From Candidatus Omnitrophota bacterium (GTDB lineage Bacteria; Omnitrophota; Gorgyraeia; JAHJTE01), in assembly GCA_018830005.1 (NCBI GenBank), contig JAHJTE010000003.1, positions 135,674-199,673 of the forward strand: a DNA stretch of 64,000 bases, in the 5' to 3' direction. The notes beneath the pieces were generated by a model. It did no database searches. It saw nothing but the letters and a program-made list of their open reading frames with translations, and was not told where the DNA came from. Position numbers and translations under genes: made by a program. How positions within the stretch are numbered: position 1 is the first letter of the stretch; each line of letters starts with the position of its first letter. Positions 1 through 64,000 of the stretch are shown here, one piece after another.

Positions 1-360
1 TAATGACGATTACTGAAGCGACGAGCTGTATTAACCTTATGGAGATAATGCGAGGGGATAAAACTAGCGCAGCACATAAACACGATAGGGATATAAGTAA
101 ACGCGTAAAGAATCTCCAATTAACTGTTTTTAAGCCACGTAGGAGAAAAACTAAAAAAGTTAATATGGCCAGCAAAGTAAGCCAAGTAAATGAATTTGAC
201 AATAATAGTTTCATCTTTATACCTTATATAACTAATCTAAACGCTAATTTTATATTATTACGTCCCAAGCTATAATTTTAATATTTTGGTTAATCTAATC
301 AAAATAAATAGTCTATTAAGAAATTATAAATCTATTTTGGCTTGTCTTTTCACATCTAAA

Positions 361-400
361 CAAAAACCCCCTGCAATGTATTCTATCACAGAGGCTTAGG
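361..400. repeat. 40-bp element, copy A (35/40 identical to 12478-12517)
   Basis: By-eye alignment of caaaaaccccctgcaatgtattctatcacagaggcttagg with the copy at 12478; both lie just left of tRNA-3'-end-like segments. Confidence 0.6.
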
Positions 401-425
401 AAATCAAGCTCCCCCGCGAGGACTC
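399..425. repeat. att-like copy of tRNA-Asn 3' end (18-bp exact match 408-425 = 55561-55578)
   Basis: gctcccccgcgaggactc is identical to the acceptor/T-stem segment of the tRNA at 55561-55578. The preceding atcaa also matches, apart from a 3-bp gap. Confidence 0.6.
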
Positions 426-627
426 CTCGCTTCGCGCTAGAACCTGTCGCTTTTATAAAGTAGCCCCCGCTCGATCACTCACTCCCCATTATGTAGGGAA
501 GATTTTATTTCTGCTTTATTAATCCAAATTCTTCTTTACTAATTATGTTATTTATTTTAAAATAAGAAAGGAATAGAAGAATGATAAGAGACAGGCAAAT
601 AAAAGAGGGGAGGAAAATTTTACGATT

Positions 628-2787
628 ATGAGTCAAGAAATTCTTCACAAACACCACTTCCTGCCGCGTGAAGTTATCACGTTTATTATTATAACTATAT
701 TGAGTGGTATTTGTTTATTTAACTTTGTCTCTCTCGAGCCTACTGTTGATAATAACTTTTTCTTCTCCAGCGAAGATCCACAATTTCAAAGCGAACATTT
801 AATTAACAGTTTATTCATCCGTAAAGACTCCCAGCTTATTATCTCAGCCACTGGTAATATTAATGGTACAGGATACCACGAAAAGATTTCAGAGCTGAGT
901 AAAAGATTGCTAGAAATCGATGGCGTAACCAATGTTAATAGTCTAACGCATGCGGGACCAGGTGATGTAAAAGCGGCCTTTAAGAGCCCTCTGTGGAAAC
1001 GCCTCATTGTCGCCAGCAACAGAAAATCAACCAATCTCATTGTCCTTTTAGACGAAAATAAAGTCTCCCTAATCATCCCAGAGATTGAAGAAACCATGGG
1101 CATCTTCGAGGATGAAGGTTTTCATCTGCAGGCAGCCGGACTGCCTTACGTTGTTGAATTAATTAGGCGTAACCTTCAGAAGGACTTTAGAATCTTCAGC
1201 CTCCTGGCCTTTTTAATATTCGGCTTTTTAATCTTTCAGATTTTTCGTTCAAAAAGTATCCTTTTAGGAACAATGCTATCCTGTCTGAATGCGGTTATGT
1301 GGACATTTAAGATAACGGATTTAATTGGTATTCCTATGGGCATTCTCACAGCGAATCTAGGTACGATTATTTTTGTTATGACACTTTCCCATATTATCTT
1401 TTTGACATTTAATTGGCGGATCTTCCGCTCTGATCCAAATAGTAAGAATCCTGTGGCTGACGCCATAGCACGAACACTGCCTCCTTCTATCTGGAGTATG
1501 CTGACAACGCTTTTAGGATTTTTAAGTTTGATGTCCGTATCAGCGAAACCTTTAAGGGAATTGGGTCACTCCGGTGCCCTCGGTTCTATAGTGGCGATCG
1601 TTGTGGCCTACGGTGTGTTTCCTACATTCTTAAGAGTGGCAAGCCAGCAGTCTGAGAAAAAAGGTAAGATTGAAAACTATGGAATAAAGACATATAAGTT
1701 TATTAACCTAGAAAAACAATTTATCATGCTGATCATTTTTGTCACCTGCCTTTTGACCTTACCGGGATTAAAAAGGCTTGATTCTGATCCGAGTCTTCTT
1801 TCTTACTTTTCTAAATCCAGTGAAATTCATAAGGGTCTAAGTTATATTGATCAAAACGGTGGCAGTAGTCCGCTTATTCTAGTTGTTGGTACAAAAAGTA
1901 AGGAGAAAATTCATTCGGACAAATCTTATAAGCAGCTATGGAATCTCCAGGAATCACTGGAGCAACACCGTGGCGTTGGCTCAGTCATATCCTTGCCCGT
2001 GCTCATTGCCCAAGCCGCAAAGACGCCTATTTTTGGCTGGCTTTTTCCGCGATCAATTCTGTTAAAAGCAATGGAGATGCCGACGAACGATAAGATTGCC
2101 AAGAGCTTTATAACAAAAGACCGTAAATATGGTCTCTTCTATCTGCGCATGATCGAATCATATCGTGTTCTGCCTCGCCTGGATGTTGTTGAAGAGATTA
2201 AATCCATAGCTGAGAATGAAGGCTTTCATACCGAAATCATCGGAGGCATATACAACCTGCAAGGACACTTAGCTAAGCTTGTTGCATCAAGTTTAGTAGG
2301 AGGACTGGGGAAACTTATTCTCCTTTTTGCTCTTATTACCTGGTTTATTTCGCGCTCTTTGCGTATGACCTTAGCTGTGGTAGCTAGTATTTCTATCATC
2401 CCCTTGACCATCCTGGGATGCTTTGGGGTATATCGAATCCCCTTAGACATTATTTCTGCTCCGGCTTCGAATGTCGCGATCGCCATGGGCATTGATTCCA
2501 TGATCCATATGATAAAATCTTTCCGTCGTACGCGAAACTGGCAAACGGTCCGCGATGAACTCTGGCAGCCAATATTAACTTCTATGTTTGTTGTTGCCGC
2601 TGGCTTCGGTATCTTTTTATTATCGAGCTTTCCTCCCACCCAGCGATTTGGCGGGGCTATTCTCTTCGGTACTGTCCTAGCAGCACTTACTGCCCTCTAC
2701 ATAATGCCCTTACTTTTCGAATATATTAGTTTGGATAAATGGAGGTCTCTTCTAAAGAAAAAACCAAAGACAACCACCTCTACTTGA
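628..2787 (+). CDS. RND-superfamily exporter (MMPL/HpnN-like, two 6-TM SSD-type bundles)
   Basis: 719 aa. Two internally repeated hydrophobic 6-TM blocks, each preceded by a soluble loop. The architecture and TM motifs (GxxxD/E...IPL) are typical of RND/MMPL transporters. Confidence 0.7.
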   Translation: MSQEILHKHHFLPREVITFIIITILSGICLFNFVSLEPTVDNNFFFSSEDPQFQSEHLINSLFIRKDSQLIISATGNINGTGYHEKISELSKRLLEIDGVTNVNSLTHAGPGDVKAAFKSPLWKRLIVASNRKSTNLIVLLDENKVSLIIPEIEETMGIFEDEGFHLQAAGLPYVVELIRRNLQKDFRIFSLLAFLIFGFLIFQIFRSKSILLGTMLSCLNAVMWTFKITDLIGIPMGILTANLGTIIFVMTLSHIIFLTFNWRIFRSDPNSKNPVADAIARTLPPSIWSMLTTLLGFLSLMSVSAKPLRELGHSGALGSIVAIVVAYGVFPTFLRVASQQSEKKGKIENYGIKTYKFINLEKQFIMLIIFVTCLLTLPGLKRLDSDPSLLSYFSKSSEIHKGLSYIDQNGGSSPLILVVGTKSKEKIHSDKSYKQLWNLQESLEQHRGVGSVISLPVLIAQAAKTPIFGWLFPRSILLKAMEMPTNDKIAKSFITKDRKYGLFYLRMIESYRVLPRLDVVEEIKSIAENEGFHTEIIGGIYNLQGHLAKLVASSLVGGLGKLILLFALITWFISRSLRMTLAVVASISIIPLTILGCFGVYRIPLDIISAPASNVAIAMGIDSMIHMIKSFRRTRNWQTVRDELWQPILTSMFVVAAGFGIFLLSSFPPTQRFGGAILFGTVLAALTALYIMPLLFEYISLDKWRSLLKKKPKTTTST

Positions 2788-2838
2788 TTATTTAAGATTT
2801 ACGCTTCTCCTAGCTTTGCAACGACTAAAAATAAAAAA

Positions 2839-2866
2839 GCCCCAAATAAATTGGGGCATTTTTTAT
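2839..2866 (+). terminator. rho-independent terminator after the RND gene
   Basis: gccccaa-ataaa-ttggggc hairpin followed by a T-run. Confidence 0.6.
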
Positions 2867-3016
2867 TCCTCCTGCCCTATTGGCGAGATAAGCTCTCTGA
2901 GGTAGCTAGAGTTAATTATAAGTACCTACAAAGGAACTTGCAGGCATGTGTTTAAAAAGGAATGTCAAGCCGATCAACAACCCGGACCGCCGAAGCGGTC
3001 CGAGCGTCGTCAAAAC

Positions 3017-3047
3017 TGGCTCCCCCTATTGGACGAATTTCGCAACT
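3017..3047. repeat. conserved intergenic motif copy R1 (tggctccccctattggacgaatttcgcaact)
   Basis: Core ccctattggacgaNtttcgcaact is shared with copies at 4876, 5646 and 11555. Confidence 0.6.
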
Positions 3048-3183
3048 TTTTAACTTCTCAAGAGGCGAACAAAATATTCAAGGAACTTATTTACGTCCTT
3101 GGCTAGTATTTATCTTACTGGACTGACATCCTTGAATAACATTGGGGGCTATAATAAATTTGTCAATTAACTGCGCGTATCCG

Positions 3184-4701
3184 TTATTTTCTCCGCATCA
3201 TCTTAATAAAATAGTTACGGAAACACTCCCAGTCACCCACAATGATTCTATTTATCGCAAATTGAAGGTTGTCCAGCAGCGTAATTATTCTAAAGACAAT
3301 CATAGTCAATACAGGAAATGCGATACTAACTTTATAGTAGAATTTTGGTAAAAAAAATCTGGCTATCCACCGCGGGAAAAAGCTTAGATTAAGCAGAAGT
3401 AAAATGATATCATAGGAATTATGAGGCTCAAAATGATAACTGCTTCTGTACGCCTGTTTAATCTCGTCAATTGCCAACCCTTTTTCTTTAGCAATCTTGT
3501 TCAGTTTCGTTCCCGGAAACAACATAAGATTATAATATATAAACCTGTATGGCCTAGGAATTTTTAACAAAAATCCAATACTCTCTCTCTGTTCGCCAAT
3601 TGTACCTAAAGGATCATGGCAGATTATATCATATCTAGGCGGAGACATACGATCTCTATAGCGATTAATCATGCTTATTGCTCGATAGATAGTTTTTGTG
3701 TCGGCTTTACGGTTGTAGCGCATTAAAGCAGTCAAGCTACCCGACTCTATCCCCATACAAAGATTACATAACCCTACCTCAACCAAGGCTTCTAGTTTCT
3801 CTTCGGTTACTGCTGAAGGAACAGTGATTGCCTTAAATGGAAGAGAAACTCTTTCCTTGTACATTCTACTAAACTCAATAATCTCTTCGCTACTTCTTGA
3901 AAAGAAACTATCATCTGCAAAGTGAATAAGCTCTATAAAATCATTTTCTCTACAGACATTCTCAAGCTCCTTGATTACGTCTGATATGGACCTTTTTCGA
4001 TAATGCCTAGCTGTGTACATAGAGTGATAAATTGAATTATTGCAGTAAGTACATGCAAAGGGACAGCCTCGGGAGGTCATAGTTTTATAAAAACATCGGT
4101 AAACTCCTCTGGCATCTTCATATACACGCCTACATTTTTCACGGTAAAGTTCACGTGTCAATTCCCCAGATTGTCCCATAATAGGATTAATGTAGAAATG
4201 GTCCTCAAAAGTAAAGTCCTGAAACGGAAGAGTAGAGATATCTTCTATTAGCGGAGAAAAGGAATTTTCTACAATCTTTCCCTTCTCAATATACCAAAGT
4301 CCGAGTATTTGAGAAATTGGTTTGCCGTCCATAATATCTTTTAATACTGGCTCGCCTTCTCCTACACATACCCAATCTGCAAATTTAAGACATTCCAGAG
4401 GCCTAACTGTAGCATGTATCCCGCCCCAAATTATTTTTGCCCTTGTGTTTTTATGAATAGCTTCGCTTAGCTGAGCAGCGAGAAAGAATAGATTAGTAAT
4501 AACTGTAATACCTACTATATCGCTATCATTTAAAATATTAACTACTTCCTGCAGGGTAACATTAGAATAAGATTTAAGTAAGGTAGGAGTGGGTAGAAAA
4601 ATGATTCTAGATTTATGGCCAAGACTTCGTACATAAGAAGAAAGGACACGCGAGCTCATCCCCGAAAACTCATCTACCATTGAAATAAAGGTTATTTTCA
4701 T
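3184..4701 (-). CDS. B12-binding domain radical SAM protein
   Basis: N-terminal Rossmann-like B12-binding region. CxxxCxxC cluster motif (RGCPFACTYC). 505 aa. Confidence 0.75.
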   Translation of the reverse strand: MKITFISMVDEFSGMSSRVLSSYVRSLGHKSRIIFLPTPTLLKSYSNVTLQEVVNILNDSDIVGITVITNLFFLAAQLSEAIHKNTRAKIIWGGIHATVRPLECLKFADWVCVGEGEPVLKDIMDGKPISQILGLWYIEKGKIVENSFSPLIEDISTLPFQDFTFEDHFYINPIMGQSGELTRELYREKCRRVYEDARGVYRCFYKTMTSRGCPFACTYCNNSIYHSMYTARHYRKRSISDVIKELENVCRENDFIELIHFADDSFFSRSSEEIIEFSRMYKERVSLPFKAITVPSAVTEEKLEALVEVGLCNLCMGIESGSLTALMRYNRKADTKTIYRAISMINRYRDRMSPPRYDIICHDPLGTIGEQRESIGFLLKIPRPYRFIYYNLMLFPGTKLNKIAKEKGLAIDEIKQAYRSSYHFEPHNSYDIILLLLNLSFFPRWIARFFLPKFYYKVSIAFPVLTMIVFRIITLLDNLQFAINRIIVGDWECFRNYFIKMMRRK

Positions 4702-4841
4702 ATTATATGCCGCGTTATTAGAAAACTAAAAATAATAGGCTCTCAATTCATAGTTGCTTGACTCAATTATAACTCCGCCAATAAAAATGGGCGGTCCTAT
4801 TTTTCTAAATTTCATTATACGCCGCGAAGGGAAATTTACAA

Positions 4842-4872
4842 TAAAAAAGCCCACCTTATTCAGATGGGCTGA
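4842..4872 (-). terminator. rho-independent terminator (minus strand)
   Basis: agccca...tgggct stem preceded by an A-run on plus, which is a U-run on minus. It lies downstream of the Cys-rich peptide gene. Confidence 0.5.
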
Positions 4873-4875
4873 ATT

Positions 4876-4905
4876 TTCTCCCCCTATTGGATGACTTTCG
4901 CAACT
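4876..4905. repeat. conserved intergenic motif copy R2
   Basis: ttctccccctattggatgactttcgcaact. Confidence 0.6.
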
Positions 4906-4969
4906 GGCTAATAATAAGAAAGGGGTGCTATATAAACACCCCTTTCTTAAAGCTGCCAGCTAATCAGAT

Positions 4970-5188
4970 TTAATCTACTTTTTTAGCGCAGCTACAACCT
5001 CTCTTACAATTACATGCGTTGTCCTTACAGCAATCGCCTTTGCAAGCGCACTGTTTTTCCCTGCAACATGTTTCCTGTGTGCACTGGCATTTAGCCTGCA
5101 AGCAACACTTCTCTTGCGCTAAAGTTGGTGTATTACTAAAAGGCAGCAAAAATGAAAGTAAAAACAATATCACAATTGTTTTTTTCAT
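4970..5188 (-). CDS. secreted Cys-rich metallothionein-like peptide (signal peptide + ~48-aa mature region with 18 Cys)
   Basis: Signal peptide MKKTIVILFLLSFLLPF...LAQE, then CC/CxC/CxxC clusters (KCCLQAKCQCTQETCC...CACKGDCCKDNACNCKRGCSC). Confidence 0.55.
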   Translation of the reverse strand: MKKTIVILFLLSFLLPFSNTPTLAQEKCCLQAKCQCTQETCCREKQCACKGDCCKDNACNCKRGCSCAKKVD

Positions 5189-5230
5189 GATAATACTCCT
5201 TTTTAAAAAGATTTACTTAAATATTACAAA

Positions 5231-5533
5231 TTAGGAATATTGCTTAGGAGGATGGAAGATTGACCGAATGGATTCTTCAGGCTGGACAAAGATATATTCA
5301 AAATCAAAATTCTCTTCTGGAAATATTATAGAAATTGCATCGGTATTTTTTATAGAGTCTACTGGCTGGGATATTTTCACACATAATTGAGGTTGACAAT
5401 CGCAAGATGAACCGCAACAGTCACATGCCTTATGCATCTTATGCGAATCTTTAATAAACATTTCAGAGAAGGAACATAAAACCAATGAGATAAAAATGAA
5501 CGTAAATAGAATTGTTATAAATATTTTTCTCAT
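5231..5533 (-). CDS. secreted small protein with CDCCGSSCDC motif
   Basis: N-terminal signal/TM segment. Cys cluster CDCCGSSCDCQPQLC. Adjacent to the other Cys-rich peptide. Confidence 0.45.
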   Translation of the reverse strand: MRKIFITILFTFIFISLVLCSFSEMFIKDSHKMHKACDCCGSSCDCQPQLCVKISQPVDSIKNTDAISIIFPEENFDFEYIFVQPEESIRSIFHPPKQYS

Positions 5534-5599
5534 AGATACTCACCTAAATAGCATTTTAAGTATAGCATAATTTTTTAAGAAAAACAAATCAACAAGCCA

Positions 5600-5637
5600 T
5601 AAAAAACCCTCCGCAAGTTTTTAATTTGCAGAGGGTT
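5600..5637 (-). terminator. rho-independent terminator of acr3 copy A
   Basis: aaccctccgcaa...ttgcagagggtt hairpin plus an A-run on plus (U-run on minus). Nearly identical to the terminator at 6838-6872. Confidence 0.65.
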
Positions 5638-5645
5638 GTGGAATT

Positions 5646-5675
5646 TTCTCCCCCTATTGGACGACTTTCGCAACT
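5646..5675. repeat. conserved intergenic motif copy R3
   Basis: ttctccccctattggacgactttcgcaact. Confidence 0.6.
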
Positions 5676-5722
5676 TTTTGGAAGAATCTAAGGAGTATTG
5701 CCTTAACGATGAAATAAAGAAA

Positions 5723-6787
5723 TTACTTGAAGAAATGTCGAGTTTTCAAACACATTCGCACTAACATTAGCATAACTGGCACTTCAATAAGTACTCCAAC
5801 CACAGTTGCCAACGATGCTCCTGATGAAAGACCAAACAACATAGCAGAAGTAGCAATTGCAACTTCAAAGTGATTGCTCGCTCCAATTAGTGCAGACGGT
5901 GCGGCATCTCTGTAGGGTAACTTTAACCATTTAGCGATTGCATATGTTAAAGCAAAAATGAAACAGGTCTGGATAAAAAGTGGTATAGCTATTAAAAATA
6001 TTACTTGGGGCTGCTCAATAATAAGTTCTCCTTTAAACGAAAATAATAGAACAAGCGTAACAAGCAACGCCCCGATTGATATTGGTGTCAAATAATGAAG
6101 GAATTTTTCCTCAAACCATTTCATTCCTTTTTTAGCAATGATAAGTTTTCTTGAGTGATACCCTAAAAAGAGTGGCAGCCCCACATAGGTAACTACTGAC
6201 AATACAATTGTCTGCCACGGAATGGGCATCCTGTTTACACCTAAAAGCCAACCTCCCAATGGTGCATAAAGAAACAACATTGTGAGTGAATTTATTGCTA
6301 CCATAACAAGTGTATGACCATCATTACCTTTTGACAGATGCCCCCAAACAAGCACCATTGCTGTACAAGGAGCTATGCCTAATAAGATACAGCCAGAAAT
6401 ATATGAACGGTAAAGTTCAACCTGCGTACCACCTTTGATAATCTCAAATCCTGGGAGTAGCCCCTTAAATAAAACACCTAAAAATAAAGTAGCTATTGCA
6501 AGCATAGTGAAAGGTTTGATGCACCAGTTTACAAACAGGGTAAGCAAAACAGGTTTAGGACTTTTTCCTGCCTTAACAACCTCAGCGAAATCAATTTTAA
6601 CCATAATCGGATACATCATAAAGAAAAGGCATATCGCAATAGGTATAGATACCTGATAAATTGATATGCTGTCTAAGGTAACGGCAACTTGGGGGAATAA
6701 TTTACCCAAGAGTATTCCCAGACCGATACACCCTATAACCCATAGGGTAAGATATTTCTCAAAGGAACTTAATTGTCGTTCTTCCAT
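5723..6787 (-). CDS. acr3: arsenite efflux transporter, Acr3 family (copy A)
   Basis: 354 aa, about 10 TM. N-terminal FEKYLTLWV and the [13 protein letters not shown] and PCTAMV motifs are typical of the ACR3/BART family. Confidence 0.85.
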
Positions 6788-6837
6788 CTTTTTCTCCTCT
6801 GAATCTTACGACTTAGTTAAGTTATAATTCTACCTCA

Positions 6838-6872
6838 AACAAAAACCCTCCGCAAGTTTTTAATTTGCAGAG
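6838..6872 (-). terminator. rho-independent terminator of acr3 copy B
   Basis: Same hairpin as at 5600-5637. Confidence 0.65.
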
Positions 6873-6885
6873 GATTAGTGTAATT

Positions 6886-6920
6886 TTCTCCCCGAGACCC
6901 CCAAAAATCCGAACTTTTGG
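6886..6920. repeat. diverged motif copy R4 (ttctccccgagaccc...aaaatccgaacttttgg)
   Basis: Shares the ttttctcccc start with the other copies, then carries an atccgaactttt motif that also recurs at 11298-11450. Confidence 0.4.
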
Positions 6921-7015
6921 CAAGCAACAATATATCTAGGAAAGAACGGGCTAAAGAACGGAGAAAGGTGGAAAATTTTAGTTTAGCACTCACACTGCTT
7001 TGGCTGGTATTTCTT

Positions 7016-8209
7016 TTATTTAAACCATCCTCGCGTATTCAGGCAAACACGCACAAGCATCAGCATCACAGGAACCTCAATCAGCACGCCAACAACAGTC
7101 GCCAACGCTGCTCCCGACGAAAGCCCAAAAAGCATAGTCGCCGTTGCAATAGCAACCTCGAAATGATTACTTGCGCCAATCATTGCCGAGGGAGCCGCAT
7201 CCTCATAACTCAACCTCAATTTCTTCGCCAGCCAATATGTTATACCAAATATCAAGCATGTCTGGATAAATAAAGGAATTGCTATCCATAAAATCGTCAA
7301 CGGCTTAGCAAGGATAACTGCCCCTTTAAAAGAGAACAAAAGAACCAACGTAAAAAGTAAAGCAATTATTGAGACTGGTGACAGCACATGCAAAAACTTC
7401 TCATTAAACCAATCTATTCCTTTATGACTTATAATCCACTTTCTTGAAAAAAAACCTGCAACTAACGGCAACGCAACATAGATAGCAATAGATAACAGCA
7501 ACGCTTGCCACGGAACAGGCATCCTTCCCACACCAAGAAGGAACCCACCAAGCACACCGTAAAGCAAAAGCATTGTTAAGGAATTGATAGCAACCATAAC
7601 AAGGGTGTGTCCGTCATTGCCTTTTGCAAGAAATCCCCAGACCAAAACCATTGCTGTGCATGGAGCTATACCGAGAAGAATACATCCAGCAAAATAGCTT
7701 CTCCACAAAGGCACCTGCAACATTCTCATTCCTTCATGCATAACAACCTGACCTGCACCATGAATTGAACCTACAGCCCAATCTATTGCTCCAGGAGGGA
7801 GTTTTACAAAATCCACTGCTTCTGCACCAATAAAACCCTTAAACAGCACACCCAAAAACAGAAAAGCAATAGCATACATGGTAAAAGGTTTTATTGCCCA
7901 GTTTACAAATAGCGTTAAACCAACAGGCTTGGGCGACTTGCCAGCCTTAATAACCTCAGCAAAATCAATCTTAACCATGATAGGATACATCATGAAAAAA
8001 AGACATATCGCAATGGGAACCGAAACAACAGGAGCACCACCGACATAAATAGAAAGGCCGTCAAGACACTTCGCCATTCCAGGCGCAATCTTACCTATTA
8101 AGATACCCCCGCCGATACACAACAAAACCCACAGCGTCAGATACTTCTCAAAAACCGACATACCCCTATTAACATTCTTTTCCATTTTTATATCTCCACA
8201 CTCCATCAT
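7016..8209 (-). CDS. acr3: arsenite efflux transporter, Acr3 family (copy B, with ~45-aa insertion)
   Basis: Paralog of copy A with high identity across the TM regions. It carries an extra loop ([38 protein letters not shown]). The start may be the internal MSVFEKYL. Confidence 0.8.
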
Positions 8210-8886
8210 AAATAGTTAATCATGATGTGTGACCAGACAAAATATATCCCTACCACAATAAATATCACTCCTGTAATCTTTCTTGCCCATAATTCTAATT
8301 TTGCAGTCTTATGAAACCACTTCGAAAACGACTTCACGCCAAAAACAATCCCCAACGCAAAAATGGTAACAGGAATTCCTGTGCCGATACCGTAAATAAA
8401 AGGATAAGTCATCCCTATTTTACTGTTCAATGCAAGTGGGATAAGGCTTCCGAAGAACAATGCGGCAGCAATAGGACAGAATGATAAGGCGAAAAGCATC
8501 CCGAGAAGAAATGCTCCGCCAGTTCCTGACTCAGCCAGCTTATTCTGCTTCTCATGAGACAACGAAAAAGAAAACGAACTGAACCTGATAACGTCAAGAA
8601 GAAACAATCCGACAATTAACAGAATTGGCCCAATTATCTTATTCAGATAAATTTGCAGAAAATTTGCTATAGATGGAACGCTTACGAGAGAAGCGATAAT
8701 GACAGAACCGATAACTGCGTAAGTCACCATCCTCCCGAGAACGTAAGCAATGCTCGAAAGAAACACAGCCATGGGATGATTAACCTTCTTTGAAAGAAAA
8801 GAAACAGCCGCAATATTCGTTGCAAGCGGACAAGGACTGATGGAAGTAAGTATGCCAAGCCACAAAGCAGACAAAAGCTCAATCAT
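8206..8886 (-). CDS. ccdA: cytochrome c biogenesis/thiol-disulfide transporter CcdA (DsbD transmembrane domain)
   Basis: [10 protein letters not shown] motif at the first TM. 6-TM, 226 aa. Overlaps neighbouring genes (ATGA). Confidence 0.7.
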
Positions 8887-9380
8887 GAGGAACCCCCTGC
8901 AATAAACGCTTCGGTCTCCTTTTTGACGTAATCAAAAAACTGCTGCTTGTTCCTAATAAATTGCCAGACACCCTCAAGGTTTTTGTAACCGACTTCTTTT
9001 CCGTCCTCAACTTTTGAAAGGACTACGCTTTTTGTGTAAAGCTTGTAATCATTAACGAAGTGCTCATTGCCTTTTTCCTCAACATTCACGGCACGGAACT
9101 CAAGCCCTCCGGAAGCAATCTCGTCGCTGAAATAAAGCTCCAAGGCTTCCTTTGTATAAGCCTCAATAGCTTTGCACGAGGCGCATCTGTAATTGCCGTA
9201 AAAATAATACGCAACAACGCCGGAATCAGAAACAGGAACAGAAGCGATAGGCGATGAGTCGACGCTTGAGGCGTCTTCAACAACTCCCAAAGAAGACGTA
9301 TCGCTCTCTTTAGGCGAATCACAGCCAGGAAGAAAAGACATGGCGAGAAGACCTACGGCTAAAAAAACAGGCAAAAACAA
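8883..9380 (-). CDS. thioredoxin-fold lipoprotein (CxxC)
   Basis: Lipobox FLPGC. CASC redox motif. Positioned between the Thioredoxin_3 gene and CcdA. Confidence 0.4.
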   Translation of the reverse strand: MFLPVFLAVGLLAMSFLPGCDSPKESDTSSLGVVEDASSVDSSPIASVPVSDSGVVAYYFYGNYRCASCKAIEAYTKEALELYFSDEIASGGLEFRAVNVEEKGNEHFVNDYKLYTKSVVLSKVEDGKEVGYKNLEGVWQFIRNKQQFFDYVKKETEAFIAGGSS

Positions 9381-9410
9381 AAACTTTTTCGTTTGATCAT
9401 CCTCCCCTAT

Positions 9411-9641
9411 TTATGAAAACATTCCTTTAATCTCATCACTCGAAGGCACCTTTCCTGCAACCTTCACCTTTCCGTCAACAACCAAAGCAGGCGTGGTCAT
9501 AACGCCATACTCCGTTATCTTGTCCATATCCTCAACCTTGATTAGCTCTGCATCAACACCTATCTCATCAACAGCTTTTTGTGCATTATCATATAACTGC
9601 TTGCACTTAGGACAACCCATGCCCAAAATCTCAATTTTCAT
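9411..9641 (-). CDS. small thioredoxin family protein (redox-active disulfide protein 2 type, GCPKC)
   Basis: Start trimmed to the internal MKIEILGMGCPKC, which has a GGGAGG SD 8 nt upstream. 76 aa. This is the classic partner of DUF318 permeases. Confidence 0.7.
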   Translation of the reverse strand: MKIEILGMGCPKCKQLYDNAQKAVDEIGVDAELIKVEDMDKITEYGVMTTPALVVDGKVKVAGKVPSSDEIKGMFS

Positions 9642-9663
9642 CTCTAATACCTCCCTAAATAAT

Positions 9664-10848
9664 TTAGCCTGCAATCATTCCAAATATAATTCCGCTCAGA
9701 GTTGCCATAACGACAACAAGGCCAACATAGACAACAGTCTTCTTAGTTCCTATAACACCTCTAATAACAAGCATATTGGGAAGACTCAAAGCAGGCCCTG
9801 CAAGAAGCAATGCAAGTGCTGGCCCTTTTCCCATGCCAGAACCAATCAAGCCCTGAAGTATGGGAACTTCTGTAAGTGTTGCAAAATACATGAACGCCCC
9901 GACAATTGACGCAAAAAAGTTAGCGAAAAGCGAATTGCCGCCAACAAGCCTCTCAATGAACACTGAAGGGATCAAACCCTCTTGCCCCGGTCTTCCCAAA
10001 AGAAGACCAGCAACCAAAACGCCTGCAAGAAGAAGAGGCATAATCTGCTTTGCAAAACCCCACGAACTCTGCGTCCATTCTTTAAGCTTGTTTTTCTTAA
10101 ACCACCGAAATAACATGATGCCAAGAAGGGATAGAAAAATAAGCGTAATCACCCATTTTGAACCAAAAATAGTAGCCCACAAGCCTGTATCGCCTTCCTG
10201 TGGTTTTCCCCAATTAGCAAAAACAAGAACTGCGACCATAGAGAAAAAATACATTCCGTTCTTCCAAAGAGGTCGCGTTTTCTCTTCTTCGCCGAATTGA
10301 AACTTTCCGTTAACCTGTCTTTCTCGCTCCTCTTTGAGAAATATGAGGTGCATCAGAAGACCGACGACTACACTAAAAACGATTACCCCGACAGCTCTCG
10401 CCACACCAAGCTGCCAACCAAGAATCCTCGCAGTCATTATTATAGCCAAAACATTAATTGCTGGCCCCGAATACAGAAACGCAACAGCAGGCCCAAGCCC
10501 GGCACCCTTCTTGTAGATACCCGAAAACAGAGGAAGAACCGTGCAGGAACAAACAGCAAGAATAGTTCCCGAAACAGAAGCCACGCCGTAAGCAACAATC
10601 TTCTTTGCCTCAGCACCGAAATACTTAATGACAGAAGCCTGACTCACAAAAACAGAAATCGCCCCAGCAATAAAAAAGGCCGGAACAAGACACAACAAAA
10701 CATGCTCCCTTGCATACCACCGCACAAGAGCTAATGACTCAAACAAAGGATTTCTGAAAGGCAGAAGTTCGACAGGCAAATAAAAGCACGCCAAAAACGC
10801 CGCCGTCATCAACAAAAACTTGTCTCTTTCCTTCATTCTTATCTCCAC
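9664..10848 (-). CDS. DUF318/ArsP-type permease (putative organoarsenical efflux)
   Basis: Two 4-5-TM halves. CSC motif in TM (AVCSCTVLPLFSG) as in ArsP. Lies directly downstream of arsR. Confidence 0.6.
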   Translation of the reverse strand: MEIRMKERDKFLLMTAAFLACFYLPVELLPFRNPLFESLALVRWYAREHVLLCLVPAFFIAGAISVFVSQASVIKYFGAEAKKIVAYGVASVSGTILAVCSCTVLPLFSGIYKKGAGLGPAVAFLYSGPAINVLAIIMTARILGWQLGVARAVGVIVFSVVVGLLMHLIFLKEERERQVNGKFQFGEEEKTRPLWKNGMYFFSMVAVLVFANWGKPQEGDTGLWATIFGSKWVITLIFLSLLGIMLFRWFKKNKLKEWTQSSWGFAKQIMPLLLAGVLVAGLLLGRPGQEGLIPSVFIERLVGGNSLFANFFASIVGAFMYFATLTEVPILQGLIGSGMGKGPALALLLAGPALSLPNMLVIRGVIGTKKTVVYVGLVVVMATLSGIIFGMIAG

Positions 10849-10885
10849 ATTTCCATCTGGTTATGTAATTTCGGCAAAAAAATAT

Positions 10886-11227
10886 TCATTTCCTGCAACA
10901 GAGCTTTTTCCTGTTAGCTTTCTCTGCCCTCTTTAAATCATCAATCATTGCCTTGTCATCATTCAGCCACTGACTAAGCATAGCAAGCAGCTTCTTTGCA
11001 TAAAGATTCTTCGGGCTAACAAAATAGTTAGTCCAAAAACCGTCCTGTTCAGAAGCAACAAGGCCAGCACCCACCAACTTTTTAAGCTGTTTGGACACCG
11101 CAGGCTGAGAAACCCCAAGAACAAACGCAAGCTCACAAACACACATCTTACGCTTCTCAAGAAGCTTCAGAATCCTCACCCTGTTAACATCAGCCAACGC
11201 CTTAAAGATAGTATCCAAATCTTTCAT
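10886..11227 (-). CDS. arsR: ArsR/SmtB-family metalloregulator
   Basis: wHTH (VNRVRILKLL...CVCELAFVLGVSQPAVSKQLKKL) carrying the CVC metalloid-binding motif. Start taken at MKDLDTIF. Confidence 0.75.
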   Translation of the reverse strand: MKDLDTIFKALADVNRVRILKLLEKRKMCVCELAFVLGVSQPAVSKQLKKLVGAGLVASEQDGFWTNYFVSPKNLYAKKLLAMLSQWLNDDKAMIDDLKRAEKANRKKLCCRK

Positions 11228-11297
11228 AAATATACACCCTTTCACAACCAAATAACTAAACGGTTATATAAATCTTACTGTTTCCAACCCAAGAAGT

Positions 11298-11460
11298 CAA
11301 GAACAAAAAAGTTCGGATATTTGAATAAGGGGGGTCGATTCAGACAAAATCCGAACTCTGTATTTCTACTGCGAAAAACGCATTTTCCATATAAAAAAGC
11401 CCCAGCTACGATAAGTAACTGAGGCTATATCCGAAAAAAGTTCGGATTTTCAAATTGGCT
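11298..11460. promoter_or_regulatory. candidate operator: aaaagttcggat direct and inverted copies upstream of arsR
   Basis: agttcggat at about 11300 and 11437, and atccgaact at about 11354. They lie in the arsR upstream region. The same motif occurs at 6896. Confidence 0.3.
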
Positions 11461-11554
11461 CCCCGAAACGTTCTCTCATCAAACCACATTCACCTATGAG
11501 TTTCGATTTACGATACGGAGAACTGCTCACGGACAGAAGCGGCTTTCTTCAAAA

Positions 11555-11583
11555 CCCTCCCCTATTGGACGAGTTTCGCAACT
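11555..11583. repeat. conserved intergenic motif copy R5
   Basis: ccctcccctattggacgagtttcgcaact. Confidence 0.55.
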
Positions 11584-11654
11584 GGCTGGACTCAGAAAGA
11601 GACAACATCCATAATCTGAGTCTCAAGTAATTGTTAATATAAACTTAACTAAGC

Positions 11655-12449
11655 TCAATGTAGCACTTTGAAAGACTGGACTATCTTCGCCATTGTCTCA
11701 AGCAATTCCTCATCTGGAGGGTCGCGTGTAATCCGGATAAATTGCACAGAGCTAAAATGGCCTTTTAGGAAGCGGATTGCCCCATATATCTGCCGAAGAC
11801 TGCTGACCAGTCCAGACTCAAACACGGCTTCTTTATGAAAAATAATCATATCACCCAATACGTTACAAATAATTACCTTAGGGTTTAGGTTTCCGTTAGA
11901 GTCCAATCCAGTTATTACTTGTTTCTGTTCAGGGGTAACATTATTTAAAACAGAGTCATCGATTGAGATATGTTCCGATTTCGATAATTCGCTACAAAAA
12001 TTTGAAATTGTAAGATTTTCTACTTGGCTACGCAATCTCTCTTGAATAGCAACAGGAAACATATCTATAAATAAACCAACTGCTATAGGGTCATATAATC
12101 CCCCCAAAGCCTGCGCTCCCACCCACGTTCTGCCGGACCTAACCACAAGAGTGCCCCATAATACACTTTTACCCTTGTGCAATCCATATGAAAATTGCGG
12201 AAAGAAAATCGCTTCTCCTGAATCGCCGCCAGGCATATCTACATTATCAACATTTTTCGGAATACCAAAACTTACAGGATATGAAAATTCAAAACGATTC
12301 TGAGTATCGCGATAAATACTCCATTTTTCATTTGATGCTGTCTTCGAAAAAGGCGATTCCGCGAATGCCACCGCTAAAAAATGCACCAATCCAATAAAAA
12401 CAATAAGGACAAACGCAATAACAATATCAATAAATATTCTCCTCTTCAT
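11655..12449 (-). CDS. hypothetical membrane-anchored protein
   Basis: N-terminal TM helix. No recognisable motifs. Confidence 0.35.
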   Translation of the reverse strand: MKRRIFIDIVIAFVLIVFIGLVHFLAVAFAESPFSKTASNEKWSIYRDTQNRFEFSYPVSFGIPKNVDNVDMPGGDSGEAIFFPQFSYGLHKGKSVLWGTLVVRSGRTWVGAQALGGLYDPIAVGLFIDMFPVAIQERLRSQVENLTISNFCSELSKSEHISIDDSVLNNVTPEQKQVITGLDSNGNLNPKVIICNVLGDMIIFHKEAVFESGLVSSLRQIYGAIRFLKGHFSSVQFIRITRDPPDEELLETMAKIVQSFKVLH

Positions 12450-12477
12450 CTTTTCTCCTTTTGATATTCAGCTAAAA

Positions 12478-12517
12478 CAAAAACCCACTGCAATATATTA
12501 TATCACAGTGGGTTAGG
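12478..12517. repeat. 40-bp element, copy B (aacccactg...cagtgggtt hairpin)
   Basis: 35/40 identity to 361-400. Contains a 9-bp perfect inverted repeat. Confidence 0.6.
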
Positions 12518-12564
12518 ATGGCAACTCCACGCTTAGAGTCAGTTAAAACGGAGCCCCATTAAAA

Positions 12565-12984
12565 GTGGGGCTCCGTTTGAAGTGGCTCCCCGAGCGAGAC
12601 TCGAAGCGAACAATAAGGCGTGTCGTAACTGATGAATTGCCATACCATTACAGATGGCACAATAAAACAAAAACTCTATTTCGGGGCAAAAAGCCGGATT
12701 TTATTCCAAGAGGCAAGATTGTTTCAAAGAAAGAACTGCGGCATTACAAGTATTTGCAGGAGTATAAAAACCCGATTAAGAAGGCGATGGGATTTCAGCG
12801 GATCATGCAGGAAGAAAACCTGAACCAAGGACAACTGGCAAAAAAAATGGGAATATCACGAGTAAGAATAACTCAAGTATTAAACCTGCTCAAGCTACCA
12901 CAAGAACAACAGACTTACGTTTTGGAATATGGTAAAAAAGAACAAATAACCGAAAGAATGTTAAGAGAATCTCCGAACCATTAA
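12565..12984 (+). CDS. ParB-like HTH protein (truncated relative to full ParB)
   Basis: ENLNQGQLAKKMGISRVRITQVLNLLKLPQEQQ resembles the ParB/KorB HTH. The N-terminal ParB nuclease-like domain is absent. Confidence 0.4.
   Translation: MGLRLKWLPERDSKRTIRRVVTDELPYHYRWHNKTKTLFRGKKPDFIPRGKIVSKKELRHYKYLQEYKNPIKKAMGFQRIMQEENLNQGQLAKKMGISRVRITQVLNLLKLPQEQQTYVLEYGKKEQITERMLRESPNH
12583..12608. repeat. degenerate att-like copy of tRNA 3' end (tggctccccgagcgagactcgaagcg)
   Basis: About 75% identical to the tRNA-Asn 3' segment tggctcccccgcgaggactcgaacc, in the same orientation. Confidence 0.45.
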
Positions 12985-15428
12985 TTATTCGTTGGCTTCA
13001 TATTCATCGCCAATAGTACAGATTTTAAATAATTATTTCTTCCGTAACATAACAATAGTCTATTTACTGTATTAACGCTAAATCCCTGATCAGGAATATT
13101 AAATCTGATTTTCCCCAAAAATCTATAACTCTGTTGAGCACTATCAATATTTTGTTTATCCATCCATTGCCAATCTTTTTGAGCTTGATTATATGAAGAA
13201 TCCAACTCCGACAATAATGTGGATATAATCTGATTTGCTTTTGTTTGATCCGTTTCATTCCCCACAGAAAGAAATATTTTATGTAAAACTTGCCTTAAAT
13301 CCCTCAATTTTCCAGCTTTTCTCATTTCTAAACAAATAAAAGAATTAGCCTCAAATGTAAATTCATAAGCACTCATCTTTTTCGATAAATTTTCCCACAA
13401 GCATTGCCCCTTATTAGAAACTTTCAATATTTCTTCCCATCGGAACTGATTATCAGTATATAAAATTGCCCCTGTTAATTGAGCAAGAAAGAAACCCAAC
13501 TCAAAATTTGGCGTTAAATGAGATATAAGTATCTGCCCTGCTCCCTTTTTCCCAACAGACGGCTGCAATAAGGCAAGAGGATCTGCCTTGCGCTGCTGTT
13601 TCATATATTCTAATACTTTTTCTGTATCGTCTTCAGACAAATCAGGCAAAGCTTTTGTAATATTATGCCTCAAGCTTTCCTCCGGCAACCCACTCATCAT
13701 CCTTTTTATATCATCCATACAAAGATCCTTCATTGGTGCCATTTGATCATCGCTCAACTTAAGTCCTTTAAGGCGAGATTGAGCCATTTCCCATATTTGC
13801 TTTTGAAGTTGAAGATTCAAAGAACAAGGATCAGGAATCAAATTAATGATTCCTTTTTCAATAAAAGGCATTAACTGCATAAATAACAATGCGTTTTTAA
13901 GTGTCTCTTGTTTATATTGAGCAGGTGATTCAACAGGATTATATTCTGGTTTTATGTATGTGGGATTCATAAATGGGTTCATAACCAATATTTCATCAAA
14001 ATAAAGCGAATAACTAATAACATTTTGAAGAATTGTTCTCGGGTCAATCAGGCCAGCATAAAGAACCCTTGATACTCTTTTATCAGGCATTGGTAATAAC
14101 TCAATTATATTTGTCCCTTTAGGCCATAAACATTCAAATGCCTTATGAATATCTGCAACCTGCTTATCACTTAATTCGGCACGAATATCTTCCCATGTTT
14201 TTCCCCGTGATAATCCCAAAATATTCATCAACATGTTAAAAAACATTAAATTCCGTTCTCTAATACTCCGCACATTAGTTATTGGCATCTCACCTGATTT
14301 CTTATCCCTACAGCATTTTTTGTATTTTTTCCCACTACCACAAATGCATTCATCATTAGCCCCGACTTTCTCCTTTCTTTCTGGCTTTTTTAGATATGAC
14401 AAATCACCTACAGTGCGACCATATGCATCTTGATAATGAGTTCTACCATCTTCATAACCAACATATATTTCCCCTCCAAAATGATGCAACTCATTCTTAG
14501 GTGGCATTAACACTCGCCCCAACTCCGACCACTCACATCTAATTTCTTTCTCAGGAAATAACCATTCTTTTTGGGCTGCGGCTACATATCTTCGTGCACG
14601 ACACTTTAAAATCAAATTTATTTTATTTACATCATTAGCCTCTATTTTACGCGAGCGTATCATTGCATCAATACGCGAAATCGTCGAATCAAAATGTCTC
14701 GCATTCGTCCTGTTCGAAAGTAAGTCTTGGCTATCCGAATCTTTTGCATATTCTAAATTTGTTAAAATAAGACAATGATTTAAGTCTAGAGGAAATATAG
14801 TCTGAGAACCCTTAAAAGAAATTAAAGGATCATCGGGGTACTTACAATGAGTAGAATCAGGCGGGCAAGCAGCATTATATATTGTCACAGGGTGATCAGT
14901 AATAATAAATTTTACATCTGAGTCTTCAGCAGACACAATTTCACGGGTTGCTTCAACCCACATCGTACAGTGCATTTGTCTTATATGCTGCATTTCAAGC
15001 AACAATTGAATCTTATTTATACCAGGATACTTTGTTTGAAGCCAATTCAATCCCTTTGGTGTTCGAATCTTTTGGGCATCTAAATATCCAAAGAACTCCT
15101 GGAAGGTTTTATGCATCGAAAGAAAATCGTTACTAATAAATGCCCGAATCGCAGCAAAACCAAATGTATCAATTTCACCAAAAAGATACTTTTCAATCTC
15201 ATCATTAATTAAACCAAAAAAGAATGTCGTGTATAAATCCTTTTCACAAAAACACTGTGACGGCGACCACCAGTGATAACTGTTAAAGACAACTTCTTTG
15301 CCATTAGGAAGAATCTTTTTATCTGGATGTAAATTTAGATAACAAAGCTTACTCCCCTTTGATAATAAAAATCTCTTTTGATACCATTCTGGTACATAAT
15401 GATTTTTTCTAGTTACAGATTTTTGCAT
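12981..15428 (-). CDS. DUF4238-like N-terminal domain + SEC-C metal-binding motif protein (815 aa)
   Basis: N-terminal NHYVPEWYQKRF matches the HYVPQFYLRNF signature I associate with DUF4238. CICGSGKKYKKCC is a canonical SEC-C motif. Confidence 0.5.
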   Translation of the reverse strand: MQKSVTRKNHYVPEWYQKRFLLSKGSKLCYLNLHPDKKILPNGKEVVFNSYHWWSPSQCFCEKDLYTTFFFGLINDEIEKYLFGEIDTFGFAAIRAFISNDFLSMHKTFQEFFGYLDAQKIRTPKGLNWLQTKYPGINKIQLLLEMQHIRQMHCTMWVEATREIVSAEDSDVKFIITDHPVTIYNAACPPDSTHCKYPDDPLISFKGSQTIFPLDLNHCLILTNLEYAKDSDSQDLLSNRTNARHFDSTISRIDAMIRSRKIEANDVNKINLILKCRARRYVAAAQKEWLFPEKEIRCEWSELGRVLMPPKNELHHFGGEIYVGYEDGRTHYQDAYGRTVGDLSYLKKPERKEKVGANDECICGSGKKYKKCCRDKKSGEMPITNVRSIRERNLMFFNMLMNILGLSRGKTWEDIRAELSDKQVADIHKAFECLWPKGTNIIELLPMPDKRVSRVLYAGLIDPRTILQNVISYSLYFDEILVMNPFMNPTYIKPEYNPVESPAQYKQETLKNALLFMQLMPFIEKGIINLIPDPCSLNLQLQKQIWEMAQSRLKGLKLSDDQMAPMKDLCMDDIKRMMSGLPEESLRHNITKALPDLSEDDTEKVLEYMKQQRKADPLALLQPSVGKKGAGQILISHLTPNFELGFFLAQLTGAILYTDNQFRWEEILKVSNKGQCLWENLSKKMSAYEFTFEANSFICLEMRKAGKLRDLRQVLHKIFLSVGNETDQTKANQIISTLLSELDSSYNQAQKDWQWMDKQNIDSAQQSYRFLGKIRFNIPDQGFSVNTVNRLLLCYGRNNYLKSVLLAMNMKPTNN

Positions 15429-15609
15429 TACTTTCTAATATCTCCTGACAATGCCGCATCCAAATTCTTGCACAGATATCAATAATTTCTTCCCTTCTCT
15501 CTTCTTGTGATAAATGAGAACTAGGATTCATTGGATTAGGGTTATCTGGATCAGCAGGTATAAATGTAAGCTTTATGTTGTCCCAATCAATTTTATTTCT
15601 TCCCGCCAC
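15409..15609 (-). CDS. small hypothetical protein (operon partner, overlaps DUF4238 gene start)
   Basis: 66 aa. 20-nt overlap with the downstream gene. Confidence 0.3.
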   Translation of the reverse strand: MAGRNKIDWDNIKLTFIPADPDNPNPMNPSSHLSQEERREEIIDICARIWMRHCQEILESNAKICN

Positions 15610-15790
15610 CTTTCACCTCCCTTGTTTTTTCCTTTTTTAATATTGGCTCCAAAAGTTCGTCAGCATAAGGAAGTAACAAGTCGACCTCTTTGGGAAGAAC
15701 GATGTCAGAAATATCACCTAAATTATCCGTTATAATCAATTCCTTCTTTTTCTTCAGCACAAGAAACCTCCTCAAACCCTTTTTCTTCAT
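15593..15790 (-). CDS. small hypothetical protein
   Basis: 65 aa. Overlaps the next gene. Confidence 0.25.
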   Translation of the reverse strand: MKKKGLRRFLVLKKKKELIITDNLGDISDIVLPKEVDLLLPYADELLEPILKKEKTREVKGGGKK

Positions 15791-15901
15791 TTATTTCCTT
15801 ATTATTGTAAAGATACACCGCTTTAGCTAACAAAGCACCAATCCGGTCAATACGTTCACTCATTGATAAATGCTCATACATAATTCTACTCCTGGATATA
15901 A

Positions 15902-16360
15902 TTACTTTTGAACCTTGTCAATTATCTTGTGCCACGCTTCAAGACAATCATTAACTTGAGATGATTTAATATTTAGTCCTTTCCAGCCATCCGGATATCT
16001 AATGCAAAGTTCCTCATCAATCTTAATTTCTTTATATCGCTTTTTTTCCTCAGAGACAAGTTTCTTCCAATCCTCAACGCCAATCACATAAAAATCTGGT
16101 CGATCTTTAAATTTTTTCTTCTCAAAATCAATAAGTACCAAGAGATCGTTCTCCCTAAAGACGCCACTCACTCCTGGCCATTCGCGACCTTGTTTCGCCT
16201 TAACCTGAATTCTTAACATTTTATAATCCGTTTCAACAAGAATATCTGTCCGCTTATGATGTCCCATAGTCAACTGTGCATAAATCCCTCGTTTACATAA
16301 TTCACTCGCGACAGAATATTCACCACTCAAGCCAAGAAACTCTTTGGATAATTTCTTCAT
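15902..16360 (-). CDS. hypothetical protein, possible PD-(D/E)xK-fold nuclease
   Basis: D-x(n)-E-x-K-like pattern (DILVET...IQVKAK). Weak call. Confidence 0.3.
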   Translation of the reverse strand: MKKLSKEFLGLSGEYSVASELCKRGIYAQLTMGHHKRTDILVETDYKMLRIQVKAKQGREWPGVSGVFRENDLLVLIDFEKKKFKDRPDFYVIGVEDWKKLVSEEKKRYKEIKIDEELCIRYPDGWKGLNIKSSQVNDCLEAWHKIIDKVQK

Positions 16361-16390
16361 ATCAATTCTTCTCCTTAAACATTCCCCATA

Positions 16391-17548
16391 CTATCTCTTC
16401 GTTGAATATTTCTTGTTTTTCCTCAACCAACCCATAGCTCTATACACATCTTTAATCCCAAGGAACCATTCTGCTAATAATTGTGTAGCTGACTCATCTT
16501 TCTCATCAGGAAAAGATTCATCCCATTTCTTTGCACAATCTCTAGCATTATCTCCAATACACCCCATATTGAATAATTCTCTTTTCACACATTCTAAGAA
16601 TACTAAATCAGCAACAATATGATAGTTAATCCATTTCTTGTCAGACACGTGATAACGTTGCAGCTTTGGCTCTATATGCTCGCCATGTACAATGCTATTT
16701 CGTAAATTATAGAAATCCCAAGCCCACCAGTAAAGTTTACTGCACCTGTGTTTCTTCCCCTTATTATCTGTTCTTGTTAGTTTAATAAATTCAGAACATT
16801 TTACCTGCTCATCAAGTTTCTCGGCTATCCAGCCTTTCTTATTAGGCACATTAGGAACCTGTAATAGAATTTCAAATGCCGTTGCCATCATAACAATTTT
16901 AGACAAAAAAGACACATCTTCATTTTGCACATGAGATAATCGAAACCATTCGAGACTTCTAAAAATTCGCTCTCTCACTTCAACCGAGACATTATTTTCA
17001 AACATTTTATTAAAACCGCTCATAAGTTCTTCGTTGGGCGATTTAAAGAATCCGCCAGTACTCCACGGTTTAGGAAAAGTAACTTCTCCCATTTCCCAAC
17101 CACCACTAAGCAAATTTCCTGCACGAACAGCAATATGATTATTGCCAGGAATAAAATTTTGAGTTATTAATTGAAATACTTCCGAACTTGATGGTCCCAT
17201 ACTTCGATTATTAGCGCATACAGCATTCTTTACTGTTGGAGCAATGGCACAAAAAGTAAGCATATTTACCGCATCCCTTAAATCGGAGTATTCTTTCTTG
17301 CTTAAACATCTGAAATTATTCTTCTTATAGGAACAGACTACAATCGTATCTACAGCTTTACCTTGATGATCTACATAAGAACTAAAATACCTTGTTAGAT
17401 GTTTCAACAAAGATTGGTTCTTAATCTTCGTATCAGCGTTTGTAAAAGACCAGAATAAGACAGGGCCAATTTGCAACTCATCCTTAAAATCCGCCCATGG
17501 CATAAATGATACTTGATGATATTTTTGTTTCTTTATTTTTGTACCCAT
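16391..17548 (-). CDS. hypothetical protein with HEPN-type Rx4HG motif (Abi-like?)
   Basis: YNLRNSIVHGEHI resembles the RNxxAHxE motif of Abi_2/HEPN proteins. Confidence 0.3.
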   Translation of the reverse strand: MGTKIKKQKYHQVSFMPWADFKDELQIGPVLFWSFTNADTKIKNQSLLKHLTRYFSSYVDHQGKAVDTIVVCSYKKNNFRCLSKKEYSDLRDAVNMLTFCAIAPTVKNAVCANNRSMGPSSSEVFQLITQNFIPGNNHIAVRAGNLLSGGWEMGEVTFPKPWSTGGFFKSPNEELMSGFNKMFENNVSVEVRERIFRSLEWFRLSHVQNEDVSFLSKIVMMATAFEILLQVPNVPNKKGWIAEKLDEQVKCSEFIKLTRTDNKGKKHRCSKLYWWAWDFYNLRNSIVHGEHIEPKLQRYHVSDKKWINYHIVADLVFLECVKRELFNMGCIGDNARDCAKKWDESFPDEKDESATQLLAEWFLGIKDVYRAMGWLRKNKKYSTKR

Positions 17549-17711
17549 TTTTTCAACACTTATTTATTATTCCGATCCAATCTGTTGGTTGGCTATTGCT
17601 TCAGCAACACTAAGCATCAAATTGTACAGAGAATCCGACATCATAAAATATGTTCCTCCAGAAGGTTATTATACCAAAACGAGGGGGTAAAAACACCAAA
17701 GAAGTCCTGAG

Positions 17712-17984
17712 TCAAACGTCATCATCAAGCTCACAGATAATTGCCTCAACTTTCTCCTCGGAAATTTCTATTTGGTAGTCGGGATGTTCTTCAGTTTTTT
17801 GCTGTTCTTCTTCCATGCGCTGCTTCTCATCAGTAAAATCTCTGTATTCCTCGTAATCCCTCACTCTCCGCACGCTTTTAATAGCCGCTGGGCTATTCAT
17901 CCTTCGCCTTACGGCATTCAAAGCACTGTTGATGTCTTTTGTACTCATTCTTCTCAGGTTTGGTATTTGACTCATGCATATCAC
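17712..17984 (-). CDS. small acidic hypothetical protein
   Basis: ORF only. Confidence 0.25.
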   Translation of the reverse strand: MICMSQIPNLRRMSTKDINSALNAVRRRMNSPAAIKSVRRVRDYEEYRDFTDEKQRMEEEQQKTEEHPDYQIEISEEKVEAIICELDDDV

Positions 17985-18032
17985 CTCAATTGTTTTTTTT
18001 CTCGTACGAAAGAAAGAGAAAAAAACAATCCC

Positions 18033-18383
18033 TCAGGAAGCCTTTAACCCCGGCTTAAAGTCATACATCCGCGTCTGGCTAATCTCACACTGCATTCTTT
18101 CCTCATCACAATAAAGCGACTTAGGCACTATGGTGAATTTGAACGCTTCCCTTACTCTGGGCAAGTTATCGTACACCGTAGACACCGGAATTCCTGTGCG
18201 CTTTGATATCTCTGTGAGAGTCATGCGGCTGTCTTCAAGAAGAAGAGGCACGATCTTCTTCATCATATGCATGCGCTCGCTAATAAACACCAGAGAGTGC
18301 GTGAATTGCCGTTCCTTCCTCACAAACTCAATCTCGCCCCTCAGGTACCCAACAGACCTTGCAATTCTTTCTTTGCGATTCAT
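18033..18383 (-). CDS. HTH transcriptional regulator (Lrp/AsnC-like HTH)
   Basis: LLEDSRMTLTEISKRTGIPVSTVYDNL. Confidence 0.4.
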   Translation of the reverse strand: MNRKERIARSVGYLRGEIEFVRKERQFTHSLVFISERMHMMKKIVPLLLEDSRMTLTEISKRTGIPVSTVYDNLPRVREAFKFTIVPKSLYCDEERMQCEISQTRMYDFKPGLKAS

Positions 18384-18715
18384 ACTCTCACCTTTTTCAT
18401 AGCCATCATAATTTTCTCGACGCCTTTTGCCTTTGTGGGCTCAAAATACAAATCCCTATCTACTTCAATACCGTTTGCGCTAAGCTTGCAAAGCTCCCTG
18501 AAGCTTATGTAGCCCCACTCAGCCATCTGGTAATCGTTGTTCAGAATAGCAAAGCCGAAAAGCAGCTCCTTTTCAGCATCGTACTCCGCGACATACCAGT
18601 CGCAGCCGCCCATGAAGAAATGCATGTGAATAACCTTTTCTTCCGCAGCTACGTCTTCTGTCTCATAGAATTTCGGTATTTTCTCAAGTTCCTTATCTGA
18701 TGGTTCATTCCACAT
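18380..18715 (-). CDS. DUF2958-like protein, paralog 1
   Basis: MWNEP...IHMHFFMGGCDWYVAEYD...FGFAILNND.QMAEWGY. Paralogous to 22802-23146. Confidence 0.45.
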   Translation of the reverse strand: MWNEPSDKELEKIPKFYETEDVAAEEKVIHMHFFMGGCDWYVAEYDAEKELLFGFAILNNDYQMAEWGYISFRELCKLSANGIEVDRDLYFEPTKAKGVEKIMMAMKKVRV

Positions 18716-18784
18716 CTGGCACCGCCTCCGGGATAATTTGTTTCCCGAAGGAAAAGAAACAAATTAGCACCAAACCCAACAGAT

Positions 18785-18800
18785 TCTTTTCAGTGCAAAA
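18785..18800 (+). promoter_or_regulatory. TTTTCAGTGYAAA motif copy 1 (~37 nt upstream of ATG 18837, no SD)
   Basis: cttttcagtgcaaaac. Confidence 0.4.
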
Positions 18801-18836
18801 CTTAAAAGCAACCTTGTCCCCACTAATCAATAGAAA

Positions 18837-19322
18837 ATGCAGAACGGATACGCATACCCAATCATCAGCCCCGAATACTTTAGCAAAAGCCATGACCGAT
18901 ACCTCACTATCACAAGCCAAAAATACGCGCCCCCACCGCCAATCCCCGCCGCACCTTCAAGCTCATCAGGCATTGAAGACATCCTCGAACAAGACTCACA
19001 AGCCCTCCTCGACCAAGTTGTAACCACAGCGTTCTCAATTGTTTACCGCCTCAGAATTTACAATGATATAAACACCAAGCTGGATTACAGCTGGGCAAAG
19101 ACCAAGAGCCAGCTCTTTCAGCTCTATGACTGGATTCCCGGCACTAACATGAACGTAGAAAGGCGTAGAAGTATGCTGCAAAAAGAGCTTAACGGCATAG
19201 ACAAACAAAAACTCGAAGAAAAAATAAACTGCTGGAAAGACCTCACACAACCAACCAACTACTTTGTCAACCTGTTCCACAAACACAAAGAACTAAAGCA
19301 AGATAAAAAGATGATGGAATAG
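18837..19322 (+). CDS. hypothetical protein
   Basis: 161 aa ORF. Confidence 0.35.
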   Translation: MQNGYAYPIISPEYFSKSHDRYLTITSQKYAPPPPIPAAPSSSSGIEDILEQDSQALLDQVVTTAFSIVYRLRIYNDINTKLDYSWAKTKSQLFQLYDWIPGTNMNVERRRSMLQKELNGIDKQKLEEKINCWKDLTQPTNYFVNLFHKHKELKQDKKMME

Positions 19323-19376
19323 ATTTCTATATGCAGTTTTTCATATATATGTGATTAGCTAAAATTTCGGGCATCA

Positions 19377-19712
19377 CTACAGGACTAATATCCCTGCCCT
19401 GATCAGAAACGACCCAAATAGGATTGCAGCAATCCAGAATAAGACCTTGCTTACCTCAGGATACCCAGTGAAATACAATTCATGCCAAGTAATCCTCTCA
19501 GTGCCTTTTTCAGTAATGTTTTCTTTTGTATGCGTTTGTGCGTTAAAAGACATTCCAAAAAACATACAAAAGGCACTGGCTCCAAATAAGAAAATCAGAA
19601 AATTGTCTATTTGGGTCGCAAACAAGGAGAAAACGATGATAACTAATGAGCACATTATTCCAAGCCGGTCAGGGCTTAATATACTCTTGAGTTCTCTAAT
19701 AATCCCTTCCAT
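19377..19712 (-). CDS. small membrane protein
   Basis: Hydrophobic segments. Confidence 0.3.
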   Translation of the reverse strand: MEGIIRELKSILSPDRLGIMCSLVIIVFSLFATQIDNFLIFLFGASAFCMFFGMSFNAQTHTKENITEKGTERITWHELYFTGYPEVSKVLFWIAAILFGSFLIRAGILVL

Positions 19713-19778
19713 ACGACAGGGAGAGAGAATACAACTATTTAAATATTGGGCTGTCAGAAAACTCTTCCAGTGCTCGCC

Positions 19779-20069
19779 TCAAAATCTGCCCTTAACCAAT
19801 TTCTTAACCAGCACTGTAATCAGAACGGTAAAAATTCCAGAAACCTCGCTTGCAATAATACCCTTTATTATTGGGTCCAATGCATTAGCTAACCGTTCTG
19901 GGATTGATGGAAAATCAAACAATAAGCTAGCCATATAAACAACAAAAGGAACCAAAACTGCGAATTTAGCAATAAATACCAAATCCTTATTTAGATTCTT
20001 TGCTTGAACACCGCCAATGCCTGCCACAATAAAAATATCCAGTATAATTAATATTGAGTCTATTTCCAT
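19779..20069 (-). CDS. small membrane protein
   Basis: Two TM helices. Confidence 0.3.
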   Translation of the reverse strand: MEIDSILIILDIFIVAGIGGVQAKNLNKDLVFIAKFAVLVPFVVYMASLLFDFPSIPERLANALDPIIKGIIASEVSGIFTVLITVLVKKLVKGRF

Positions 20070-20149
20070 ATGTCTGTAGATGTCAGCTCCCTATTTAATA
20101 ATTATGTTTATGGGCAGATTTTGAACTCTTGCGCTCCTCCTTCTTCAGT

Positions 20150-20165
20150 ATCTTTTCAGTGTAAA
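20150..20165 (+). promoter_or_regulatory. TTTTCAGTGYAAA motif copy 2 (34 nt upstream of ATG 20199)
   Basis: tcttttcagtgtaaac. Confidence 0.4.
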
Positions 20166-20198
20166 CCATTTATACCCTTCTGCTACTACTTTGATTTA

Positions 20199-21623
20199 AT
20201 GACAGATACAACTCTCACAGACGAGCTTCTTCTCAAGCTTGAGCCGGAATGGGGCAGCAAAAAAATAGAAAGCCTCAAGCTAATATACGCGCTTGGTGAC
20301 GAAGACCGAAAAACCAGAATAGAAAAAATCCTGAACATTTCATCCAGAAAACTCCTGAATGACAACCTCCTCAACACCAACGTTCTGCTGCCGCCGGTAA
20401 CAAAAGAAGAATGCGAAGGAAAAAAAGAAGTCTTTGCCGGAACAGTCTGCTACGGCAAAAATGGCGAGGACAAGCATAGGGAGCTATATCCCTTGTATCT
20501 CAATTTCGAAGACGTAAAAAACCACACACTCATAACAGGCCTCTCAGGCACAGGAAAAACCACGCTCGGCTACAACCTCCTAATAGAACTCTCACAAAAA
20601 GGCAAACGCTGCATCGTATTTGATTGGGACAGAACATGGCGAAACCTACTCTCACTCGACAAAAAAGAGTATCCATTCACTGAGAAAATAAAGGTCTACA
20701 CGATAGGGCGAAGCGACATTATGCCGTTTAGCTGGAACATGTTCTTCAACCCGCCACCAAACGTGAAATTCTCAAACTGGCTCGGCATATCATCCAGCAA
20801 ACCACTCCAAAAAAGCCTGTATTCCGGGCAAGGTGTAAGCGACTATCTCGAAAACGAAGCAGAACAGCTCATGGACGCATACCAAAACGGCGTACTCAAA
20901 ATGCTCCCAAACATCGAAGATATGAAAATCCGCATACAGGCAAAATACGCCCAAGCACGACAGCTCCTCTGGAAACAAAGCACAGAAAGAATCCTAAAAG
21001 AACTCACACGAGAAAGCATGAAAGAAGTATTCGGCTCACGACAGCCCATAGACATATCAAAAGAAATCCTTGAAAGAGACGGCATAACAATCATAGAAAT
21101 GGACATAGAAACACCCGAACACCTAAGAGTCCTGTTCCAGGAACTGGTCCTCAACTACTTCATGCTTTACTACCTGCACAAAGGCGAAGCAGAAAAAGAA
21201 GAACTCCGCACAGTAGTATTTCTCGAAGAATTCCCAAACATGCTACCCAAATCTAAAATTGAAACGCAAACCGGAGGAGAAATCATCAAAATGCTCTTCA
21301 AAGAAGCCAGAAAATTCGGGCTGGGAATCGTAGCCATAGCACAAGAAAGCTCAGAACTCCCAAACTATGTTACAGCAAACTGCAAAATCCAGGCACACTT
21401 CGCCTGCCAAACCAAGCGAGACATAGAAGCCACAGCGGGAAGTCTTTTTCTAAAGAAACATGAGATTCCTTATATGGATCTCATCTGGCAGGGTGAAGCA
21501 ATAATGAAAGTCAAAGGCAGAGTCAAAAACTGCCTCGTAAAAATCCCACTCGCTCCAATTAAAGAAAAAATCACTGACGAACAGCTCAAAGAGATGAAAG
21601 AAAAATGGCAGCCCCAAAGCTAA
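20199..21623 (+). CDS. FtsK/HerA-superfamily P-loop ATPase (conjugative DNA-translocase-like), paralog 1
   Basis: Walker A LITGLSGTGKTTL, and a Walker B region (VVFLEEF). Start moved to MTDTTL because the upstream 43 codons look noncoding. Homologous to 50166-52289. Confidence 0.55.
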   Translation: MTDTTLTDELLLKLEPEWGSKKIESLKLIYALGDEDRKTRIEKILNISSRKLLNDNLLNTNVLLPPVTKEECEGKKEVFAGTVCYGKNGEDKHRELYPLYLNFEDVKNHTLITGLSGTGKTTLGYNLLIELSQKGKRCIVFDWDRTWRNLLSLDKKEYPFTEKIKVYTIGRSDIMPFSWNMFFNPPPNVKFSNWLGISSSKPLQKSLYSGQGVSDYLENEAEQLMDAYQNGVLKMLPNIEDMKIRIQAKYAQARQLLWKQSTERILKELTRESMKEVFGSRQPIDISKEILERDGITIIEMDIETPEHLRVLFQELVLNYFMLYYLHKGEAEKEELRTVVFLEEFPNMLPKSKIETQTGGEIIKMLFKEARKFGLGIVAIAQESSELPNYVTANCKIQAHFACQTKRDIEATAGSLFLKKHEIPYMDLIWQGEAIMKVKGRVKNCLVKIPLAPIKEKITDEQLKEMKEKWQPQS

Positions 21624-21970
21624 AGATAGTGTTCTACGAAAACGAAAATGTGCAGAGCTACTTCTACCTTGAGAAAACCGAATCGCTCCGAGTAATTAAA
21701 ATCCTAAAAATCCTTCCCCAGCTTACAGAATGGACACCCGTATCTACAATATCGAAAAAGATAAGCGCCAAATTGCCTGCAACCTTATGGACAATACAGA
21801 AGCTCGCAGGAGCACAACGCATAGAAATCAACACAGGCAAAGAAACCCAAACCATAGCAGAACGCCCCATAATCCTCGTCCAGAAAAAACAATACAACAC
21901 CCTCAACAACATCCTCAAAACAAAATACCTAAGAGCAACGGTATACGTCAAAGCACATATTCGAAAATAA
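21605..21970 (+). CDS. hypothetical protein
   Basis: ORF overlapping the previous gene end. Confidence 0.3.
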   Translation: MAAPKLKIVFYENENVQSYFYLEKTESLRVIKILKILPQLTEWTPVSTISKKISAKLPATLWTIQKLAGAQRIEINTGKETQTIAERPIILVQKKQYNTLNNILKTKYLRATVYVKAHIRK

Positions 21971-22184
21971 GGGGCACACATAAATACTTTAGTATTTATA
22001 TATCGAAAATGTGAAGCTCTCATCCTGATTGTTGCTTTTTTTTGTTAGCCTGCGGTTCTCCTGCCAGGGAGAAAAAACGCCTTTGAGGCGTAGCCGAGAA
22101 GTGGTTTTAGCATGGCAAGCCTTTGCGAGCAAGGCGAGCAATGGTAACAAAAAAACGATCCTTGCCACCCCATCCCTGCCAGTG

Positions 22185-22200
22185 CCTTTTCAGTGCAAGC
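22185..22200 (+). promoter_or_regulatory. TTTTCAGTGYAAA motif copy 3
   Basis: ccttttcagtgcaagc. Followed by about 200 nt of leader with CCTGCCAG copies and hairpin/U-runs. Confidence 0.35.
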
Positions 22201-22411
22201 ATTAAATACCTGCCAGATATTACCTGCCAGTAATTAACCAAATTCATACACGCTGACGAAAAGCACAAATTCTGAGAAGCCAAGCGAAAAGGCATCTCAC
22301 AGCGAACAGAAATCTTGAAGAGGGAGCACGCTCCTGTTTTTACGCGAAGGTTTTAACAGGAGAACCCCTAAAAAAATGCTCCCTCCTCTTTTTTGAAAGG
22401 AGGTGATTGTT

Positions 22412-22519
22412 ATGCAGTTTTGTCCTGATTGCGGAGGCCAGCTGATTCACGAGGAAGGCTGCGTGCTGTGCCCGTGCTGCGGCTGGAACGCATGCCAATG
22501 TGCACTGTGCATTGGCTAA
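22412..22519 (+). CDS. 35-aa zinc-ribbon peptide (CPDC...CPCC...C..C)
   Basis: MQFCPDCGGQLIHEEGCVLCPCCGWNACQCALCIG. Strong SD aaaggaggtg. Not in the ORF track (<60 aa). Confidence 0.4.
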   Translation: MQFCPDCGGQLIHEEGCVLCPCCGWNACQCALCIG

Positions 22520-22534
22520 CAAGAAAGGAGGTAT

Positions 22535-22783
22535 ATGTTGAGAAGTATTACGCATGAAGAAGCAAAGAAATTCAGGGACCTGATAAGTGGCCAGTTTAGC
22601 AATTTTGTTTTGCTCGCAACAGAGCTGGACGGAATTGAAACCTGCGTTATCGCTTCCCTGGACGGCACCCAAGGAGACTACGTTACAACGCCCCTGGCTG
22701 TGCTAGTCAACAAGCCAATCTTCAGGAAACTCAAAAACCCGGGAGCCACGCTAACCCACAACCAAAACCTGATACTCGAATAA
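22535..22783 (+). CDS. hypothetical protein
   Basis: SD aaggagg upstream. Confidence 0.35.
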   Translation: MLRSITHEEAKKFRDLISGQFSNFVLLATELDGIETCVIASLDGTQGDYVTTPLAVLVNKPIFRKLKNPGATLTHNQNLILE

Positions 22784-22801
22784 AAAAAGGAGAAAAAAGC
22801 C

Positions 22802-23146
22802 ATGTGGAACAAACCAACAAGCAAAGACCTCGAGCAAATCCCCGCCTTTTACTCAACGGAAAGCACACCGCTAAAAGACAAAATCATACACGCCCACTTC
22901 TTCATAGGCGGATGCGACTGGTACGCAACAGAATACGATCCAAAGGATGAACTCTTCTTCGGGTTTGCCATACTCAACAACGACCTCGAAATGGCAGAGT
23001 GGGGATACTTCAGCCTCAAAGAGTTAAGCGATTTGAAAGTGTCTTTTCTTGAAGTTGACAGAGACCTCCACTGGAACCCAACAAAAGCACAGAACATAGA
23101 AAAGATTGCGGAAGCACAGGGATGGCAAACAGTAAGCACCACATAA
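22802..23146 (+). CDS. DUF2958-like protein, paralog 2
   Basis: MWNKP...IHAHFFIGGCDWYATEYD...FGFAILNNDLEMAEWGY. Confidence 0.45.
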   Translation: MWNKPTSKDLEQIPAFYSTESTPLKDKIIHAHFFIGGCDWYATEYDPKDELFFGFAILNNDLEMAEWGYFSLKELSDLKVSFLEVDRDLHWNPTKAQNIEKIAEAQGWQTVSTT

Positions 23147-23156
23147 GGAGGGCTGC

Positions 23157-23381
23157 ATGAGAAGTCTAATCGAAAAAAATCTGGAACGCACATCAATCCA
23201 GACAAGCCTGCCAGCAATGCTCAAAACACTCAGGTACTTCTGCCTGAGCATGACATCAATCCTGCTATCCCTCATCTTCCCAATAGCAGAACTTCAATTC
23301 CTTGTGCTTGCCATAATCACAGGAGCCAAGTGGATAACAGACAGCAAACACAATGGAATAATCATTATCGAAAGGGGGTGA
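23157..23381 (+). CDS. small membrane protein
   Basis: 2 TM. Confidence 0.3.
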   Translation: MRSLIEKNLERTSIQTSLPAMLKTLRYFCLSMTSILLSLIFPIAELQFLVLAIITGAKWITDSKHNGIIIIERG

Positions 23382-23386
23382 AAAAA

Positions 23387-23635
23387 ATGATACAGGTTGC
23401 AAGGTTATGCAGGTTCGATAGCGACTCATCATTAAAGGCATTCGTTGACGTGTCTATCAACGGACAGGTGCTTGTGAAAGGCATACGAGTTGTTATGGGA
23501 AAAAAGGGCTTGTTTACTTCAATGCCAAGAGAAAAGTCCAAAGACGGCAAATGGTACGAAACCGTCATGCTCCTGAACGAAGAAATAAAACAGGAATTGC
23601 AAGAAGCAGTTCTTGAAGCTTTTAATACTGAGTAA
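23387..23635 (+). CDS. spoVG: SpoVG-family protein
   Basis: VDVSINGQVLVKGIRVVMGKKGLFTSMPREKSKDGKWYETV...LQEAVLEAF matches the SpoVG pattern. SD aagggggtg. Confidence 0.65.
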   Translation: MIQVARLCRFDSDSSLKAFVDVSINGQVLVKGIRVVMGKKGLFTSMPREKSKDGKWYETVMLLNEEIKQELQEAVLEAFNTE

Positions 23636-23888
23636 CAGGATAAAAGTTGCTGGCTTGCTCAAAACCAGCCCCTATGAAGGTGAAAAACCTATCTAACTTA
23701 TTTCGCAAAAGGAATAAGGACAACAGCGGGGAAAAGCCAAAACCAACACTACCACCACTACCACCACCGAAAAAGCTCCTGGGCACGAGCCATAAACTGC
23801 CCGCTTCCTTTGACTGAAAAAGAAAGGGGGCAAGAAAAGCGAAAGCTTTAAATAATCTAAAGTAATACTATGTTGCATGGTGTTATAA

Positions 23889-24074
23889 ATGGTAAAGATT
23901 TTAGTTGAATTATCCGCCGAGGAAGATAAAATCGTCGAAGTGTACAAAATAGTGAACAAGCTGAAGACAAAACAAGACGCAATTAAGGACATGGTAAGAT
24001 ACTTTGAAGTCAACATAACACCAAAAAAGCTTAATAAGAACGAAGAATACTATAAAAAAGCCCTAAAATTTTGA
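23889..24074 (+). CDS. small hypothetical protein
   Basis: 61 aa. Confidence 0.3.
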   Translation: MVKILVELSAEEDKIVEVYKIVNKLKTKQDAIKDMVRYFEVNITPKKLNKNEEYYKKALKF

Positions 24075-24084
24075 GGTGGAACAA

Positions 24085-24612
24085 ATGATTAGCACTACTT
24101 GGACAATAGTCAGCGTTGTTGCAATAATTGTCTTAGGCTATATTTGGCATACATACAACAAACTTGTGAACCTACGAATACTCGTAGAAAGACAAGCAAG
24201 CCACTTAGAAGCACATTTAAAAAAGAAATTCGACCTAATACCTGCGCTAACAGAAGTAGTGAAAGGCTACTCTAACCACGAAAAAGGAATACTGACCGAA
24301 GTAACAAAGCTCAGATCACAATGGGGTACAGCAAGCAATACTACTGACAAGATGAAAACAGCAAATATGCTAGAATCAGCATTATCCAAATTACTCATTG
24401 TTCACGAAAGATATCCGAACATAAAAGCAGACAGAAGCTTCAACAACATCCAAAAGAACATCCACTACGTCGAAAGAGAATTACTCCACGAAAGAAAAGT
24501 ATTCAACAAAAGAGTTAGCTACTTCAAACAAAAGGTAGAACAGTTTCCCTCAAATATCATAGCAAAGATGTTCAGGTTTAAAGAAAAAGAATTTTTTTCA
24601 ATGGAAGAATGA
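24085..24612 (+). CDS. LemA-family membrane protein
   Basis: N-terminal TM, then YNKLVNLRILVERQASHLEAHLKKKFDLIPALTEVVKGYSNHE, typical of LemA. SD gaggtgg. Confidence 0.65.
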   Translation: MISTTWTIVSVVAIIVLGYIWHTYNKLVNLRILVERQASHLEAHLKKKFDLIPALTEVVKGYSNHEKGILTEVTKLRSQWGTASNTTDKMKTANMLESALSKLLIVHERYPNIKADRSFNNIQKNIHYVERELLHERKVFNKRVSYFKQKVEQFPSNIIAKMFRFKEKEFFSMEE

Positions 24613-24806
24613 AAATGAATGGCAAAAAAATTAAGAAAGCAGTATCCCTATCTCTAGGGCTATTAGTCGCGTTCTTTGCGCATAAATGGTTTGAGCAAGC
24701 TTATACTCAGCCTACTGATTGGGGAAAATGGGTAATGATAGCAGTCACGTTGATTATTTTGATGGTAATTGTCTATTTTAATGTTGACAAGGACGGTAAT
24801 TTTTAA
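24609..24806 (+). CDS. small membrane protein (LemA partner)
   Basis: 65 aa, 2 TM. Overlaps the LemA stop. Confidence 0.3.
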   Translation: MKMNGKKIKKAVSLSLGLLVAFFAHKWFEQAYTQPTDWGKWVMIAVTLIILMVIVYFNVDKDGNF

Positions 24807-24836
24807 TTACGGCAAGGTTTTCTTGCCCCTCTTTTT

Positions 24837-25130
24837 TTAGTAATGGCAGAACTGTCTTATTGTATTAAGAACATTGGAAGGTGCTTTTTCTTTCAAAACT
24901 TTGAAAGCTTCGTAAAAAGCATTGATTTGATCAGTGGATAAAGCGGCAAAGAAATCAATATTATCACAGTAAGGATTAAACCCAACTTCAAGATTCTCAT
25001 AAAACCCAAAATAAGAGCTCATCTTTCCCCCGCAAACATTTTTCAATGCCTCAAAGTTTTCAGAAGAAAGATTCGTCCAAAGAAACCGGACAAAATTAGC
25101 CTCGAGTAATGATCTCTTCAAATTATCCAT
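24837..25130 (-). CDS. hypothetical protein
   Basis: ORF. Confidence 0.3.
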   Translation of the reverse strand: MDNLKRSLLEANFVRFLWTNLSSENFEALKNVCGGKMSSYFGFYENLEVGFNPYCDNIDFFAALSTDQINAFYEAFKVLKEKAPSNVLNTIRQFCHY

Positions 25131-25156
25131 ATTTTATGTGGGCGATTATACGTTTT

Positions 25157-25735
25157 TTATTCTAATCTTAAAAAAGCTGACGTCGTACCATCTTTATTGA
25201 TATCCCAATACTTAGGCTGATGTAGAACCATCGCACCCTTATTGTTATCGTGGCCAAAAATTTCTTTTTCAATGGTTGAGAGACATTTTAAATTTTGTTG
25301 TGCCAACTTTCGGAATGGGATTTCTGCAATTTTTGGATTCATATGATGTATATCAGCCCGAAAACTTTCCCAAATTTTCGTTGAAGCATCAGCACAATCT
25401 TGCGAAATAATGTTTTTTATATTAAATTCATCAATTAATTCTTTGATGGTTTTTGTGATTCCATCTTCTTTGTGTCTTTCAATATTATTTCTTTCAGCGA
25501 TGAATTTAATTATGCCTTCATTAATGGCATGACTCATCATGACTGCTCCAATAAAATAACCGTCTCGATAGAGATAAATGCATTCAGAGGAAACTTTGGC
25601 AAAATAATGCCCTCCAACAATCCCCTGGTGTTCAATTTCTAAATATCTTGTTATTTTTTCTTCAATTGAGCCTTTGCATTGAGATTCAATGCTTTCTTTT
25701 AATTGAATTCTTCTTAGTTTTTCGACATTATCCAT
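25157..25735 (-). CDS. hypothetical protein
   Basis: 192 aa ORF. Confidence 0.3.
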   Translation of the reverse strand: MDNVEKLRRIQLKESIESQCKGSIEEKITRYLEIEHQGIVGGHYFAKVSSECIYLYRDGYFIGAVMMSHAINEGIIKFIAERNNIERHKEDGITKTIKELIDEFNIKNIISQDCADASTKIWESFRADIHHMNPKIAEIPFRKLAQQNLKCLSTIEKEIFGHDNNKGAMVLHQPKYWDINKDGTTSAFLRLE

Positions 25736-25908
25736 TTTATTCTTTCATATTTCATAAGATTTTGGTATCTTTTCAATGATTCCCTACATTTTAATAGTTT
25801 ACACCTACCAACACACCAAAACAACACTATTCTTTTCATTGCAAAACAAGTGCAAATAATAAATACTTTTCTGCAACTACTTCAGAATAGATTCAACGAA
25901 AGGGGGTA

Positions 25909-26112
25909 GTGATGGCTTATACGCCAGAACTAAGTTTTGAAAAAAGCTGCGTGCTGCGAAGAATTGCATGGTCATTGCACAAGCCGATGACTTATGCAAT
26001 TGAATGGGCCTTTGACGAACTCGTCAAAAACCTTGACGCGCAGGCAATCTGTAAAGCCTGCAAAGACCCAACCCAATGCGGCACCTGTCCATTCAAAGCG
26101 GGGAGGCTCTAA
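25909..26112 (+). CDS. small Cys-containing hypothetical protein
   Basis: 67 aa, CKACK...CGTC. Confidence 0.3.
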   Translation: MMAYTPELSFEKSCVLRRIAWSLHKPMTYAIEWAFDELVKNLDAQAICKACKDPTQCGTCPFKAGRL

Positions 26113-26153
26113 GCCTCCCACCACTTTTCAACCAACAAGGGGGTATTAAAAAA

Positions 26154-26354
26154 ATGGCAAAGAAAGAAGAAACCAAACAGGCAGAAAAGAAATTTGAGGG
26201 AAAACAGCCAGCTAAACAGTTCGAGGAAAAACAGCCAATACTCGAAAGAAAGATAAGCCTAAGTAACGACGGCAATTGGCTCATCATCAAGACAATCAGG
26301 ACAGACATTGTTCACGTCAACTACATGAACAAAATCCTCAACAAAGGTGAATAG
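26154..26354 (+). CDS. small Lys/Glu-rich hypothetical protein
   Basis: Start at MAKKEE with SD aaggggg. Confidence 0.3.
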   Translation: MAKKEETKQAEKKFEGKQPAKQFEEKQPILERKISLSNDGNWLIIKTIRTDIVHVNYMNKILNKGE

Positions 26355-26356
26355 CA

Positions 26357-26545
26357 ATGGACGACCTCGAAGAGCGCTGCAAAAAAGCAGTGCTCAACAT
26401 AGCCAGCCACGTCAGCGACATTAAACACAACGTCAAAGACATGAACCACAAACTCAGCCACTTCCTGAGAAATTATCGTGAGGACTACTACGAAGCACTC
26501 GACGGCATAAAATACCAAAAACAACTGAAAGAATACCAAAGATAA
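26357..26545 (+). CDS. small hypothetical protein
   Basis: 62 aa. Confidence 0.25.
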   Translation: MDDLEERCKKAVLNIASHVSDIKHNVKDMNHKLSHFLRNYREDYYEALDGIKYQKQLKEYQR

Positions 26546-26599
26546 ATTCCTGACAAAAAGTTTATATAGGCGAATCACGTTAAAATATCTGATAGCCAG

Positions 26600-27226
26600 T
26601 TGAAAATTGAAAAAAAATACATGGTCTTAAGTTGTGTTTTCCTTATTCCAGTTTTACTTATCATATTATTTTTGTTAACTGGCTGTGCAAGAAGCGTGCA
26701 ACAAACCGAGGCAAGCCAACCCGAAAGAAACTGCGACCAATATCCAAATAATGGAGACTGCGTTTGTCCTGAAGGACTTACTAAAAGAGCGTCAAGCATA
26801 GGTCTTTATTGCGAAAATATCACCTGCTTTGGTTACTTGACGCATGATGGACAGTGTGTTGATGAATGTCCTGAAGGTTATGAGCCAATTATGAGCACAG
26901 CTCCAGGCCCACCTCCGGATTGCGTTATTGAAGGCTATTTCTCTTCTGAAAGAAGAAAGCAAGAAACTGAATGTGAAAAGGATAATGACTGTGTTTGGGA
27001 TGAGTACGAGATTAACTCTTGTTGCACCTGTATTCCCCAAATTGTTAATGTCAAAACGCGTGAAAGGAATATGCAGTGGCGAGAGAAAAACTGTGTTGGA
27101 CCAGCGAATTATTCCGAGTGGAAATGGCGTCTCTGCCCCGACAGCCCTTACATAGAGCACAGGTGCAATTGGACAATTGAAACAGAACCGCTTATTTGTT
27201 GGGAAGGAAAAAAATGCACAGTATAG
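26600..27226 (+). CDS. Cys-rich secreted lipoprotein
   Basis: Lipobox LLTGC. More than 20 Cys in the mature part. Confidence 0.4.
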   Translation: MKIEKKYMVLSCVFLIPVLLIILFLLTGCARSVQQTEASQPERNCDQYPNNGDCVCPEGLTKRASSIGLYCENITCFGYLTHDGQCVDECPEGYEPIMSTAPGPPPDCVIEGYFSSERRKQETECEKDNDCVWDEYEINSCCTCIPQIVNVKTRERNMQWREKNCVGPANYSEWKWRLCPDSPYIEHRCNWTIETEPLICWEGKKCTV

Positions 27227-27270
27227 GAACAACAATCAACAACACCAAAACATAACCGTTTTTCTTAGTA

Positions 27271-27286
27271 CCTTTTCAGTGTAAAC
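27271..27286 (+). promoter_or_regulatory. TTTTCAGTGYAAA motif copy 4
   Basis: ccttttcagtgtaaac, about 30 nt upstream of the 27318 start. Confidence 0.4.
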
Positions 27287-27317
27287 TTCTTAAACAGCTA
27301 ACCCCATAACTGATTCT

Positions 27318-27755
27318 GTGGCATCTGCGCAACACCTCATCAAGAAAATGTTTGAAATCCTCGAAGCACAGAAAAGAGACATAAACCAGCTCTACCTCGT
27401 CACACAGCACGCCGTAACAGACATATACAGGGCAAACTCTTACGCAGCCCAGCTGGAAGGCATCCTGCAAAAAATAAGCAGCCTCCTGGCCATCTATGAA
27501 AGCCTCAAAAATAGCGCAGCGGACATGACAGACAAAGAAGCAAAAAAGTACGCGCAGCTCCTCAACAACATAGCCACAGAAACCAAATTCCTCAAAGCAA
27601 CAAGCGAAGCAATGGACGACACCATAAAAAAGGTTAAAGATTCAGGGGACATAGAGCACAGAATCAGTGGAAACATAGTGCACTTAAAGAAGCAAGTAAA
27701 TAAGACGCTTAAGAAAATGGAGCAAATCATATCAACAAATCAAACTATATTCTAA
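27318..27755 (+). CDS. coiled-coil hypothetical protein
   Basis: GTG start, no SD. Confidence 0.3.
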   Translation: MASAQHLIKKMFEILEAQKRDINQLYLVTQHAVTDIYRANSYAAQLEGILQKISSLLAIYESLKNSAADMTDKEAKKYAQLLNNIATETKFLKATSEAMDDTIKKVKDSGDIEHRISGNIVHLKKQVNKTLKKMEQIISTNQTIF

Positions 27756-27931
27756 ACAAACCAAAGATATTTATACTTAAACAACTCTTGTTTTCACACG
27801 CAAACAACTTTTTTCAATAGCACATTGAACCTTCTCAACTATGGGCTCAGAGCTCAGCCGGAGACTGGTTTAGTGTTCTATTGGTTGTTAAACAATATTT
27901 TTATATTGTGCGTTACTGTGAGGTGATGAAT

Positions 27932-29359
27932 ATGGCTGAAGACGATATTTATGGGAACAAAAGGCATTATGAGAATTTTAAGCAAAATATTAGGTATCTT
28001 ACTCTGCCACCTGATGTTTATCTTAAGGTAGTGCTGAGAGATCCAATAATCCCGTTAAGAGGTTCCAGAAGAAAATATTATTGTCTTAACAAGGCGAACC
28101 TCTCTTATTTTTACCAGATGGTTGAGTACTTGGAGGCAAAAGACATGTCTTATATCGCAAGGATGAGAATTCTTCGGGATATCCTGTTCATCTGCCACCA
28201 TGTCCCTAAAAACCTTGAAGAATGCACCAGGGAAGACATAAACAAGCTAATGGCACACGCCCACCGCAGTTATAAAACACCTTCCAGCAAAAACCACTTC
28301 ATCAAACACCTGAGATACATCTGGAAAATCCTATTTCCAGAAAAGGACTCGCACGGCAGAACAGAGGATACTATCACACCTTATCCCGTTAGGCACGTCT
28401 CTCCAAGCATCGATAAAAGCAGACAAAAAATACGCAAGGACAAATTCACAACACAAGAACTCCAAAACATAATCAGCTATTTCGGAAAAGACCCAAGAAT
28501 GCAAGCATACCTGACACTAGCCCTAGAAAGCCTCGGCAGGCCGCAAGAACTGCTTTACCTCCGAATAGGCAACGTCGAGATGCACGACAACTATGCCAAA
28601 ATCTTTCTTTCCGAACACGGCAAAGAAGGAACAGGCATACTTCAATGCATAGACAGCTACCCATACCTCCTTAAATGGCTTAACCAACATCCGCTAAAGA
28701 ACAACCCCCAAGCATTCCTCTTTGTAAACACGGGAACAACCAACACACTCGAACAATTCAAGCCAACAAACATAAACAAAATGCTGGCAAAAGCCGTTAA
28801 GGACCTCCGAATAAACAAGCCAATAACATGCTATAGCCTAAAAAGAAACGGCGTAACCCTAAGAAGGCTTAGAGGAGAAAGCGACATGGAAATACAGCAC
28901 GCCGCCAGATGGACAAGCACGCAAGTCCTGAAAACATACGACCAAAGCAGCCAAAACGAAGCCCTAAAGCTGCAACTCCAAAAAAGAGGCCTGATACCAG
29001 TAGCCACCGACAATAACCCTCTCACAAACAAGAAATGCGCCTTCTGCAACACCGTAGCCGGCAGCACAGACATCACCTGCCCGCAATGCAAGCGCCCACT
29101 AGACAGGAAACACGTAATCGAGGAAACAAAAAAAGACGAGCAAATACAAAACCTAAAAGAAACAGTAAGCCAATTCACCAAGCAAATATCCACCATGAAA
29201 CAAGAAATACTACAAGACCTGGCAAAAGAAATACTACACAATCAGCAAGGCTACAGGCCGGACAACCGGGAAGACACGGGAAACTTTTCATCCAAGAGCT
29301 CCTCAAAAACACCCGTCAGCGACTTACCCTTAGAAACCTCGCGCTTCAAAGCCCTATAA
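27932..29359 (+). CDS. tyrosine-type site-specific recombinase with C-terminal zinc ribbon
   Basis: C-terminal H..R...Y-like block (HAARWTSTQVLKTYD) and CAFCN...CPQC. Start at MAEDD with SD gaggtga. Confidence 0.5.
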   Translation: MAEDDIYGNKRHYENFKQNIRYLTLPPDVYLKVVLRDPIIPLRGSRRKYYCLNKANLSYFYQMVEYLEAKDMSYIARMRILRDILFICHHVPKNLEECTREDINKLMAHAHRSYKTPSSKNHFIKHLRYIWKILFPEKDSHGRTEDTITPYPVRHVSPSIDKSRQKIRKDKFTTQELQNIISYFGKDPRMQAYLTLALESLGRPQELLYLRIGNVEMHDNYAKIFLSEHGKEGTGILQCIDSYPYLLKWLNQHPLKNNPQAFLFVNTGTTNTLEQFKPTNINKMLAKAVKDLRINKPITCYSLKRNGVTLRRLRGESDMEIQHAARWTSTQVLKTYDQSSQNEALKLQLQKRGLIPVATDNNPLTNKKCAFCNTVAGSTDITCPQCKRPLDRKHVIEETKKDEQIQNLKETVSQFTKQISTMKQEILQDLAKEILHNQQGYRPDNREDTGNFSSKSSSKTPVSDLPLETSRFKAL

Positions 29360-29885
29360 TGGCCAGACTTAACACGAAAAGCAACCCACACCTTAGCCAT
29401 AAGGCACACCTCGCTCAGAAACCACATAGTTAGCTCTGGAATAAATCAGGCGAAAGAACAGCAGCCTCTTCTCGCGCGGCAAATAAGATAAGTTTGCCTT
29501 AACAAAATCATCCAAGCTACTAAAGCCTTGGCTGCGCACAATTCCTTCCAAACAATCGTTATTCATCTATCCAGAAGTAGTAACTACTTTTAATATAAGC
29601 TTTGCACTGACAACGCACTTAATCCTTCAGTGCATCTTCTATGAGCTTGACAACGTCAAGCTGGCCCCTGCCGCGCTCAGTAAGCTCGCCCTTACGTTCG
29701 AGTTCCTCACAGTCAGCCTTGACCCGCTCAACCACAGCCATAACTTTTTCTAGCTTCGACTCCATAGTAAATCACCTCGCGAGAACACCCCTTTTTTTCC
29801 AAAAGAACACAATTAATATCCTGAATAACCACCAAATATATAAGCCTTATGCCCCCAATTTATCCCGCAAGTTCTTCAGCACTGA

Positions 29886-29899
29886 TTCAGTGTAAATCT
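29886..29899 (+). promoter_or_regulatory. TTTTCAGTGYAAA motif copy 5 (ttcagtgtaaatct)
   Basis: 35 nt upstream of ATG 29934. Confidence 0.35.
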
Positions 29900-29933
29900 T
29901 AATTACACGCAGTACCCCTCAAGCATAAAAAAG

Positions 29934-30206
29934 ATGGTAGACTTAAACACATACGCCTGGGTAGTCAGAGGCAAACAACGCACAGCAACACTCAAAACAA
30001 TCACACACCAAATGACACCCAGCCAAATATGCAAAAAGAGCAAGCAATACGACGAAAAAATAAGCCTCAACAACACAAGCGACACACTCCGAAGCCTCGT
30101 CAGACAAGGACTGGCAACATGCTTGAATCCGGAAGCAAAAACAGGAAGGCTATACAAGCTTACAGAAATGGGAGAAGGAATAAAAGAAGAACTAATGAAA
30201 GGATAA
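29934..30206 (+). CDS. small wHTH DNA-binding protein
   Basis: TLRSLVRQGLA...GRLYKLTEMG is a winged-helix pattern. Confidence 0.35.
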   Translation: MVDLNTYAWVVRGKQRTATLKTITHQMTPSQICKKSKQYDEKISLNNTSDTLRSLVRQGLATCLNPEAKTGRLYKLTEMGEGIKEELMKG

Positions 30207-30207
30207 A

Positions 30208-31734
30208 TCAATAGTTCTTGTAGAATGCTTCCGCGGTGAATTTCATGAATTCGTCTTTTTTATCAATACTTCTGCTTATTACTTGCCAAGGTTCCAATCT
30301 GGCTATTTCTGTTTGAAGGTCCTTAGCGGTTTTTGTGTTGCACCCGAGGATTTCTTGGACGGATGATGACGAAACTCCCTCGCATTGAAAAATAAAGGCA
30401 AATTCTAGGAGTTCTTGGAAATTAAAGAATTTTTGTTGGTAGTCGTTTGGTGATTGGCTGGCGAAGAATACGACGACCCCTTTTGATCTGCCTTCTCGGA
30501 TTATTTTTTCAAGGAAGATATTTTTTTGGCCCAGATAATTATGTGCTTCATCAAATACTAGGATCGTTCTTATAGTTCGCCTATTGTTTTCGACGGGGCT
30601 ATCAGGCATGGTTGTCATTTCTTTGTATAGTCTTTCTATTACTAGGTATGCCACTAATTCCTTAAGCACTGGCATTGTGTGGACGTCTATTAGTAATGTT
30701 CGGTCTGTCAGTCTTTCTATTGGTGGAATTTCTGATCCGTGGGACCAGAATAGGTCAAAGTCAGATAGGTCTCTTAACACTTCTATAAGACTGTCATCAC
30801 GTTTTCCTTGTTCTTCATAGGTGATGCGGGCTATTTCGTAGACATCTCTAAAGTCTGGGTATGGTTTATCGGTGTTGGCTCTTCGGGAATAAGCTGCGCG
30901 GATTGTTTCTGTTAAAGCGCCTTTTTGGACTACTCCTAATTTAGAGTTTATGGAAGCAAAACTTTCTGCTTTTTCTCTTGCGGATACATTTATTGTTTGT
31001 TCGTCATATGCCGGCAGAATAAATGGATTTATGGGTAATGTTTGGGCTCCCTGCAGCAAACGATAAAGCTGAACCTTCGAATTGTCTAGGAACTTCTGGT
31101 TGTCTCCAACATCACCCTTATAATCAAAATAAATAAAGTTTGTTTGGAAATTTGACTGTAAACGAATATCTGTAAGAATCTTTAGAAGAAACTGAGTCTT
31201 CCCAACCCCAGGCTTCCCCATAATCGCCAAGTGAGAATTCGCATGAATATTTGTGTTGTTTAACTCTATAACAACATCAGATTTTTGCAATAGCGTCTTT
31301 CCAAGCAGAATTTCGAATCCCTTCCCAAGCATTTCCTTCCTTCCTTTAAACTCGACTTTGGAAACTAATTTCTTTATTAGCAGGTCTGCATTATTTCCGC
31401 ATTCTTCGAATATTCTTTGAAGCTTGATACTGCCATTATCTATATGGTTCTTCACAATTGATTTATTTGAGTAAAAATTTTCGTCGTTTATATCTGCTCG
31501 ATGATATACGGAACTTATTAATGTCTTAAGAAACACCTCATCAGCACCGATAAAGGTTGGTCGTTTAATTTCTGCACCGCTAAAATCTGTGTTTTCAGCG
31601 ACTTTTACTCCATCTTCTGTCAGAGAAAGCATGAACGCTATTCTAGCTAGTATATATTTCTCTAATTTTGTTTCCAGACGTAACGCACTCAATATCTCGT
31701 CTGTATCTCTTGATGTGTATAGTCTATCGGCCAT
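30208..31734 (-). CDS. HerA/FtsK-like (DUF87-type) P-loop ATPase
   Basis: Walker A AIMGKPGVGKTQFL. Walker B VFDEAHNYLG. FASQSP motif. Confidence 0.55.
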   Translation of the reverse strand: MADRLYTSRDTDEILSALRLETKLEKYILARIAFMLSLTEDGVKVAENTDFSGAEIKRPTFIGADEVFLKTLISSVYHRADINDENFYSNKSIVKNHIDNGSIKLQRIFEECGNNADLLIKKLVSKVEFKGRKEMLGKGFEILLGKTLLQKSDVVIELNNTNIHANSHLAIMGKPGVGKTQFLLKILTDIRLQSNFQTNFIYFDYKGDVGDNQKFLDNSKVQLYRLLQGAQTLPINPFILPAYDEQTINVSAREKAESFASINSKLGVVQKGALTETIRAAYSRRANTDKPYPDFRDVYEIARITYEEQGKRDDSLIEVLRDLSDFDLFWSHGSEIPPIERLTDRTLLIDVHTMPVLKELVAYLVIERLYKEMTTMPDSPVENNRRTIRTILVFDEAHNYLGQKNIFLEKIIREGRSKGVVVFFASQSPNDYQQKFFNFQELLEFAFIFQCEGVSSSSVQEILGCNTKTAKDLQTEIARLEPWQVISRSIDKKDEFMKFTAEAFYKNY

Positions 31735-31736
31735 GC

Positions 31737-33725
31737 TTAGTCCTCCCAGAAATAGCCGGTTCTAACGGTTGTAAGTTCTTGCTTAGAATCGAACTCTAGT
31801 TTTGCTGCTCCTGCAAGATGATTTGAGAGATTTCGATAATAATTCTTGTCTATTTCTGTATCCGTTGAAAGAATAATAACTTGTTCCCCTGCATTTGGGA
31901 AGTAGTTATTGACAATATTATCTCTGTGAGTACTATCTAGCCTTGATAGAGGAGTGTCAATTATGATAGGAAGCTTTAGTTGGCTTGTTTGGGCCAATCC
32001 CCACAGTAACGAAACGGCAAATACTTCTTTTTCTCCTGCAGAAAGTCCTGACTTCCTTATTTCATGGCCATTACGGTCAATAATTCTGATTTCATAGGTT
32101 TTGTCATCTATATTAATGTCTTTTATCAATCCGCCTTTACTGGATAGCAGCTTATACATTTCAAAGGTTTTCTCTTGAAGCAAGTGTACTTTATTTTTCC
32201 TTAGACGAACGACAAACTGGTTCAAAAGATTGGAGATAGCGTCACATTCTGAAATAAAATCTGCCTTGTCCTTTGAAAGGTGGTGTTTTTCATAAAGTTT
32301 CTCGATTTCTATTTCGATATCACGGATGCTATGGTCAATAGTCAATATCTCGTCTTCAATCATTCTAAGCTGCTCTGTTTTTCTCCCGATTTGAATGGAA
32401 CAATTTTCTATCTGGTCCTGAAGCATAGCAAATAATTCCCGTTCTGATTCGCTTGCCCCTTTCCCTCGACAAGAGCCTTCAATTTCTTTTATTTGAATTG
32501 TCAACTCCCTCTTTTCTTCTAAGAGAGGAGCAACCAAGAAGACATCACTTTTTTCTAGAGTTTCCATCTGATTCATCACTTTTGCAGAATCTCTTTCGGA
32601 GAGGCTAAGAACCTTTTCTACATGCGTCGAATCTCCTTCGCTAAGCAGTCGTTCAATGCGTCGTTCTAATTCCTTCATTTTCTCGATTGAAAGTTTTTCG
32701 CGATATATAGGTTCAGGTTCTTCAACTACTCGCACAATTTTCTTGGCAAGCTCTCCTGCGTGTTCACGAATTGCTTCGCCGTGATTAGTGTTGCGCTCTT
32801 TTTCAATTTGGGCCCTTACTTTATCGAAAAGTTTTCCAGCAAGTCCGAATGGCAGCGCTGATTCACATAGATGTTTTATTTCGCTATCTAGTTGGCTTAA
32901 CCTATTTGCTACCTGAATACGCCTTTTTTCATTCTGCCTGATAACATCTTTTGATTCTGGAGTTTCATGAAAGGCTGCTTGAAAACGTTTTTTTGCTTCT
33001 TCCTGTTGTTCAGTGAATTCTACAATTTCAGCCTTAATTTCGCCTTTTTCCGTACACTTTTTTTCTCGTTTGCTTTTTTCCCGTTTCAATTCACTTTGCT
33101 TGAATTCGAGGTCTGCATCAGAAATCTCGATGAAGCCTTTGCGTTCTTCTTGCTTAAGATAGGCCACATCACTTGCAAGCCTATTGATGTATTGGATGCC
33201 TAATGCCGCTTCTAAAGAAGTTTGTAAGCGAACTTCGGAATGGTCATCAGAAGCAATCTCTTGTATTTTTTCTCCATCAAAAAAGAAGAATTGAGTTATT
33301 CCTGGTGGAATCGCGGCACGAATATATTCTTGCCAAATATCTTTATTTTGCACGGTAACGCGTTTCCCGTCTTTTACTACGACGAGCCGTTCCGCTATGT
33401 CTTTTGATTTTGGATCTTCCACTGTCCCGGCTGACCATGTCCTTTTAATGATTAGTTCTGAACCGTCATCTTCTTCTATGGCGAGCTCAAAAGAAACTGC
33501 CGTGTTGTTCTTTGCTTTCTCTTTTCGGTTTATACAACGATATATTTCTTCGTTTTTTGCCCCATATAGGCAATAATTGACAGCCTCCATGATAGCCGTC
33601 TTACCCGACCCATTCATTCCTCCTATTAAAAAAATACTTTTTCCTTCTTCATTGTCTGGAAAAAGAATTTCTGTAGGAAATTGAAACGACTTATAGTTCT
33701 CAATTATTAACTTGCGTAGTTTCAT
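31737..33725 (-). CDS. SMC-like ABC ATPase (DndD/SbcC-like)
   Basis: N-terminal Walker A IGGMNGSGKTAIMEAV. Long coiled coil. Signature LSAGEKEVFAVSLL. Walker B LPIIIDTPLSRLD. 662 aa. Confidence 0.6.
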   Translation of the reverse strand: MKLRKLIIENYKSFQFPTEILFPDNEEGKSIFLIGGMNGSGKTAIMEAVNYCLYGAKNEEIYRCINRKEKAKNNTAVSFELAIEEDDGSELIIKRTWSAGTVEDPKSKDIAERLVVVKDGKRVTVQNKDIWQEYIRAAIPPGITQFFFFDGEKIQEIASDDHSEVRLQTSLEAALGIQYINRLASDVAYLKQEERKGFIEISDADLEFKQSELKREKSKREKKCTEKGEIKAEIVEFTEQQEEAKKRFQAAFHETPESKDVIRQNEKRRIQVANRLSQLDSEIKHLCESALPFGLAGKLFDKVRAQIEKERNTNHGEAIREHAGELAKKIVRVVEEPEPIYREKLSIEKMKELERRIERLLSEGDSTHVEKVLSLSERDSAKVMNQMETLEKSDVFLVAPLLEEKRELTIQIKEIEGSCRGKGASESERELFAMLQDQIENCSIQIGRKTEQLRMIEDEILTIDHSIRDIEIEIEKLYEKHHLSKDKADFISECDAISNLLNQFVVRLRKNKVHLLQEKTFEMYKLLSSKGGLIKDINIDDKTYEIRIIDRNGHEIRKSGLSAGEKEVFAVSLLWGLAQTSQLKLPIIIDTPLSRLDSTHRDNIVNNYFPNAGEQVIILSTDTEIDKNYYRNLSNHLAGAAKLEFDSKQELTTVRTGYFWED

Positions 33726-34360
33726 AGATGTTCCTCGCTAAGTTCCCAAATTCCTCGAGGCGAATTGTTCTTTAGTGTGCCATCTTGCGTCATTCGATAT
33801 CGTTCCCAATTAGTGTTATTCTGCCATATGTAATCATTTGTTGCTTTACGCCATTCGAGGTCTCGTGGCAAGAGCTTGCCGTCTAACATTTTTTCAATCT
33901 CTTCTCGGACCTTTCGTCCAGGTGCCGAGCCTCCCAATCTTTTCAAGGCTTTGATAATGAGTTCGCGAAGCACAGCTCCCTCAGTTTTAGGTGCACGTGA
34001 GTGAGTGCGTTTTTTCTTGCCCCTATTGTTTAGCGAATCACTTCCTCCTATGCGCTGCCTCAACTCGTTAACAATATCTTCAAATTCGTCAGCAAGATGA
34101 CCAAATAATTTGTCTGCATTATTGGGGCCGCTTAAGGCCGCTATCAACCTAGACTTTTCTGAACGAAGCGCATCTGGTACAGCTACATTTGCCTTTTCAA
34201 GTCGCTTAATGGTCTTGGTAATCTCCTGTAGTTGCTTCTCACGCTCTCTTATTTCACTTTTTTGCACGCTACTATCAAGATGCTTAATTACTTCTCGGCA
34301 AAGCTTTACGAGCAAAGTATGGTCTTTCAAATAAGGGGTAACATCTGGAGTAACGCTCAT
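33722..34360 (-). CDS. coiled-coil protein with C-terminal Mrr_N-like winged helix
   Basis: LRELIIKALKRLGGSAPGRKVREEIEKML...SPRGIWELSEE follows the Mrr_N pattern. Confidence 0.45.
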   Translation of the reverse strand: MSVTPDVTPYLKDHTLLVKLCREVIKHLDSSVQKSEIREREKQLQEITKTIKRLEKANVAVPDALRSEKSRLIAALSGPNNADKLFGHLADEFEDIVNELRQRIGGSDSLNNRGKKKRTHSRAPKTEGAVLRELIIKALKRLGGSAPGRKVREEIEKMLDGKLLPRDLEWRKATNDYIWQNNTNWERYRMTQDGTLKNNSPRGIWELSEEHL

Positions 34361-34551
34361 TAGCCGGCACCTTCGTTTGTCTCAAAATTGGTCTTCATAA
34401 TCTCACGCAAAGCATCGTAAATCCCTGCTCTGCGATCTTTAAATTCGTGTTCCTGAACGGTCTCAAGGAGCTTGATTACTTTATCAAAATTGACCTCGTG
34501 CTGACGGCAAAGGTCCTGCAAGAGTGTTTTGTCTTCATTTGTTAGATTCAT
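34360..34551 (-). CDS. small hypothetical protein (operon member)
   Basis: 63 aa. Start/stop overlaps on both sides. Confidence 0.3.
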   Translation of the reverse strand: MNLTNEDKTLLQDLCRQHEVNFDKVIKLLETVQEHEFKDRRAGIYDALREIMKTNFETNEGAG

Positions 34552-35936
34552 TTCTGCACCGCCTCTTCAATAAGATCCTCAACATGACGCTTGGCTGTTT
34601 CAAGTAGATTTTGAGATTCCCTAAGCGCCTGTTTAGATTGAATAACCAAATCAGCCAACTTATCCCTTTTACTTTTTGATAATAAGGGTATCTTCAATTT
34701 TTTTATAGATCCTAGTTTCCAATGTACAATTAAAGCACCTGAACATTCTCTTTCGATTTGCATGCGGCATGCTTTTGAATTGATTGCTAAAGCTAAATAT
34801 TCAGGAGAAATTGAAGGATCAATTATTGATAATCTAACTATTCCACTCGAAATTATACCATCTAAAAGAGTATCTAAACAGTAGCATACACCTGGTGTTC
34901 CATCCTTCGTCAGAAGCAATTCCCCTACTGCTGGCTTAAAAGCTGCTAGAGATTTAAATAAGCTATCGGAAATATATTTATCGCTGCTACCCGTGATAAT
35001 TCCCATCTCTTTCATGTTGCTTACTCTTGCAAAAAGTTTTCCTGAATCAGTATACTTTCCGCTGCCGACTTCTATACCTTTTGAAAAAGTGGCAATCTTT
35101 GAAAGAGGAATCGTTTGAATAGACGTCAAGTGGCTTTCAATCTGACGAAACGCAATCTGATAATAATCCGCATCTGCTCGATTGTTTCCCACTACCTCCG
35201 ACAGCCTTGCCTCATATGACAGCGGCTTGTCAAAGACAAGCTTGTCCAGCTCCAACTCGCTTTCCAGAAGCTCCTGCGCCTGAGCGTATAGGGATTTGGA
35301 GCTATCTAAAAGGGCAAATGATTTTTGTATTAAACTACCGATTTTATCTTGCAGAGATATAGGAGGGCTTGGTATTAAAATGCGTTCAACCTCACGACAG
35401 TTTAAATTTACCTGTTCAGTTTGGCGGGAATGTCTCCAAAGCTGGTCTCTACCCATTTTGATTTGCAAATAAGCAGTCAAATAATAAGGATTTAAGGAAT
35501 TACTAGTCTTTATAATAGCAACATTTTGATTTGTTACTCTCTTAGGGTCAACAGATCTGATTATTGCAGCACGACCAACAATCTCATGAGTTGCACCTAT
35601 TATTGTTACAACAACACTGTCATCGTTAATATAGTCCTTAGGCGATAAAGCGTACTCTGGAATAAAGTCACAATTATCGTAATCTATACGCCCCTCACGT
35701 AATGTATTGGTCTTAATAAAATGAACAGTGGAGTCATTTTTAGTTATTCTCCGGTTTCGTGGTGTTCTTCCAGTTCGCACTGGTTCAGATATCATTTTAG
35801 AAAGCCGTTTGACATCATACTTTTGTGAAAATGATTTCCAAACTGAATCTTCCCAGAGATAATGGGGTTTATAAAATTCACTATCAATTCTTGTATACTG
35901 AATGTCGGATATTTTTACTTCACTCCAAACAGCCAT
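34548..35936 (-). CDS. hsdS: HsdS-like DNA specificity subunit (two TRDs)
   Basis: RIDSEFYKP is a conserved S-subunit motif. 462 aa. Confidence 0.6.
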   Translation of the reverse strand: MAVWSEVKISDIQYTRIDSEFYKPHYLWEDSVWKSFSQKYDVKRLSKMISEPVRTGRTPRNRRITKNDSTVHFIKTNTLREGRIDYDNCDFIPEYALSPKDYINDDSVVVTIIGATHEIVGRAAIIRSVDPKRVTNQNVAIIKTSNSLNPYYLTAYLQIKMGRDQLWRHSRQTEQVNLNCREVERILIPSPPISLQDKIGSLIQKSFALLDSSKSLYAQAQELLESELELDKLVFDKPLSYEARLSEVVGNNRADADYYQIAFRQIESHLTSIQTIPLSKIATFSKGIEVGSGKYTDSGKLFARVSNMKEMGIITGSSDKYISDSLFKSLAAFKPAVGELLLTKDGTPGVCYCLDTLLDGIISSGIVRLSIIDPSISPEYLALAINSKACRMQIERECSGALIVHWKLGSIKKLKIPLLSKSKRDKLADLVIQSKQALRESQNLLETAKRHVEDLIEEAVQK

Positions 35937-38710
35937 TATTCCGTCCTCCAGAAGTCGAATTTTTGTTTTAATGCAAATTTGACAAAGGATTCGGCTATGC
36001 AGAGTTTGTCTTCTGATAATTTTTTTGCGTTGGCAAGGTCTTCTGGTGTTAAGTTGAAGTTGACCAAATCCTGATTAATCATTGGTTGCCCTTCTTGGGG
36101 GTGACCATTTGGAAATTCGATTAGGTTTCCGTCTTCATCGATTAGGTGCTCGTAGTCTCCAGAATTATTTTTACCACCCCGTTCACTCACAGCCATAAAA
36201 ATAGAATAGTCCAATTTCTTAGCAACTTCAGCGTCGATGTAGCGGTTTTTAAGTGTTCCAATAAGGTCACTATCTAATAACACAAGTTCCAGCTTTCCGC
36301 GAGTAGTTAGGGCTTTTAGTTCGTATTCTGCTTGAGGTATTGCTTTTTCCAACGCTTTAATTTCAGCTTTAAGTCGTTTCTGTTGACCTTTTATCTTTTC
36401 TTTAAGCTTTTTTTCTTCTGCCCTGCTATTTTCTTTTAGCTTTTTCTTTTCTGCGCTCAGCTCTCCATTGGTTCCTTTCCATCCTTTTTCTAATGCCTTT
36501 ATTTCAGTTTGTAATTTCAGTCTTACTGCTTCTATGTCCGATTCCGTGTCAGAAAGTTTTTGTTTGGCTTTAATTAGTTCGCTTTTTAACGAGTTGAGCT
36601 TTTCTTCGGCTTCCTCTTTTTTCTCTTCAATACTTAAGGGATTGACATCCTCTTCACTTTCCTTAACGTCTTCGACTTCGTTTTCTTCATTTGTTTCGTT
36701 AATATGGTCAGCTTCTTCCTGTTCACTAAAGGTTTCTAGTAATAAATCCGCAATTGCTTCAGGAATGACGTCTTCAGGTATATCCGTTGCTTTCTGATAT
36801 TTCTTAAGCAATGAATTAATGATTGCTTCGTAATCGGGGCAGGATGCGGCTATGGCCTGTTTTGCTTTTTCAATTTTTGCCAATTCGTCTTCAGTATATT
36901 TCTGCACGAATAGTACTGATGTTTTGGTGCCTGTATGAGGTTTAAAAGTATTCTGATGAAGTCCCACAACTGCTAAGAGTCGAGCCTTTCGGAGTATCCA
37001 TTCTCGAATAAATGCCAGTGATGAGTTGTTGAATTTTCCTTGCGGAAGGACAATTCCTGCGCGCCCTCCCGGTCTTAAAAATTTCAGTATTCGTTCAATG
37101 AATAGAACGTCTCGTTCTTCCTTTGCTTGCTTGTCTTTAGCTCTCTTGAGCGCTGGTTTTGCGAGGTCATAGTGAGCAAGCATTTTCTTGTCTTTCATTT
37201 CTCCTGCAAATGGGGGATTTGCAAGGACGACATCAAACTTTAATTCGTCAAAGTATTTCCATGCGAGGTCTTCTTCTTTAAGAAGATTTGATTCATCTTG
37301 AGCTATTAATCTATTTTTAAGTAGTTTGGCGTCTTTGAGGCCTTGCATGAGTTTTTGGCCTGATTGTGTGCTGTACCATGTTTTTGGGTCTAGACTATTT
37401 ACGTCTGGTCCAAAGATATTGGTGTGACCGTCGCCAGCGATGAGCATTAATGCACGTGATGTCTTTGCGGCTCGCATTTCGAAATCGATTCCCCAAAGGT
37501 ATTTTGATGCATAACGGTGTTTGCGGAGTTCGCGCTGTGCAGTGCCGGCTGCTGGATAGCACCATTCCATAGCGTGGATTAGAAATCCTCCTGAACCACA
37601 TGCGGGATCCATGACGTATTCGTCTTTTTTTGGATTGAGCATTCGAACACACATTTCAACGACGTGCCGTGGCGTGAAAAATTGTCCTTTTTTCTTTTTT
37701 GCTTCTGTCGGTAGCAAGTATTCAAAAGCGTCATCCATAATCCTGAGGTTTGAGCCTAGTAGTCTTACCCCTTCAATGGGACCTACGCAAACTTGCAGGT
37801 GGTCTTTTCGAAGTTTAATATCCTCGTTTTCGTCAAATATGCCTGGCCATTCTTCACTTGATTTATGGAATAGTTTATTGATGCGGTCATAGGTTATTTC
37901 TGGGTCTATTGACTTCCTGAATTCGACTTCTTGATTCCTTCTTTTGGGGTTTTCTACGGCTTCTTTTTCATCCCATATCTTAGCGAAAATAAGTTTAAAT
38001 ATTTCGTTGAATTCGTCGACTCCGCTGTCTGCCAAAACAAGTTCTTCCAAATCTTGAACTATTTTTTTGAAATTAAAACTCTTTTTGAGGTGGGCTAATG
38101 TTTTCTTTGCTTCAAGTACATCTTTTGGTTCCTGGCCTCTGCGAGGTATGTCAAATAGGGTGTCGTCAAATTCTTTTGGATATGGACGATATAGTATGAT
38201 ACTGTCGCTTCCATTCGACCATACACCAACGGGTGAGCCTTCAGCATTTAAATAACTCTTAAGCTGTTCAATTCCGTCTTTGCGTTTTGGCTTTTTAACT
38301 TCAACTATAATTTTGGGTGTTTGCTTTGTTGAATCAGTATAAACGATGATGTCGGCAGCTTTCGTGTTAACTTCAGTCCCAAATTGAACGGACTTTTCCA
38401 GCTCTATCTCTTCTGGTTTATATTCATAGGAATATATGAGCTTGTACACCCAAAGCTGCCTTACTATTTCTTCAGGATGGGATTTGCCATCAGCTGAATA
38501 AACAAGAACTTCTTCTTTGCCTGAAGAAAAGGGTATCATGCTTTTAACATAATATTTTGTTTTTCCTGCCTCGCGCCCTGATTCGACTACTTTAGGGTAA
38601 ATCTTGATTATTTCGTGTATTGGTTTTTCTAAATTCTCAAATTCTGTTAATTCATACTGAGTTTTAGGATCTTTAAAAACCTTATCTAGCACTTCTTTTG
38701 TGTTCATCAT
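35936..38710 (-). CDS. N6-adenine DNA methyltransferase with N-terminal HSDR_N-type nuclease-like domain and C-terminal coiled coil
   Basis: DPACGSGGFL (motif I) and LANPPFAGEM (NPPF motif IV). N-terminal ADIIVY...IIVEVKKPK...GVWSNG resembles HSDR_N (PD-(D/E)xK). 924 aa. Confidence 0.65.
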   Translation of the reverse strand: MMNTKEVLDKVFKDPKTQYELTEFENLEKPIHEIIKIYPKVVESGREAGKTKYYVKSMIPFSSGKEEVLVYSADGKSHPEEIVRQLWVYKLIYSYEYKPEEIELEKSVQFGTEVNTKAADIIVYTDSTKQTPKIIVEVKKPKRKDGIEQLKSYLNAEGSPVGVWSNGSDSIILYRPYPKEFDDTLFDIPRRGQEPKDVLEAKKTLAHLKKSFNFKKIVQDLEELVLADSGVDEFNEIFKLIFAKIWDEKEAVENPKRRNQEVEFRKSIDPEITYDRINKLFHKSSEEWPGIFDENEDIKLRKDHLQVCVGPIEGVRLLGSNLRIMDDAFEYLLPTEAKKKKGQFFTPRHVVEMCVRMLNPKKDEYVMDPACGSGGFLIHAMEWCYPAAGTAQRELRKHRYASKYLWGIDFEMRAAKTSRALMLIAGDGHTNIFGPDVNSLDPKTWYSTQSGQKLMQGLKDAKLLKNRLIAQDESNLLKEEDLAWKYFDELKFDVVLANPPFAGEMKDKKMLAHYDLAKPALKRAKDKQAKEERDVLFIERILKFLRPGGRAGIVLPQGKFNNSSLAFIREWILRKARLLAVVGLHQNTFKPHTGTKTSVLFVQKYTEDELAKIEKAKQAIAASCPDYEAIINSLLKKYQKATDIPEDVIPEAIADLLLETFSEQEEADHINETNEENEVEDVKESEEDVNPLSIEEKKEEAEEKLNSLKSELIKAKQKLSDTESDIEAVRLKLQTEIKALEKGWKGTNGELSAEKKKLKENSRAEEKKLKEKIKGQQKRLKAEIKALEKAIPQAEYELKALTTRGKLELVLLDSDLIGTLKNRYIDAEVAKKLDYSIFMAVSERGGKNNSGDYEHLIDEDGNLIEFPNGHPQEGQPMINQDLVNFNLTPEDLANAKKLSEDKLCIAESFVKFALKQKFDFWRTE

Positions 38711-38829
38711 AAATCAACCTCTTTGTATATCGTGTGTTATATTTACTCGCCTCTCACTTATTAATAGCTATAAATTATTTCAGCATTAATAAACTTTGGC
38801 AGTGTTTGTAGCCTTTCTTAATATTTCTT

Positions 38830-40398
38830 CTATAACTGTAATTTGAAAAGTTTCTTTAGTACTTTCTGCACGGTTTCTTGATAATCTTCAATTTGGCGTT
38901 CATCAATTCCTACTGTGGCGCGTTCATGAATTAGTTTACATCGCAATCCGTAGTAGTGGTTAATCTTTTTCCAGAGTTTCTCGCTAATCTTGACGTATTT
39001 TTTTATTTCTTTCTCAACTTTATGCCTTGCATTAAACAGGTCTAACAATTCTCTGTCCGTATAGTGATGTCTCGATTCATTGACCAAATACTCTTTAAAT
39101 GCGATTTCTAGGGTGCTATCTAATAATATCAGGCAGATGCGGTTCTTTTGCTCTAGCTTTTGATGATAGATGATATCTACAGCAATCATTCCTTCATAAA
39201 GACCGCTTGTCCAAGGTTTATCCTTTGCAATCTTTCGATTAGCTTGCTTAATAATGTCACTATATCTTAAGTTGGCTTTAGGCAAAGGGGGGAGATATGA
39301 CCTTTTTGCCTCCGGAAAATTGTCTATCTTCTTTGCCACAATATGTCCGGAAGGATATTTAAAAACTTTGTCTGACCAGTCGCCCTCCCATCTCCTAGAA
39401 AGTGACGCAAAATCTTTCACAACCTGAACAAGCCAACCACGCAACGCAACAAAAATTGGATGATTTTGATTAATCCCTGACTTACTGCTATTCCATGGCA
39501 TTAAGTCAGCCTCTCCTTTAAGCGAAACAATGACTCTGGTGAGGGAAATGCTGGGATGCGGTCGTCCTGCTAATCCTTTTGTAAAACCAACTTCATAATT
39601 TTTGAGAGCTTTCGCAATTAATCGGTCATTACAGTAGAAGTAGACCCCATACTCACCACTAGCAGGACTTGACTCCATGCTGAGACCAGCAAGAACCTCA
39701 ACTTTAACAACCTTACCTTCTGCGCTTGGTAAATCACCATGATACCTATGTGGTAAATACTCCGGAGGGTATGCCCAATTTTCAAAGATATGTGGTTTTA
39801 AAACGTCTGCATTAAGCTGAATTTTTAACTGCTTATTAAATAAAAATTTGGCGTAGGTAGCTTCTAAATGCTCTCTAAGGTATTTGAGACTACCATCGGT
39901 TATTACAAAACGAAGTTTATGAAGTTCAATTCTAGTAGTTCCTTCAGTTATCTGATCAACCTCATAAACAGGTAGCTCCCAATCATCATTATCAAGCCAA
40001 GTTTCATCAAATTCTATACTATAAGTTTTTTCTTTAGCATACCGAGTTATTATTCGTATATCCTGAGACAAAGCTACAACCGCCCTTTTGCTTCCAACTC
40101 CAAAAATCCCTATTGTCTCATCTGTTGGCAAATTACTAGTCTGCCCGGGCCCAACAATTAAATTAAGTTCGGATTTCTTAATTCCCCCGGCACTATCAGA
40201 AACATTAATCAACTGCCTGTCTTTATCAATATCTATATGGATTTCTAAAGACCTCTTTCTGCCGATTTTCACCCATATATCAAGGGCATTATCAATTAGC
40301 TCACAAATGGAGCGATTAAGGTCATAATCCGCAATAATGGAAAGAAATATCCTTTTAGAAGGGACAGCATCTATCGTATCTACTTCTTTCTTTACCAA
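38830..40398 (-). CDS. GHKL-family ATPase (MORC/paraMORC-like)
   Basis: Bergerat-fold motifs ELIDNALD, SDSAGGI and GIFGVGSKRA. Confidence 0.55.
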   Translation of the reverse strand: MVKKEVDTIDAVPSKRIFLSIIADYDLNRSICELIDNALDIWVKIGRKRSLEIHIDIDKDRQLINVSDSAGGIKKSELNLIVGPGQTSNLPTDETIGIFGVGSKRAVVALSQDIRIITRYAKEKTYSIEFDETWLDNDDWELPVYEVDQITEGTTRIELHKLRFVITDGSLKYLREHLEATYAKFLFNKQLKIQLNADVLKPHIFENWAYPPEYLPHRYHGDLPSAEGKVVKVEVLAGLSMESSPASGEYGVYFYCNDRLIAKALKNYEVGFTKGLAGRPHPSISLTRVIVSLKGEADLMPWNSSKSGINQNHPIFVALRGWLVQVVKDFASLSRRWEGDWSDKVFKYPSGHIVAKKIDNFPEAKRSYLPPLPKANLRYSDIIKQANRKIAKDKPWTSGLYEGMIAVDIIYHQKLEQKNRICLILLDSTLEIAFKEYLVNESRHHYTDRELLDLFNARHKVEKEIKKYVKISEKLWKKINHYYGLRCKLIHERATVGIDERQIEDYQETVQKVLKKLFKLQL

Positions 40399-40407
40399 AT
40401 TAACCCC

Positions 40408-40590
40408 CTATGAAACAATGTTACTCCTGCTCTTAATAAAGCTTTCCAAGTCCTCGGGATAAACCCGCCACCTGCCAATCTTTGTTGCCTTTATCTGCTT
40501 GGCCTTGATTAGGTCGCGCACCCATTTCTCGGTTACGTCCAGTTTCTTAGAGACTTGTTTTACTGTGAAATATTTTTTTAGGTCATCCAT
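40408..40590 (-). CDS. xis: excisionase/AlpA-family HTH protein
   Basis: 60 aa: FTVKQVSKKLDVTEKWVRDLIKAKQIKATKIGRWRVYPEDL. Confidence 0.5.
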   Translation of the reverse strand: MDDLKKYFTVKQVSKKLDVTEKWVRDLIKAKQIKATKIGRWRVYPEDLESFIKSRSNIVS

Positions 40591-40690
40591 AGCTTTGTGG
40601 CTCCGGAATTGAGGCAGATTATGAGATATTGACGACTTATCTTTACTTATTATTACTTCCTATTGTACAGGAAGCGCTTTAAAAGTCAAC

Positions 40691-40718
40691 AGAATACTGA
40701 AAACAGAATACTGAAAAC
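40691..40718. repeat. exact 14-bp tandem duplication (agaatactgaaaac x2) upstream of xis
   Basis: Direct reading. Confidence 0.7.
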
Positions 40719-40729
40719 ACGATTTGCTA

Positions 40730-41140
40730 TTTGTTTCTATAGCTTCATTTATATAATACCACACCCAGAAACAAACCCAACCAATCACAAATCAAGCACT
40801 TACGCAGTAGAAACAAATCTACCACCGTAGAAACAATACCCACCACCAACATCGCCCCCAAAAATAAACCCATATAATAAAAAGGGGCAACACACAAAAC
40901 GCCTTCAAGCCCATAAGGCAAACAAGCACCAACCCAAAAAAGGCTACATCACCCCAGCCCCCCTAGAATAATGCCATATAAGATAAAGGGGGCACATCTA
41001 AACGCCCACCCAAAAATAAAACTCCACATAAAAACAAGGAGGGCCAAGAATACAGCGCCAGCAAGCCGAAAGGCAATACAGCGCATCCAGACCACCAAAC
41101 AAAAAAGAAGAAACAATGAAAGGAAAAAAAGGAAGCAAAC
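40730..41140. repeat. A+C-rich noncoding region with two sets of direct repeats (iteron-like)
   Basis: 20-bp tandem gtagaaacaaatctaccacc / gtagaaacaatacccaccacc at 40807-40847. 33-bp imperfect repeat at 40870-40903 and 40974-41006. No ORF. Confidence 0.5.
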
Positions 41141-41413
41141 CTAAATCAAAAGCTCCTCCTCCTTAAGAACCAACCTCGAAACCTCCCTGAACTCCGCCTG
41201 CTCAGCCAACCCAACCAGCTCAGCCTTCAGAAGCTCCTGCTCCCACCCCGTGAGAACCGCACATACACCGTATGACGCCAGGACACCCTGCAAATCATCC
41301 AAGACATCCTCAACATCAAACCAGACATCAAACTGCCTCACATACTCCACGACACGATACACCAGCCACGAACCAGACTCACTGACAACTTTGTCTTTAC
41401 ACATATCGAACAC
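41141..41413 (-). CDS. hypothetical protein
   Basis: ORF. Confidence 0.3.
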   Translation of the reverse strand: MFDMCKDKVVSESGSWLVYRVVEYVRQFDVWFDVEDVLDDLQGVLASYGVCAVLTGWEQELLKAELVGLAEQAEFREVSRLVLKEEELLI

Positions 41414-41616
41414 CTCCGAATTTCTTTTTTATAGCGCCAGCTATTAGAAAAAAGAAATGGAGGACACCCAACCAAACAAAAGCCACCACAAACTATGTAA
41501 TGTTTTAGACGGCCCCTAAGGGAAAAGGTTTAGGAACGGATTTTGCGAACGAGCAAAAGCCTCCATAAACCTTTAGGCGTGAAAAAAACACAAGAAATCA
41601 GACACAGAAAAAAAGA

Positions 41617-41811
41617 TTAAAACAGAAAAGAAAAATACTCCTGCATCTCACCCAGAAGCTGCTTTCCCTGCTCACTTTCAAATTCAACAAACTCAATCTC
41701 TTTCCGTTCATAATCCACTTTCCTAAACTGCATAAGCACAGCATCAACAGTGAAACCCCTAAAAGTCGGCAACTGAAACGGAACATTTTGTAACATCCTC
41801 AACACCTCCAA
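41617..41811 (-). CDS. hypothetical protein
   Basis: ORF. Confidence 0.25.
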   Translation of the reverse strand: MEVLRMLQNVPFQLPTFRGFTVDAVLMQFRKVDYERKEIEFVEFESEQGKQLLGEMQEYFSFLF

Positions 41812-41829
41812 GCAAAAAAAGAGGGGGAT

Positions 41830-42177
41830 TCACCCCTCAACATCACCGTCCTGCTCTCCCTCCTTCAGCACCAAGTACTCAAACGCCTTCTCGAGAACAA
41901 GAACAGCCTTGGGCAAATCATTCACTCCTAAAGAACTCGAACTCTGCCAATCACCATTGTTATCCTTGTAACGCCTCTGCAACGTCACAGAACAATACTC
42001 AACATCTTTGCCCTTAATGTTCCTGGCATTCTTCCAGACAGTAGCACTTATAGCTCCTGTGCTAAACTTCTTCTCAGGCTTGTTTCCATCTCCCATTTTC
42101 ATAAACTCCATTCCAGCTCTTCTAAACGAGAGCAAGAATTTTATTTCTGCCAAGAAATAATAAAATTCGTGCGACAA
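41830..42177 (-). CDS. hypothetical protein
   Basis: ORF. Confidence 0.3.
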   Translation of the reverse strand: MSHEFYYFLAEIKFLLSFRRAGMEFMKMGDGNKPEKKFSTGAISATVWKNARNIKGKDVEYCSVTLQRRYKDNNGDWQSSSSLGVNDLPKAVLVLEKAFEYLVLKEGEQDGDVEG

Positions 42178-42220
42178 AACTTAAAAAGGAAAAAATAATT
42201 AGAAAAAAGGAATAAGGCAA

Positions 42221-42514
42221 TCAGTACCGGGAATAATACCGTTTATCTGACAGAAGCTTCTTCTCAACACTGCCAACACCTTCAGCTTGGCGGGAACCGG
42301 CCTTGCACTCATCAATAATCTTATCAATAGTGTCGCCCCTCAAGTCAGCCAAGCTAGTGTTCGGCAGCCGAAGACACATCTCCTCAGATATTGAATACGT
42401 CTGCCTCGCATAAACGATACCGCTACCATAAGAACTACTGGAATCGCCAACAGGAATCCTCCTGATGCGAGTAACTTTCTTCTTCCGCCACACCCTCAAC
42501 AACGCGTCAGTCAT
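42221..42514 (-). CDS. hypothetical protein
   Basis: ORF. Confidence 0.3.
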   Translation of the reverse strand: MTDALLRVWRKKKVTRIRRIPVGDSSSSYGSGIVYARQTYSISEEMCLRLPNTSLADLRGDTIDKIIDECKAGSRQAEGVGSVEKKLLSDKRYYSRY

Positions 42515-42795
42515 CTATAGCCACCTCGATAATCAGGGCCATCATAAAGATTAACAGGAACGTCAGCACACCTCATAGTCTTCTCAGCTTCTTTCCAGGC
42601 ACCTTTCAGCAAACTGTCAAAATAACTGGCAGGATCCCACGCAATCCTATTATCCTCAGACTCCTTCAGCCAAGCATCAAGGTCAACAATATTCCTCAAA
42701 ATGTCATAATCCCCATTAGGAAAAACCCTGGCGTAAACCACGCCAGGCCTTTCCAACTCCTTCACGGAATGTTTTACACAGTCATTAATCCCCAT
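42511..42795 (-). CDS. hypothetical protein
   Basis: ORF, overlaps the previous gene. Confidence 0.3.
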   Translation of the reverse strand: MGINDCVKHSVKELERPGVVYARVFPNGDYDILRNIVDLDAWLKESEDNRIAWDPASYFDSLLKGAWKEAEKTMRCADVPVNLYDGPDYRGGYR

Positions 42796-42910
42796 GGCAC
42801 CAAAAAAACAAGAACATGCTTAAAAAGGTTACGAAAGAAAATCCGAAAGATTTATGCACAAAAACAATAAGCCTTAAATATCCCGCTAGTATTTCAGGAA
42901 ATATTAGAAA

Positions 42911-43324
42911 ATGTATAAGAAAAGCAATTACGGCATAGGATTTTCGCCACTAGAAAAAGCAACCTACAGTGTTGGACTTAGAGCATACGCTCCGGAATTA
43001 CAGAGTCAAGAACTCTTATTTGCTAGAGTCAAGAATCCGCAGGCATACGAGTCAATCCTAGCAAAACACTACAACAAATTTTTGGACTACATAAAAGGCA
43101 TGACAAGATACAACCCAACCAGCAACACGGAAGAGACAAGCACGCTGGAAAAAAACATCACAAACTACCATTCCGACATCAAAGACAAGAAGCAAATAGA
43201 CCCGCGAACTCATTACGCATTCCCCCTCGGCCCAGAAGCAGCAATAATCGTAGACATCGGACTAAACCCAACCGGACTAAAAACAAACAGCCTCGGCAAT
43301 ATAGAACAAATTCGACTTAAATAA
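42911..43324 (+). CDS. hypothetical protein
   Basis: ORF. Confidence 0.3.
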   Translation: MYKKSNYGIGFSPLEKATYSVGLRAYAPELQSQELLFARVKNPQAYESILAKHYNKFLDYIKGMTRYNPTSNTEETSTLEKNITNYHSDIKDKKQIDPRTHYAFPLGPEAAIIVDIGLNPTGLKTNSLGNIEQIRLK

Positions 43325-43448
43325 TAAAGCAAGTTTCTTTTTCTACCCGAAACTGAATTACAAACCCGATTGCGCACTAAGAACGGTCTGGATACCCGCG
43401 AGAAGATGTGGTATCATAATAGCCAAAATATAAAAGTGGACAAAAGAT

Positions 43449-43745
43449 ATGCCTGACTATTACGATAAATATTCATATTTAGAAAAAGCTTTCAAAAACG
43501 ACACTCGCTCATTAGATCTCCTATACGAATTCCACGACAAGTCACTAGACTACTTCAAATGTACACTAAAAACAAAATTCGACTATATCAAAGAACAGGA
43601 ACTCCTTGATAAGATAGAAATATCCATCGGCAACTTGAACGATTATATTCGGCAAACCAACATAGCAATAAAACAGCTGCCAACGCCAAACAAACCCGGC
43701 AAAATAATGCGTTTCACGCAAGAATGTTATCGGCAGGAAGAATAA
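43449..43745 (+). CDS. hypothetical protein
   Basis: ORF. Confidence 0.3.
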   Translation: MPDYYDKYSYLEKAFKNDTRSLDLLYEFHDKSLDYFKCTLKTKFDYIKEQELLDKIEISIGNLNDYIRQTNIAIKQLPTPNKPGKIMRFTQECYRQEE

Positions 43746-43757
43746 AAGGGATTCCGT

Positions 43758-44360
43758 ATGGAAGAATCGCAATACGCTAAAGACTACGAATTTGCTCAAC
43801 ACTGCATAAAAAACAGTGACTTTGATGAATTCTACAAACGCTACAAAGCAAACATAGAAAAAACTATTAAAAAAAGATTGTACGGAGAAATGGCAACCTA
43901 CCTAGAAGACATAAGCCAAGAAATCATAATGTACCTACTCTACAAAGGCGGACTTGGAAAATATCAAGGCAGATCTCGACTAAGTACATGGCTGTTCGTA
44001 GTAGTAAGGGGACGCACCATAGACTTCATCAGAAACATCACGAGACACAAAGAATCATCATATGACCCGGTAGTACTTAATGGCAAAGCAAAAAAAGACA
44101 GGTCAGTAACTCGCAAACTCATAGAAGAAGAAACCACAAGCCTTGTCTGGAAAACACTAAAAGAAATGCGAGATACGTGGAATCTTCAAAAAACGGTATT
44201 TATGGAAAAACACCACCTCGAACGACTCACATATAAACAAATCGGGCAGATGTTCAACATAAAACAGACAACAGTATACAACCACATACTCAAAGCAGAA
44301 GATAAGTTTAGAGAACTGTTTAGCGACCTAAATCCGGATTACGAGGAGGAACAAATATGA
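43758..44360 (+). CDS. sigma-70 family (ECF-type) RNA polymerase sigma factor
   Basis: Region 2 (STWLFVVVRGRTIDFIR). Region 4 HTH (LTYKQIGQMFNIKQTTVYNHILKA). Confidence 0.55.
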   Translation: MEESQYAKDYEFAQHCIKNSDFDEFYKRYKANIEKTIKKRLYGEMATYLEDISQEIIMYLLYKGGLGKYQGRSRLSTWLFVVVRGRTIDFIRNITRHKESSYDPVVLNGKAKKDRSVTRKLIEEETTSLVWKTLKEMRDTWNLQKTVFMEKHHLERLTYKQIGQMFNIKQTTVYNHILKAEDKFRELFSDLNPDYEEEQI

Positions 44361-45070
44361 ATAAATTATGCAAAATAAGCGGGCACCTCATACGATTCTA
44401 CCCCCATCTCCCCGAGAAGCTAATGCAACACATTCACAGCTGTGCGGAATGCAGCGAAAAACTAAAAACAATAAAGCTATTTGCAAAACTGCAAGGAGAC
44501 AAACCAGACTACGCCAAGATAGAAAAAGCACCCACCTGCCCCGATGACAACACCTTCGCAGCACTCCTTGACGGACAACTTCAAGGGAAAGAATTGCAAA
44601 AAATGGAAAGCCACCTCCTCAACTGCGCCCAGTGCTTCCACATAGCCGCAGAATACATCAAAGAACACCAACCAGCAACAGAAACCATAGAGCAACTGCT
44701 GGCAGATGCAGAACCAAGCCTTGAGGCAGCAGCTCTCTTGGACAAAGTTCGCGGGCTAAGCGAAGCATTCATCAACAAGTATTATCCGGCTATGCAGGAA
44801 TGGTTTGATGGCGCATTCGGAGCGATAAGAGAAAGTATCTTGGCAGGAGAACAACTGGCAACAGTTCCAGTAAGGGGAATGGGTTTCTCTCAGAATAAGC
44901 AACAAATAATTGCGAAGACAGTGCTGATAATGCAGGAAGTCCTCAAAGAAGCCAAGCCGGACTGGACACGCGAGCAATACAAGAAATGTATCGAAAAACA
45001 GTGCAAAAAACTCAAGGCCGACAGAAAACTGAAAAACGCTCTACTGGAATATTGTGAGCACCTTAAATAA
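44357..45070 (+). CDS. putative zf-HC2 anti-sigma factor
   Basis: HxxxCxxC motifs (HIHSCAECSEKL, HLLNCAQCFH). Immediately follows the sigma gene and overlaps it. Confidence 0.4.
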   Translation: MNKLCKISGHLIRFYPHLPEKLMQHIHSCAECSEKLKTIKLFAKLQGDKPDYAKIEKAPTCPDDNTFAALLDGQLQGKELQKMESHLLNCAQCFHIAAEYIKEHQPATETIEQLLADAEPSLEAAALLDKVRGLSEAFINKYYPAMQEWFDGAFGAIRESILAGEQLATVPVRGMGFSQNKQQIIAKTVLIMQEVLKEAKPDWTREQYKKCIEKQCKKLKADRKLKNALLEYCEHLK

Positions 45071-45076
45071 AAAACC

Positions 45077-47893
45077 ATGTCTATTTCAGTTGAAACATTC
45101 AACTTCCTTTATTGCACCATTCTTTTCATTTTAATCGCATGGCATGGATTCTCAAAAAAATCCGTAACTATCGACCTTAGCGAATCTTCAATAAGAATTA
45201 TCCTAGCCTATATCGTAACGGGGCTTATAATGACAAGCTCGCTCATAACCATTGCCCATTCCACCTTCATTCTCAACATGCGAATACCCACGAATCACCG
45301 ACTGCTTCTAGCCGCGCTACCATGCCTCATATTAGTTACAACCCTGCTTGTCAGCTTAGTAAGGCTGTCAAAATATCTCAAAAAAATTATACGGACATCC
45401 AAAGATTACGAAGACGCAGAAATAGTTGAAAAAGCCAATGACCTATCCGATGCGATAGGCTTGCCAAAAGCACCAACCATCCTCTTTGCAAAAGAAAAAA
45501 ACCGAACACCCGAAGTCCAATCTTACCCGTTACTCAGGAAAAGCTTTGTGATATTCCCCTCTAACTTACGACAATACATCGAAAGGTTTATGACAAAAGA
45601 AACCGGGATAGAACCCACAGATGCAAATTGGAAAAAACACTATGAAACATTTCGCGATTTTATAATTCTTCACGAGCTATCACACATAAAAAACAAGGAC
45701 ACCAGCTACTGGACACACTCATCGTCGCTTATAACTCAAAGTATCCTCTGGTTTCTGGCGTCTGTGATACTCTCTGCTCACGTATATTTTGGCAAAATAA
45801 ATAAGTTTGGCATCTCACCCCTCACTTCTATATCAGGCATAGCATTACTCTTTTTGCTAACAGCATCATTTAGACGAACAAGGGAATACCTGTCTGACGC
45901 CTCAGCCATGCTCTACCTCTCTTATAGTAAAAGCAACTTGTTGTCCCAAAAAAAGCCGGGCACAAACAAAACGCTAATAGAAACTTTCCTGAATTGGCAC
46001 GAACACCAACCCGAAACAGTAAGCCCTTCCCGCGGACCCGGCTTTTCCTCACTAAACAGGCTGGCACACCCCTCACACAAGAAGCGCTCGGAAGCTATAA
46101 CCAAACAAGAGTATATATCACCCAAAATCCCATACCCGACCAACGAATCAATTATTTTCATAGCAATACTAAATGTCATATTAACATATGCCCTGCTTGA
46201 AGGCATTGGACAATTCTTCACTCATTTCATGCCATTAAAAAGTGTTATCGACGGCTGGGCGGGCTCAACAACCTATATGATAGCCTTCATTACACCACCC
46301 TTATTAAGCGCCATGTTCTTAACCCTCCCAATAAAGAACACCATAAGCCCACTAAATAACATGAATACGTACCTTAAACCAATCGTTGTTAAAACGCTGA
46401 TTTTCACTGCAATCTCAACACTCACATTTATATTTTTAGGAAACACTACAAGAGCAATGGCATCTATTGCTGAATCCCGAGGCCCATATTTCTTCTGGTT
46501 CCTGACATCTTTCAGCGCGCTGACAGTCATAGCTGCCACACTTCTTCTTACATTAATAATATCCTTAGTTAACGAAACAAATCCTGCATCAAAAAAACTT
46601 CTTAAAACGCTATTAGCAGTAACACCCATTGTAATCGCATTCATAGTGGCGCCACCCCTGCTGCTGGGATTTCTTTTCAAACCCAATTATTTCCTTGCAA
46701 TATTCTCATTCGTAATCGCATATGGCATATGGCTACGCATACCTCCCAAGAAAAATATCATCATATGGGATGACCGCTCTTTTTACCCAAAAATATTCAA
46801 CCGCTCGATATGCTGCGAAGCTAAAGGACACGGCATATTATCCAGGCTTCGCTTTGCCGCACTTATAGCCCTTTTCGACTTCAGCATCCCTCTACTTTTA
46901 TGCATACCAATATATTTATTCCTCAACACCATTCTAGACAGCAACACACTCGAATTCACGAGAAACCTAATTAGCGCATCAAGATCATCAGAGCTGTACT
47001 CTTCCAAACAATTTATTATTCTCGCAGTTTTCTTCATAGGTGCTTTTTGGACGCTGTATGCCCGGGAAAAAGACCACATTCCATCCAAGATAGTTAACTG
47101 CTCTGAAATGATAGGCATATCCGAACTCGTCCAACACAAAGATTTCTCAAGAATCTATAAAACAATTCTTGCCAAGACCAAAAACCACTTGGAAAAAAAT
47201 AAATTCGTTGAATTCCCAAACAGCAACTTAGAAACCGCATATATCGCGTTTTGCGCAACAAACATCATCAAGCATGACACACATGAAACATCCCTAATAA
47301 AAGAACAAACGACACATTTCCTGACCTCACTTTACAACAACAAAGGAGGCTTTGGCGCAGCAAAAGGCGGGGAGCCCAGGCTAAGGGAAACATACTACGC
47401 GGTAGAAATAATCAGCGTGCTCCAGACCCTGAAAAGCATCGACAAGGACAAAATATCAGAATGGATAATATCATGCCAGAATATTAATGACGGCAATTTT
47501 GTCACACCGTACTTCGGCCAGCCAAGCATAGAAGAAACATTCTACGCGATTAACACTCTAAACCGTCTTTCATCCCACATCCCAAACTATGAAAAATGCA
47601 AACAATGGCTCCTGACAACATGGCGGAAAAAAGCCGACATCGAAAACACCTTCTACCTGACAAGCGCTCTCCCGCAACTTGAGCCCCAATACATCGAAGA
47701 AATCACAAAAAAATATCTTCACATAAACAATGACCGTTTTTTCCGATTCCGCTACGACAAGGACTTAAGAAAAATACGCATGCACCTGCATATAGCACGC
47801 CAGTGCTATGGGCTTAATTCAGACGAATTCAAGCAGTTAACCAAAAACACAGAAGAAGAAATTGAGAAAATAATAGCGTCGTCCCAATTTTAG
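45077..47893 (+). CDS. polytopic membrane protein: M48/M56-like HExxH peptidase + C-terminal prenyltransferase/terpene-cyclase-type repeats
   Basis: HELSHIKNKD in a membrane context. More than 12 TM. C-terminal repeats GGFGAAKGGEPRLRETYYAVEII and NDGNFVTPYFGQPSIEETFYAINTL. Confidence 0.45.
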   Translation: MSISVETFNFLYCTILFILIAWHGFSKKSVTIDLSESSIRIILAYIVTGLIMTSSLITIAHSTFILNMRIPTNHRLLLAALPCLILVTTLLVSLVRLSKYLKKIIRTSKDYEDAEIVEKANDLSDAIGLPKAPTILFAKEKNRTPEVQSYPLLRKSFVIFPSNLRQYIERFMTKETGIEPTDANWKKHYETFRDFIILHELSHIKNKDTSYWTHSSSLITQSILWFLASVILSAHVYFGKINKFGISPLTSISGIALLFLLTASFRRTREYLSDASAMLYLSYSKSNLLSQKKPGTNKTLIETFLNWHEHQPETVSPSRGPGFSSLNRLAHPSHKKRSEAITKQEYISPKIPYPTNESIIFIAILNVILTYALLEGIGQFFTHFMPLKSVIDGWAGSTTYMIAFITPPLLSAMFLTLPIKNTISPLNNMNTYLKPIVVKTLIFTAISTLTFIFLGNTTRAMASIAESRGPYFFWFLTSFSALTVIAATLLLTLIISLVNETNPASKKLLKTLLAVTPIVIAFIVAPPLLLGFLFKPNYFLAIFSFVIAYGIWLRIPPKKNIIIWDDRSFYPKIFNRSICCEAKGHGILSRLRFAALIALFDFSIPLLLCIPIYLFLNTILDSNTLEFTRNLISASRSSELYSSKQFIILAVFFIGAFWTLYAREKDHIPSKIVNCSEMIGISELVQHKDFSRIYKTILAKTKNHLEKNKFVEFPNSNLETAYIAFCATNIIKHDTHETSLIKEQTTHFLTSLYNNKGGFGAAKGGEPRLRETYYAVEIISVLQTLKSIDKDKISEWIISCQNINDGNFVTPYFGQPSIEETFYAINTLNRLSSHIPNYEKCKQWLLTTWRKKADIENTFYLTSALPQLEPQYIEEITKKYLHINNDRFFRFRYDKDLRKIRMHLHIARQCYGLNSDEFKQLTKNTEEEIEKIIASSQF

Positions 47894-47901
47894 CTGGTGA
47901 A

Positions 47902-48585
47902 TCACAAAAGCGACATTAAATCATTCCTCATAAGCTTGCAAACCTCTATAATCCTGTTAGTAAACCGCAAACGATTATCTTTCACGTAAACAGCTTCTAC
48001 AACAAGATCCTCTGCTGCAGCAATACCAGAAGCCCTAACATCATGCCTATCACACTGATACAAAGAAACTATCCGTTTCTTGTCATAACTGTTTACGGGC
48101 AACGATAAGTGCTCAACACTCTTACCCGCGATGTACTCACGTAAAGCTTTTACTCTAGAATCCCACCGCACTGCTTCATCTTTAGTCAAACGCACAATCC
48201 TTACTTCAAACAAATCAATATCCTTTAGTAATAACTTAATCGCGTCTTCCCCATTACCTTTCCTTATTAATACCGGAATGCGCCTATAAAGAACCACCAT
48301 CTCACCCCAAAGCTTCTTAAAAAGCTTTTTTTCAAAATACAAAGATTTACAACCAGGCTCAGGCTCGTTTTCAGCAAAATGAATATGCGGACTGAAATAG
48401 TGATTAAAATACCTGATAAGTCCTCTAATAAAACTCTCATATTTAAGCTCGAGCAGGAAATCCTTATTCTTGTAACTCCCATCCCACTCCTGAATAAGTA
48501 CCGCTAACTGCTTCTCAACCTTCTCTATAAGCCGCACTTCTTCCGGACTCAACTCGCGTCTCCTGCCAAACCATCCCATATTCAT
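47902..48585 (-). CDS. hypothetical protein
   Basis: 227 aa ORF. Confidence 0.3.
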   Translation of the reverse strand: MNMGWFGRRRELSPEEVRLIEKVEKQLAVLIQEWDGSYKNKDFLLELKYESFIRGLIRYFNHYFSPHIHFAENEPEPGCKSLYFEKKLFKKLWGEMVVLYRRIPVLIRKGNGEDAIKLLLKDIDLFEVRIVRLTKDEAVRWDSRVKALREYIAGKSVEHLSLPVNSYDKKRIVSLYQCDRHDVRASGIAAAEDLVVEAVYVKDNRLRFTNRIIEVCKLMRNDLMSLL

Positions 48586-48928
48586 AACTCCTATATTAAC
48601 AATATATATACTTATCTATCTGATCCCGTATTCCTACAAGTAGGCACACCCTTTGCTATTAGTCGTTCGGAAAGAACTATATTTTCCAAAGTTTCTGATA
48701 AATATTTCTCTCAAAAAAAGCACTTTTCTGGAAAATTTGGCTAATTCAACACGACTAAGGAGTAGAAAAATAAATGTGGAAATTGAAAAAAGTTTGGAAA
48801 ATCTTGCGGAATGATTCGACTATTAGGTGAAGAACAAAAAGTCAAGCTGAAAGGGGGTAAAAATTCTTGGAAAAAAGAGGGTGTTCGATACAACAAATAG
48901 TTGGAACGAAAAAAGAGGAGGTAAAAAT

Positions 48929-49222
48929 ATGTACTGTTCATTTTGCAACTCTTATTCTTGTAAGTGCGATGACGACAAGTTCAGCCCGCTAACCCCGAAT
49001 TATCTTTGGCCTGATAAACCAAAGAGTCACAAAAAAATCTTCGGTGAAACCTTTGATGACCCCGGAAGAAAGATTTTGCACGAGAAGAAACCAATAGAGC
49101 GTGAGCCAGTATTTCCTCCGAAGCCTGATTTGCATTACATGAGACCATTGCACAGACCTCTTGGGATAGATAGCATGCGGTGGCAGATGATGCCCACTCC
49201 CCCAGGGTTCATCAAATTCTAA
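48929..49222 (+). CDS. small Cys-containing hypothetical protein
   Basis: Start MYCSFCNSYSCKCDDD with SD agaggagg. Confidence 0.3.
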   Translation: MYCSFCNSYSCKCDDDKFSPLTPNYLWPDKPKSHKKIFGETFDDPGRKILHEKKPIEREPVFPPKPDLHYMRPLHRPLGIDSMRWQMMPTPPGFIKF

Positions 49223-49328
49223 ACGTAGGATCAACGAAGCATCCAGCAGAAGGAACTACCAATAACCGGTTAGCTAGGGGGGCGCAAGCAGCCCCCCCCA
49301 TTACTTTCTCAAGAAGGAAAAAGAAATC

Positions 49329-49709
49329 ATGAAGGTAATCAATTACACAAATATTAAAGCAGTAGAAAGAATTCTGCGCATCCTAGCAACTGGCGTGGAT
49401 ACCGCAGACCTCGTCGTTTACATCACGTTCCCCAACATCGAAGAGGAAAAATTTAACGGATTGTTCATTGATGATAAGCCGCCTACAATAAAAATATTTA
49501 TGCGCAAAAACAACAACGTCTACTACAAGCCTGCAAAACGCCTGATAGCGATAAGAAACTACTGCCAATTCATTGCATACATATTCCTGCACGAATTCTA
49601 CCATTACGCAGCAAGACTCAAAAACTTTCGCTATGCTAATGAACGCGAAGAAAACCTTGCAGACCAGTACGCCTACGACACACTCAAAAAAGCAGGACTC
49701 ACGCTATAA
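49329..49709 (+). CDS. small HExxH-motif protein (putative zinc metallopeptidase-like)
   Basis: FLHEFYHYAARL. Confidence 0.3.
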   Translation: MKVINYTNIKAVERILRILATGVDTADLVVYITFPNIEEEKFNGLFIDDKPPTIKIFMRKNNNVYYKPAKRLIAIRNYCQFIAYIFLHEFYHYAARLKNFRYANEREENLADQYAYDTLKKAGLTL

Positions 49710-49728
49710 AAACGGGAGAAGTAAGACT

Positions 49729-50148
49729 ATGGAAAAAAATAATGAGCTTGAAAAAATCATGCAGGAATCAATGGGACAGGATCTGAGCGAAAACACAATA
49801 AACACCATTCCTGTAGACGCTTATGTCCAGCAAAACTTCATTGGAAGCTCATTCAGAGACAAAGAAAAAACCGAAGCCGACGGCTCCAGCAACCGCACAC
49901 GAAACTTTTTCATAAAAAAATTTCACTGCGGATGCTACACCGGCACCATCAAGACCTACGGAAGATACTGCGACAACCCCGTGCCACCAGGCAGAAAAAC
50001 GTGGAAAGAACCCTACCACATCCTGTGCGTCAACTGCGCCAAAATCCTCGAATGCGAAGGGTGCGGAAAAACCGGCGACAGGATATGCTTTACCAAGCGC
50101 GGTCAGAAATGGTACTGCCTTGACTGCCTCAGAACGCTAAGACTATAA
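49729..50148 (+). CDS. Cys-rich zinc-binding protein
   Basis: CGCYTG...CVNCAKILECEGCG...CLDC. Confidence 0.3.
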   Translation: MEKNNELEKIMQESMGQDLSENTINTIPVDAYVQQNFIGSSFRDKEKTEADGSSNRTRNFFIKKFHCGCYTGTIKTYGRYCDNPVPPGRKTWKEPYHILCVNCAKILECEGCGKTGDRICFTKRGQKWYCLDCLRTLRL

Positions 50149-50165
50149 GAAAGGAGAAAAAAATT

Positions 50166-52289
50166 GTGAAGGTAAGCCCCAGATTCCAACAAGCGCGGAA
50201 CACAATAGAATTCTTCGGCCTGCAAAACAACGAGGTCATACTTCGCCTTTTCAAAACTTTTGCAAGAAACCAGCGCAACACCACAGCATACCATACGCTA
50301 ATGCGCGCAATCCACAACCACCCTTATGTAATGAACAAACAGATCAGCCAAAGCCCATTCGCCACGCCACCACCCCCCACAACACAGCAAGGCAAAATGC
50401 GCATCGGCTTAGACGAACACAACAGGCCATACCACCTTGAAATAAAAAATTTCACCAAACACCTCCTGATAACAGGAACAACAGGCTTTGGAAAAACATC
50501 ATTTTTCCAAAACACAATGACCTTCCTGCACAAAATGGGAACAAAGTTCTTGGCGATTGACATAAAGAAAGACACGCGCGAACTGCTCCACCGCATTCCA
50601 ATGCTCATCCTGCGCTTCAAAGAAAACACCAACTTCAAACTCAACCCCCTACAGCGACTGCCAGGCGTAAGCCAGATAGAACAGGACGACCTCTTTATCA
50701 GACTGCTCGCAGAAACCACATTCTTGGCTGAAGGCTCCACAAGCCTATTGCTTGACTCTCTCTGCGAACTACGAAACAAAAAAGGCGCCATAACCGTCTT
50801 TGACCTTTACCAATCAATCGAAGAAAAAGGAAAAAAATTCCGCACATTAAGACAGCTGGGATGGCGGGACAGCTGCCTCCGAAGCCTAAAAACACTAGTC
50901 CTATCATTCGGGCCAATGCTAGACTGCGCAGAAGGACTTCCCATCCACCGCATAATCCAAGAACACAACGTCGTAGCAGAGCTTGACTCGGCAGGCTCAT
51001 ACAAAAGCTTCTTCGGCACCCTCCTCCCAGCCTACTACCTGAAATGGAAAATCAGCAACAACATCAAAAGCCCGTTTCACGCAAACTTCTGCGACGAAGG
51101 AAACATGCTGCTAAGCAAAACCATAGAGTTCCACAGCGTCACAAAAAAGCTAAGCATCCTCACACTCATAGAGCTTGGCAGGGAATTCCAAGAATCATGG
51201 TTCATCTCAAGCCAAGAACCAAAAAAGCTGTCAGAAAGCGTGAAGTGCAACACAGCCACAAAAATCCTCCTTCCCCTGGAAGACGGGCCCAGCAGAAATT
51301 ACATGAGCGATACCGTAGGCATGACACAAACACAAACAATACACACAACCCTGTTCGTCACAGGACAGTCAGTCGTAAAACAAGAAGGACAAAAACCACA
51401 CAAAATAACCCTGGACCCCCCTCCTGAAAATGCCGGGCTCACAGAATTCAGCGACCAAGAAGCCGAACAAGAAAGCCAACCCATCATAAACCAGTACCCC
51501 ACAAAAATGAAAAAACAGACAATAACTATCGAGGAATTCAAGCCGGCACAAAAGTGCCCCAGATGCGGAACCGGAGAACTAATAATTAAAGAAGGAAAAT
51601 TTGGAAAATTCATAGCCTGCAATCAGTACCCAAACTGCAAACACACGGAGCAACTCAAAAACGAACAGCCACAAGAACTCACACAACAACAAAAAGAACT
51701 ATTATGGCACATCAAACTACACCCCGAACTTTCCAAAACACAACACTACAAAAGCCTCAATCTCTCAGCCGGAAAAGCAGACAACCTTATGAAAAAAATG
51801 CGTCACCTCGTAAGAGAAATCACCATTCCCACACAACAGCGCGGCAGACAACCAATCCTACTCGCGCTCACCAAACAGGCATGCCAACAGCTCGGCGTAG
51901 AACAGCCTCGCACCAGAGGAGCAGAAATAGAACACGACTTCCACGTAGCCCGCTACGTCGCACAGCTCAAAAAAGCGGGACACAAAGCAGAGCCGAACTT
52001 CAAGCTCAAAGATAAAGAAGCAGACATCGGCATAATGCTCCCCAACGGAGAAATAATCGCAGTAGAAATAAGCACGACAACAACGCCCGAATGGGAAATG
52101 CAACAAGCCATCAAAAACATCAAAGCAGGATTTGACAAAACAATAATCATAAACACCAACCCTGACAAATCTCAGGAGTTTAACATAAAAGCGCAGTTTC
52201 AGCTAAGCCCCGAACAAGAAAGCAAAATAACCATATCGCAGCTGATACCAGACATAACAGAACTGATACGAAAGGAGCAAGAAACGTGA
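50166..52289 (+). CDS. FtsK/HerA-superfamily ATPase fused to topoisomerase-type C4 zinc ribbon and C-terminal nuclease-like domain, paralog 2
   Basis: Walker A LITGTTGFGKTSF. CPRCGTGELIIKEGKFGKFIACNQYPNCKH zinc ribbon. C-terminal EIEHDFHV...DIGIML...AVEIST. GTG start with SD aaggag. Confidence 0.55.
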   Translation: MKVSPRFQQARNTIEFFGLQNNEVILRLFKTFARNQRNTTAYHTLMRAIHNHPYVMNKQISQSPFATPPPPTTQQGKMRIGLDEHNRPYHLEIKNFTKHLLITGTTGFGKTSFFQNTMTFLHKMGTKFLAIDIKKDTRELLHRIPMLILRFKENTNFKLNPLQRLPGVSQIEQDDLFIRLLAETTFLAEGSTSLLLDSLCELRNKKGAITVFDLYQSIEEKGKKFRTLRQLGWRDSCLRSLKTLVLSFGPMLDCAEGLPIHRIIQEHNVVAELDSAGSYKSFFGTLLPAYYLKWKISNNIKSPFHANFCDEGNMLLSKTIEFHSVTKKLSILTLIELGREFQESWFISSQEPKKLSESVKCNTATKILLPLEDGPSRNYMSDTVGMTQTQTIHTTLFVTGQSVVKQEGQKPHKITLDPPPENAGLTEFSDQEAEQESQPIINQYPTKMKKQTITIEEFKPAQKCPRCGTGELIIKEGKFGKFIACNQYPNCKHTEQLKNEQPQELTQQQKELLWHIKLHPELSKTQHYKSLNLSAGKADNLMKKMRHLVREITIPTQQRGRQPILLALTKQACQQLGVEQPRTRGAEIEHDFHVARYVAQLKKAGHKAEPNFKLKDKEADIGIMLPNGEIIAVEISTTTTPEWEMQQAIKNIKAGFDKTIIINTNPDKSQEFNIKAQFQLSPEQESKITISQLIPDITELIRKEQET

Positions 52290-52558
52290 TAGATGACAAA
52301 AAATTACAGGACGAGCTGCTCGAACTGCTGACAGAACAGCAAATACCAGAAGAACTCAGATCCCACCCGCCACCATATGACTGGAAAAGCCTTCTCCGTC
52401 CCCTGGGAAAATTTGTGCTGGTAATCATCGGTATCTGCGCAGCCCCTTTTGTGGCGTCAATCATCATAGCAATAGTAACGCTCTGCCCCGTCATAGTTCC
52501 AATCTGGATACTGATGTACATTGCACAACAAAAAACCAATCCCACCAACAGGAGATAA
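52286..52558 (+). CDS. small membrane protein
   Basis: GTG start overlapping the previous stop (GTGA). 2 TM. Confidence 0.3.
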   Translation: MIDDKKLQDELLELLTEQQIPEELRSHPPPYDWKSLLRPLGKFVLVIIGICAAPFVASIIIAIVTLCPVIVPIWILMYIAQQKTNPTNRR

Positions 52559-52565
52559 AAAAATC

Positions 52566-53396
52566 ATGGAAGAAACTGAAGGAATGGAAAACATGGAAAC
52601 ACCTGAAGAAATGGAAGGCATTGAAGAAGCAGAAAACATCTCCCTTGATGCAACAAAAGAAGCTGACGAACTTATCGAACAGTCAATGCAGGAAGGCATC
52701 TCCGAATTCAGCGCGGACGCAACAAAAGATACCATAGCTAATATTATGCACGAAGAAGGAATTCCGGAAGAAAAAATTGAAGCACTAACAGAAAAAGGAC
52801 ACGAGCTGCTCAGCAAAGAACCAGCAAAACACGAGGTCTCTGAAGAAAAAGAAATACAAGGACTAAAACAAACCTCTGGCCGTGAAGGATCGCCAAAGCC
52901 ATACAACTATCCATCAGAACCCGGGAAAAAAGCTCAGCACAACATTCCTTATCCTTTTGGCAAGAACACAGAAGAAATCAGCCAAAGAGAACGGCTTGAA
53001 GCCATGAAAGAAGGGCTTGAAGAATTCCTAGAAACACCCCACAAGACACCACATCAGGAAGAAGCGGTAATTGAAAAACTGGAAGAAATACAACAGCAAC
53101 TAAGCGGGCTGCCACCAGACCCGCCAGAACCAGAAGAGCCAGAAATTGAAGACGTAACAGACAAACAAGCACAAGCTGAAGGATGGCAAGACGCAAGAGA
53201 AAGAAAAACATGGCTGGACGGCACAGAAAGCGTAAAACAAATACCTAAAAACGTATACAAACCCGCCAAGCTCAATACCATCAAAGGCATGTACAGCCAA
53301 GGCTTAGAAAACAAAGGTAAAGTGGGATATGACGGATTCGGAGAACTAATGGACGACCTAGACGACACAATAAATGACATGGGAACAATGTTCTAA
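52566..53396 (+). CDS. highly acidic Glu-rich protein (candidate DNA mimic)
   Basis: MEETEGMENMETPEEMEGIEE... SD aggag. Confidence 0.35.
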   Translation: MEETEGMENMETPEEMEGIEEAENISLDATKEADELIEQSMQEGISEFSADATKDTIANIMHEEGIPEEKIEALTEKGHELLSKEPAKHEVSEEKEIQGLKQTSGREGSPKPYNYPSEPGKKAQHNIPYPFGKNTEEISQRERLEAMKEGLEEFLETPHKTPHQEEAVIEKLEEIQQQLSGLPPDPPEPEEPEIEDVTDKQAQAEGWQDARERKTWLDGTESVKQIPKNVYKPAKLNTIKGMYSQGLENKGKVGYDGFGELMDDLDDTINDMGTMF

Positions 53397-53430
53397 TAAT
53401 TTTCAACACTTAAACAATAAGGAGGACGTT

Positions 53431-53685
53431 ATGGCAAAACCACAAAAGCTGACAGAAGCAGAACAAGAACTGGTAGTATTTCTTGCAAATTGTCCCGAAC
53501 CTGAGTCTATACACGGCATAGCCGACATTTACCACCTATCGACAGAACAAACGTTAAACATGCTTGCAAGATTAAGTAAGAGTTTGCGGATTTACAGAAA
53601 TAAAAAGCTCGAAATCAGTCTTGCAATTGACCCTGACGCAATCACGAATCAAGAAAACGAAATACCAACAGACGAAACTCTATAA
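53431..53685 (+). CDS. small hypothetical protein
   Basis: SD aaggagg. Confidence 0.3.
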   Translation: MAKPQKLTEAEQELVVFLANCPEPESIHGIADIYHLSTEQTLNMLARLSKSLRIYRNKKLEISLAIDPDAITNQENEIPTDETL

Positions 53686-53714
53686 ATCCAAAACCGAAAA
53701 AAGGGGCCGGAACA

Positions 53715-53900
53715 GTGAAGAAAGCAGTAAGCAAAAAATGCAGAAGCAGAAAAATGAAGCTTCACAGCTTCACGTGGGAACTTCTGCCTCCCGGCACCCT
53801 CAAACGAGATAAATCAAAACACCAAAAGCCCGAAGAACGATGGAACGAAATACAAGCCATAGGCAGCCAGATAATAGCCGAAAGCAAAGAAACTAATTGA
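53715..53900 (+). CDS. small basic hypothetical protein
   Basis: ORF. Confidence 0.25.
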   Translation: MKKAVSKKCRSRKMKLHSFTWELLPPGTLKRDKSKHQKPEERWNEIQAIGSQIIAESKETN

Positions 53901-53953
53901 CAAAATGTCTTATTTGGACTACCATATGATACAGTTAATAACAGGAAAGAATT

Positions 53954-55606
53954 ATGAAAGACAAAAAGTGCGCCCTATATATTCGAGTTTCTACCCCCCG
54001 CCAGGCAAGCGTTGAAGACGGCAGCCTCGACGCCCAGGAATCCAAGCTAAAAGCCTACGTCAACTACGAAAACACATCCAAACAAGACAAGTGGAAAATA
54101 AGCGGAACCTACCGAGAAGAAGGACGCAGTGCCAAAGACCTCAAGCGCCCACAATTCCAGCGCATGATGCAAGACATCAACGACGGCAAAATAAACACCA
54201 TAGTCGTCTGGAAAATCGACAGGCTCACCCGCAGCCTCAAAGACTTCTCCAACCTATGGGAAACATTCAAAGACCAAGGCATACAACTCATCAGCCTAAA
54301 CGAAAAATTCGACACAAGCACAGCAATCGGCAGAGCAATGCTCACCATCATCCTCGTCTTCGCTCAACTCGAACGCGAGCAAACCGGAGAAAGAACCTCA
54401 GCCACAATGCAATACCGCGCAGAACAAGGACTCTGGAACGGAGGCAGAATACTCGGCTACGACCTTGATAAAGAAAAAAAGGGCGTGCTCAAAATCAACA
54501 AAGAACAATCCAAACTGATAAACAAAGCTTTCGAGCTATGCATGCAAAAAGGCAGCGCAGGCCAAACCCAACAAATACTTAACGAACTCGGCCACAGAAT
54601 GCCAACATACGAATCACGCAGAGGCAAAAAACACGGCAATACCCTCTTCACAAAACAAGCAGTAATAAGACTTCTGACAAACTCCGCCTATATTGGAAAA
54701 ATCAGTTGGGCCGGCAAACTATACAAAGGAATACAGAAGCCCATCATAGATGCAAAAACATTCGATAAAGTCCAGACAATACTAGGAAAGAACCGTAAAA
54801 CAAGAACCAATGAAAGAGCACCCAAGCAACACGTCTACATCCTCCAGGGCATTCTCAAGTGCGGCAAGTGCGGCTCAATGCTCACTCCAAAAAGCGGCAA
54901 GAACGGCTCCGGACAGCCATACCATTATTATCAATGCACCCAGAACAGCCACATAGGAAAACAAGCGTGCAAAGCCAAATATGTTCCTGCTAAAAGCATT
55001 GAAGACTTTGTTCTCGAAAGAGTCCGCGAGCTGTCAACCAAGCAAGAAGAAATTGACGCAATGATAGAAAGGGCTAGCAAGGCAGGAAACAAACAGATAA
55101 CCCAGCTTGAGGAGAATAAAAAAAGGCTTCTGGCAAAACTTCAAGAAGTCAAAGGCAGGCTCGGAAAGATAGTGGACGCCATAGAGGCCGGACAGGCATT
55201 CAGAACATTCTCTGAACGCGTCAAAACTCTTGAAGAAGAACGCGAAAGCCTAGAAAAAAAGATAGAAGAAACTTCTTTCGAAATAGAAAAAGCCAGTCAG
55301 GAAATACTGAGCGCAGAAACAATGAAGCAAAACTTCCAACAGCTCAGGGACGTAATAGATAAAGCTAATCCTCAGCAACTGAAAGACCTGCTCTACAACA
55401 TCATAGAAGTCATCGAATACCACGAATCAACAGACGACAAATCAACAGGACACCTCAAAATAAGCTACTTCGAACAACCCAACCTCACCATACCCGACCC
55501 CAAAAATACAAAGAGCGAACAACACCCAAATGGGGCATTGTTCGCTCAGAGTATCAAATGGCTCCCCCGCGAGGACTCGAACCTCGGACATGGTGGTTAC
55601 AAGTGA
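53954..55606 (+). CDS. large serine recombinase (resolvase-domain integrase)
   Basis: N-terminal resolvase catalytic domain (YIRVSTPRQ...VWKIDRLTRS). Recombinase domain and zinc ribbon (CGKCGSML...YYQC). Coiled coil. The 3' end overlaps the tRNA 3' exon. Confidence 0.8.
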   Translation: MKDKKCALYIRVSTPRQASVEDGSLDAQESKLKAYVNYENTSKQDKWKISGTYREEGRSAKDLKRPQFQRMMQDINDGKINTIVVWKIDRLTRSLKDFSNLWETFKDQGIQLISLNEKFDTSTAIGRAMLTIILVFAQLEREQTGERTSATMQYRAEQGLWNGGRILGYDLDKEKKGVLKINKEQSKLINKAFELCMQKGSAGQTQQILNELGHRMPTYESRRGKKHGNTLFTKQAVIRLLTNSAYIGKISWAGKLYKGIQKPIIDAKTFDKVQTILGKNRKTRTNERAPKQHVYILQGILKCGKCGSMLTPKSGKNGSGQPYHYYQCTQNSHIGKQACKAKYVPAKSIEDFVLERVRELSTKQEEIDAMIERASKAGNKQITQLEENKKRLLAKLQEVKGRLGKIVDAIEAGQAFRTFSERVKTLEEERESLEKKIEETSFEIEKASQEILSAETMKQNFQQLRDVIDKANPQQLKDLLYNIIEVIEYHESTDDKSTGHLKISYFEQPNLTIPDPKNTKSEQHPNGALFAQSIKWLPREDSNLGHGGYK

Positions 55607-55886
55607 CCCGAAATTACTTTCGGACTTGGACTATATCATTGCCCTCGACTTTACGTTAGGGCAGCGGGTATATAGTCTCTGCACATTTAGGCTCGGCTCT
55701 TTAGCCTCGCACACTTAGCTCAGGATTATCCTTGGTTTTGAGGACTTCCCTGAATTAGCCCGCTTTGTCAACTGCGGTTTCCCGCAGAAGCTGCGCTTTC
55801 TAAATCCCTTGGCTTTACCTCAGGATGTTCATCCGGCTTTGACGGACTCGCACAGCCACCCGCTCTACCAACTGAGCTACAGGGGA
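55559..55886 (-). tRNA. tRNA-Asn(GUU) interrupted by a group I intron; exons 55852-55886 and 55559-55599
   Basis: The reverse complement gives UCCCCUG UA GCUC AGUUGGUA GAGC G GGUGG CUGU|intron|UAA CCACC AUGUC CGAGG UUCGAGU CCUCG CGGGGGA G CCA. Spliced length is 76 nt. The body closely resembles E. coli tRNA-Asn (U1-A72, G73). Confidence 0.8.
55600..55851 (-). ncRNA. group I intron (252 nt) in tRNA anticodon loop
   Basis: Carries the conserved group I elements. P is UGCGGGAAA. Q/P4 is AAUCCUGAGCUAAG. R is GUGCAGAGACUA. S is AUGAUAUAGUCCAAG. CCCUAACGUAAAGUCGAGGG is also present. Very similar to cyanobacterial tRNA-Leu introns. Ends in G, and the 5' exon ends in U. Confidence 0.8.
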
Positions 55887-55977
55887 ATTTTATTCATCAT
55901 TCATATTTAGTATTTCGCTTTAAAAGAACGTTCTACTATTTTATCTGAATGCCCTATTTAGTCAAGAAGAAACCTTC

Positions 55978-56568
55978 TTAGTAGCCGCGGGAGATAATAT
56001 ACAGACGTTCTAAGATAAAACGTATATTATCAAGTGTTATATCCTCTCTTATCCTGTAATTAGGCTTGCTGATGGAAAATTCTTTCTTTGCCCTTAACTG
56101 AGTAAAGCCCCTTGAAAATATATCCCTTATTGCCTGCTTTACTTCTAGTCTGCTCAAGATACTTAAAACCGTGCCTTTATTTTTAGATATGCATAAAAAC
56201 TCTTTATCAAAATCCGGATCACGAGTCTTTATAGCCTGAACCATGCCAAACTTCTTACCAAAACGCATCAGGGATGATTCTTTGCGAATAATAAGATTAA
56301 AGGATGGCCTTTTGTAAAAATAAACATACAAATATGGGGGGCTATGACGACTTGCAGGAATAAGCCAAAGCTTAAAATTTACGCCATTAAATTTCCCTTT
56401 TAAGGTAACCACGGGAAAAATCGAAATTTTACCCGAAAACTCCTTAGCTAAAGACTGTAATATCTTCGACTTCTTCTTACCGGAAGCAAACGCAACGACA
56501 ATCAAAACTACCGCTATGAGCAAAAATGGTAAGAATTCAAAAATAAGATGCATTATTTTCTCATCCAT
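55978..56568 (-). CDS. hypothetical membrane-anchored protein
   Basis: N-terminal TM. Confidence 0.3.
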   Translation of the reverse strand: MDEKIMHLIFEFLPFLLIAVVLIVVAFASGKKKSKILQSLAKEFSGKISIFPVVTLKGKFNGVNFKLWLIPASRHSPPYLYVYFYKRPSFNLIIRKESSLMRFGKKFGMVQAIKTRDPDFDKEFLCISKNKGTVLSILSRLEVKQAIRDIFSRGFTQLRAKKEFSISKPNYRIREDITLDNIRFILERLYIISRGY

Positions 56569-56668
56569 AATGCAATATTATAGGCCTAAAGAATAGAACA
56601 TTCAATTCAAAAAAGCCTATTTATTCTATTTGCCTCAACTATCAGCTAGCAGTATAATACATATTACT

Positions 56669-58144
56669 ATGCGCAAAGTCCTATTCTTAACTACTTTCCT
56701 TGTAATTGCGATTGCCTTGCCACATGCATCCCTTGCGCTGGATATCAAAAATGCTGATTTATCTGGAAGCTGGTATCCGGCTAACAAGCTCATCCTCTCC
56801 CATCAGATTGAAAATTATCTGAAAAAAGCTGAAATTGCTCCGGTTAAGGGAGAGGTAATTGCCATAATCTCTCCCCATGCAGGCATTAAATATTCAGGCC
56901 AGGTGTCAGCTTATGGCTTTAAAGCAGTCAAAGATAAACAGATTAATACTGTTATAGTCGTGGGCTTTAATCATGCCATTGACTATGATGGCATTGCTGT
57001 ATTTGACAAAGATGGAATAAAAACCCCTTTGGGCGTTCTCCATATTGAAAAAGATTTAAGTACTAAACTTATAAATAGCCATAAGAAAATATTTAGTAAA
57101 ATCGATGCATTTCAAAATGAAAATTCTATTGAACTTATATTGCCCTTTATCCAGACTGCCCTGGGGAATCCAAAGGTTGTACTTATTGCTATTGGCAGAC
57201 AAGATCTCAAAAATTGCGAAATTCTAGGCGCGAGCCTTTATCAGGTGTTAAAAGATCGACAAAACTTCCTCATCATAGCAAGCACTGATATGAGCCATTA
57301 TCTTTCATACAACCAAGCAAATGAGACTGATGCAAAGACTATAGATTTAATAAAAAAAATGGAGCCGGAAGAATTATTTTTATCCAGCCACGGGAAAAAC
57401 CGTATGTGCGGAACAGCTAGCGTGGTCTCTACGATGATTGCTGCTAAAAAATTAGGTGCCAATACAGTGCAAATTCTAAAGCAGGCTAACTCAGGAGATG
57501 TCCTCTGGGATAAAAATCGTGTGGTTGGATATCTAAGTGCAGCATTTATAAAAGAGGATAAGAAAAAAATAGCGGAGAATGAAAAAATGGAAGAAAAAGA
57601 ACTCTTAAGCCAAGATCAGAAAAATAAACTCTTAAAACTTGCACGTGATACGATTAGGCATTTCCTTACTACTGGTAAGACCTTGGAAGTTAAAGAAGAT
57701 GATCCTATTCTGAAGCAAACTATGGGCGCTTTTGTCACTTTGCATAAAAAAGGACAACTACGGGGTTGCATTGGAAACATTATCGGGACAAAAGCGTTGT
57801 ATTTAACGGTCAGGGATATGGCGATCGCATCTGCAACTGAGGATCCGCGTTTTAGTTCAGTCACAAAAGATGAGTTGCCCGATATCGACATCGAGATCTC
57901 TGCCTTATCGCCATTAAAAAAGATTACTAATCATGATGAAATAATTCTAGGAAAACACGGTGTGCTTGTTAAGGATTTCTTTAGAAGTGGTGTATATCTG
58001 CCGCAGGTAGCAACCGAAACCGGCTGGACTAAAGAACAATTTATGAGTTCACTCTGCGCTAGTAAAGCAGGAATAGCGCCTGATGCCTGGAAAACTGGTA
58101 AATGCGAAATCTATATCTTCTCTGCAGAGGTATTTAGAGAGTAG
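56669..58144 (+). CDS. AmmeMemoRadiSam system fusion protein: Memo-like (protein B) + AMMECR1 (protein A), with signal peptide
   Basis: Memo motifs (ISPHAGIKYSGQVSAYGF, VVGFNH). C-terminal GAFVTLHKKGQLRGCIGNI (AMMECR1). Start at MRKVLFL with a TATAAT about 10 nt upstream and no SD. Confidence 0.7.
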   Translation: MRKVLFLTTFLVIAIALPHASLALDIKNADLSGSWYPANKLILSHQIENYLKKAEIAPVKGEVIAIISPHAGIKYSGQVSAYGFKAVKDKQINTVIVVGFNHAIDYDGIAVFDKDGIKTPLGVLHIEKDLSTKLINSHKKIFSKIDAFQNENSIELILPFIQTALGNPKVVLIAIGRQDLKNCEILGASLYQVLKDRQNFLIIASTDMSHYLSYNQANETDAKTIDLIKKMEPEELFLSSHGKNRMCGTASVVSTMIAAKKLGANTVQILKQANSGDVLWDKNRVVGYLSAAFIKEDKKKIAENEKMEEKELLSQDQKNKLLKLARDTIRHFLTTGKTLEVKEDDPILKQTMGAFVTLHKKGQLRGCIGNIIGTKALYLTVRDMAIASATEDPRFSSVTKDELPDIDIEISALSPLKKITNHDEIILGKHGVLVKDFFRSGVYLPQVATETGWTKEQFMSSLCASKAGIAPDAWKTGKCEIYIFSAEVFRE

Positions 58145-60456
58145 CCTTTCAGCAATATTAATCCTGCCAAGTTTAATCCCGCAACTAAAAGACATGTCAG
58201 GGGTATCCCAAGCATAGGAATTAAAAATATAGAGGTTAGAATTGCACCTAGACATGAACCAAAAAGATCTATACCATAGGTAAGGCCAGCTGAACGAGAA
58301 ACTCCCAGAGCGTTAGCCTCAAGATTTAAGCTATTGGCTAAAGGAAACTGGAATCCGCCAATAAAACCAGGGATTAGAGGCAATAGCGGAAATATAATAT
58401 TTGAGCCCAGCCAAAAACTAAATCTACCTTTTAGATTTAAAAATAGCCAAAATAGAAGCGGCAGCATTAAAGGATAGATAAATATTGCTATCTGCGTCTT
58501 GGAAAACAATTTATAATTCTCTGTTTTGATTTTGAATGAAATTTCATAATCTTGTTTTTCCAATCTCTTCGTAATACACCAGCTGCCAAAGATTAAACCT
58601 ATCATATAAGAAGTTAAGATAATCCCCAATTTATAATAGACGTATCCGTAGAGAACCTGGAATGAAAGCAAGGTTATAATCTGAAATGTTATTTCCGCAA
58701 AGCCCGTAGTTCCCATACAAGTCAGAACCCCCCAATTAGCAAACCTCCTGCCTTTAATCCTAAACCATATAGGCCAGAGCAGAAGAACATAAATAAATGC
58801 TGTTGCAATATAAATCTTTTTAGGGCTTATAAATTTGAATAGCTTTTTTAAATTATATTTAAAATATGTGTTCCAGAGGACTAAATTATAGTAATAAGCA
58901 ATGGGCTTAAAATCTGTATTGATAGCCCCTGCCTTTGACTGAGCCAACATTTTCTTAAAAGAATCTATCCTTTCTTGGGAGAATTCGCTAAAGAGATAGT
59001 ACTCCCTCACATACCTTGCTTGAATGCTTCTCTTCTTAAGCCTCTCTATCAGGACCTGCCAGTCTAAAGTAAGTATTCCCTTCTTATTTGAAGCAAAAAA
59101 GAAATTTGTCTCACCCGGAGTTATCTCTACTTGAGAAAAAACACTCTCTAAGGTCCTTTCTAATGTAAGGTAAAGTTGCTTCTGCTCTGTGCTGATATAA
59201 TTAGGGTTGGATTGCATCGAAAAACATAAGATTCCATCGGACTTTAGAACATTTTCTGCCTCAGCATAAAATTCTTTAGTATAGAATCTATTAAGCTGGG
59301 CAGTATTGGGAGACGGAAGATTTATAATCACCACATCGTAACTCTCCTTTGACCTCTTGATAAATAACCTTGCATCCATATTCGTTATAATCCTAACCCT
59401 GGGATCATCTAATGCCTCATTCGGCGGAAGAAATTCTCTTGCCAAGCTAATTAGCAAAGGATCTAGCTCAACATAATCTACTCTTTCTACCGGATGTTTT
59501 AATACCTCCTGCAATTGCCCGCTTGAACCACCTCCTATCAGCAAAACCTTTTTAGGATCAGGATGTTGAAGAAGCGGAAGATGAGCCTTGCTTTCACTGC
59601 TAAAGTCATCTGGCACAGTAAAGCTATATAATCCATTGCTAAAAACACTAAAAAGTTCTTTCCTCCTGGTAATGGCGATATTTCCATATACTGAATTTTG
59701 CGATGTCAGAAGTTTGTAATCCCTCCATTGCAGACTTAAGGAGTGCTGACGTAGTAAATATAGCTGGCCTGAGGAAATAAGGAAAATGAATACAATAATA
59801 AGCGCTGCGCAAAAAATAGCCAAAGTCCTCCTCTTGCGCAACAGCAAAAAGGCAGAGAATAAATTCAATATACTAAGTAAAAACATAATGTAGATAGGTG
59901 AAAGCAAGCGGATTAACAAAAGACTGGTTATCAACCCTCCCACAGAAGCTCCTATGGCTTCTAAAATATATACGTAACCAATCTGGCTTGCCCCTCCTCT
60001 AGCAGGACCTGCCTTGATTCCATTAGAATCATCAAGCTCTACGTGAGTCTTATAGGTTTGGCAACCTAAAACAAAAAGAAATCCTCCCAATAGACAAATG
60101 GGTGCTAATAAAATAAAAGTAGCCAAACTCATAGGAAGAACCCCAATAATCTCACCTGGTAAGTAATGTAGCCATAAAGGAACGAGCCTGACTGCTAAAA
60201 CACTTAGAGGCAAGATAAATGCTAATATTATTTCACCCAGGCTTAAAATAACTAACCTTTGACTAATCCGCTCAACCATCCACCTGCCTAGCCCCCAGCT
60301 TCCTAGCGCCATCCAGAATAACCAGCTAGCCAATGTAATACCCAGGGAAAGTTCGTTTCCGTAGAAGACTACCAGAAACTCACGCATCAAGATGATTTGC
60401 CCGGCCATGGCGCTAAAGCCGATTAATATCAAGGCAAAGCTAAGCTGTTTCTTCAT
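58111..60456 (-). CDS. polytopic membrane protein with spermidine-synthase-like domain
   Basis: VLLIGGGSSGQLQEVLKHPVERVDYVELDP...DPRVRII...YDVVIINLPSP...FYTKEFY is a spermidine synthase fold. More than 12 TM. Confidence 0.6.
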   Translation of the reverse strand: MKKQLSFALILIGFSAMAGQIILMREFLVVFYGNELSLGITLASWLFWMALGSWGLGRWMVERISQRLVILSLGEIILAFILPLSVLAVRLVPLWLHYLPGEIIGVLPMSLATFILLAPICLLGGFLFVLGCQTYKTHVELDDSNGIKAGPARGGASQIGYVYILEAIGASVGGLITSLLLIRLLSPIYIMFLLSILNLFSAFLLLRKRRTLAIFCAALIIVFIFLISSGQLYLLRQHSLSLQWRDYKLLTSQNSVYGNIAITRRKELFSVFSNGLYSFTVPDDFSSESKAHLPLLQHPDPKKVLLIGGGSSGQLQEVLKHPVERVDYVELDPLLISLAREFLPPNEALDDPRVRIITNMDARLFIKRSKESYDVVIINLPSPNTAQLNRFYTKEFYAEAENVLKSDGILCFSMQSNPNYISTEQKQLYLTLERTLESVFSQVEITPGETNFFFASNKKGILTLDWQVLIERLKKRSIQARYVREYYLFSEFSQERIDSFKKMLAQSKAGAINTDFKPIAYYYNLVLWNTYFKYNLKKLFKFISPKKIYIATAFIYVLLLWPIWFRIKGRRFANWGVLTCMGTTGFAEITFQIITLLSFQVLYGYVYYKLGIILTSYMIGLIFGSWCITKRLEKQDYEISFKIKTENYKLFSKTQIAIFIYPLMLPLLFWLFLNLKGRFSFWLGSNIIFPLLPLIPGFIGGFQFPLANSLNLEANALGVSRSAGLTYGIDLFGSCLGAILTSIFLIPMLGIPLTCLLVAGLNLAGLILLKGYSLNTSAEKI

Positions 60457-60472
60457 TTATTTAATCCTTATT

Positions 60473-61636
60473 TTACCAAACCCCTGATATGTCTGTTTGA
60501 CAGAATTTGCACTTTCCATTTACAATATTATTCTCTAATATCTTGTAGCCAAGTCTGCGAATCAATAGCTTGCCGTCAGTTGGGCAATATGTGTTTTCAG
60601 CCTCATGTCCAGGTACATTGCCGATATAAACAAACAAAAGCCCTTCTTCCATCGCTACTCTTCTTGCCTCCTCCAGAGTCTTTAGGGGAGTAGGGGAAAT
60701 ATTCTTCAATTTATAAGTAGGATAGAATCTGGAAAAGTGGACAGGGACATCTTTACCTACTTCACTCTTCAACCACTTGCACATCTTTCTTATCGTTGCC
60801 ATATCATCGTTAAGAGAAGGAATTATTAAGTTAGTAATCTCTACATGAACTCTATTCTTTTTAAGAATCTTTATAGTATTTAATACTGTATCCAGATCCC
60901 CTTCTGGAATTTTGCTGTAGAATTCCTGTGTAAAACCTTTCAGGTCAATATTAGCTCCGTCCAGATAAGCTGCGAGTTTCTCTGCCGGCTTGGGGTTAAG
61001 AGATCCGTTGGAGTGATAGATGTTTCTCAGGCCGTGGCTACGTGCAATCTCCGCTGTATCTAACATATATTCGTAGAATATAGATGGCTCACTATAAGTA
61101 TAAGCTATGGTAGGACATCTGTATTTCATGCTGGCTTCAACTGCAGCCTTAGGCGGTAGATATTGATTTGAGGTTTCCTCAGGAGGAAATTGTGAGATCT
61201 GCCAGTTCTGGCAATATTTACATCGGAAATTGCAACCTGCTGTGGCAATAGAGAATGCCAAGGTTGCGGGCAAAAAATGAAACAATGGTTTTTTCTCAAT
61301 GGGATCAACATGTACTGCAGTAGGATTCCCATATACGAGGGTATAGTGTTTACCATCGTGTGGTTCTCTTACCTTACAAAAACCCCTCATTCCATTTTTG
61401 AGCACACAATTCCTCGGACAGAGATGACATTGAATTGTTGTCTCATCTAACTTCTCATAAAACATTGCCTCTTTTGAATTGAGAAAGCCCATGCCTCCTT
61501 TTCCTTCTTCGGCCTGGCTAGATCTGTTCAATAAATCCAGAACTAACGGAGAAACCACAAGACCTGCTCCTGTTAGAAGACAGGCCTTACAAAAATCTCT
61601 ACGGGAAATCACTTTCTCAAATAAAGTTCTATTCAT
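60473..61636 (-). CDS. AmmeMemoRadiSam-system radical SAM enzyme with Tat-like N-terminal signal
   Basis: CNFRCKYCQNW (CxxxCxxC). N-terminal SRRDFCKACLLTGAGLVV. Confidence 0.7.
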   Translation of the reverse strand: MNRTLFEKVISRRDFCKACLLTGAGLVVSPLVLDLLNRSSQAEEGKGGMGFLNSKEAMFYEKLDETTIQCHLCPRNCVLKNGMRGFCKVREPHDGKHYTLVYGNPTAVHVDPIEKKPLFHFLPATLAFSIATAGCNFRCKYCQNWQISQFPPEETSNQYLPPKAAVEASMKYRCPTIAYTYSEPSIFYEYMLDTAEIARSHGLRNIYHSNGSLNPKPAEKLAAYLDGANIDLKGFTQEFYSKIPEGDLDTVLNTIKILKKNRVHVEITNLIIPSLNDDMATIRKMCKWLKSEVGKDVPVHFSRFYPTYKLKNISPTPLKTLEEARRVAMEEGLLFVYIGNVPGHEAENTYCPTDGKLLIRRLGYKILENNIVNGKCKFCQTDISGVW

Positions 61637-61717
61637 GATAGTAAAATCATCCTATCATACTATTCTAATGGGCTTGATTCGAAGTGCTTATAACAATCAG
61701 ATAAGATTTTACTTAAA

Positions 61718-62332
61718 TTAGGCTCTTTCGCTACAAATCTCTTTTCTGTGTTCTAAGGCTTGGCTTATTGTGTGGGAATCTGCGTATTCGATATTACCTC
61801 CCATAGGAATGCCTAAGCCTATACGAGTAATCTTTACGCCGGTGGGTTTAAGAAATTTGGTTAGGTATAAAGCGGTGGTTTCACCCTCTGTATCAGCATC
61901 AGTAGCTATAATCAATTCATTTATCCCCTCTTGCTTTATGCGCTGCAAGAGATCATCAATCTTTAAATCCTCTGGCCCCTTACCTTCAAGAGGAGCAATC
62001 GAACCTAACAATACATGATATCTGCCTTTAAAAGTACCTGCGTTCTCAATAACAGCTACATCATTGGGACCTTCAACAATACAAAGACCGGTTTTGATCC
62101 GAGCCGGGTCCTGACAAATAGAACAGATTTCTTTATCGCTTAAGTTATTACATACCTTGCAGAAACAAATAGATTCCTTTGCCCTTATAATTGCCGAAAC
62201 CAATCTTTTAACTTCGGGACGCACAGAATGCAGTATGTAAAAAGCAATGCGTTGCGCGCTCCTTCTGCCTATCCCAGGCATCTTTACTAATTCCTTGATA
62301 AGATTTTCTAAGGTAGGAGGAAAATTTGCCAT
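61718..62332 (-). CDS. recR: recombination protein RecR
   Basis: HhH (GIGRRSAQRIAFYIL). C4 zinc finger (CFCKVCNNLSDKEICSIC). Toprim. Confidence 0.85.
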   Translation of the reverse strand: MANFPPTLENLIKELVKMPGIGRRSAQRIAFYILHSVRPEVKRLVSAIIRAKESICFCKVCNNLSDKEICSICQDPARIKTGLCIVEGPNDVAVIENAGTFKGRYHVLLGSIAPLEGKGPEDLKIDDLLQRIKQEGINELIIATDADTEGETTALYLTKFLKPTGVKITRIGLGIPMGGNIEYADSHTISQALEHRKEICSERA

Positions 62333-62335
62333 TAT

Positions 62336-63913
62336 CTAAATCACCCTGCCTTTAAATGTATCTAAGACATCCTTTAGAAAATCATCTGTCCCGCCCGGCT
62401 CTTGAACCTCTCTATCACCGATAATAACATCTATTCTAATTTTAGCCTGCAGCAGAACTCCTAAAGTCTGCTCAATAAGTTCGCGGTTCTCCTTATGCAC
62501 TAAGAATTCTTTGTGGAAATCTGAGGTCTTAGGAAGAACTAAGGTAATTAGATCCTCCTGGCACTTCTGAGGCTTAGCATCTGCTAGATATGTGGCTACA
62601 GACATCTTCTTCTTGCCAATAGCAATCAGGCATTGCTTCCAGATAGAATTTATCATTTCCAGGCTAACGCTAGCTGTCTCCTTGTTGCCTACATCAGGAG
62701 TATCCTCTTTAGTAGGCTCTTTCTCACTTGAAATCATAAACGAACCACGTTCACTCTTTATAACAGTCGGTATTGTTCTTATAATCGGCTCGACATCAGG
62801 AGCTTTCTTATCTTGATTATGCGCCTTATACGTTAATTTTACAAGAGATACTTCAAGTGGTATACGTAAAGAATTAATTCTCTTTCCCAGCGCCTTAACA
62901 TCAATCAAGACTCCTAAAATATGCAAGATTCTGTCTAGGCTCAATTGTTGGCTCTGTTTGGAAATCGCCTCAATAAATTCTTGAGGTAAATCAACAATGC
63001 CTGTTAATTTAGACGAATCACTAATTCTTGCTATCATAAGATTTCGAAAATGTTCAATTATATTATCCAAAAGCTTACTCAAATCTTTACCACCAGCGAT
63101 TAAGGTATCTAACAGTTTTACCAGTGCAATGCTATCACTTTGAATAATCCTCTTGCTGAATTCAAAAAGTACATCCTGTTCAATTAGGCCTAAGACAGAA
63201 CTTACATCTTTAAGCGATATCTTATCGGCGCTATAAGAGATAAGCTGATCAAGAATCGATTCTGCGTCGCGTAGCGAACCTTCGCAGGCCTTTGCAATGG
63301 AAAGCAGGACTTTTTCATCAATCTTGACATGCTCAGACTTGATTATTTCTTCTAACTTTTGTGTAATCTTTAAGATAGGGATCTTCCTGAAATCAAAACG
63401 CTGACAACGAGACAGGACTGTTGAAGGCACTTTATATGCTTGAGTCGTAGCAAAAATAAATTTAACATGTTCGGGTGGTTCTTCCAGGGTCTTTAGAAGC
63501 GCATTGAACGCCTCAGTAGTAAGCATATGCACTTCATCTATTATATATATCTTGAATCTTCCGGAAGAAGGAGAAAACTTAACATTTTCTCTCAATTGCC
63601 TTATCTCATCAATGCCGCGATTAGAAGCACCATCTATCTCTAAGATATCAAGGTTTGTGCCTTTAGAAATCTCTTCGCAAGTTGAGCATTTATTACAAGG
63701 GTTGGAAGAAATCCCTTTCTGGCAGTTGAGGGCCTTGGCAAGAATGCGGGCGGTAGAAGTCTTTCCCACTCCCCGCGGACCGCAAAAAATATAGGCGTGG
63801 GCTATGCGTTCTGAACTGAGAGCATTCTTGAGTGTTTTTGCGACATGCTCCTGACCTAAAACTTCATCAAAATTTTGTGGTCGCCATTTACGGGCAAAGA
63901 CTATATAAGACAT
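62336..63913 (-). CDS. dnaX: DNA polymerase III subunit gamma/tau
   Basis: RPQNFDEVLGQEHV...GPRGVGKTSTARILAKALNC. Zn module CNKCSTC. DExx box IIDEVHML. Confidence 0.85.
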   Translation of the reverse strand: MSYIVFARKWRPQNFDEVLGQEHVAKTLKNALSSERIAHAYIFCGPRGVGKTSTARILAKALNCQKGISSNPCNKCSTCEEISKGTNLDILEIDGASNRGIDEIRQLRENVKFSPSSGRFKIYIIDEVHMLTTEAFNALLKTLEEPPEHVKFIFATTQAYKVPSTVLSRCQRFDFRKIPILKITQKLEEIIKSEHVKIDEKVLLSIAKACEGSLRDAESILDQLISYSADKISLKDVSSVLGLIEQDVLFEFSKRIIQSDSIALVKLLDTLIAGGKDLSKLLDNIIEHFRNLMIARISDSSKLTGIVDLPQEFIEAISKQSQQLSLDRILHILGVLIDVKALGKRINSLRIPLEVSLVKLTYKAHNQDKKAPDVEPIIRTIPTVIKSERGSFMISSEKEPTKEDTPDVGNKETASVSLEMINSIWKQCLIAIGKKKMSVATYLADAKPQKCQEDLITLVLPKTSDFHKEFLVHKENRELIEQTLGVLLQAKIRIDVIIGDREVQEPGGTDDFLKDVLDTFKGRVI

Positions 63914-64000
63914 GAGATTGGGTAAGATCTAAAGATAGCTTAAAGGAACAACAAAAAAATTATAGCACAACTAAAAAATTTAAACAAGAATAAGTAATCT

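Follow-up and report, generated by a model that had tools for sequence, protein, structure and literature searches.

What has accumulated behind the asparagine tRNA gene of this Candidatus Omnitrophota chromosome, and by which route did it arrive? For the window analyzed herein (the whole 64,000-nt stretch), a sequence-only reading had proposed a nested array built by sequential insertions at the 3' end of one tRNA-Asn, and both of our empty-site comparisons uphold that proposal. The tRNA-Asn(GUU) 3' end has acted as an insertion hot spot: at least three layers are stacked between the gene and its original downstream flank, among them a 43-kb defense island and, behind it, an older arsenic-resistance island of 12 kb (Table 1). 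As a whole, the locus is very probably best explained by stacked insertions at this tRNA gene, the youngest being an element of a large serine recombinase (LSR) with attP inside its own recombinase open reading frame (ORF). We build this on an empty site, the att sites, an ORF that is continuous across attP, homologues in both the fused and the split state, and evidence of purifying selection, all of which we regard as established. The array lies between core genes: the cdaA-like gene on the left is complete in L004/L005, with PF02457 DAC and its 71 N-terminal residues 100% identical, and the right flank is collinear in L001 at 99.99% identity.

Table 1. Features of the window, with coordinates, strand and basis
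Feature	Position	Strand	Basis or remark
Membrane diadenylate cyclase gene start, cdaA-like (left core flank)	1..213	-	runs off window
Native downstream flank of tRNA-Asn with terminator hairpin, displaced 55 kb	355..407	-	64/68 identical to L117
Displaced tRNA-Asn 3'-end copy, 18-bp exact direct repeat of 55561-55578	408..425	-	2 matches, 0 expected
Distal ~75 nt of truncated small tRNA-linked element X	426..500	-	by-eye comparison with X copies in L103, L086
Outer ars/MMPL island	501..12478	.	Pfam
MMPL	628-2787		Pfam
B12-radical SAM	3184-4701		Pfam
Two Acr3/SBF	5723-6787, 7016-8209		Pfam
DsbD-like	8206-8886		Pfam
ArsP permease	9664-10848		Pfam
ArsR	10886-11251		Pfam
264-aa protein	11655-12449		
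Degenerate second copy (tRNA end, native flank, terminator)	12479..12541	-	local alignment; repeat family D2
B arm of attB (terminator hairpin and spacer behind tRNA in empty-site genome)	12546..12582	-	identical to L001 right after tRNA CCA
Inner integrative element, 42,976 bp core to core	12583..55558	.	exactly absent from sister MAG contig L001
attL crossover core TGGCTCCCC	12583..12591	+	symmetry center of attP
Split-off 3' part of recombinase gene, 133 codons core to stop, ParB-type HTH	12583..12984	+	in phase with LSR ORF across attP
P' arm of attP, GAGCGAGACTCGAAGCGAACAAT	12592..12614	+	sequence comparison
Tyrosine recombinase inside inner element	27881..29359	+	PF00589; phrog_1 integrase
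Defense cargo	30208..40398	-	Pfam; PADLOC
FtsK/HerA-like ATPase with topoisomerase-type zinc ribbon	50166..52289	+	Pfam
Large serine recombinase, integrated form, 550 aa	53954..55606	+	PF00239, PF07508, PF13408; translation
Element-supplied terminator hairpin for tRNA gene	55513..55547	-	15-bp stem, then TTTGTATTTT on minus strand
P arm of attP, ATTGTTCGCTCAGAGTATCAAA	55537..55558	+	sequence comparison
attR crossover core TGGCTCCCC, complement of tRNA ...GGGGAGCCA-3'	55559..55567	+	att comparison
tRNA-Asn 3' exon, 41 nt, CCA encoded	55559..55599	-	exon joining
Group I intron, 252 nt	55600..55851	-	Rfam RF00028, 84 bits
tRNA-Asn 5' exon, 35 nt	55852..55886	-	exon joining
Right core flank: 196-aa protein, Memo-AMMECR1 fusion, spermidine-synthase-like protein, radical SAM, recR, dnaX	55978..64000	.	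Pfam

A split tRNA gene and the copies of its end

ARAGORN called no tRNA anywhere in the window. A group I intron interrupts the minus-strand tRNA-Asn(GUU) gene; the joined exons (55886-55852 and 55599-55559) make 76 nt, which ARAGORN calls tRNA-Asn(gtt). The intron, whose boundaries were set by exon joining and intronless homologues, sits between anticodon nucleotides 35 and 36 (GU/U), with U-1 and a terminal G, and a promoter-like site lies on the 5' exon side, at 55965-55938. Related tRNA-Asn loci are polymorphic, with the intron present in 74 and absent in 43. The sequence-only reading had located a real tRNA 3' end at 55559-55578 but missed the intron that divides the gene. Its 18-bp repeat is exact: the 18-mer GCTCCCCCGCGAGGACTC is found at 408-425 and 55561-55578 only, both on the plus strand, where 0 are expected by chance, with no further matches in the window even at 3 mismatches and 0 in 100 dinucleotide-preserving shuffles. 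The displaced copy comprises the last four T-loop bases (GAGT), the 3' strand of the T stem, and the 3' strand of the acceptor stem. The adjoining "atcaa", also put forward as conserved, is short and offset by 3 nt, and carries little weight.

An empty site and the att sites of the inner element

Sister contig L001 joins window position 55556 directly to 12605, with identities of 99.99% over 8445 bp on one side and 99.89% over 2829 bp on the other. This empty site proves a 42,976-bp element, inserted by an LSR, and agrees within a few bases with the boundaries predicted beforehand (about 12.6 to 55.6 kb). The putative tRNA copy at 12583-12608 is indeed similar to the tRNA end and oriented alike, but it is composite, with nine exact bases, TGGCTCCCC (12583-12591), followed by a different, tRNA-like GAGCGAGACTCGAAGCGAAC. 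We reject a decayed tRNA copy; the segment is attL, made up of the 9-bp crossover core and the element's own P' recombinase-binding arm. These nine bases are the only ones common to attB, attP, attL, and attR. They occur four times in the window versus 0.17 expected, the remaining copies (3017 and 11456) being members of an unrelated intergenic repeat family, and the core and arms recur in the independent elements L125, L126, and L128.

The 54-bp attP is imperfectly palindromic: the final 10 bases of its P' arm are a perfect inverted repeat of the initial 10 bases of the P arm, and its half-sites match at 16 of 24 positions, with the symmetry center on TC. In our reconstruction, attP recombined with an attB formed by the tRNA acceptor end and the terminator behind it, with strand exchange inside the 9-bp core, most likely at the predicted central dinucleotide TC (12587-12588). 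The tRNA stays intact because the element brings its own copies of the last tRNA bases, CCA, and terminator in place of those of the host. The incoming terminator hairpin sits within the recombinase ORF, and its right half belongs to attP. For this 43-kb element itself, neither a circular junction nor an excised form was observed.

A recombinase gene cut by its own integration

The serine recombinase, previously described as abutting the tRNA end, does more than abut it: its ORF runs across the entire tRNA 3' exon, on the strand opposite to the tRNA, and has its stop 7 nt inside the intron. Specifically, the integrated protein consists of 535 element-encoded residues, the residues WLP from the core, and 12 residues translated from the antisense strand of the tRNA 3' exon and of the end of the intron; it carries the Pfam domains Resolvase, Recombinase, and Zn_ribbon_recom, with a promoter-like site upstream of its gene (53897-53925). 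One reading phase runs on both sides of the core, and the ORF is open across the reconstructed attP. Because attP lies within the recombinase ORF, integration splits the gene. On the free circle, the ORF would specify an LSR of 668 aa whose C terminus is a ParB-type HTH domain (PF17762, E=1.6e-12; PDB ParB/Noc HTH, E=3e-8), and integration swaps this domain for the 12 antisense residues. The integrated 550-aa protein retains the Pfam-detected catalytic, recombinase, and zinc-ribbon domains, followed by a region of ~175 residues, which in other LSRs holds a coiled coil, while the HTH part is left 43 kb away at attL, without a conserved start codon. A recombinase gene spanning attP was also missed in the sequence-only reading.

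Homologues of both parts bear on this split. All of the tail homologues (42/42) are short ORFs, and the alignment of 19 of them has no conserved start; those that reach the junction are homologous from WLP onward only, preceded by unrelated host sequence of variable length. Tail codons 4-69, which lie before the first Met, have a dN/dS of 0.10-0.15, indicative of purifying selection (66 codons). Contiguous, fused relatives are only 35-58% identical, on contigs of ~20 kb. One of them, P0048 (691 aa, 58% identical at 99% coverage), recurs in 5 assembled contigs, at least 4 of them from different samples or assemblies, and its DNA contains an attP-like site that is intact and built on the same core; P0118 and P0126 are likewise uninterrupted fused proteins with PF17762. 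The integrated homologues part ways right after WLP, into antisense-tRNA translations (for example, ...DSN...). LSR homologues adjoin tRNA-Asn in 34 of 114 metagenome loci, and a long antisense ORF enters the tRNA in 31 of 118 related loci, the window counted. When 1.84 billion representatives were searched with a profile, the 150 best relatives of the tail all proved to be short proteins, many of them matching the HTH part only; hence, small ParB-HTH genes do stand alone, and the fused form could be in the minority. In some integrated copies, a possible TTG/ATG start, from which the tail may be expressed separately, lies just before the core.

Contents and nature of the inner element

A defense region encodes a DndE/DndH-HerA-like ATPase, a DndD/PbeC-like SMC ATPase, an Mrr_N protein, a type I-like specificity subunit, a large N6 methyltransferase, and a GHKL ATPase, with PADLOC matches to DndD (4.8e-138), DndH (2.2e-43), and MTase_I (1.9e-151), as well as to mad2/mad5/mad8. 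A second recombinase and an Xis had been read as signs of a mosaic; the tyrosine recombinase is real but has no flanking direct repeats, and neither an Xis nor a nested, repeat-bounded element was found in the inner element. The ATPase encoded at 50166..52289 is the one backbone gene in common with the unintegrated relative, as a 26% identical homologue lies upstream of the fused LSR in L128-L131.

Three other explanations of the inner element have to be weighed. That the sister genome lost the 43 kb through an unrelated deletion, or that its join is a MAG assembly artifact and no true attB, is most improbable: although both sources are metagenome assemblies, and a third same-species assembly (L002) breaks exactly at the tRNA end, the join falls within nine bases common to both ends and restores a complete tRNA and terminator, the reconstructed attP matches serine-integrase sites in size and symmetry, and the three independent elements share its core and arms. 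Two FtsK/HerA-type ATPases (20070-21623 and 50166-52289), the conservation of the second beside the recombinase in the unintegrated relative, and weak PHROG matches to the P-loop region of the terminase large subunit would fit a reading of the element as a prophage or an ICE (conjugative element) and not as a plain integrative island. We consider this rather unlikely, since capsid, portal, tail, relaxase, and type IV secretion genes are absent from the Pfam/PHROG scans (46 ORFs, 36 of them the larger ones), IMG/VR gives only one distant match, and the recognizable genes are mostly defense and regulatory cargo. Finally, 12583-12984 might be an ordinary, separate ParB-HTH gene, in phase with the recombinase across attP by coincidence, with the recombinase functionally ending before the core. 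The uniform shortness of the best 150 relatives in the representative library agrees with this, as do the separate 135-aa protein (P0001) annotated by gene callers and, in several copies, possible starts that precede the core by at least two codons. Yet there are zero stop codons between recombinase and core in the window and 30 other loci, homology of the junction-reaching tails begins at the core behind unrelated host sequence, the 66 pre-Met codons are under purifying selection in that frame, four natural proteins run contiguously across the junction, and the terminator hairpin directly upstream of the integrated tail leaves no room for a promoter; a separate gene thus seems distinctly unlikely, and we retain a recombinase gene split by its own integration.

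The outer island and older layers

For the outer ars/MMPL island, it had been anticipated that some genome would join tRNA-Asn directly to the sequence left of 408, and this arrangement was found in other species. Specifically, in the Omnitrophota-like contigs L117 and L038, which have dnaX-recR synteny upstream in common with the window, tRNA-Asn is followed directly by the native flank, without the island, and in L117 the sequence behind the intronless gene is 64/68 identical to this flank. The same flank type is also present in L104, L115, L058, L073, and L114. No same-species empty allele was found, nor is a crossover site defined for the island; both available genomes of the species carry the island, which is unchanged in the sister MAG (L001/L004). 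The part of the earlier proposal that needs correction concerns the ends and the machinery: the island encodes no recombinase by Pfam, and the 18-bp repeat ends a truncated copy of X, a family defined by nhmmer with a complete element of ~200 nt. The island starts inside the second hairpin of this remnant, which nhmmer itself did not detect at E<1e-3. At the other end, the degenerate copy aligns with 355-425 over 61 nt (~82% identity; score 74 versus 18 +/- 3.3 for shuffles), so that the island lies between two direct repeats of ~60 nt. A terminator family with two further members inside the island (5602 and 6841) is similar to the repeated flank. Judged from this arrangement, the island is an older layer at tRNA-Asn. 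The older layers comprise a 42-nt terminator insert followed by the degenerate tRNA end and flank, and then the ~12-kb island, which ends in the X remnant; the exact tRNA copy forms the last 18 bp of this remnant.

Whether the island ever integrated on its own is less settled. It may have come by homologous recombination between flank/terminator copies, or have inserted into a pre-existing X, in which case the 18-bp repeat says nothing about its arrival. The missing recombinase, a left end inside the second hairpin of X with the 18-mer belonging to X, a bracket of ~60-nt, 82% native-flank repeats instead of a short core, the related terminators within, and the presence of the island in both genomes of the species all speak for such a history, which we hold to be a serious but somewhat less probable alternative. 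Against it, the island lies exactly between the tRNA end and the displaced native flank, as site-specific accretion would give, and many related loci have small and large inserts here, bounded by the same 17-nt repeat. Further, recombinase-free elements bounded by att sites can be mobilized in trans, as is known for CIMEs.

Comparison with known systems

Tandem accretion at one attachment site is known from SCCmec/SCC arrays at the rlmH 3' end, which depend on the serine recombinases CcrAB, and from ICE and CIME arrays at the fda 3' end of Streptococcus thermophilus. The window resembles both in that elements are stacked at one gene end, each displacing the previous end copy, and in that recombinase-free members are bounded by att-like repeats. 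It deviates from them in that its layers seem to use different crossover points, at the acceptor end in the case of the LSR but in the T loop in that of the older repeat, and in that its oldest layer is a decayed element of ~200 nt.

The intron, in turn, is a member of an already described type and differs from it in nothing essential: the seed alignment of bioRxiv 10.1101/2020.01.27.920355 includes "Pam37.Asn.4Ug" (type "Asn.4Ug"), with the same isoacceptor and site, and the window intron shares the Rfam Intron_gpI match, the position after anticodon-loop position 4, U-1, and the terminal G. New for this type are the with/without polymorphism across related loci and the islands that integrate into the 3' exon.

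The LSR has the Resolvase, Recombinase, and zinc ribbon domain set of phiC31, Bxb1, TP901-1, and A118, and shares with these systems att sites of ~50 bp with imperfect dyad symmetry and very short attP-attB identity, a nonpalindromic central dinucleotide, and a recombinase gene at the element end. Unlike them, it targets a tRNA gene 3' end, which to our knowledge is typical of tyrosine integrases and not of serine integrases; its attP is embedded in the recombinase ORF; and its full-length form has an extra C-terminal ParB-type HTH that is removed by integration. In the searchable literature, we found no report of such an arrangement. The closest parallel is offered by the SSV1-type ("suicidal") integrases of archaeal viruses and plasmids, tyrosine recombinases reported to be restricted to archaea, in which attP lies in the integrase ORF, a tRNA gene is the target, and the N- and C-terminal parts end up at the two element ends (PMC7253208). 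The window LSR shares the attP in the ORF, the tRNA target, and the partitioning of the gene to both element ends, but it is a bacterial serine recombinase. Further, the SSV1-type split yields two inactive pseudogenes, whereas in the split described herein the recombinase domains that Pfam detects stay intact and the loss is confined to an accessory DNA-binding domain. We infer that the element is still able to excise and that the domain swap matters for the control of recombination or expression.

Insertion of a 42,976-bp element at tRNA-Asn

The locus exists in an occupied and an empty form that differ exactly by a 42,976-bp segment (12583-55558), which proves that this segment, here called the inner element, is a site-specific insertion. 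The comparison genomes came from exact-protein look-ups of recR and a neighboring 196-aa protein, which retrieved a sister MAG contig from NCBI (L001, GCA_043815545.1) and a Logan assembly (L002). Specifically, L001 positions 6709-15153 correspond to window positions 64000-55556 with 99.99% identity over 8445 bp, and L001 15128-17955 corresponds to 12605-9778 with 99.89% identity over 2829 bp; in this contig, the intron-bearing tRNA-Asn gene is followed directly by a terminator and then by genes for a 264-aa protein, ArsR, and ArsP. This allele, which lacks exactly the 42,976 bp, agrees with the limits of about 12.6-55.6 kb predicted by the sequence-only reading, and the main claim of that reading, successive integrations at one tRNA gene, was right, with the corrections given here. 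An array of islands at a tRNA gene is, in itself, an ordinary kind of structure. The third same-species assembly, L002 (Logan SRR6514730, 8455-8494), stops exactly within the tRNA-Asn 3' end; this break could reflect a population in which occupied and empty sites coexist, or it could be an ordinary repeat-induced break. The closest species representative was another Candidatus Omnitrophota MAG (L006), with a Memo-AMMECR1 identity of 67%. NCBI annotates the proteins encoded by the window, which lie on a contig of 302,651 bp, as Candidatus Omnitrophica.

In the empty allele, attB reads ...CCGTTTGAAG TGGCTCCCC CGCGAGGACTCGAACC..., while attL consists of the left arm of attB, the core, and then GAGCGAGACTCGAAGCGAACAAT, and attR consists of ATTGTTCGCTCAGAGTATCAAA, the core, and then the tRNA. 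The reconstructed attP is 54 bp long (junction ...GCATTGTTCGCTCAGAGTATCAAATGGCTCCCCGAGCGAGACTCGAAGCGAACAATAAGG..., against ...CCGTTTGAAGTGGCTCCCCCGCGAGGACTCGAACC... in attB), is bounded by perfect inverted repeats of 10 bp (ATTGTTCGCT / AGCGAACAAT), and has its best symmetry center at the TC of TGGC-TC-CCC, where 16 of 24 half-site positions match. Its small size, its imperfect inverted repeats around a central dinucleotide, and the few bases that it shares with attB give it the anatomy of a serine-integrase site, which typically spans ~40-55 bp. The only bases common to attB, attP, attL, and attR are the 9-bp core, and 12583-12608 is therefore attL. This segment had been described as a degenerate copy of the tRNA end; the likeness and the orientation hold, but it is not a decayed tRNA copy, and its tRNA-like look comes from the P' arm, which mimics the tRNA half-site of attB that the recombinase also binds. 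The 18-mer GCTCCCCCGCGAGGACTC of the tRNA end occurs exactly twice in the window, at 408-425 and 55561-55578, both on the plus strand, as had been noted for the exact copy at 408-425, with no further match at ≤3 mismatches in the window and none in 100 shuffles. Upon insertion, the tRNA gets its CCA, spacer, and terminator from the element's own copies.

Features of the window and related loci (window coordinates unless a locus is named; contents of the inner element are from Pfam/PADLOC/PHROG scans)
Feature	Coordinates	Strand	Description
Left flank			cdaA-like diadenylate cyclase, then efflux genes, rlmN
Right flank			core DNA: dnaX, recR, radical SAM, spermidine-synthase-like gene, Memo-AMMECR1
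tRNA-Asn 5' exon	55886-55852	minus	35 nt, ends ...GGCTGT
Group I intron	55851-55600	minus	252 nt, ends ...CTTG (terminal G)
tRNA-Asn 3' exon	55599-55559	minus	41 nt, TAACCACC...GGGGGAGCCA
Element-supplied terminator	55547-55513	minus	15-bp stem and T run
Inner element: serine recombinase gene	53954-55606		beside att site
Inner element: tyrosine recombinase	27881-29359
Inner element: defence block	30208-40398		DndE/DndH-HerA-like, DndD/PbeC-like (E=4.8e-138), type I-like specificity subunit, large methyltransferase (E=1.9e-151, MADS-type matches), GHKL ATPase
Inner element: other genes			DUF4238/SEC-C protein; two DUF2958 paralogues; SpoVG and LemA; ECF sigma/anti-sigma pair; M48 peptidase-prenyltransferase fusion; FtsK/HerA-like ATPase with topoisomerase zinc ribbon
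DUF2958 inverted repeat	18494-18642 / 22875-23023		149 nt, 71% complementary
Motif CTTTTCAGTGyAAA	18781-18809, 20147-20175, 22181-22209, 27267-27295, 29872-29896	plus
Motif CTCCCCCTATTGGAyGAnTTTCGCAACT	3013-3047, 4871-4905, 5641-5675, 11549-11583	plus	~35 nt, intergenic, four copies in outer island
Acr3/SBF arsenite-carrier paralogues	5723-6787, 7016-8209		tandem
Terminator hairpins, outer island	5602-5654, 6841-6893
Terminators, tRNA flank	362-414, 12479-12531
Element X, window remnant	426-500
Element X, other copies	L103 2990-3146; L086 8792-9002; L006 8583-8765; L049 4243-4419 and 1131-1285; L055 1320-1489; L108 404-594; L122 2966-3149; L095 10218-10379; L126 9688-9975

A group I intron within the target tRNA gene

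ARAGORN made no tRNA call on the unspliced window, a false negative that arises because a group I intron splits the tRNA gene. On the minus strand, Rfam matched RF00028 over positions 55607-55812 with 84 bits, against a gathering score of 50, and the same covariance model scored 74.6-93.6 bits in five related loci. When the exons are joined, ARAGORN identifies the resulting 76 nt as tRNA-Asn(gtt); the tRNA-Asn identity proposed earlier is thus correct, although the gene is intron-split rather than plain. The intron lies between anticodon nucleotides 35 and 36, with a U ahead of the 5' splice site, a G closing the intron, and a canonical tRNA after joining, and the mature tRNA-Asn sequence is identical in intronless homologues. 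By these hallmarks, 55600-55851 is assigned as a group I intron in the tRNA anticodon loop and is predicted to be self-splicing. It is polymorphic across related lineages, being present in 74 and missing in 43 of 117 related loci, and it is kept in L006 (8870-9081). The intron type is not new, since a 2020 preprint (Williams 2020, bioRxiv 10.1101/2020.01.27.920355) lists Asn.4Ug (loop position 4, U-1/G) in its seed alignment. Because tRNA finders miss this intron-split gene, pipelines that map islands from tRNA calls would overlook this class of hot spot in Omnitrophota and related uncultured lineages.

A serine recombinase gene that spans attP

The recombinase adjoining the att site carries a resolvase catalytic domain (PF00239) at its N-terminus (E=3e-39, residues 7-160), with the motif YIRVSTPRQ, in which Ser13 is the nucleophilic serine, followed by a recombinase domain (PF07508, 184-279) and a PF13408 zinc ribbon (296-358). 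Its domains and att anatomy identify it as a large serine recombinase (LSR), predicted to catalyze attP x attB integration; excision by such enzymes depends on a directionality factor. The ORF runs past the core (...FAQSIK-WLP-REDSNLGHGGYK*, with WLP being the core), and its last 12 residues are encoded by the antisense tRNA exon and 7 nt of the intron. At attL, the same phase stays open for 133 codons from the core (WLPERDSKRTIRR...NH*), and this tail contains a ParB-type HTH (PF17762, E=1.6e-12; PDB Noc/ParB/Spo0J HTH, E=3e-8). As the phase is continuous from core to tail, the excised circle would encode a 668-aa protein, while the 550-aa integrated product retains all three Pfam recombinase domains.

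That integration splits the LSR gene at an attP within its own ORF is well supported, as five independent lines (tail relatives, fusions, antisense ends, selection, and a locus survey) argue for a gene that spans attP. All 42 tail relatives in the database are short ORFs. In an alignment of 19 of them, homology begins at WLP(E/D) wherever a sequence extends to the junction, and what lies upstream is unrelated sequence of 1 to ~90 residues with no conserved Met. A search with the hypothetical 668-aa LSR-tail protein recovered natural contiguous fusions, namely P0048 (691 aa, 58% identity, 99% coverage), P0060 (621 aa, N-terminally truncated), P0118 (666 aa), and P0126 (658 aa), the latter two both with PF17762. 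P0048 is carried by five contigs of ~19-22 kb, with the four shown coming from four different samples or assemblies, and an attP-like site that has the same core is intact in its DNA. Integrated relatives share ...FAQSxxWLP, after which their antisense-tRNA translations diverge (WLPSTDSNRGPSG, WLPSADSNHGQGG, WLLGLDSNQQ...). Tail codons 4-69, from the core to the first Met, have a dN/dS of 0.10-0.15, with synonymous sites near saturation. Finally, a JGI metagenome scan yielded 114 loci chosen solely by the tRNA-Asn 3' half, and a long antisense ORF (170-558 codons) enters the tRNA end in 30 of them (31 of the 118 scanned with the window); of these 31 ORFs, 21 share the phase of the window, 6 use the second phase, and 4 use the third. 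An LSR homologue was detected in 34 loci. By tblastn, the tail had no match in any of the fetched loci, whose contigs were too short to include the far ends of their elements. Counting against the fusion reading, the best 150 matches of the tail profile among 1.84 billion representatives were all short, so that assemblies rarely contain the fused form, and small ParB-HTH proteins also exist on their own.

The four contigs with the fused 691-aa recombinase (L128-L131, 18.8-22.1 kb, four samples or assemblies) represent a candidate unintegrated relative, which encodes an FtsK-like ATPase and an AAA_13 ATPase alongside E2/E1-like (CBASS-type) genes and a MazE-PIN pair. Downstream of the recombinase, the ends of the four contigs lie within ~400 bp of one another. 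A further Omnitrophota contig, L126 (GCA_018817165.1, JAHITY010000099.1), has three attL-like cores in the same orientation (10019, 12963, and ~16226), two with identical 29-mers, with tail ORFs after the first and third and AbiEii modules between. It is an independent, partly decayed tandem array of the same element family.

Contents and class of the inner element

The inner element carries its own recombinase adjoining the att site. A reading of it as a prophage was rejected, given that no phage structural proteins were found in it by Pfam or among the ten ORFs scanned with PHROGs, and that the fused protein, run against IMG/VR, had a single distant recombinase match. In Pfam and PHROG scans for conjugation genes, neither a relaxase nor any T4SS domain was detected; the element encodes two FtsK/HerA-like ATPases. 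The element had been described as a mosaic that includes a second recombinase plus Xis. The second recombinase is there, and it is a tyrosine recombinase, but neither Xis nor a repeat-bounded nested element was found. Specifically, Pfam detected no excisionase-type domain in the larger ORFs around this gene, a region that also holds many short ORFs of 45-97 aa, no direct repeats bracket the region, and the sole long inverted repeat is formed by the two oppositely oriented DUF2958 paralogues. No directionality factor was identified. Copies of the motif CTTTTCAGTGyAAA lie mostly directly upstream of plus-strand ORFs of the inner element, which makes the motif a candidate promoter or regulator site specific to this element.

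Outer layers and element X

Empty sites for the outer ars/MMPL island were found in two loci of other species only (L117 and L038), in which TTTGATTTCCTAACCCTCTGTGATAGAATATATTGCAGAGGGTTTTTG comes immediately after a tRNA-Asn gene that has no intron. Window positions 425-355 (minus strand) match the L117 tRNA end and flank at 64 of 68 positions, and dnaX-recR lies directly upstream in L117, as in the window. Hence, everything between 55559 and 408 was inserted relative to the ancestral state. The sequence-only reading had taken the outer island for a second element; its insertion at the tRNA is upheld, but it is not a simple second element, because it has no recombinase gene, the native flank is duplicated at its proximal end, and its far end is a remnant of another element, X. 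Its tRNA-proximal end consists of a 42-nt terminator insert, behind which lie a tRNA end in degenerate form and the native flank in a second copy (12479-12541; a 61-nt alignment at ~82% identity, score 74 vs. 18 ± 3 for shuffled sequence), and its far end is the final ~75 nt of element X, to which the exact 18-mer belongs. The best reading is that the outer layers were built by site-specific accretion events; alternatively, homologous recombination between the flank copies may have produced them.

Element X spans ~170-230 nt directly behind the tRNA terminator in many loci. It contains an antisense-like T-arm copy of the adjoining tRNA, in which TCG is constantly changed to GAG, two conserved hairpins (compensatory changes at 9 of 22 pairs), and, at its end, a sense copy of the adjoining tRNA's 3' end. 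X has a conserved core, but the tRNA that its ends resemble varies: it is tRNA-Asn in most copies, and one copy follows tRNA-Ser(GCT) and terminates in the 3' end of that tRNA. No Rfam family matched X, even at E≤1, and identities as a tmRNA, SRP RNA, retron RNA, guide/bridge RNA, MITE, or quasi-palindrome extension of the terminator were considered, with none established. X could be a mini integrative element or else an RNA, either structured or guide-like.

Within the ars island, three of the four copies of the ~35-nt intergenic motif precede minus-strand genes (radical SAM, a 100-aa ORF, and ArsR), making the motif a candidate shared promoter, operator, or leader. The arsenite-carrier paralogues have a 191-nt stretch in common at 76% identity, and the two terminator hairpins of the island and the terminators of the tRNA flank are members of one family.

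Precedents and possible roles of the split

Integration at the tRNA acceptor end is usually ascribed to tyrosine integrases. The locus described here provides a computationally closed case of a serine integrase at this end, with attB, attP, attL, and attR all recovered, and dozens of LSR relatives occur at the same tRNA site. The closest parallel in mechanism is the SSV1-type "suicidal" integrase, a tyrosine recombinase "so far restricted to archaea" that is inactivated when integration splits its gene (PMC7253208). As in that system, attP lies within the LSR ORF, and integration splits the gene. However, the resemblance is in mechanism only, as the LSR is a serine recombinase that has neither the tyrosine-recombinase fold nor its catalytic residues, and after the split it keeps its three Pfam-detected domains and loses an accessory DNA-binding domain. 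In the open-access literature, we found no relevant report of a serine integrase with attP in its own gene or with a ParB tail. A serine integrase that is aimed at a tRNA end and whose gene is interrupted when it integrates represents a new variation on known systems.

What the split could do is more speculative. We regard it as conceivable, with doubt outweighing confidence, that serine integrases with attP in their own genes are widespread in bacteria and use integration at tRNA 3' ends as a built-in state switch. Under this proposal, the free element would make the recombinase at full length, including its ParB-type DNA-binding tail, while the integrated element would make a tail-less enzyme from an mRNA that ends antisense to an active tRNA gene; promoter-like sites are present for both the LSR and the tRNA genes. 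The difference between the two enzymes would then control the direction or timing of recombination, or, alternatively, the partition or expression of the free circle, and it would act without, or alongside, a separate directionality factor. Options for the effect of this domain swap would be control over recombination (its direction or its timing), binding to the free circle, and silencing by convergent tRNA transcription. The natural pair of enzymes (668 and 550 aa), together with defined 50-bp sites, is of possible interest for integrase engineering. In removing an accessory domain rather than inactivating the enzyme, the split suggests a directly testable way in which a serine integrase could tell the free state of its element from the integrated one.

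Follow-up and report, generated by a model that had tools for sequence, protein, structure and literature searches.

Organization of the locus

The window, i.e., the whole stretch of 64,000 nucleotides analyzed here from a Candidatus Omnitrophota genome, contains three neighboring genes on the minus strand, which encode a radical SAM protein (rSAM) and two small peptides of 72 and 100 amino acids (p72 and p100; Table 1). An initial annotation had described both peptides as exported and metallothionein-like, and had placed them in an arsenic island next to an enzyme that could act either on them or on arsenic. The three ORFs, their coordinates and the CDCCGSSCDC stretch of p100 were confirmed, but p72 contains 14 Cys residues and not 18. 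The arsenic island is real. In addition to two ACR3 genes (TIGR00832; 404 and 380 bits versus a cut-off of 283) and members of the ArsG, ArsF, and ArsE families, which all exceeded the respective cut-offs, it harbors genes for an ArsP_1 permease and a regulator of the ArsR/SmtB type. In this genome, the genes of p100 and p72 are located directly downstream of the two ACR3 genes and have no CsoR neighbor.

Table 1 Features of the p100-p72 locus and its surroundings in the window.
Feature	Position	Strand	Description
p100	5231..5533	-	100 aa ORF; candidate CutF-like leader/sensor
p72	4970..5188	-	72 aa ORF; putative precursor of a metallothionein-like, exported-looking peptide
rSAM	3184..4701	-	505 aa; class-B (B12-binding) radical SAM protein with hydrophobic C-terminal tail
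p100-p72 spacer	5189..5230	-	42 nt; contains the AGGAG Shine-Dalgarno sequence of p72, 7 nt before the ATG
Candidate extended -10 promoter of the p100-p72 unit (TGcTATACT)	5559..5567	-	Putative; read by eye
Intrinsic terminator after ACR3a	5602..5640	-	12-bp stem, 9-nt loop, U run
3' end of the p100-p72 unit	4848..4949	-	Hairpin, intergenic repeat, and intrinsic terminator
15-bp hairpin	about 4915-4949	-	Part of the p100-p72 unit end
35-nt intergenic repeat, one copy	4871-4905	-	Part of the p100-p72 unit end
Intrinsic terminator	4848-4870	-	9-bp stem, U run
Promoter-like site for rSAM (TTGTAA-16-TATAAT)	4814..4841	-	Consensus match (10 of 12); directly behind the p72 terminator

The terminator after ACR3a (−18.3 kcal/mol, z = −3.76; none of 200 shuffled sequences folded equally well) sets the ars genes apart from p100-p72. 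Downstream of it lies the candidate −10 element, which was not reported by a promoter consensus scan and has no adequate −35 sequence. For the 3′ end of the p100-p72 unit, the folding energy was −42.7 kcal/mol (z = −5.7; none of 200 shuffles folded equally well). As had been annotated, rSAM is physically next to p72. However, 268 nt separate the two genes, and they contain two strong hairpins as well as a terminator, followed by a promoter-like site. This site is a consensus match in a region where such sites were no more numerous than in shuffled sequences. These signals suggest that rSAM is a transcription unit separate from p100-p72. In the window, rSAM stands alone and is convergent with an HAE3/MMPL transporter gene.

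Composition and predicted export of p72

Each of the 14 Cys residues of p72 falls within the 48-aa part that follows a predicted TLA/QEK cleavage site, where they account for 29% of the residues and are arranged as three CC-x4-CxC units with a periodicity of 12–13 residues, followed by a final CxC. By inspection, the N-terminus resembles a Sec-type signal with MKK, a hydrophobic core, and the TLA/QEK site (signal peptides in this study were called by eye and hydrophobicity). The predicted mature peptide contains no aromatic residue and no His, and carries a net charge of +4. Among 6,736 six-frame ORFs of at least 40 aa in the 1.65-Mb genome p72 ranked first for Cys, its Cys fraction being 0.194 compared with a mean of 0.025 and 0.170 for the runner-up. 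Because of this genome-wide top rank, and because the Cys framework is kept in other genomes, the Cys richness of p72 is not a product of chance. Alignment A1 of the p72 family has 12 positions with invariant or near-invariant Cys. The 29 family members contain on average 29% Cys, only six aromatic and eight His residues in total, and are positively charged. The number of Cys is odd in 18 of these 29 members and, therefore, not every Cys can sit in internal disulfides.

Metallothioneins are proteins of low mass with approximately 30% Cys in CC/CxC clusters and few aromatic residues and His, and by this operational measure of composition p72 qualifies as one. It resembles animal MT1/2 and the bacterial SmtA/BmtA, MymT, and PmtA in its small size, its approximately 30% Cys in CC, CxC, and CxxxxC arrangements, its paucity of aromatic residues and His, and the lack of a predicted fold without metal. 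The AF2 model of p72 had a pLDDT of 53 and showed no fold, which would fit an apo-metallothionein and would equally fit a shallow alignment. In contrast to these metallothioneins, p72 has a Sec-type signal and would act outside the cytoplasm, belongs to no Pfam metallothionein family, possesses its own CC-x4-CxC repeat, and is encoded together with a putative leader gene or a CsoR partner. To our knowledge, the bacterial metallothioneins described so far are all cytoplasmic, and the initial annotation was right in regarding an exported peptide of this type as unusual. No Pfam or NCBIfam family matched p72 (E up to 0.01); all named relatives found in protein searches are designated "hypothetical protein", and the others are unnamed. 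Based on these features p72 is an exported-looking, metallothionein-like peptide from an undescribed family. It may become oxidized in the periplasm; a DSBA-family gene is present in the genome.

Conserved elements of p100

The view of p100 as a second metallothionein-like peptide could not be upheld, as its family conserves just a signal or anchor helix, a CxCC-x3-C cluster, and the C-terminal motif [IV]FHPP[KRN]. In the window, p100 starts with MRK and a 16-residue hydrophobic core. Its Cys residues are arranged as C37-x-C39-C40-x3-C44-x-C46...C51 (CDCCGSSCDC being residues 37–46), and the C-terminal motif, four residues ahead of the stop, reads I92-F-H-P-P-K97, with PP at positions 95–96 of 100. 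In alignment A2 of the p100 family C37, C39, C44, C51, F93, P95, and P96 are invariant, and C40 is near-invariant.

The p100 family comprised 78 representative clusters in a set of 1.84 billion proteins. The length of 73 representatives was 82–112 aa, the other five being two fused frames, two long N-terminal calls, and one noise sequence. PP occurred within the last 15 residues in 75 of the 78, and all 73 full-length members carried [IV]FHPP[KRN] followed by a tail of 2–11 residues after PP. The distance from the first Cys cluster to PP had a median of 63 residues (range 46–69, interquartile range 58–66). In two representatives (P0176 and P0181), p100 and p72 form one frame with no intervening stop. 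A 15-residue window with a mean Kyte-Doolittle hydropathy above 1.8 was found in 70 of the 78 members, and most have a VYA-type site; this N-terminal region may be either a cleavable signal or a signal anchor. Only helix 2–35 was confident in the AF2 model of p100 (pLDDT above 90), and p100 had no Pfam match. An invariant Cys cluster and IFHPP motif within an otherwise variable and apparently unstructured peptide would be expected of a sensor with an arrest motif rather than of a folded domain. The third positions of the Pro codons of FHPP vary across 17 loci, indicating that selection acts on the peptide. Taken at face value, p100 looks like a leader/sensor or a membrane partner.

Conservation of the gene pair and replacement of p100 by CsoR

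With the A2 profile, 401 genomes of the phylum yielded 17 p100 genes that matched strongly (E at most 6e-8); with a looser threshold (E at most 0.01), 23 of the 401 genomes contained a p100 match. Downstream of all 17 strong p100 genes, at a distance of 26–59 nt and on the same strand, we found a Cys-rich ORF of 62–76 aa with a signal-like N-terminus and an AGGAG-type Shine-Dalgarno (SD) sequence. The p100 and p72 genes are thus a conserved two-gene unit in uncultured bacteria, and we found no description of this unit in the published literature.

Among 20 p72-type loci, 17 had p100 upstream, whereas a CsoR-family gene (PF02583) was located 12–17 nt upstream of the p72-type gene in the remaining three (L024, L027, and L029). 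These three loci come from genomes outside the 23 that had a p100 match. All three CsoR proteins retain C-x24-H-x3-C in the same columns as the solved Geobacillus CsoR 4m1p (E = 9e-19), and a GC-rich palindrome, ATACCCCC(T/A)GGGGGTAT, is present at the promoter of two of the three loci. In this respect, these three loci resemble CsoR-controlled copper operons (CsoR structures 4m1p, 4adz, 2hh7), while p100 takes the place of CsoR in the window. Neither a CsoR nor an HMA-domain gene was found in the window's genome, which is 95% complete.

The arsenic setting is peculiar to this genome. A tblastn search with the ars proteins of the window found no relative of ACR3, ArsF, ArsP, or ArsR in 16 loci. 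Genes of Cys/Met biosynthesis were located beside 11 of the 19 other loci, a CsoR gene directly upstream in three of the 19, and OEP, HlyD, MacB or MMPL efflux genes beside four (L020, L021, L027, and L028). Judged by their annotation, the neighbors in other genomes fit a role in metal and thiol economy. In the Pfam scan, L021 also showed an ArsR-family HTH gene 3 kb away.

The p72 SD sequence in the window can pair with the last p100 codons (AAUAUUCCU with AGGAGUAUU), but this is a weak hairpin with −6.4 kcal/mol and z = −0.27, and 70 of 200 shuffles folded equally well. Across the 17 loci, the probability of SD pairing exceeded 0.9 in ten, in nine of them chiefly with the 3′ end of p100. The mean probability was 0.84 versus 0.78 for shuffled upstream sequences (Wilcoxon test; p = 0.12), and pairing reached by at most 5 of 100 shuffles was seen in only one of the 17 loci.

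The radical SAM neighbor

The rSAM protein has a B12-binding domain (PF02310, E = 2.6e-10), a radical SAM domain (PF04055, E = 3.2e-14) and a weak match to PF19864. Its CxxxCxxC motif (C213, C217, and C220) is invariant in alignment A3, and this domain architecture identifies it as a class-B radical SAM protein. It scored below the cut-offs of all curated NCBIfam models tested (HpnJ, ladderane rSAM, BchE, PhpK, and ArsL). Its nearest named models were HpnJ (TIGR03471), the best curated match with 87.6 bits versus a cut-off of 577.6, and the 'ladderane' lipid rSAM (TIGR04072), both far below the cut-offs; the ArsL model yielded 29 bits (cut-off 450). Pfam detected no SPASM/twitch domain. Homologs of rSAM, frequently present as tandem paralogs, are encoded among glycosyltransferases, Lip_A_acyltrans proteins, methyltransferases, and proteins for polysaccharide export, which places this family in envelope glycan or lipid gene clusters.

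That this enzyme matures both peptides in a RiPP-like manner, or methylates arsenic, was suggested by three genes lying close together on one strand. RiPP precursors with Sec signals do exist, namely the bufferins (PMC11626156, in the part of that report considered here), and a B12-rSAM gene was found near the pair at 2 of 16 p72 loci (adjacent in L018, 4.5 kb away in L028). Yet these two enzymes are just 26% and 22% identical to that of the window and differ in position. A refutation test proposed with the initial annotation spoke against a functional link. The p72 and p100 HMMs had no match (E up to 1) among 4,783 ORFs from 78 loci (676 kb) with rSAM homologs of 30–57% identity, whereas the same two HMMs gave 20 and 16 matches in control loci. 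The genome contains 44 radical SAM genes, so that one within 5 kb would be expected by chance at approximately 3 of 13 loci; the observed number was five of 13 (p = 0.17). When only the B12 type was counted, it was three of 13 including the window that prompted the analysis (p = 0.07–0.10). Considering also the terminator and promoter-like site between the genes, we regard an action of rSAM on the peptides or on arsenic as highly improbable. The rSAM gene is an unrelated neighbor and not part of the p100-p72 unit.

Comparison with known systems

CutF of Rhodobacter capsulatus (cutFOG), CruR, and CopL are small proteins with a Sec signal, as predicted for p100, and share with p100 a metal motif made of Cys and a proline motif at the C-terminus, near the stop (PMC9973294; 10.1101/2025.02.05.636593; as far as these reports are covered here). 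A rule-based definition of CutF-like proteins, given in the part of Ozturk et al. (2023, PMC9973294) used here, restricts the set to proteins of fewer than 150 aa that carry a signal peptide and a Cys motif, have PP among their last 15 residues, and are followed by a gene on the same strand. By sequence p100 would belong to this set, because it is 100 aa long, has PP at 95–96, is separated by a 42-nt spacer from the downstream gene, and contains invariant Cys. According to the same part of that report, CutF-like proteins are likewise encoded some tens of nt upstream of an exported gene for metal homeostasis on the same strand, and the logic proposed for them is that the nascent exported chain senses periplasmic metal and opens the downstream ribosome binding site (PMC9973294). 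Unlike CutF, p100 shows no DUF2946 homology by HMM, has the motif [IV]FHPP[KRN] instead of PPP in CutF and RAPP in CruR, and carries its Cys as CxCC-x3-C instead of CxxxC. Neither PF11162 (DUF2946) nor PF20365 (DUF6660) matched any of the 14 A2 members (E up to 5), the same was true for 77 of the 78 representatives (E up to 0.1; the 1,025-aa P0193 was left out), and genome scans with both models missed the p100 locus. The lead to DUF6660 consists of one language-model score (0.95). The metallothionein-like product of the downstream gene is not among the classes listed for CutF-like proteins in the part of the report considered (OEP, ACR_tran, HlyD_D23, CusF, TonB-like, PCuAC, HupE/UreJ, and NosZ/NosR), nor is the present lineage among the phyla named there (PMC9973294). 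Taken alone, even the CutF motif is reported not to stall strongly. A motif with PP only, an SD hairpin no better than shuffles, and the two fused frames count against a CutF reading of p100.

For p72, a close functional parallel may be the bufferins (BufA with the MNIO BufB and the DUF2063 protein BufC; Leprevost et al. 2024, PMC11626156), which are Sec-exported Cys peptides that buffer periplasmic copper. As stated in the part of that report considered here, bufferins contain 4–6 Cys, compared with 14 in p72, and need an MNIO enzyme that makes Cys thiooxazoles, whereas no modifying enzyme of any kind is conserved beside p72. No MNIO was found in the window's genome. PF05114 had no match in this 95%-complete genome (control matches were obtained in Caulobacter) and none among 12 related loci scanned with Pfam.

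A model for p100-p72 and its alternatives

We propose, at roughly even chances, that p100 is a metal-sensing leader which gates the translation of an exported thiolate metal buffer, p72. According to this model, p72 would be exported via Sec, lose its signal peptide, and, like a metallothionein, buffer soft metal ions in the periplasm through its thiolates; these ions would most likely be Cu(I) and possibly As(III) or Cd. Instead of being a second sponge, p100 would act in cis as a CutF-type leader. It would thread through SecYEG before it leaves the ribosome, so that its CxCC-x3-C cluster would be in the periplasm once the ribosome hits FHPP[K/R], a few codons before the stop. Metal bound to the cluster would slow the release of the nascent chain, and the ribosome paused on the last p100 codons would keep the p72 SD sequence, 26–59 nt downstream, accessible. 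Hence, p72 would be made only in response to metal outside the cytoplasm. A CsoR repressor would take over the job of the leader in some genomes, at the level of transcription, and rSAM would be an unrelated neighbor with its own promoter that probably modifies an envelope glycan or lipid. The pairing of the genes, the motifs, their spacing, the exchange for CsoR, and the missing link to rSAM are observations, whereas export, metal binding, the choice of metal, pausing, and control of translation are inferred. A more far-reaching version, which we put forward only tentatively and consider rather doubtful, holds that the p100 family evolved independently as a transmembrane sensor of the arrest-peptide kind and has no detectable DUF2946 homology. 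The spacing of approximately 63 residues would place its Cys cluster just outside SecYEG when FHPP is reached, and its sole task would be to gate the first natural Sec-exported bacterial metallothionein, with CsoR swapped in elsewhere; in the arsenic island it may also answer to arsenite.

Chaperones and Csp-type storage proteins are established means of periplasmic copper buffering. Bufferins are a further one (PMC11626156, part considered here), and a plain, unmodified, Sec-exported peptide with 14–15 Cys would, if the model is true, be a third and much simpler periplasmic solution, carried by an uncultured lineage that is poorly known and has small genomes. Should p100 be of the CutF type, nascent-chain metal sensing would gain a new sequence family and phylum as well as a controlled gene of a new kind, and the swap between p100 and CsoR would offer a clean comparative test of translational versus transcriptional metal control. 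For annotation, a false lead is removed, since the pair is neither a radical SAM/RiPP system nor arsenic-specific, and two searchable family profiles are provided for genes that are unnamed or uncalled.

A Sec-type signal, many Cys in a regular 12–13-residue repeat, and a net positive charge would also suit a disulfide-rich exported mini-protein that binds no metal, such as an envelope component cross-linked like the chlamydial small cysteine-rich outer-membrane proteins, or an antimicrobial peptide. The lineage does have Chlamydia-MOMP-like outer-membrane proteins (PF01308 match in L016), and the genome its DSBA-family gene. However, the odd Cys numbers in most p72 family members and the apparent CsoR control at three loci argue against this explanation, p72 matched neither the Pfam chlamydial OMP3/OMP6 nor any other family, and there are no conserved immunity, ABC-exporter or bacteriocin genes beside it. 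As neither DsbB nor VKOR was found and AF2 predicted no confident fold, we consider a purely structural or antimicrobial p72 quite improbable. Somewhat better placed, although still unlikely, is the idea of a protein pair in which p100 persists as a stable, membrane-anchored partner. It would face the periplasm as a metallochaperone, an anchor or a thiol-redox helper, would load, hold or recycle p72, and would use FHPP as a binding or sorting signal. The strict pairing in 17 of 17 cases is equally compatible with a partner and a leader, the confident N-terminal helix could be a signal anchor, and p100 has a conserved Cys cluster of its own. Moreover, the SD-masking hairpin of the leader model found no statistical support, and two p100-p72 frames are fused. 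The leader model is favored over such a partner by the observation that p72 without p100 occurs only where CsoR replaces p100 (three of three), which is easy to reconcile with a regulator but hard with an obligate partner. It is also favored by the lack of conservation and predicted folding of p100 beyond the helix, the Cys cluster and five C-terminal residues, and by the invariant PP 2–11 residues from the stop in every full-length member.

Arsenite could be the ligand of the same leader-buffer architecture in this genome. The unit would then have been recruited into the ars island, with the vicinal Cys cluster of p100 sensing periplasmic As(III) and p72 buffering it beside the two ACR3 pumps. 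Binding of As(III) by three thiolates is established chemistry, the unit directly follows two ACR3 genes in an island that includes ArsR, ArsP_1, ArsE, ArsF, ArsG, and ACR3, and copper genes of the CsoR or HMA-domain type are missing from the genome. Nevertheless, we deem arsenite improbable as the dedicated ligand, given the 16 loci in which tblastn found no relative of ACR3, ArsF, ArsP, or ArsR, and the strong terminator that cuts the unit off from ACR3a. Furthermore, the sole dedicated regulators found beside p72 are CsoR proteins with Cu(I)-type C-H-C residues.

Organization of the p100–p72 locus

The gene of a 72-aa Cys-rich peptide (p72) lies between a 100-aa ORF (p100) and the gene of a B12-binding (class-B) radical SAM protein (rSAM), all downstream of an arsenite pump gene. 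ACR3a is followed by a terminator hairpin with a 12-bp stem and a U run (z = −3.76; 0 of 200 shuffled sequences folded as well). At the 3′ side of p72, a hairpin of 15 bp comes first, then a 35-nt intergenic repeat and then another terminator (z = −5.7), and a consensus scan found a promoter-like site (TTGTAA-16-TATAAT) directly past this terminator, upstream of rSAM. The gap between p100 and p72 is 42 nt, and an AGGAG Shine-Dalgarno (SD) sequence serves p72. Because of the terminators, the promoter-like site and the 42-nt gap, p100 and p72 read as one transcription unit between the terminators and rSAM as a separate one. A candidate extended −10 element upstream of p100 (TGcTATACT, 5559–5567) was read by eye and was absent from the output of the promoter scan.

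Genes of the p100–p72 locus and their positions in the window
Feature	Position	Strand	Remarks
ACR3 arsenite pump (ACR3a)	5723–6787	−	ORF; first in order of the four genes
p100	5231–5533	−	100-aa ORF; carries CDCCGSSCDC, as stated in the initial annotation
p72	4970–5188	−	72-aa ORF
rSAM	3184–4701	−	505-aa ORF, 268 nt past p72

Copies of the 35-nt direct repeat occur at 3013–3047, 4871–4905, 5641–5675 and 11549–11583; they are 71–97% identical to the reference copy, and each follows a different gene and lies just upstream of a terminator hairpin. With a strict pattern, six copies were found in the whole genome (four on contig C3 and two on contig C1). A 264-aa ORF (11655–12449, minus strand), which adjoins the ArsR gene, has an N-terminal hydrophobic segment and belongs to no Pfam family, is likewise followed by a copy of the repeat. 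No Rfam model matched positions 1–14000 near its gathering score, and the two sub-threshold matches were a hairpin and noise. Fragments identical to the window were found in DNA runs of three other studies (contigs of four runs compared).

A putatively exported peptide of metallothionein composition

p72 starts with a Sec-type signal (MKK, hydrophobic core, TLA/QEK), and its 14 Cys residues are all in the 48-residue part that follows, where they form three CC-x4-CxC units and one final CxC. The ORF and the 48-aa Cys-rich mature part were described correctly in the initial annotation, but the 18 Cys counted there were too many. Among 6,736 six-frame ORFs of at least 40 aa in the genome (1.65 Mb, four contigs), p72 ranked highest in Cys richness. 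The 29 distinct members of its family have a mature part of about 50 aa with a mean Cys content of 29%, a net charge of +2 to +6 and, over all members, a total of only 6 aromatic residues and 8 His. Since the number of Cys residues is odd in 18 of the 29 members, the Cys cannot all be engaged in internal disulfides. A search of the genome for the DSBA family gave one match, and neither DsbB nor VKOR was found in it. This sole DSBA-family gene (C4:86955–87392) directly adjoins a B12-radical SAM gene (C4:85469–86527).

No Pfam or NCBIfam family matched p72, and its relatives in protein searches were unnamed or labelled "hypothetical protein". The AF2 model showed no fold (pLDDT 53.4), and the best score of an Atlas search was an uninformative 0.84. 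The composition and the predicted signal support the earlier proposal of an exported, metallothionein-like peptide; judged by its sequence, p72 is of metallothionein composition, carries a signal peptide and stands outside every described metallothionein family. Among the papers listed by a literature search on metallothioneins with a signal peptide or in the periplasm, none describes a natural Sec-exported bacterial metallothionein in its title or at the start of its abstract.

Other assignments of p72 were rejected: a chlamydial OmcA-type protein, because of the missing Pfam match, the odd Cys counts and the lack of a lipobox in most members; a bufferin, because the window's genome contains no MNIO (PF05114); and a RiPP of the SCIFF/ranthipeptide type, because rSAM has no SPASM domain and a conserved maturase is lacking.

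Conservation of the pair

With p72 as the sole query, a word-indexed search returned p72 itself, one 57%-identical protein and nothing else. Of 401 genomes of the phylum searched in six frames, 21 contained p72-like ORFs, and 16 loci were examined after weak matches in four genomes (G003, G024, G166 and G211; E 0.003–0.009) had been left out. All 16 encode an ORF of 62–87 aa whose N-terminus resembles a signal and whose Cys framework is that of p72, one of them with an internal stop. At L027:8001–8240, a p72 homologue that follows a CsoR gene has one in-frame TAG after the third CC motif; it may be a pseudogene, or the stop may reflect an error in sequencing or recoding. The gene directly upstream of the p72-like ORF was p100-like in 13 of the 16 loci and of the CsoR family in the other three. 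A profile of the p100 family gave 17 strong matches in the same 401 genomes, three of them new, and a Cys-rich, exported-looking peptide was encoded 26–59 nt downstream of every one. Two weak matches (L054 and L055) were left outside the pair counts, and no pair was present at four others (L050–L053). The distribution is patchy, with both p100 and p72 absent from the sole other genome of the same family. Two metagenome representatives, P0176 (181 aa) and P0181 (208 aa), contain p100 and p72 in one frame with no stop between them; within these frames p72 retains a Met and a signal peptide of its own.

When 1.84 billion representatives were searched exhaustively by profile, 78 p100 clusters were obtained, of which one was clearly noise and two were fused p100–p72 frames. 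Conservation is limited to three features: a hydrophobic helix at the N-terminus, a C-x-CC-x3-C motif with further Cys after it, and a C-terminal [IV]FHPP[KRN]. In 75 of the 78 clusters the PP is among the last 15 residues, and in all 73 full-length members it is followed by 2–11 residues; the distance from the first Cys cluster to PP has a median of 63 residues (range 46–69). The Pro codons of the motif differ at the third position, and selection therefore acts on the peptide. In the AF2 model of p100 (pLDDT 59.5) the helix was the only confident part. No Pfam model matched members of the family (14 aligned members; 77 of 78 representatives). A language-model search of the Atlas pointed to DUF6660 (PF20365; score 0.95), but the HMM of that family gave no confirmation.

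p100 as a putative regulatory leader

According to two reports (PMC9973294; 10.1101/2025.02.05.636593), CutF, a nascent-chain copper sensor of R. capsulatus, is exported co-translationally; Cu on its CxxxC motif delays export via a C-terminal proline motif, and the delay opens a stem-loop that masks cutO's ribosome-binding site. Under the rules of the first of these, a "CutF-like" protein is below 150 aa in length, carries a signal peptide and Cys/His motifs, has PP among its last 15 residues, and is encoded upstream of another gene on the same strand (PMC9973294). Four of these features are found in p100, and the fifth, the signal peptide, is predicted from heuristics only. However, p100 shows no HMM homology to DUF2946 (PF11162), the model of which matched no p100 family member, and its motif is PP, whereas that of CutF is PPP and that of CruR is RAPP. 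At 10 of 17 loci, pairing of the p72 SD was predicted with a probability exceeding 0.9, and at nine of the 10 its partner was mainly the 3′ end of p100, but shuffled upstream sequences paired it nearly as well (0.84 vs 0.78, p = 0.12; 17 loci), so that a CutF-type masking stem-loop is not demonstrable for p100–p72. The window's own SD hairpin is weak.

In each of 20 loci examined, p72 was preceded by p100 or by a copper repressor and never by neither, a rule that suits p100 as a regulatory device. Our preferred explanation, to which we give an even chance, is that a leader of the CutF type gates a thiolate metal buffer destined for export; its main rival, in which p100 stays in the membrane as a stable partner of p72, appears improbable to us. 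Independent support for metal control comes from the three loci without p100, where a CsoR gene lies 12–17 nt upstream of p72. All three CsoR proteins retain C-x24-H-x3-C, aligned column for column with the solved Geobacillus CsoR; these residues bind Cu(I). At the promoter, two of the three loci carry the palindrome ATACCCCC(T/A)GGGGGTAT, which we take to be a CsoR operator. The window's genome itself contained no CsoR and no HMA-domain genes.

Genes of Cys/Met biosynthesis (Rrf2, O-acetylhomoserine sulfhydrylase, CysK, MetX and MetW; or CysK, Thi4 and HcyBio) adjoin the pair in 11 of 19 other loci, spread over at least four families, and this fits the high Cys demand of the p72 product. In several loci the pair is followed by efflux components (OEP, HlyD, MacB or MMPL). 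A relative genome also encodes a 254-aa outer-membrane beta-barrel protein of the Chlamydia major OMP family (L016:12962–13726; PF01308, E 6.8e-17).

Our literature searches found no paper on DUF6660 or on periplasmic metallothionein; the papers listed for the p100 motif strings were unrelated, and among those listed for Omnitrophota and copper none was relevant by title or abstract. A prior description of the pair was not found either; the supplements of PMC9973294 (File S1, Figs S5–S7) may list unnamed Cys-rich downstream neighbours.

The arsenic island

The arsenic island reported in the initial annotation is real: positions 5723–11251 contain two ACR3 genes and genes of the ArsG, ArsF and ArsE families, all above the curated NCBIfam cut-offs, together with an ArsP_1-type permease and an ArsR/SmtB regulator. 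Among NCBIfam models, the permease came closest to those of the SaoE and SO_0444 Cu/Zn efflux proteins but stayed well under the cut-offs of both. ArsG, ArsF and ArsE constitute an aromatic-arsenical set; the island as a whole is of the organoarsenical type, and its host is an uncultured bacterium with a small genome. An arsenic-specific role of the peptides was not borne out, as none of the 16 p72 loci searched yielded a relative of the ars proteins encoded in the window.

The neighbouring radical SAM gene

The rSAM protein combines a B12-binding domain with a radical SAM core (CxxxCxxC at C213, C217 and C220), and it scored far below the cut-offs of all named NCBIfam subfamilies. The genome holds 44 radical SAM genes, including about 13–14 relatives of rSAM, so that about 3 of 13 loci would be expected to have a radical SAM gene no farther than 5 kb from the pair; 5 of 13 were observed (P = 0.17). 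B12-type enzymes occur near the pair in 3 of 13 loci, including the window that prompted the idea, and the two others are only 22–26% identical to rSAM and differently positioned. A genome-contig search with rSAM found a single locus (Acidobacteriota, 32% identical). A metagenome scan with the single sequence gave no match, whereas a scan with an alignment of the rSAM family recovered 78 loci (676 kb) with homologues of 30–57% identity; the orthologues at L056–L058 are 40–57% identical. None of the 78 contained a relative of p72 or p100, although the same HMMs recover the known loci, and this outcome, which the initial annotation had itself named as refuting, contradicts the suggestion that rSAM modifies the peptides in a RiPP-like manner. 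The homologues are accompanied by glycosyltransferases, lipid A acyltransferase-like genes, SAM methyltransferases, polysaccharide exporters and more B12-radical SAM paralogues; the most likely substrate of rSAM would be an envelope glycan or lipid.

The rSAM gene is convergent with a HAE3/MMPL RND transporter gene (628–2787, plus strand). The weak best matches of rSAM and the transporter are HpnJ and HpnN, respectively, both hopanoid-cluster proteins, with scores far below the cut-offs. Elsewhere in the genome, radical SAM genes form arrays of 11 (C2:267000–365000; eight of them B12-type relatives of rSAM) and of seven genes (C1:227000–243000). A weak match to the radical SAM model (C3:277590–277964) falls within a 10,383-aa open frame; this gene of a giant protein is located on the same contig as the window but outside it.

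Follow-up and report, generated by a model that had tools for sequence, protein, structure and literature searches.

The window analyzed here, a 64,000-nucleotide stretch of DNA from a Candidatus Omnitrophota bacterium, harbors on its minus strand a gene for an 815-residue protein (12981..15428) in a tightly packed run of codirectional genes, which raises the question of whether this protein functions together with its neighbors or alone, and in what capacity. A first-pass annotation described the 815-aa gene as sharing an operon with two tiny ORFs and as flanked by genes for a possible PD-(D/E)xK protein and a HEPN-motif protein, in an abortive-infection setting on a mobile element, which implied joint action. 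All of the ORFs so described exist and lie on the minus strand; the genes encoding the nuclease-like (152-residue) and HEPN-like (385-residue) proteins do not flank the 815-aa gene, as had been stated, and are both located upstream (5′) of it on the same strand.

The 815-aa protein consists of an N-terminal DUF4238 domain, a SEC-C zinc knuckle, and a C-terminal domain (CTD). The N-terminal signature NHYVPEWYQKRF (residues 9–20) had been taken to mark DUF4238, and this is borne out by an above-threshold match to PF14022 (E 1.3e-12; 48.2 bits, with a cut-off of 27) that covers the whole model (positions 1–280 of 281) and places the domain at residues 8–287 (14568..15407, minus strand); the AlphaFold2 model suggests that the domain extends to residue ≈345. 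The SEC-C motif, previously called perfect, is found at residues 358–374 (14307..14357, minus strand) and matches PF02810 (E 4.9e-7; 29.9 bits, cut-off 20.4) with all four Cys present (C361, C363, C372, and C373), each of which is near-invariant (at least 90%) across the family. The CTD spans residues 385–815 (12984..14276, minus strand) and corresponds to an undescribed family, for which no housekeeping function turned up. The AlphaFold2 model of the complete protein is compact (pLDDT 90.8, pTM 0.91), with a confidence of 86–92 over residues 351–390, the SEC-C region. The public annotation of this gene is truncated and hides the DUF4238 domain, which the analysis presented here corrects.

A search with this family retrieved 2,111 matches (>2,000 protein clusters), and more than 120 full-length homologues share 46–65% identity with the 815-aa protein. 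Pfam DUF4238 is present in all 45 homologues scanned and SEC-C in 44 of them, with NHYVPxWYQ and FIxTDHPV the near-invariant motifs of DUF4238. Relatives are found in 537 of 185,579 species genomes (≈0.3%), distributed patchily over about a dozen phyla, among them Omnitrophota, CPR, Proteobacteria, and Bacteroidota. Fourteen plasmids carry a relative, and seven of these are conjugative, e.g., pAsa4b, where the gene adjoins traN. The family is conserved over the entire protein and horizontally mobile.

These features bear on whether the protein might serve a cellular role outside of conflict, as a SecA/SecB- or ribosome-associated factor tethered via SEC-C or as a metabolic enzyme. The closest matches of its SEC-C motif are the metal-binding tail peptides of SecA and YchJ in the PDB, and some relatives reside among ordinary metabolic genes. 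Against such a role stand the sparse scatter of the family across many phyla, the lack of a conserved neighborhood, the low local GC, and carriage on a mobile element; SEC-C knuckles are also found in defense proteins, namely, the PADLOC models E1-E2, E2, and PDC-S12 and the Rugutis protein (PMC11381338). We regard a cellular role as the least likely of the explanations considered here.

Immediately upstream of the 815-aa gene is a 66-aa ORF (15409..15609, minus strand) with a GTG start, a strong ribosome-binding site (GGGAGGTG), and an ambiguous codon-usage score, annotated by NCBI as hypothetical (KJ593_07325). It shares 20 nt with the beginning of the 815-aa gene and, on its other side, 17 nt with a Lys/Glu-rich ORF of 65 residues (15593..15790, minus strand), overlaps that had both been noted at first; the 65-aa ORF has gene-like codon usage but is of low complexity. 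An alternative 52-aa ORF (15723..15881, minus strand; hypothetical KJ593_07335) overlaps the 65-aa ORF in a different frame and has an AGGAG ribosome-binding site and a gene-like codon score. The 66-aa and 65-aa ORFs are orphans. The exact 65-aa sequence has no entry in the protein collection searched, and no homologues of the small ORFs were detected, a weak negative given that the search missed even their own database entries. No small ORF resembling the 66-aa or 65-aa ORF was found upstream of relatives of the 815-aa gene, so that the conserved adjacency expected of a type II antitoxin of the 815-aa protein is not seen among these relatives. On the 3′ side, the neighbor is a convergent ORF of 139 residues with a ParB-type HTH (12565..12984, plus strand; HTH_ParB, E 1.7e-12), which shares its last four nucleotides with the 815-aa gene at the stop end of the latter.

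Further upstream, the 152-aa protein (15902..16360, minus strand) matches PDDEXK_5 at 24.6 bits, under the cut-off of 26.1 and over the N-terminal third only, and phrog_5018 at E 3e-6. The relatives read retain E14, D39, and Q52-x-K54, one of them having ExK; together with the PDDEXK_5 score just short of the threshold, this E..D..(Q/E)xK pattern makes a small PD-(D/E)xK protein plausible, as had been proposed. Its 13 metagenome relatives have no partner in common. The 385-aa protein (16391..17548, minus strand) contains the sequence LRNSIVHGE at residues 282–290, in which R283, H288, and G289 show no variation among 66 homologues; R283-N-S-I-V-H288 (Rx4H), a candidate for the catalytic motif of a HEPN domain, maps to 16685..16702 (minus strand). 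None of the 223 homologues in this family harbors a Pfam domain at threshold, weak HEPN_Apea matches are found in 15 of 66 members, and the window protein itself scores against no HEPN model and gives no structural match. Its model (pLDDT 92.8) features a beta-rich N-terminal domain of ≈170 residues followed by a C-terminal half predicted to be Apea-like HEPN. The invariant RNxxxH in a helical C-terminal half is shared with the Apea-like and RiboL-PSP HEPN families (PF18739 and PF18735), as is a stand-alone occurrence in toxin–antitoxin and defense contexts; in contrast to both, the 385-aa protein possesses the beta-rich N-terminal domain and lacks a HEPN-model score. The earlier reading of a HEPN-like motif is therefore credible, and the protein may be considered a divergent Apea-like HEPN. 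Members of this family are found alone, near toxin–antitoxin and ThsB-TIR genes, and in unrelated contexts.

If these genes formed one abortive-infection operon, the tiny ORFs would be antitoxins or regulators that accompany a PD-(D/E)xK nuclease, a HEPN RNase, and the DUF4238 protein. The ORFs in question, five in number, are codirectional and tight (gaps of 30 and 20 nt and overlaps of 17 and 20 nt), and the ribosome-binding site and NCBI annotation of the 66-aa ORF and the gene-like codon usage of the 52-aa and 65-aa ORFs favor this arrangement as well. The neighborhoods of relatives argue otherwise. Across ≈80–85 homologous loci of the 815-aa gene, no shared neighbor gene was found; the largest neighbor cluster comprises only five loci, and no cluster contains the genes that adjoin the 815-aa gene in the window, none of which is adjacent to any of the ≈85 relatives. 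Members of the 385-aa and of the 152-aa family turn up alone, in unrelated contexts and without the other genes of this block, and on annotated plasmids relatives of the 815-aa gene are monocistronic, separated by 240 nt or more from whatever lies upstream. The operon described earlier thus survives as a tight, codirectional spacing and not as an association conserved beside homologues, the proposed joint action with the tiny ORFs, nuclease, and HEPN protein is not upheld, and a multigene system seems to us very improbable. Since no neighbor is conserved in ≈80 loci, we conclude that the 815-aa gene forms a module by itself and does not belong to an operon system; the 66-aa, 65-aa, 52-aa, 152-aa, and 385-aa genes are independent cargo, not partners, with the latter two being stand-alone modules in their own right.

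The mobile-element setting put forward earlier is supported by the surrounding sequence. The block with the 815-aa gene has a GC content of 34–37%, compared with ≈40–46% in the flanks, and is part of a codirectional array headed by a wHTH regulator (18033..18383, minus strand) and a DUF2958 gene (18380..18715, minus strand), one of two DUF2958 genes near this block. A HerA/TrwB-like P-loop ATPase (20070..21623, plus strand; matches to DUF87 and TrwB_AAD_bind) and a tyrosine integrase (27881..29359, plus strand; Phage_integrase, E 2e-9) are likewise nearby and belong to a putative integrative element; the ends of this element were sought and not found. Elsewhere, genes adjoining relatives of the 815-aa gene include NYN with Schlafen/AlbA_2, HNH, AbiEi, AbiH, HipA, Fic, and Cas1, as well as genes of mobile elements (four integrases, TniQ, and IS3). 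Many of the immediate neighbors are ordinary metabolic genes, and this counts against a role in defense, as does the absence of any family member from 50,697 phage genomes.

This absence would be easier to reconcile with an accessory role on mobile elements other than phage defense, such as competition between elements or exclusion of one by another, addiction through a toxin, or a part in the establishment of conjugative elements. The copies on conjugative plasmids, traN near the copy in pAsa4b, the integrases, TniQ, and IS3 beside relatives, and a contig with TraN, SLT, and ParM-like genes that harbors a CTD protein with an alternative N-terminus all point in the same direction. However, many chromosomal copies lie near defense-type or toxin–antitoxin genes with no conjugation genes nearby, and the functional data for DUF4238 concern phage defense only (PMC9122126); in addition, the two readings overlap because defense genes commonly ride on mobile elements. 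We consider a purely nondefensive role of this kind unlikely. On balance, the 815-aa gene is probably best viewed as a self-contained, horizontally transferred accessory gene that most likely encodes a single-polypeptide candidate for abortive-infection-type immunity against phages or mobile elements, with its neighbors as separate cargo.

The closest functional precedent is a 309-aa DUF4238-only protein from a P2-like prophage hotspot of E. coli, which confers strong resistance to T7 (PMC9122126). This system (Rousset et al. 2022; E. coli TA007, pFR101) corresponds to PADLOC DUF4238-Pers (PDLC03000), and DUF4238 is also among the DefenseFinder systems (bioRxiv 10.1101/2023.09.13.557551). The 309-aa and 815-aa proteins each align with the complete Pfam DUF4238 model and have two motifs in common, H-[HY]-[FV]-x-x-x-Y-x-K-x-F near the N-terminus and [FI]-I-T-[SD]-[DH]-x-P-V in the center; each is encoded by a single gene on a mobile element, with no conserved partner in the case of the 815-aa gene. 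They differ in host (E. coli versus Omnitrophota) and in architecture, with the 815-aa protein adding the SEC-C knuckle and a 430-residue CTD to a domain that stands alone in E. coli. PDLC03000 gives no match to the window N-terminal domain or CTD even at E ≤10, whereas the validated protein scores 718 bits, and a profile comparison of the two proteins aligns ≈44 N-terminal residues with 27% probability. Judged by sequence, the validated protein is a distant relative, and the combination of DUF4238 with SEC-C and CTD is plausible as a candidate variant of a known single-gene phage defense. The 815-aa protein was not called by PADLOC, and other current defense finders likely miss this architecture as well because PADLOC does. 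DUF4238 is also described as one extra domain in newly validated TIR-containing defense systems of E. coli (PMC11350192). In one such system, DUF4238 accompanies a second domain, the companion being a TIR NADase rather than SEC-C and CTD; its presence alongside TIR in a validated system shows modular reuse of DUF4238 in immunity.

The CTD family comprises 666 representative clusters and has no match in Pfam, PADLOC, or PDB sequences; Foldseek searches of PDB and BFVD (best E 0.5) revealed no catalytic fold for the DUF4238 or CTD module. Only Y457, Y476, D478, and R712 are invariant or near-invariant polar residues across the wide CTD family, which would be a weak pattern for an enzyme. The CTD is also found without DUF4238, in ≈45 stand-alone SEC-C+CTD proteins of ≈480 residues with an N-terminal SEC-C, behind a second N-terminal family of ≈380 residues, and with a third N-terminus. 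It is thus modular, and its other forms are often located on mobile elements or near defense or toxin–antitoxin genes, in one context Dam, AbiEii, and MqsA. The layout of the stand-alone forms, an N-terminal SEC-C followed by a confidently predicted fold, is by description that of Rugutis, a 359-aa Abi-like single-gene system on a lactococcal plasmid (PMC11381338, PMC13064643), which lacks DUF4238 and has the phage large terminase as its reported trigger; a SEC-C+CTD member of 366 residues, used as a tblastn query, matched no Lactococcus plasmid.

Mechanistically, the two modules of the 815-aa protein, DUF4238 and SEC-C with the 430-residue CTD, each also exist on their own, and one may sense an infection cue while the other executes the response. 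We prefer an assignment in which the CTD with SEC-C would serve as an unchanging scaffold for sensing or regulation and DUF4238 as a swappable effector, because several N-terminal domains interchange in front of the CTD; the roles might also be reversed. The tiny ORFs and the PD-(D/E)xK-like and HEPN-like genes would simply be separate cargo that an integrative element carries in this low-GC patch along with the 815-aa gene. A broader proposal, which we advance tentatively, is that SEC-C plus CTD is a new and widespread immune scaffold, with a fold that has no PDB counterpart and interchangeable N-terminal modules, such that DUF4238-SEC-C-CTD would be one branch of an unrecognized modular family of single-protein defenses on plasmids and integrative elements of many phyla. 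The N-terminal module would then be DUF4238, the possibly PIN-like ≈380-aa family, or one or more further types, or would be absent altogether.

DUF4238 is one of the defense domains that have been validated experimentally, and the family described here reveals that a far larger and very widespread architecture of this domain exists. Natural domain swaps, a confident model, and sharply conserved motifs to mutate provide handles on DUF4238 function, and the C-terminal two-thirds constitute an undescribed domain, which recurs in combination with different N-terminal modules. Even if it should prove not to be defensive, the 815-aa family would still be large, conserved, and mobile.

The gene at 12981-15428 (minus strand) encodes an 815-aa protein in which the Pfam DUF4238 match spans the entire model (residues 8-287; 48.2 bits versus a cut-off of 27) and precedes a complete SEC-C knuckle (residues 358-374). 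The first-pass annotation, which had noted both features from the sequence, was thus correct on these points. The initial MxITRxNHYVP is shared by more than 100 full-length homologues, which confirms the start codon, and JGI, ENA and Logan each call the full 815 aa. The NCBI entry, MBU2541697.1 (“SEC-C domain-containing protein”), is only 560 aa long and begins at Met256, and therefore is without the DUF4238 domain. The remainder of the protein (residues 385-815, hereafter the C-terminal domain or CTD) has no match in Pfam, NCBIfam, PHROGs or PADLOC; PADLOC matches elsewhere in the protein occur only at the level of SEC-C (E1-E2, E2 and PDC-S12 models), and a Pfam scan of 45 family members reveals nothing consistent in the CTD. 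An AlphaFold2 model calculated from an 80-sequence alignment (pLDDT 90.8; pTM 0.91) predicts that DUF4238, SEC-C and CTD pack as a single confident body. Foldseek finds no neighbor of this model in the PDB (best E 1.7) or BFVD (best E 0.57), and profile searches of PDB sequences with the whole family and with the CTD family return only SecA and YchJ zinc-knuckle peptides.

A search for homologues of the 815-aa protein returned 2111 clusters, including more than 120 full-length relatives of 46 to 65% identity, and the family is conserved end to end, with a mean column identity of 53%. With each species represented by one genome, relatives are found in 537 genomes (≈0.3% of species), from taxa that include Omnitrophota, CPR (Moraniibacteriota), Acidobacteriota, Nitrospirota, Chloroflexota, Bacteroidota, Campylobacterota, Kiritimatiellota and the Alpha-, Beta-, Gamma- and Deltaproteobacteria. 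This sporadic but wide distribution is typical of horizontally transferred cargo. Fourteen plasmids in PLSDB, seven of them conjugative, carry a relative, always annotated as “DUF4238 domain-containing protein”; none of 50,697 phage genomes does.

The first-pass annotation had placed the 815-aa gene in an operon with tiny overlapping ORFs, next to nuclease-like and HEPN-motif genes. To analyze gene context, we clustered all flanking ORFs within 3.5 kb at ≈82 loci; the largest neighbor cluster is found at five of these loci, and no cluster contains the neighbors present in the window. Four metagenomic loci, the contig of the closest relative and three annotated plasmid regions likewise have no common neighbor. 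The absence of a conserved neighbor therefore identifies the 815-aa protein as a single-gene module, and the operon is not supported: the small ORFs and the two upstream genes are probably independent of it. A plain listing of nearest neighbors of relatives includes AbiEi, AbiH, HipA, Fic, Cas1, TniQ and four integrases, and metabolic genes of an ordinary kind are also common. The closest relative is adjoined by NYN, Schlafen/AlbA_2 and lambda Ea47 genes, another by HNH_5 and DUF488, and a Klebsiella relative by a DUF3258 gene and an IS3 transposase; on plasmid pAsa4b the relative adjoins traN. For the window itself, the defense-flavored reading is reasonable gene by gene, but is not supported for the genes as one operon.

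In the window, the 815-aa gene is the last of a co-directional array on the minus strand (12.9-18.7 kb), which consists of a DUF2958 gene (18380-18715), a wHTH regulator (18033-18383), a 90-aa ORF (17712-17984), genes for a 385-aa (16391-17548) and a 152-aa protein (15902-16360), and ORFs of 52 (15723-15881), 65 (15593-15790) and 66 aa (15409-15609), here termed ORF52, ORF65 and ORF66. These three small ORFs overlap within a 473-nt stretch. NCBI annotates ORF52 and ORF66 as hypothetical proteins. By codon usage, ORF52 and ORF65, both rich in Lys and Glu, resemble genes, and ORF66 is ambiguous. Nothing resembling them is found upstream of the relatives of the 815-aa protein. A word-indexed homologue search with the three concatenated also gave no matches; it missed the collection's own entries for ORF52 and ORF66, which makes this a weak negative, as are negatives of this search for very short proteins generally. 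The 473-nt leader has no Rfam match and is predicted to fold no better than shuffled sequence (z +0.99). The possibility that these ORFs are the remains of a decayed gene was rejected for lack of any similar sequence. Either they are orphan small genes belonging to the element, or they are ORFs present by chance within a 5′ leader; they form no conserved component of the system.

The 152-aa protein, a PD-(D/E)xK-like candidate, scores slightly below the PDDEXK_5 threshold and matches phrog_5018. Across 13 metagenomic relatives, E14, D39 and Q52-x-K54 are retained (ExK in one case), and no neighbor is common to them; no relatives are found on plasmids or in phages. Of the 223 homologues of the 385-aa protein, none reaches the threshold for a Pfam domain. 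The protein harbors an LRNSIVHGE sequence in which R283, H288 and G289 are invariant. Weak matches to HEPN_Apea (15 of 66 members) and RiboL-PSP (five members) occur in this family, and one homologue carries the JGI label “Apea-like HEPN.” The structural model (pLDDT 92.8) has a β-rich N-terminal half and a helical C-terminal half, and Foldseek against the PDB returns nothing. Relatives stand alone among PIN, ParE, YoeB and MazE toxin–antitoxin genes or beside a ThsB-TIR gene. We regard the 385-aa protein as a probable HEPN RNase module independent of the 815-aa gene. One homologue, P0227, contains PF11867, the C-terminal domain of type I restriction enzyme HsdR, suggesting that part of the family lies within type I R-M loci or is fused to them. 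A pairing of the 152-aa and 385-aa genes was rejected because the two never co-occur elsewhere.

The window derives from a 302,651-bp contig of a Candidatus Omnitrophota metagenome-assembled genome, and the GC content of the 13-18 kb block is 34 to 37%, versus ≈40 to 46% on either side. A convergent ORF encoding a ParB-type HTH protein (12565-12984, plus strand) abuts the 3′ end of the 815-aa gene. Beyond the array lie a HerA/TrwB-like ATPase (20070-21623), a second DUF2958 gene (22802-23146) and a tyrosine integrase (27881-29359), and this gene content (ATPase, two DUF2958 genes and integrase) is that of an integrative element. A search for its ends revealed no direct repeat of ≥10 nt common to 11.2-12.6 kb and 29.3-30.3 kb, and no tRNA gene.

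Several short repeats are found in and around this element. A motif of ≈25 to 30 nt with the core GTAYCTTTTCAGTGYAAA is present six times on the plus strand of the putative element (18775-18809, 20141-20175, 22181-22209, 25765-25778, 27261-27295 and 29872-29896), mostly immediately 5′ of plus-strand element genes, with the copy at 20141-20175 just within the ATPase ORF; the motif may act as a promoter or operator specific to this element. A perfect 15-bp inverted repeat (12482-12514), between the ParB-HTH ORF and an ORF for a 264-aa membrane-anchored protein, overlaps a σ70-like promoter (11/12 match, extended −10) directed into the latter gene, and might function as an operator or as a bidirectional terminator. 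Upstream of an ArsR-family gene (10886-11251), a 22-nt direct repeat, AAAAAAGTTCGGATWTTYRAAT, occurs at 11305-11326 and 11434-11455 with a spacing of 129 nt and may be a regulator-binding site.

Elsewhere in the window, a second defense-type island (30208-40398, minus strand) encodes a DndE-HerA fusion (508 aa), an SMC/AAA_23 ATPase (662 aa), an Mrr_N protein (212 aa), a type I S-like subunit (462 aa), an HSDR_N_2+N6_Mtase fusion (924 aa) and a MORC-like HATPase_c_3 protein (522 aa). Signs of another mobile element are found at 50166-55606 on the plus strand, where an FtsK/TrwB-like ATPase with a Top1-type zinc ribbon (50166-52289) and a large serine recombinase (53954-55606) are encoded.

To place the 815-aa protein in the context of known systems, we compared it with the validated DUF4238 defense protein, which is matched by the PADLOC model PDLC03000 (“DUF4238-Pers”) with 718 bits, whereas the 815-aa protein has no match to this model at all. 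Both proteins cover the whole Pfam model and, by inspection, both harbor HY(V/F)xxxYxKxF and (F/I)IT(S/D)(D/H)xPV motifs; hhalign of the family profile against the validated protein aligns the N-terminal motif only (≈44 columns, 27% probability). The Pfam match without a PDLC03000 match places the 815-aa protein in the Pfam family but outside the defined defense system. DUF4238 also appears among the extra domains of newly validated E. coli TIR-containing defense systems (PMC11350192). Rugutis (pUCCL633_059), for which the phage large terminase is the reported trigger, resembles SEC-C+CTD proteins in layout only; when plasmids were searched with a SEC-C+CTD protein of 366 aa, no Lactococcus plasmid matched.

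An exhaustive phmmer search of 1.84 billion representatives with residues 385-815 gave 666 matches, 183 of them at <1e-30. HMMs of the three parts, mapped onto the best 147 matches with own-family entries left out, reveal four arrangements of the CTD. These are (i) DUF4238-SEC-C-CTD (≈780-860 aa); (ii) SEC-C at residues ≈5 to 25 followed directly by CTD (≈450-510 aa), in which Pfam confirms SEC-C in relatives P0280, P0304 and P0343; (iii) a second N-terminal module of ≈380 aa (altN) fused to CTD without SEC-C (≈825-863 aa); and (iv) at least one further N-terminus, in P0341. The domain order in P0271 is SEC-C-DUF4238-CTD. The altN regions are mutually homologous and have no homology to DUF4238 by Pfam, HMM or hhalign. 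Fusions of altN to the CTD include P0336, P0342, P0376 and P0380, and the invariant altN residues include D8, E38, D256 and D273. By the look of their motifs, altN could be PIN-like, with no tool in support, and the P0341 N-terminus nucleoside-phosphorylase-like; we claim neither, and in PDB sequence searches neither the altN profile nor the N-terminus of P0341 found a match. The stand-alone SEC-C+CTD form adjoins Dam methylase, AbiEii and MqsA genes, and the contig of one altN+CTD form also carries TraN, SLT and ParM-like genes. About 15 of 45 stand-alone SEC-C+CTD proteins (P0280, P0335, P0274, P0285 and others) contain a Gly/Ala-rich hydrophobic segment at residues ≈420 to 455, which hints at a membrane-active variant; DUF4238-fused forms have a β-hairpin and no hydrophobic segment at the equivalent position.

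A constant domain with interchangeable N-terminal modules has, by analogy, the look of modular immune proteins, a pattern that by itself does not tell the sensing half from the acting half. In the broad CTD family, only Y457, Y476, D478, R712 and several Pro, Gly and Trp residues are (nearly) invariant. So few invariant residues are more in keeping with a scaffolding or binding role than with a classic enzyme, and we therefore lean toward the CTD as the sensor or regulator, in which case DUF4238 would be the effector. We regard the 815-aa gene, which unites DUF4238 with an undescribed SEC-C-CTD module, as a widespread and mobile candidate for single-gene defense.
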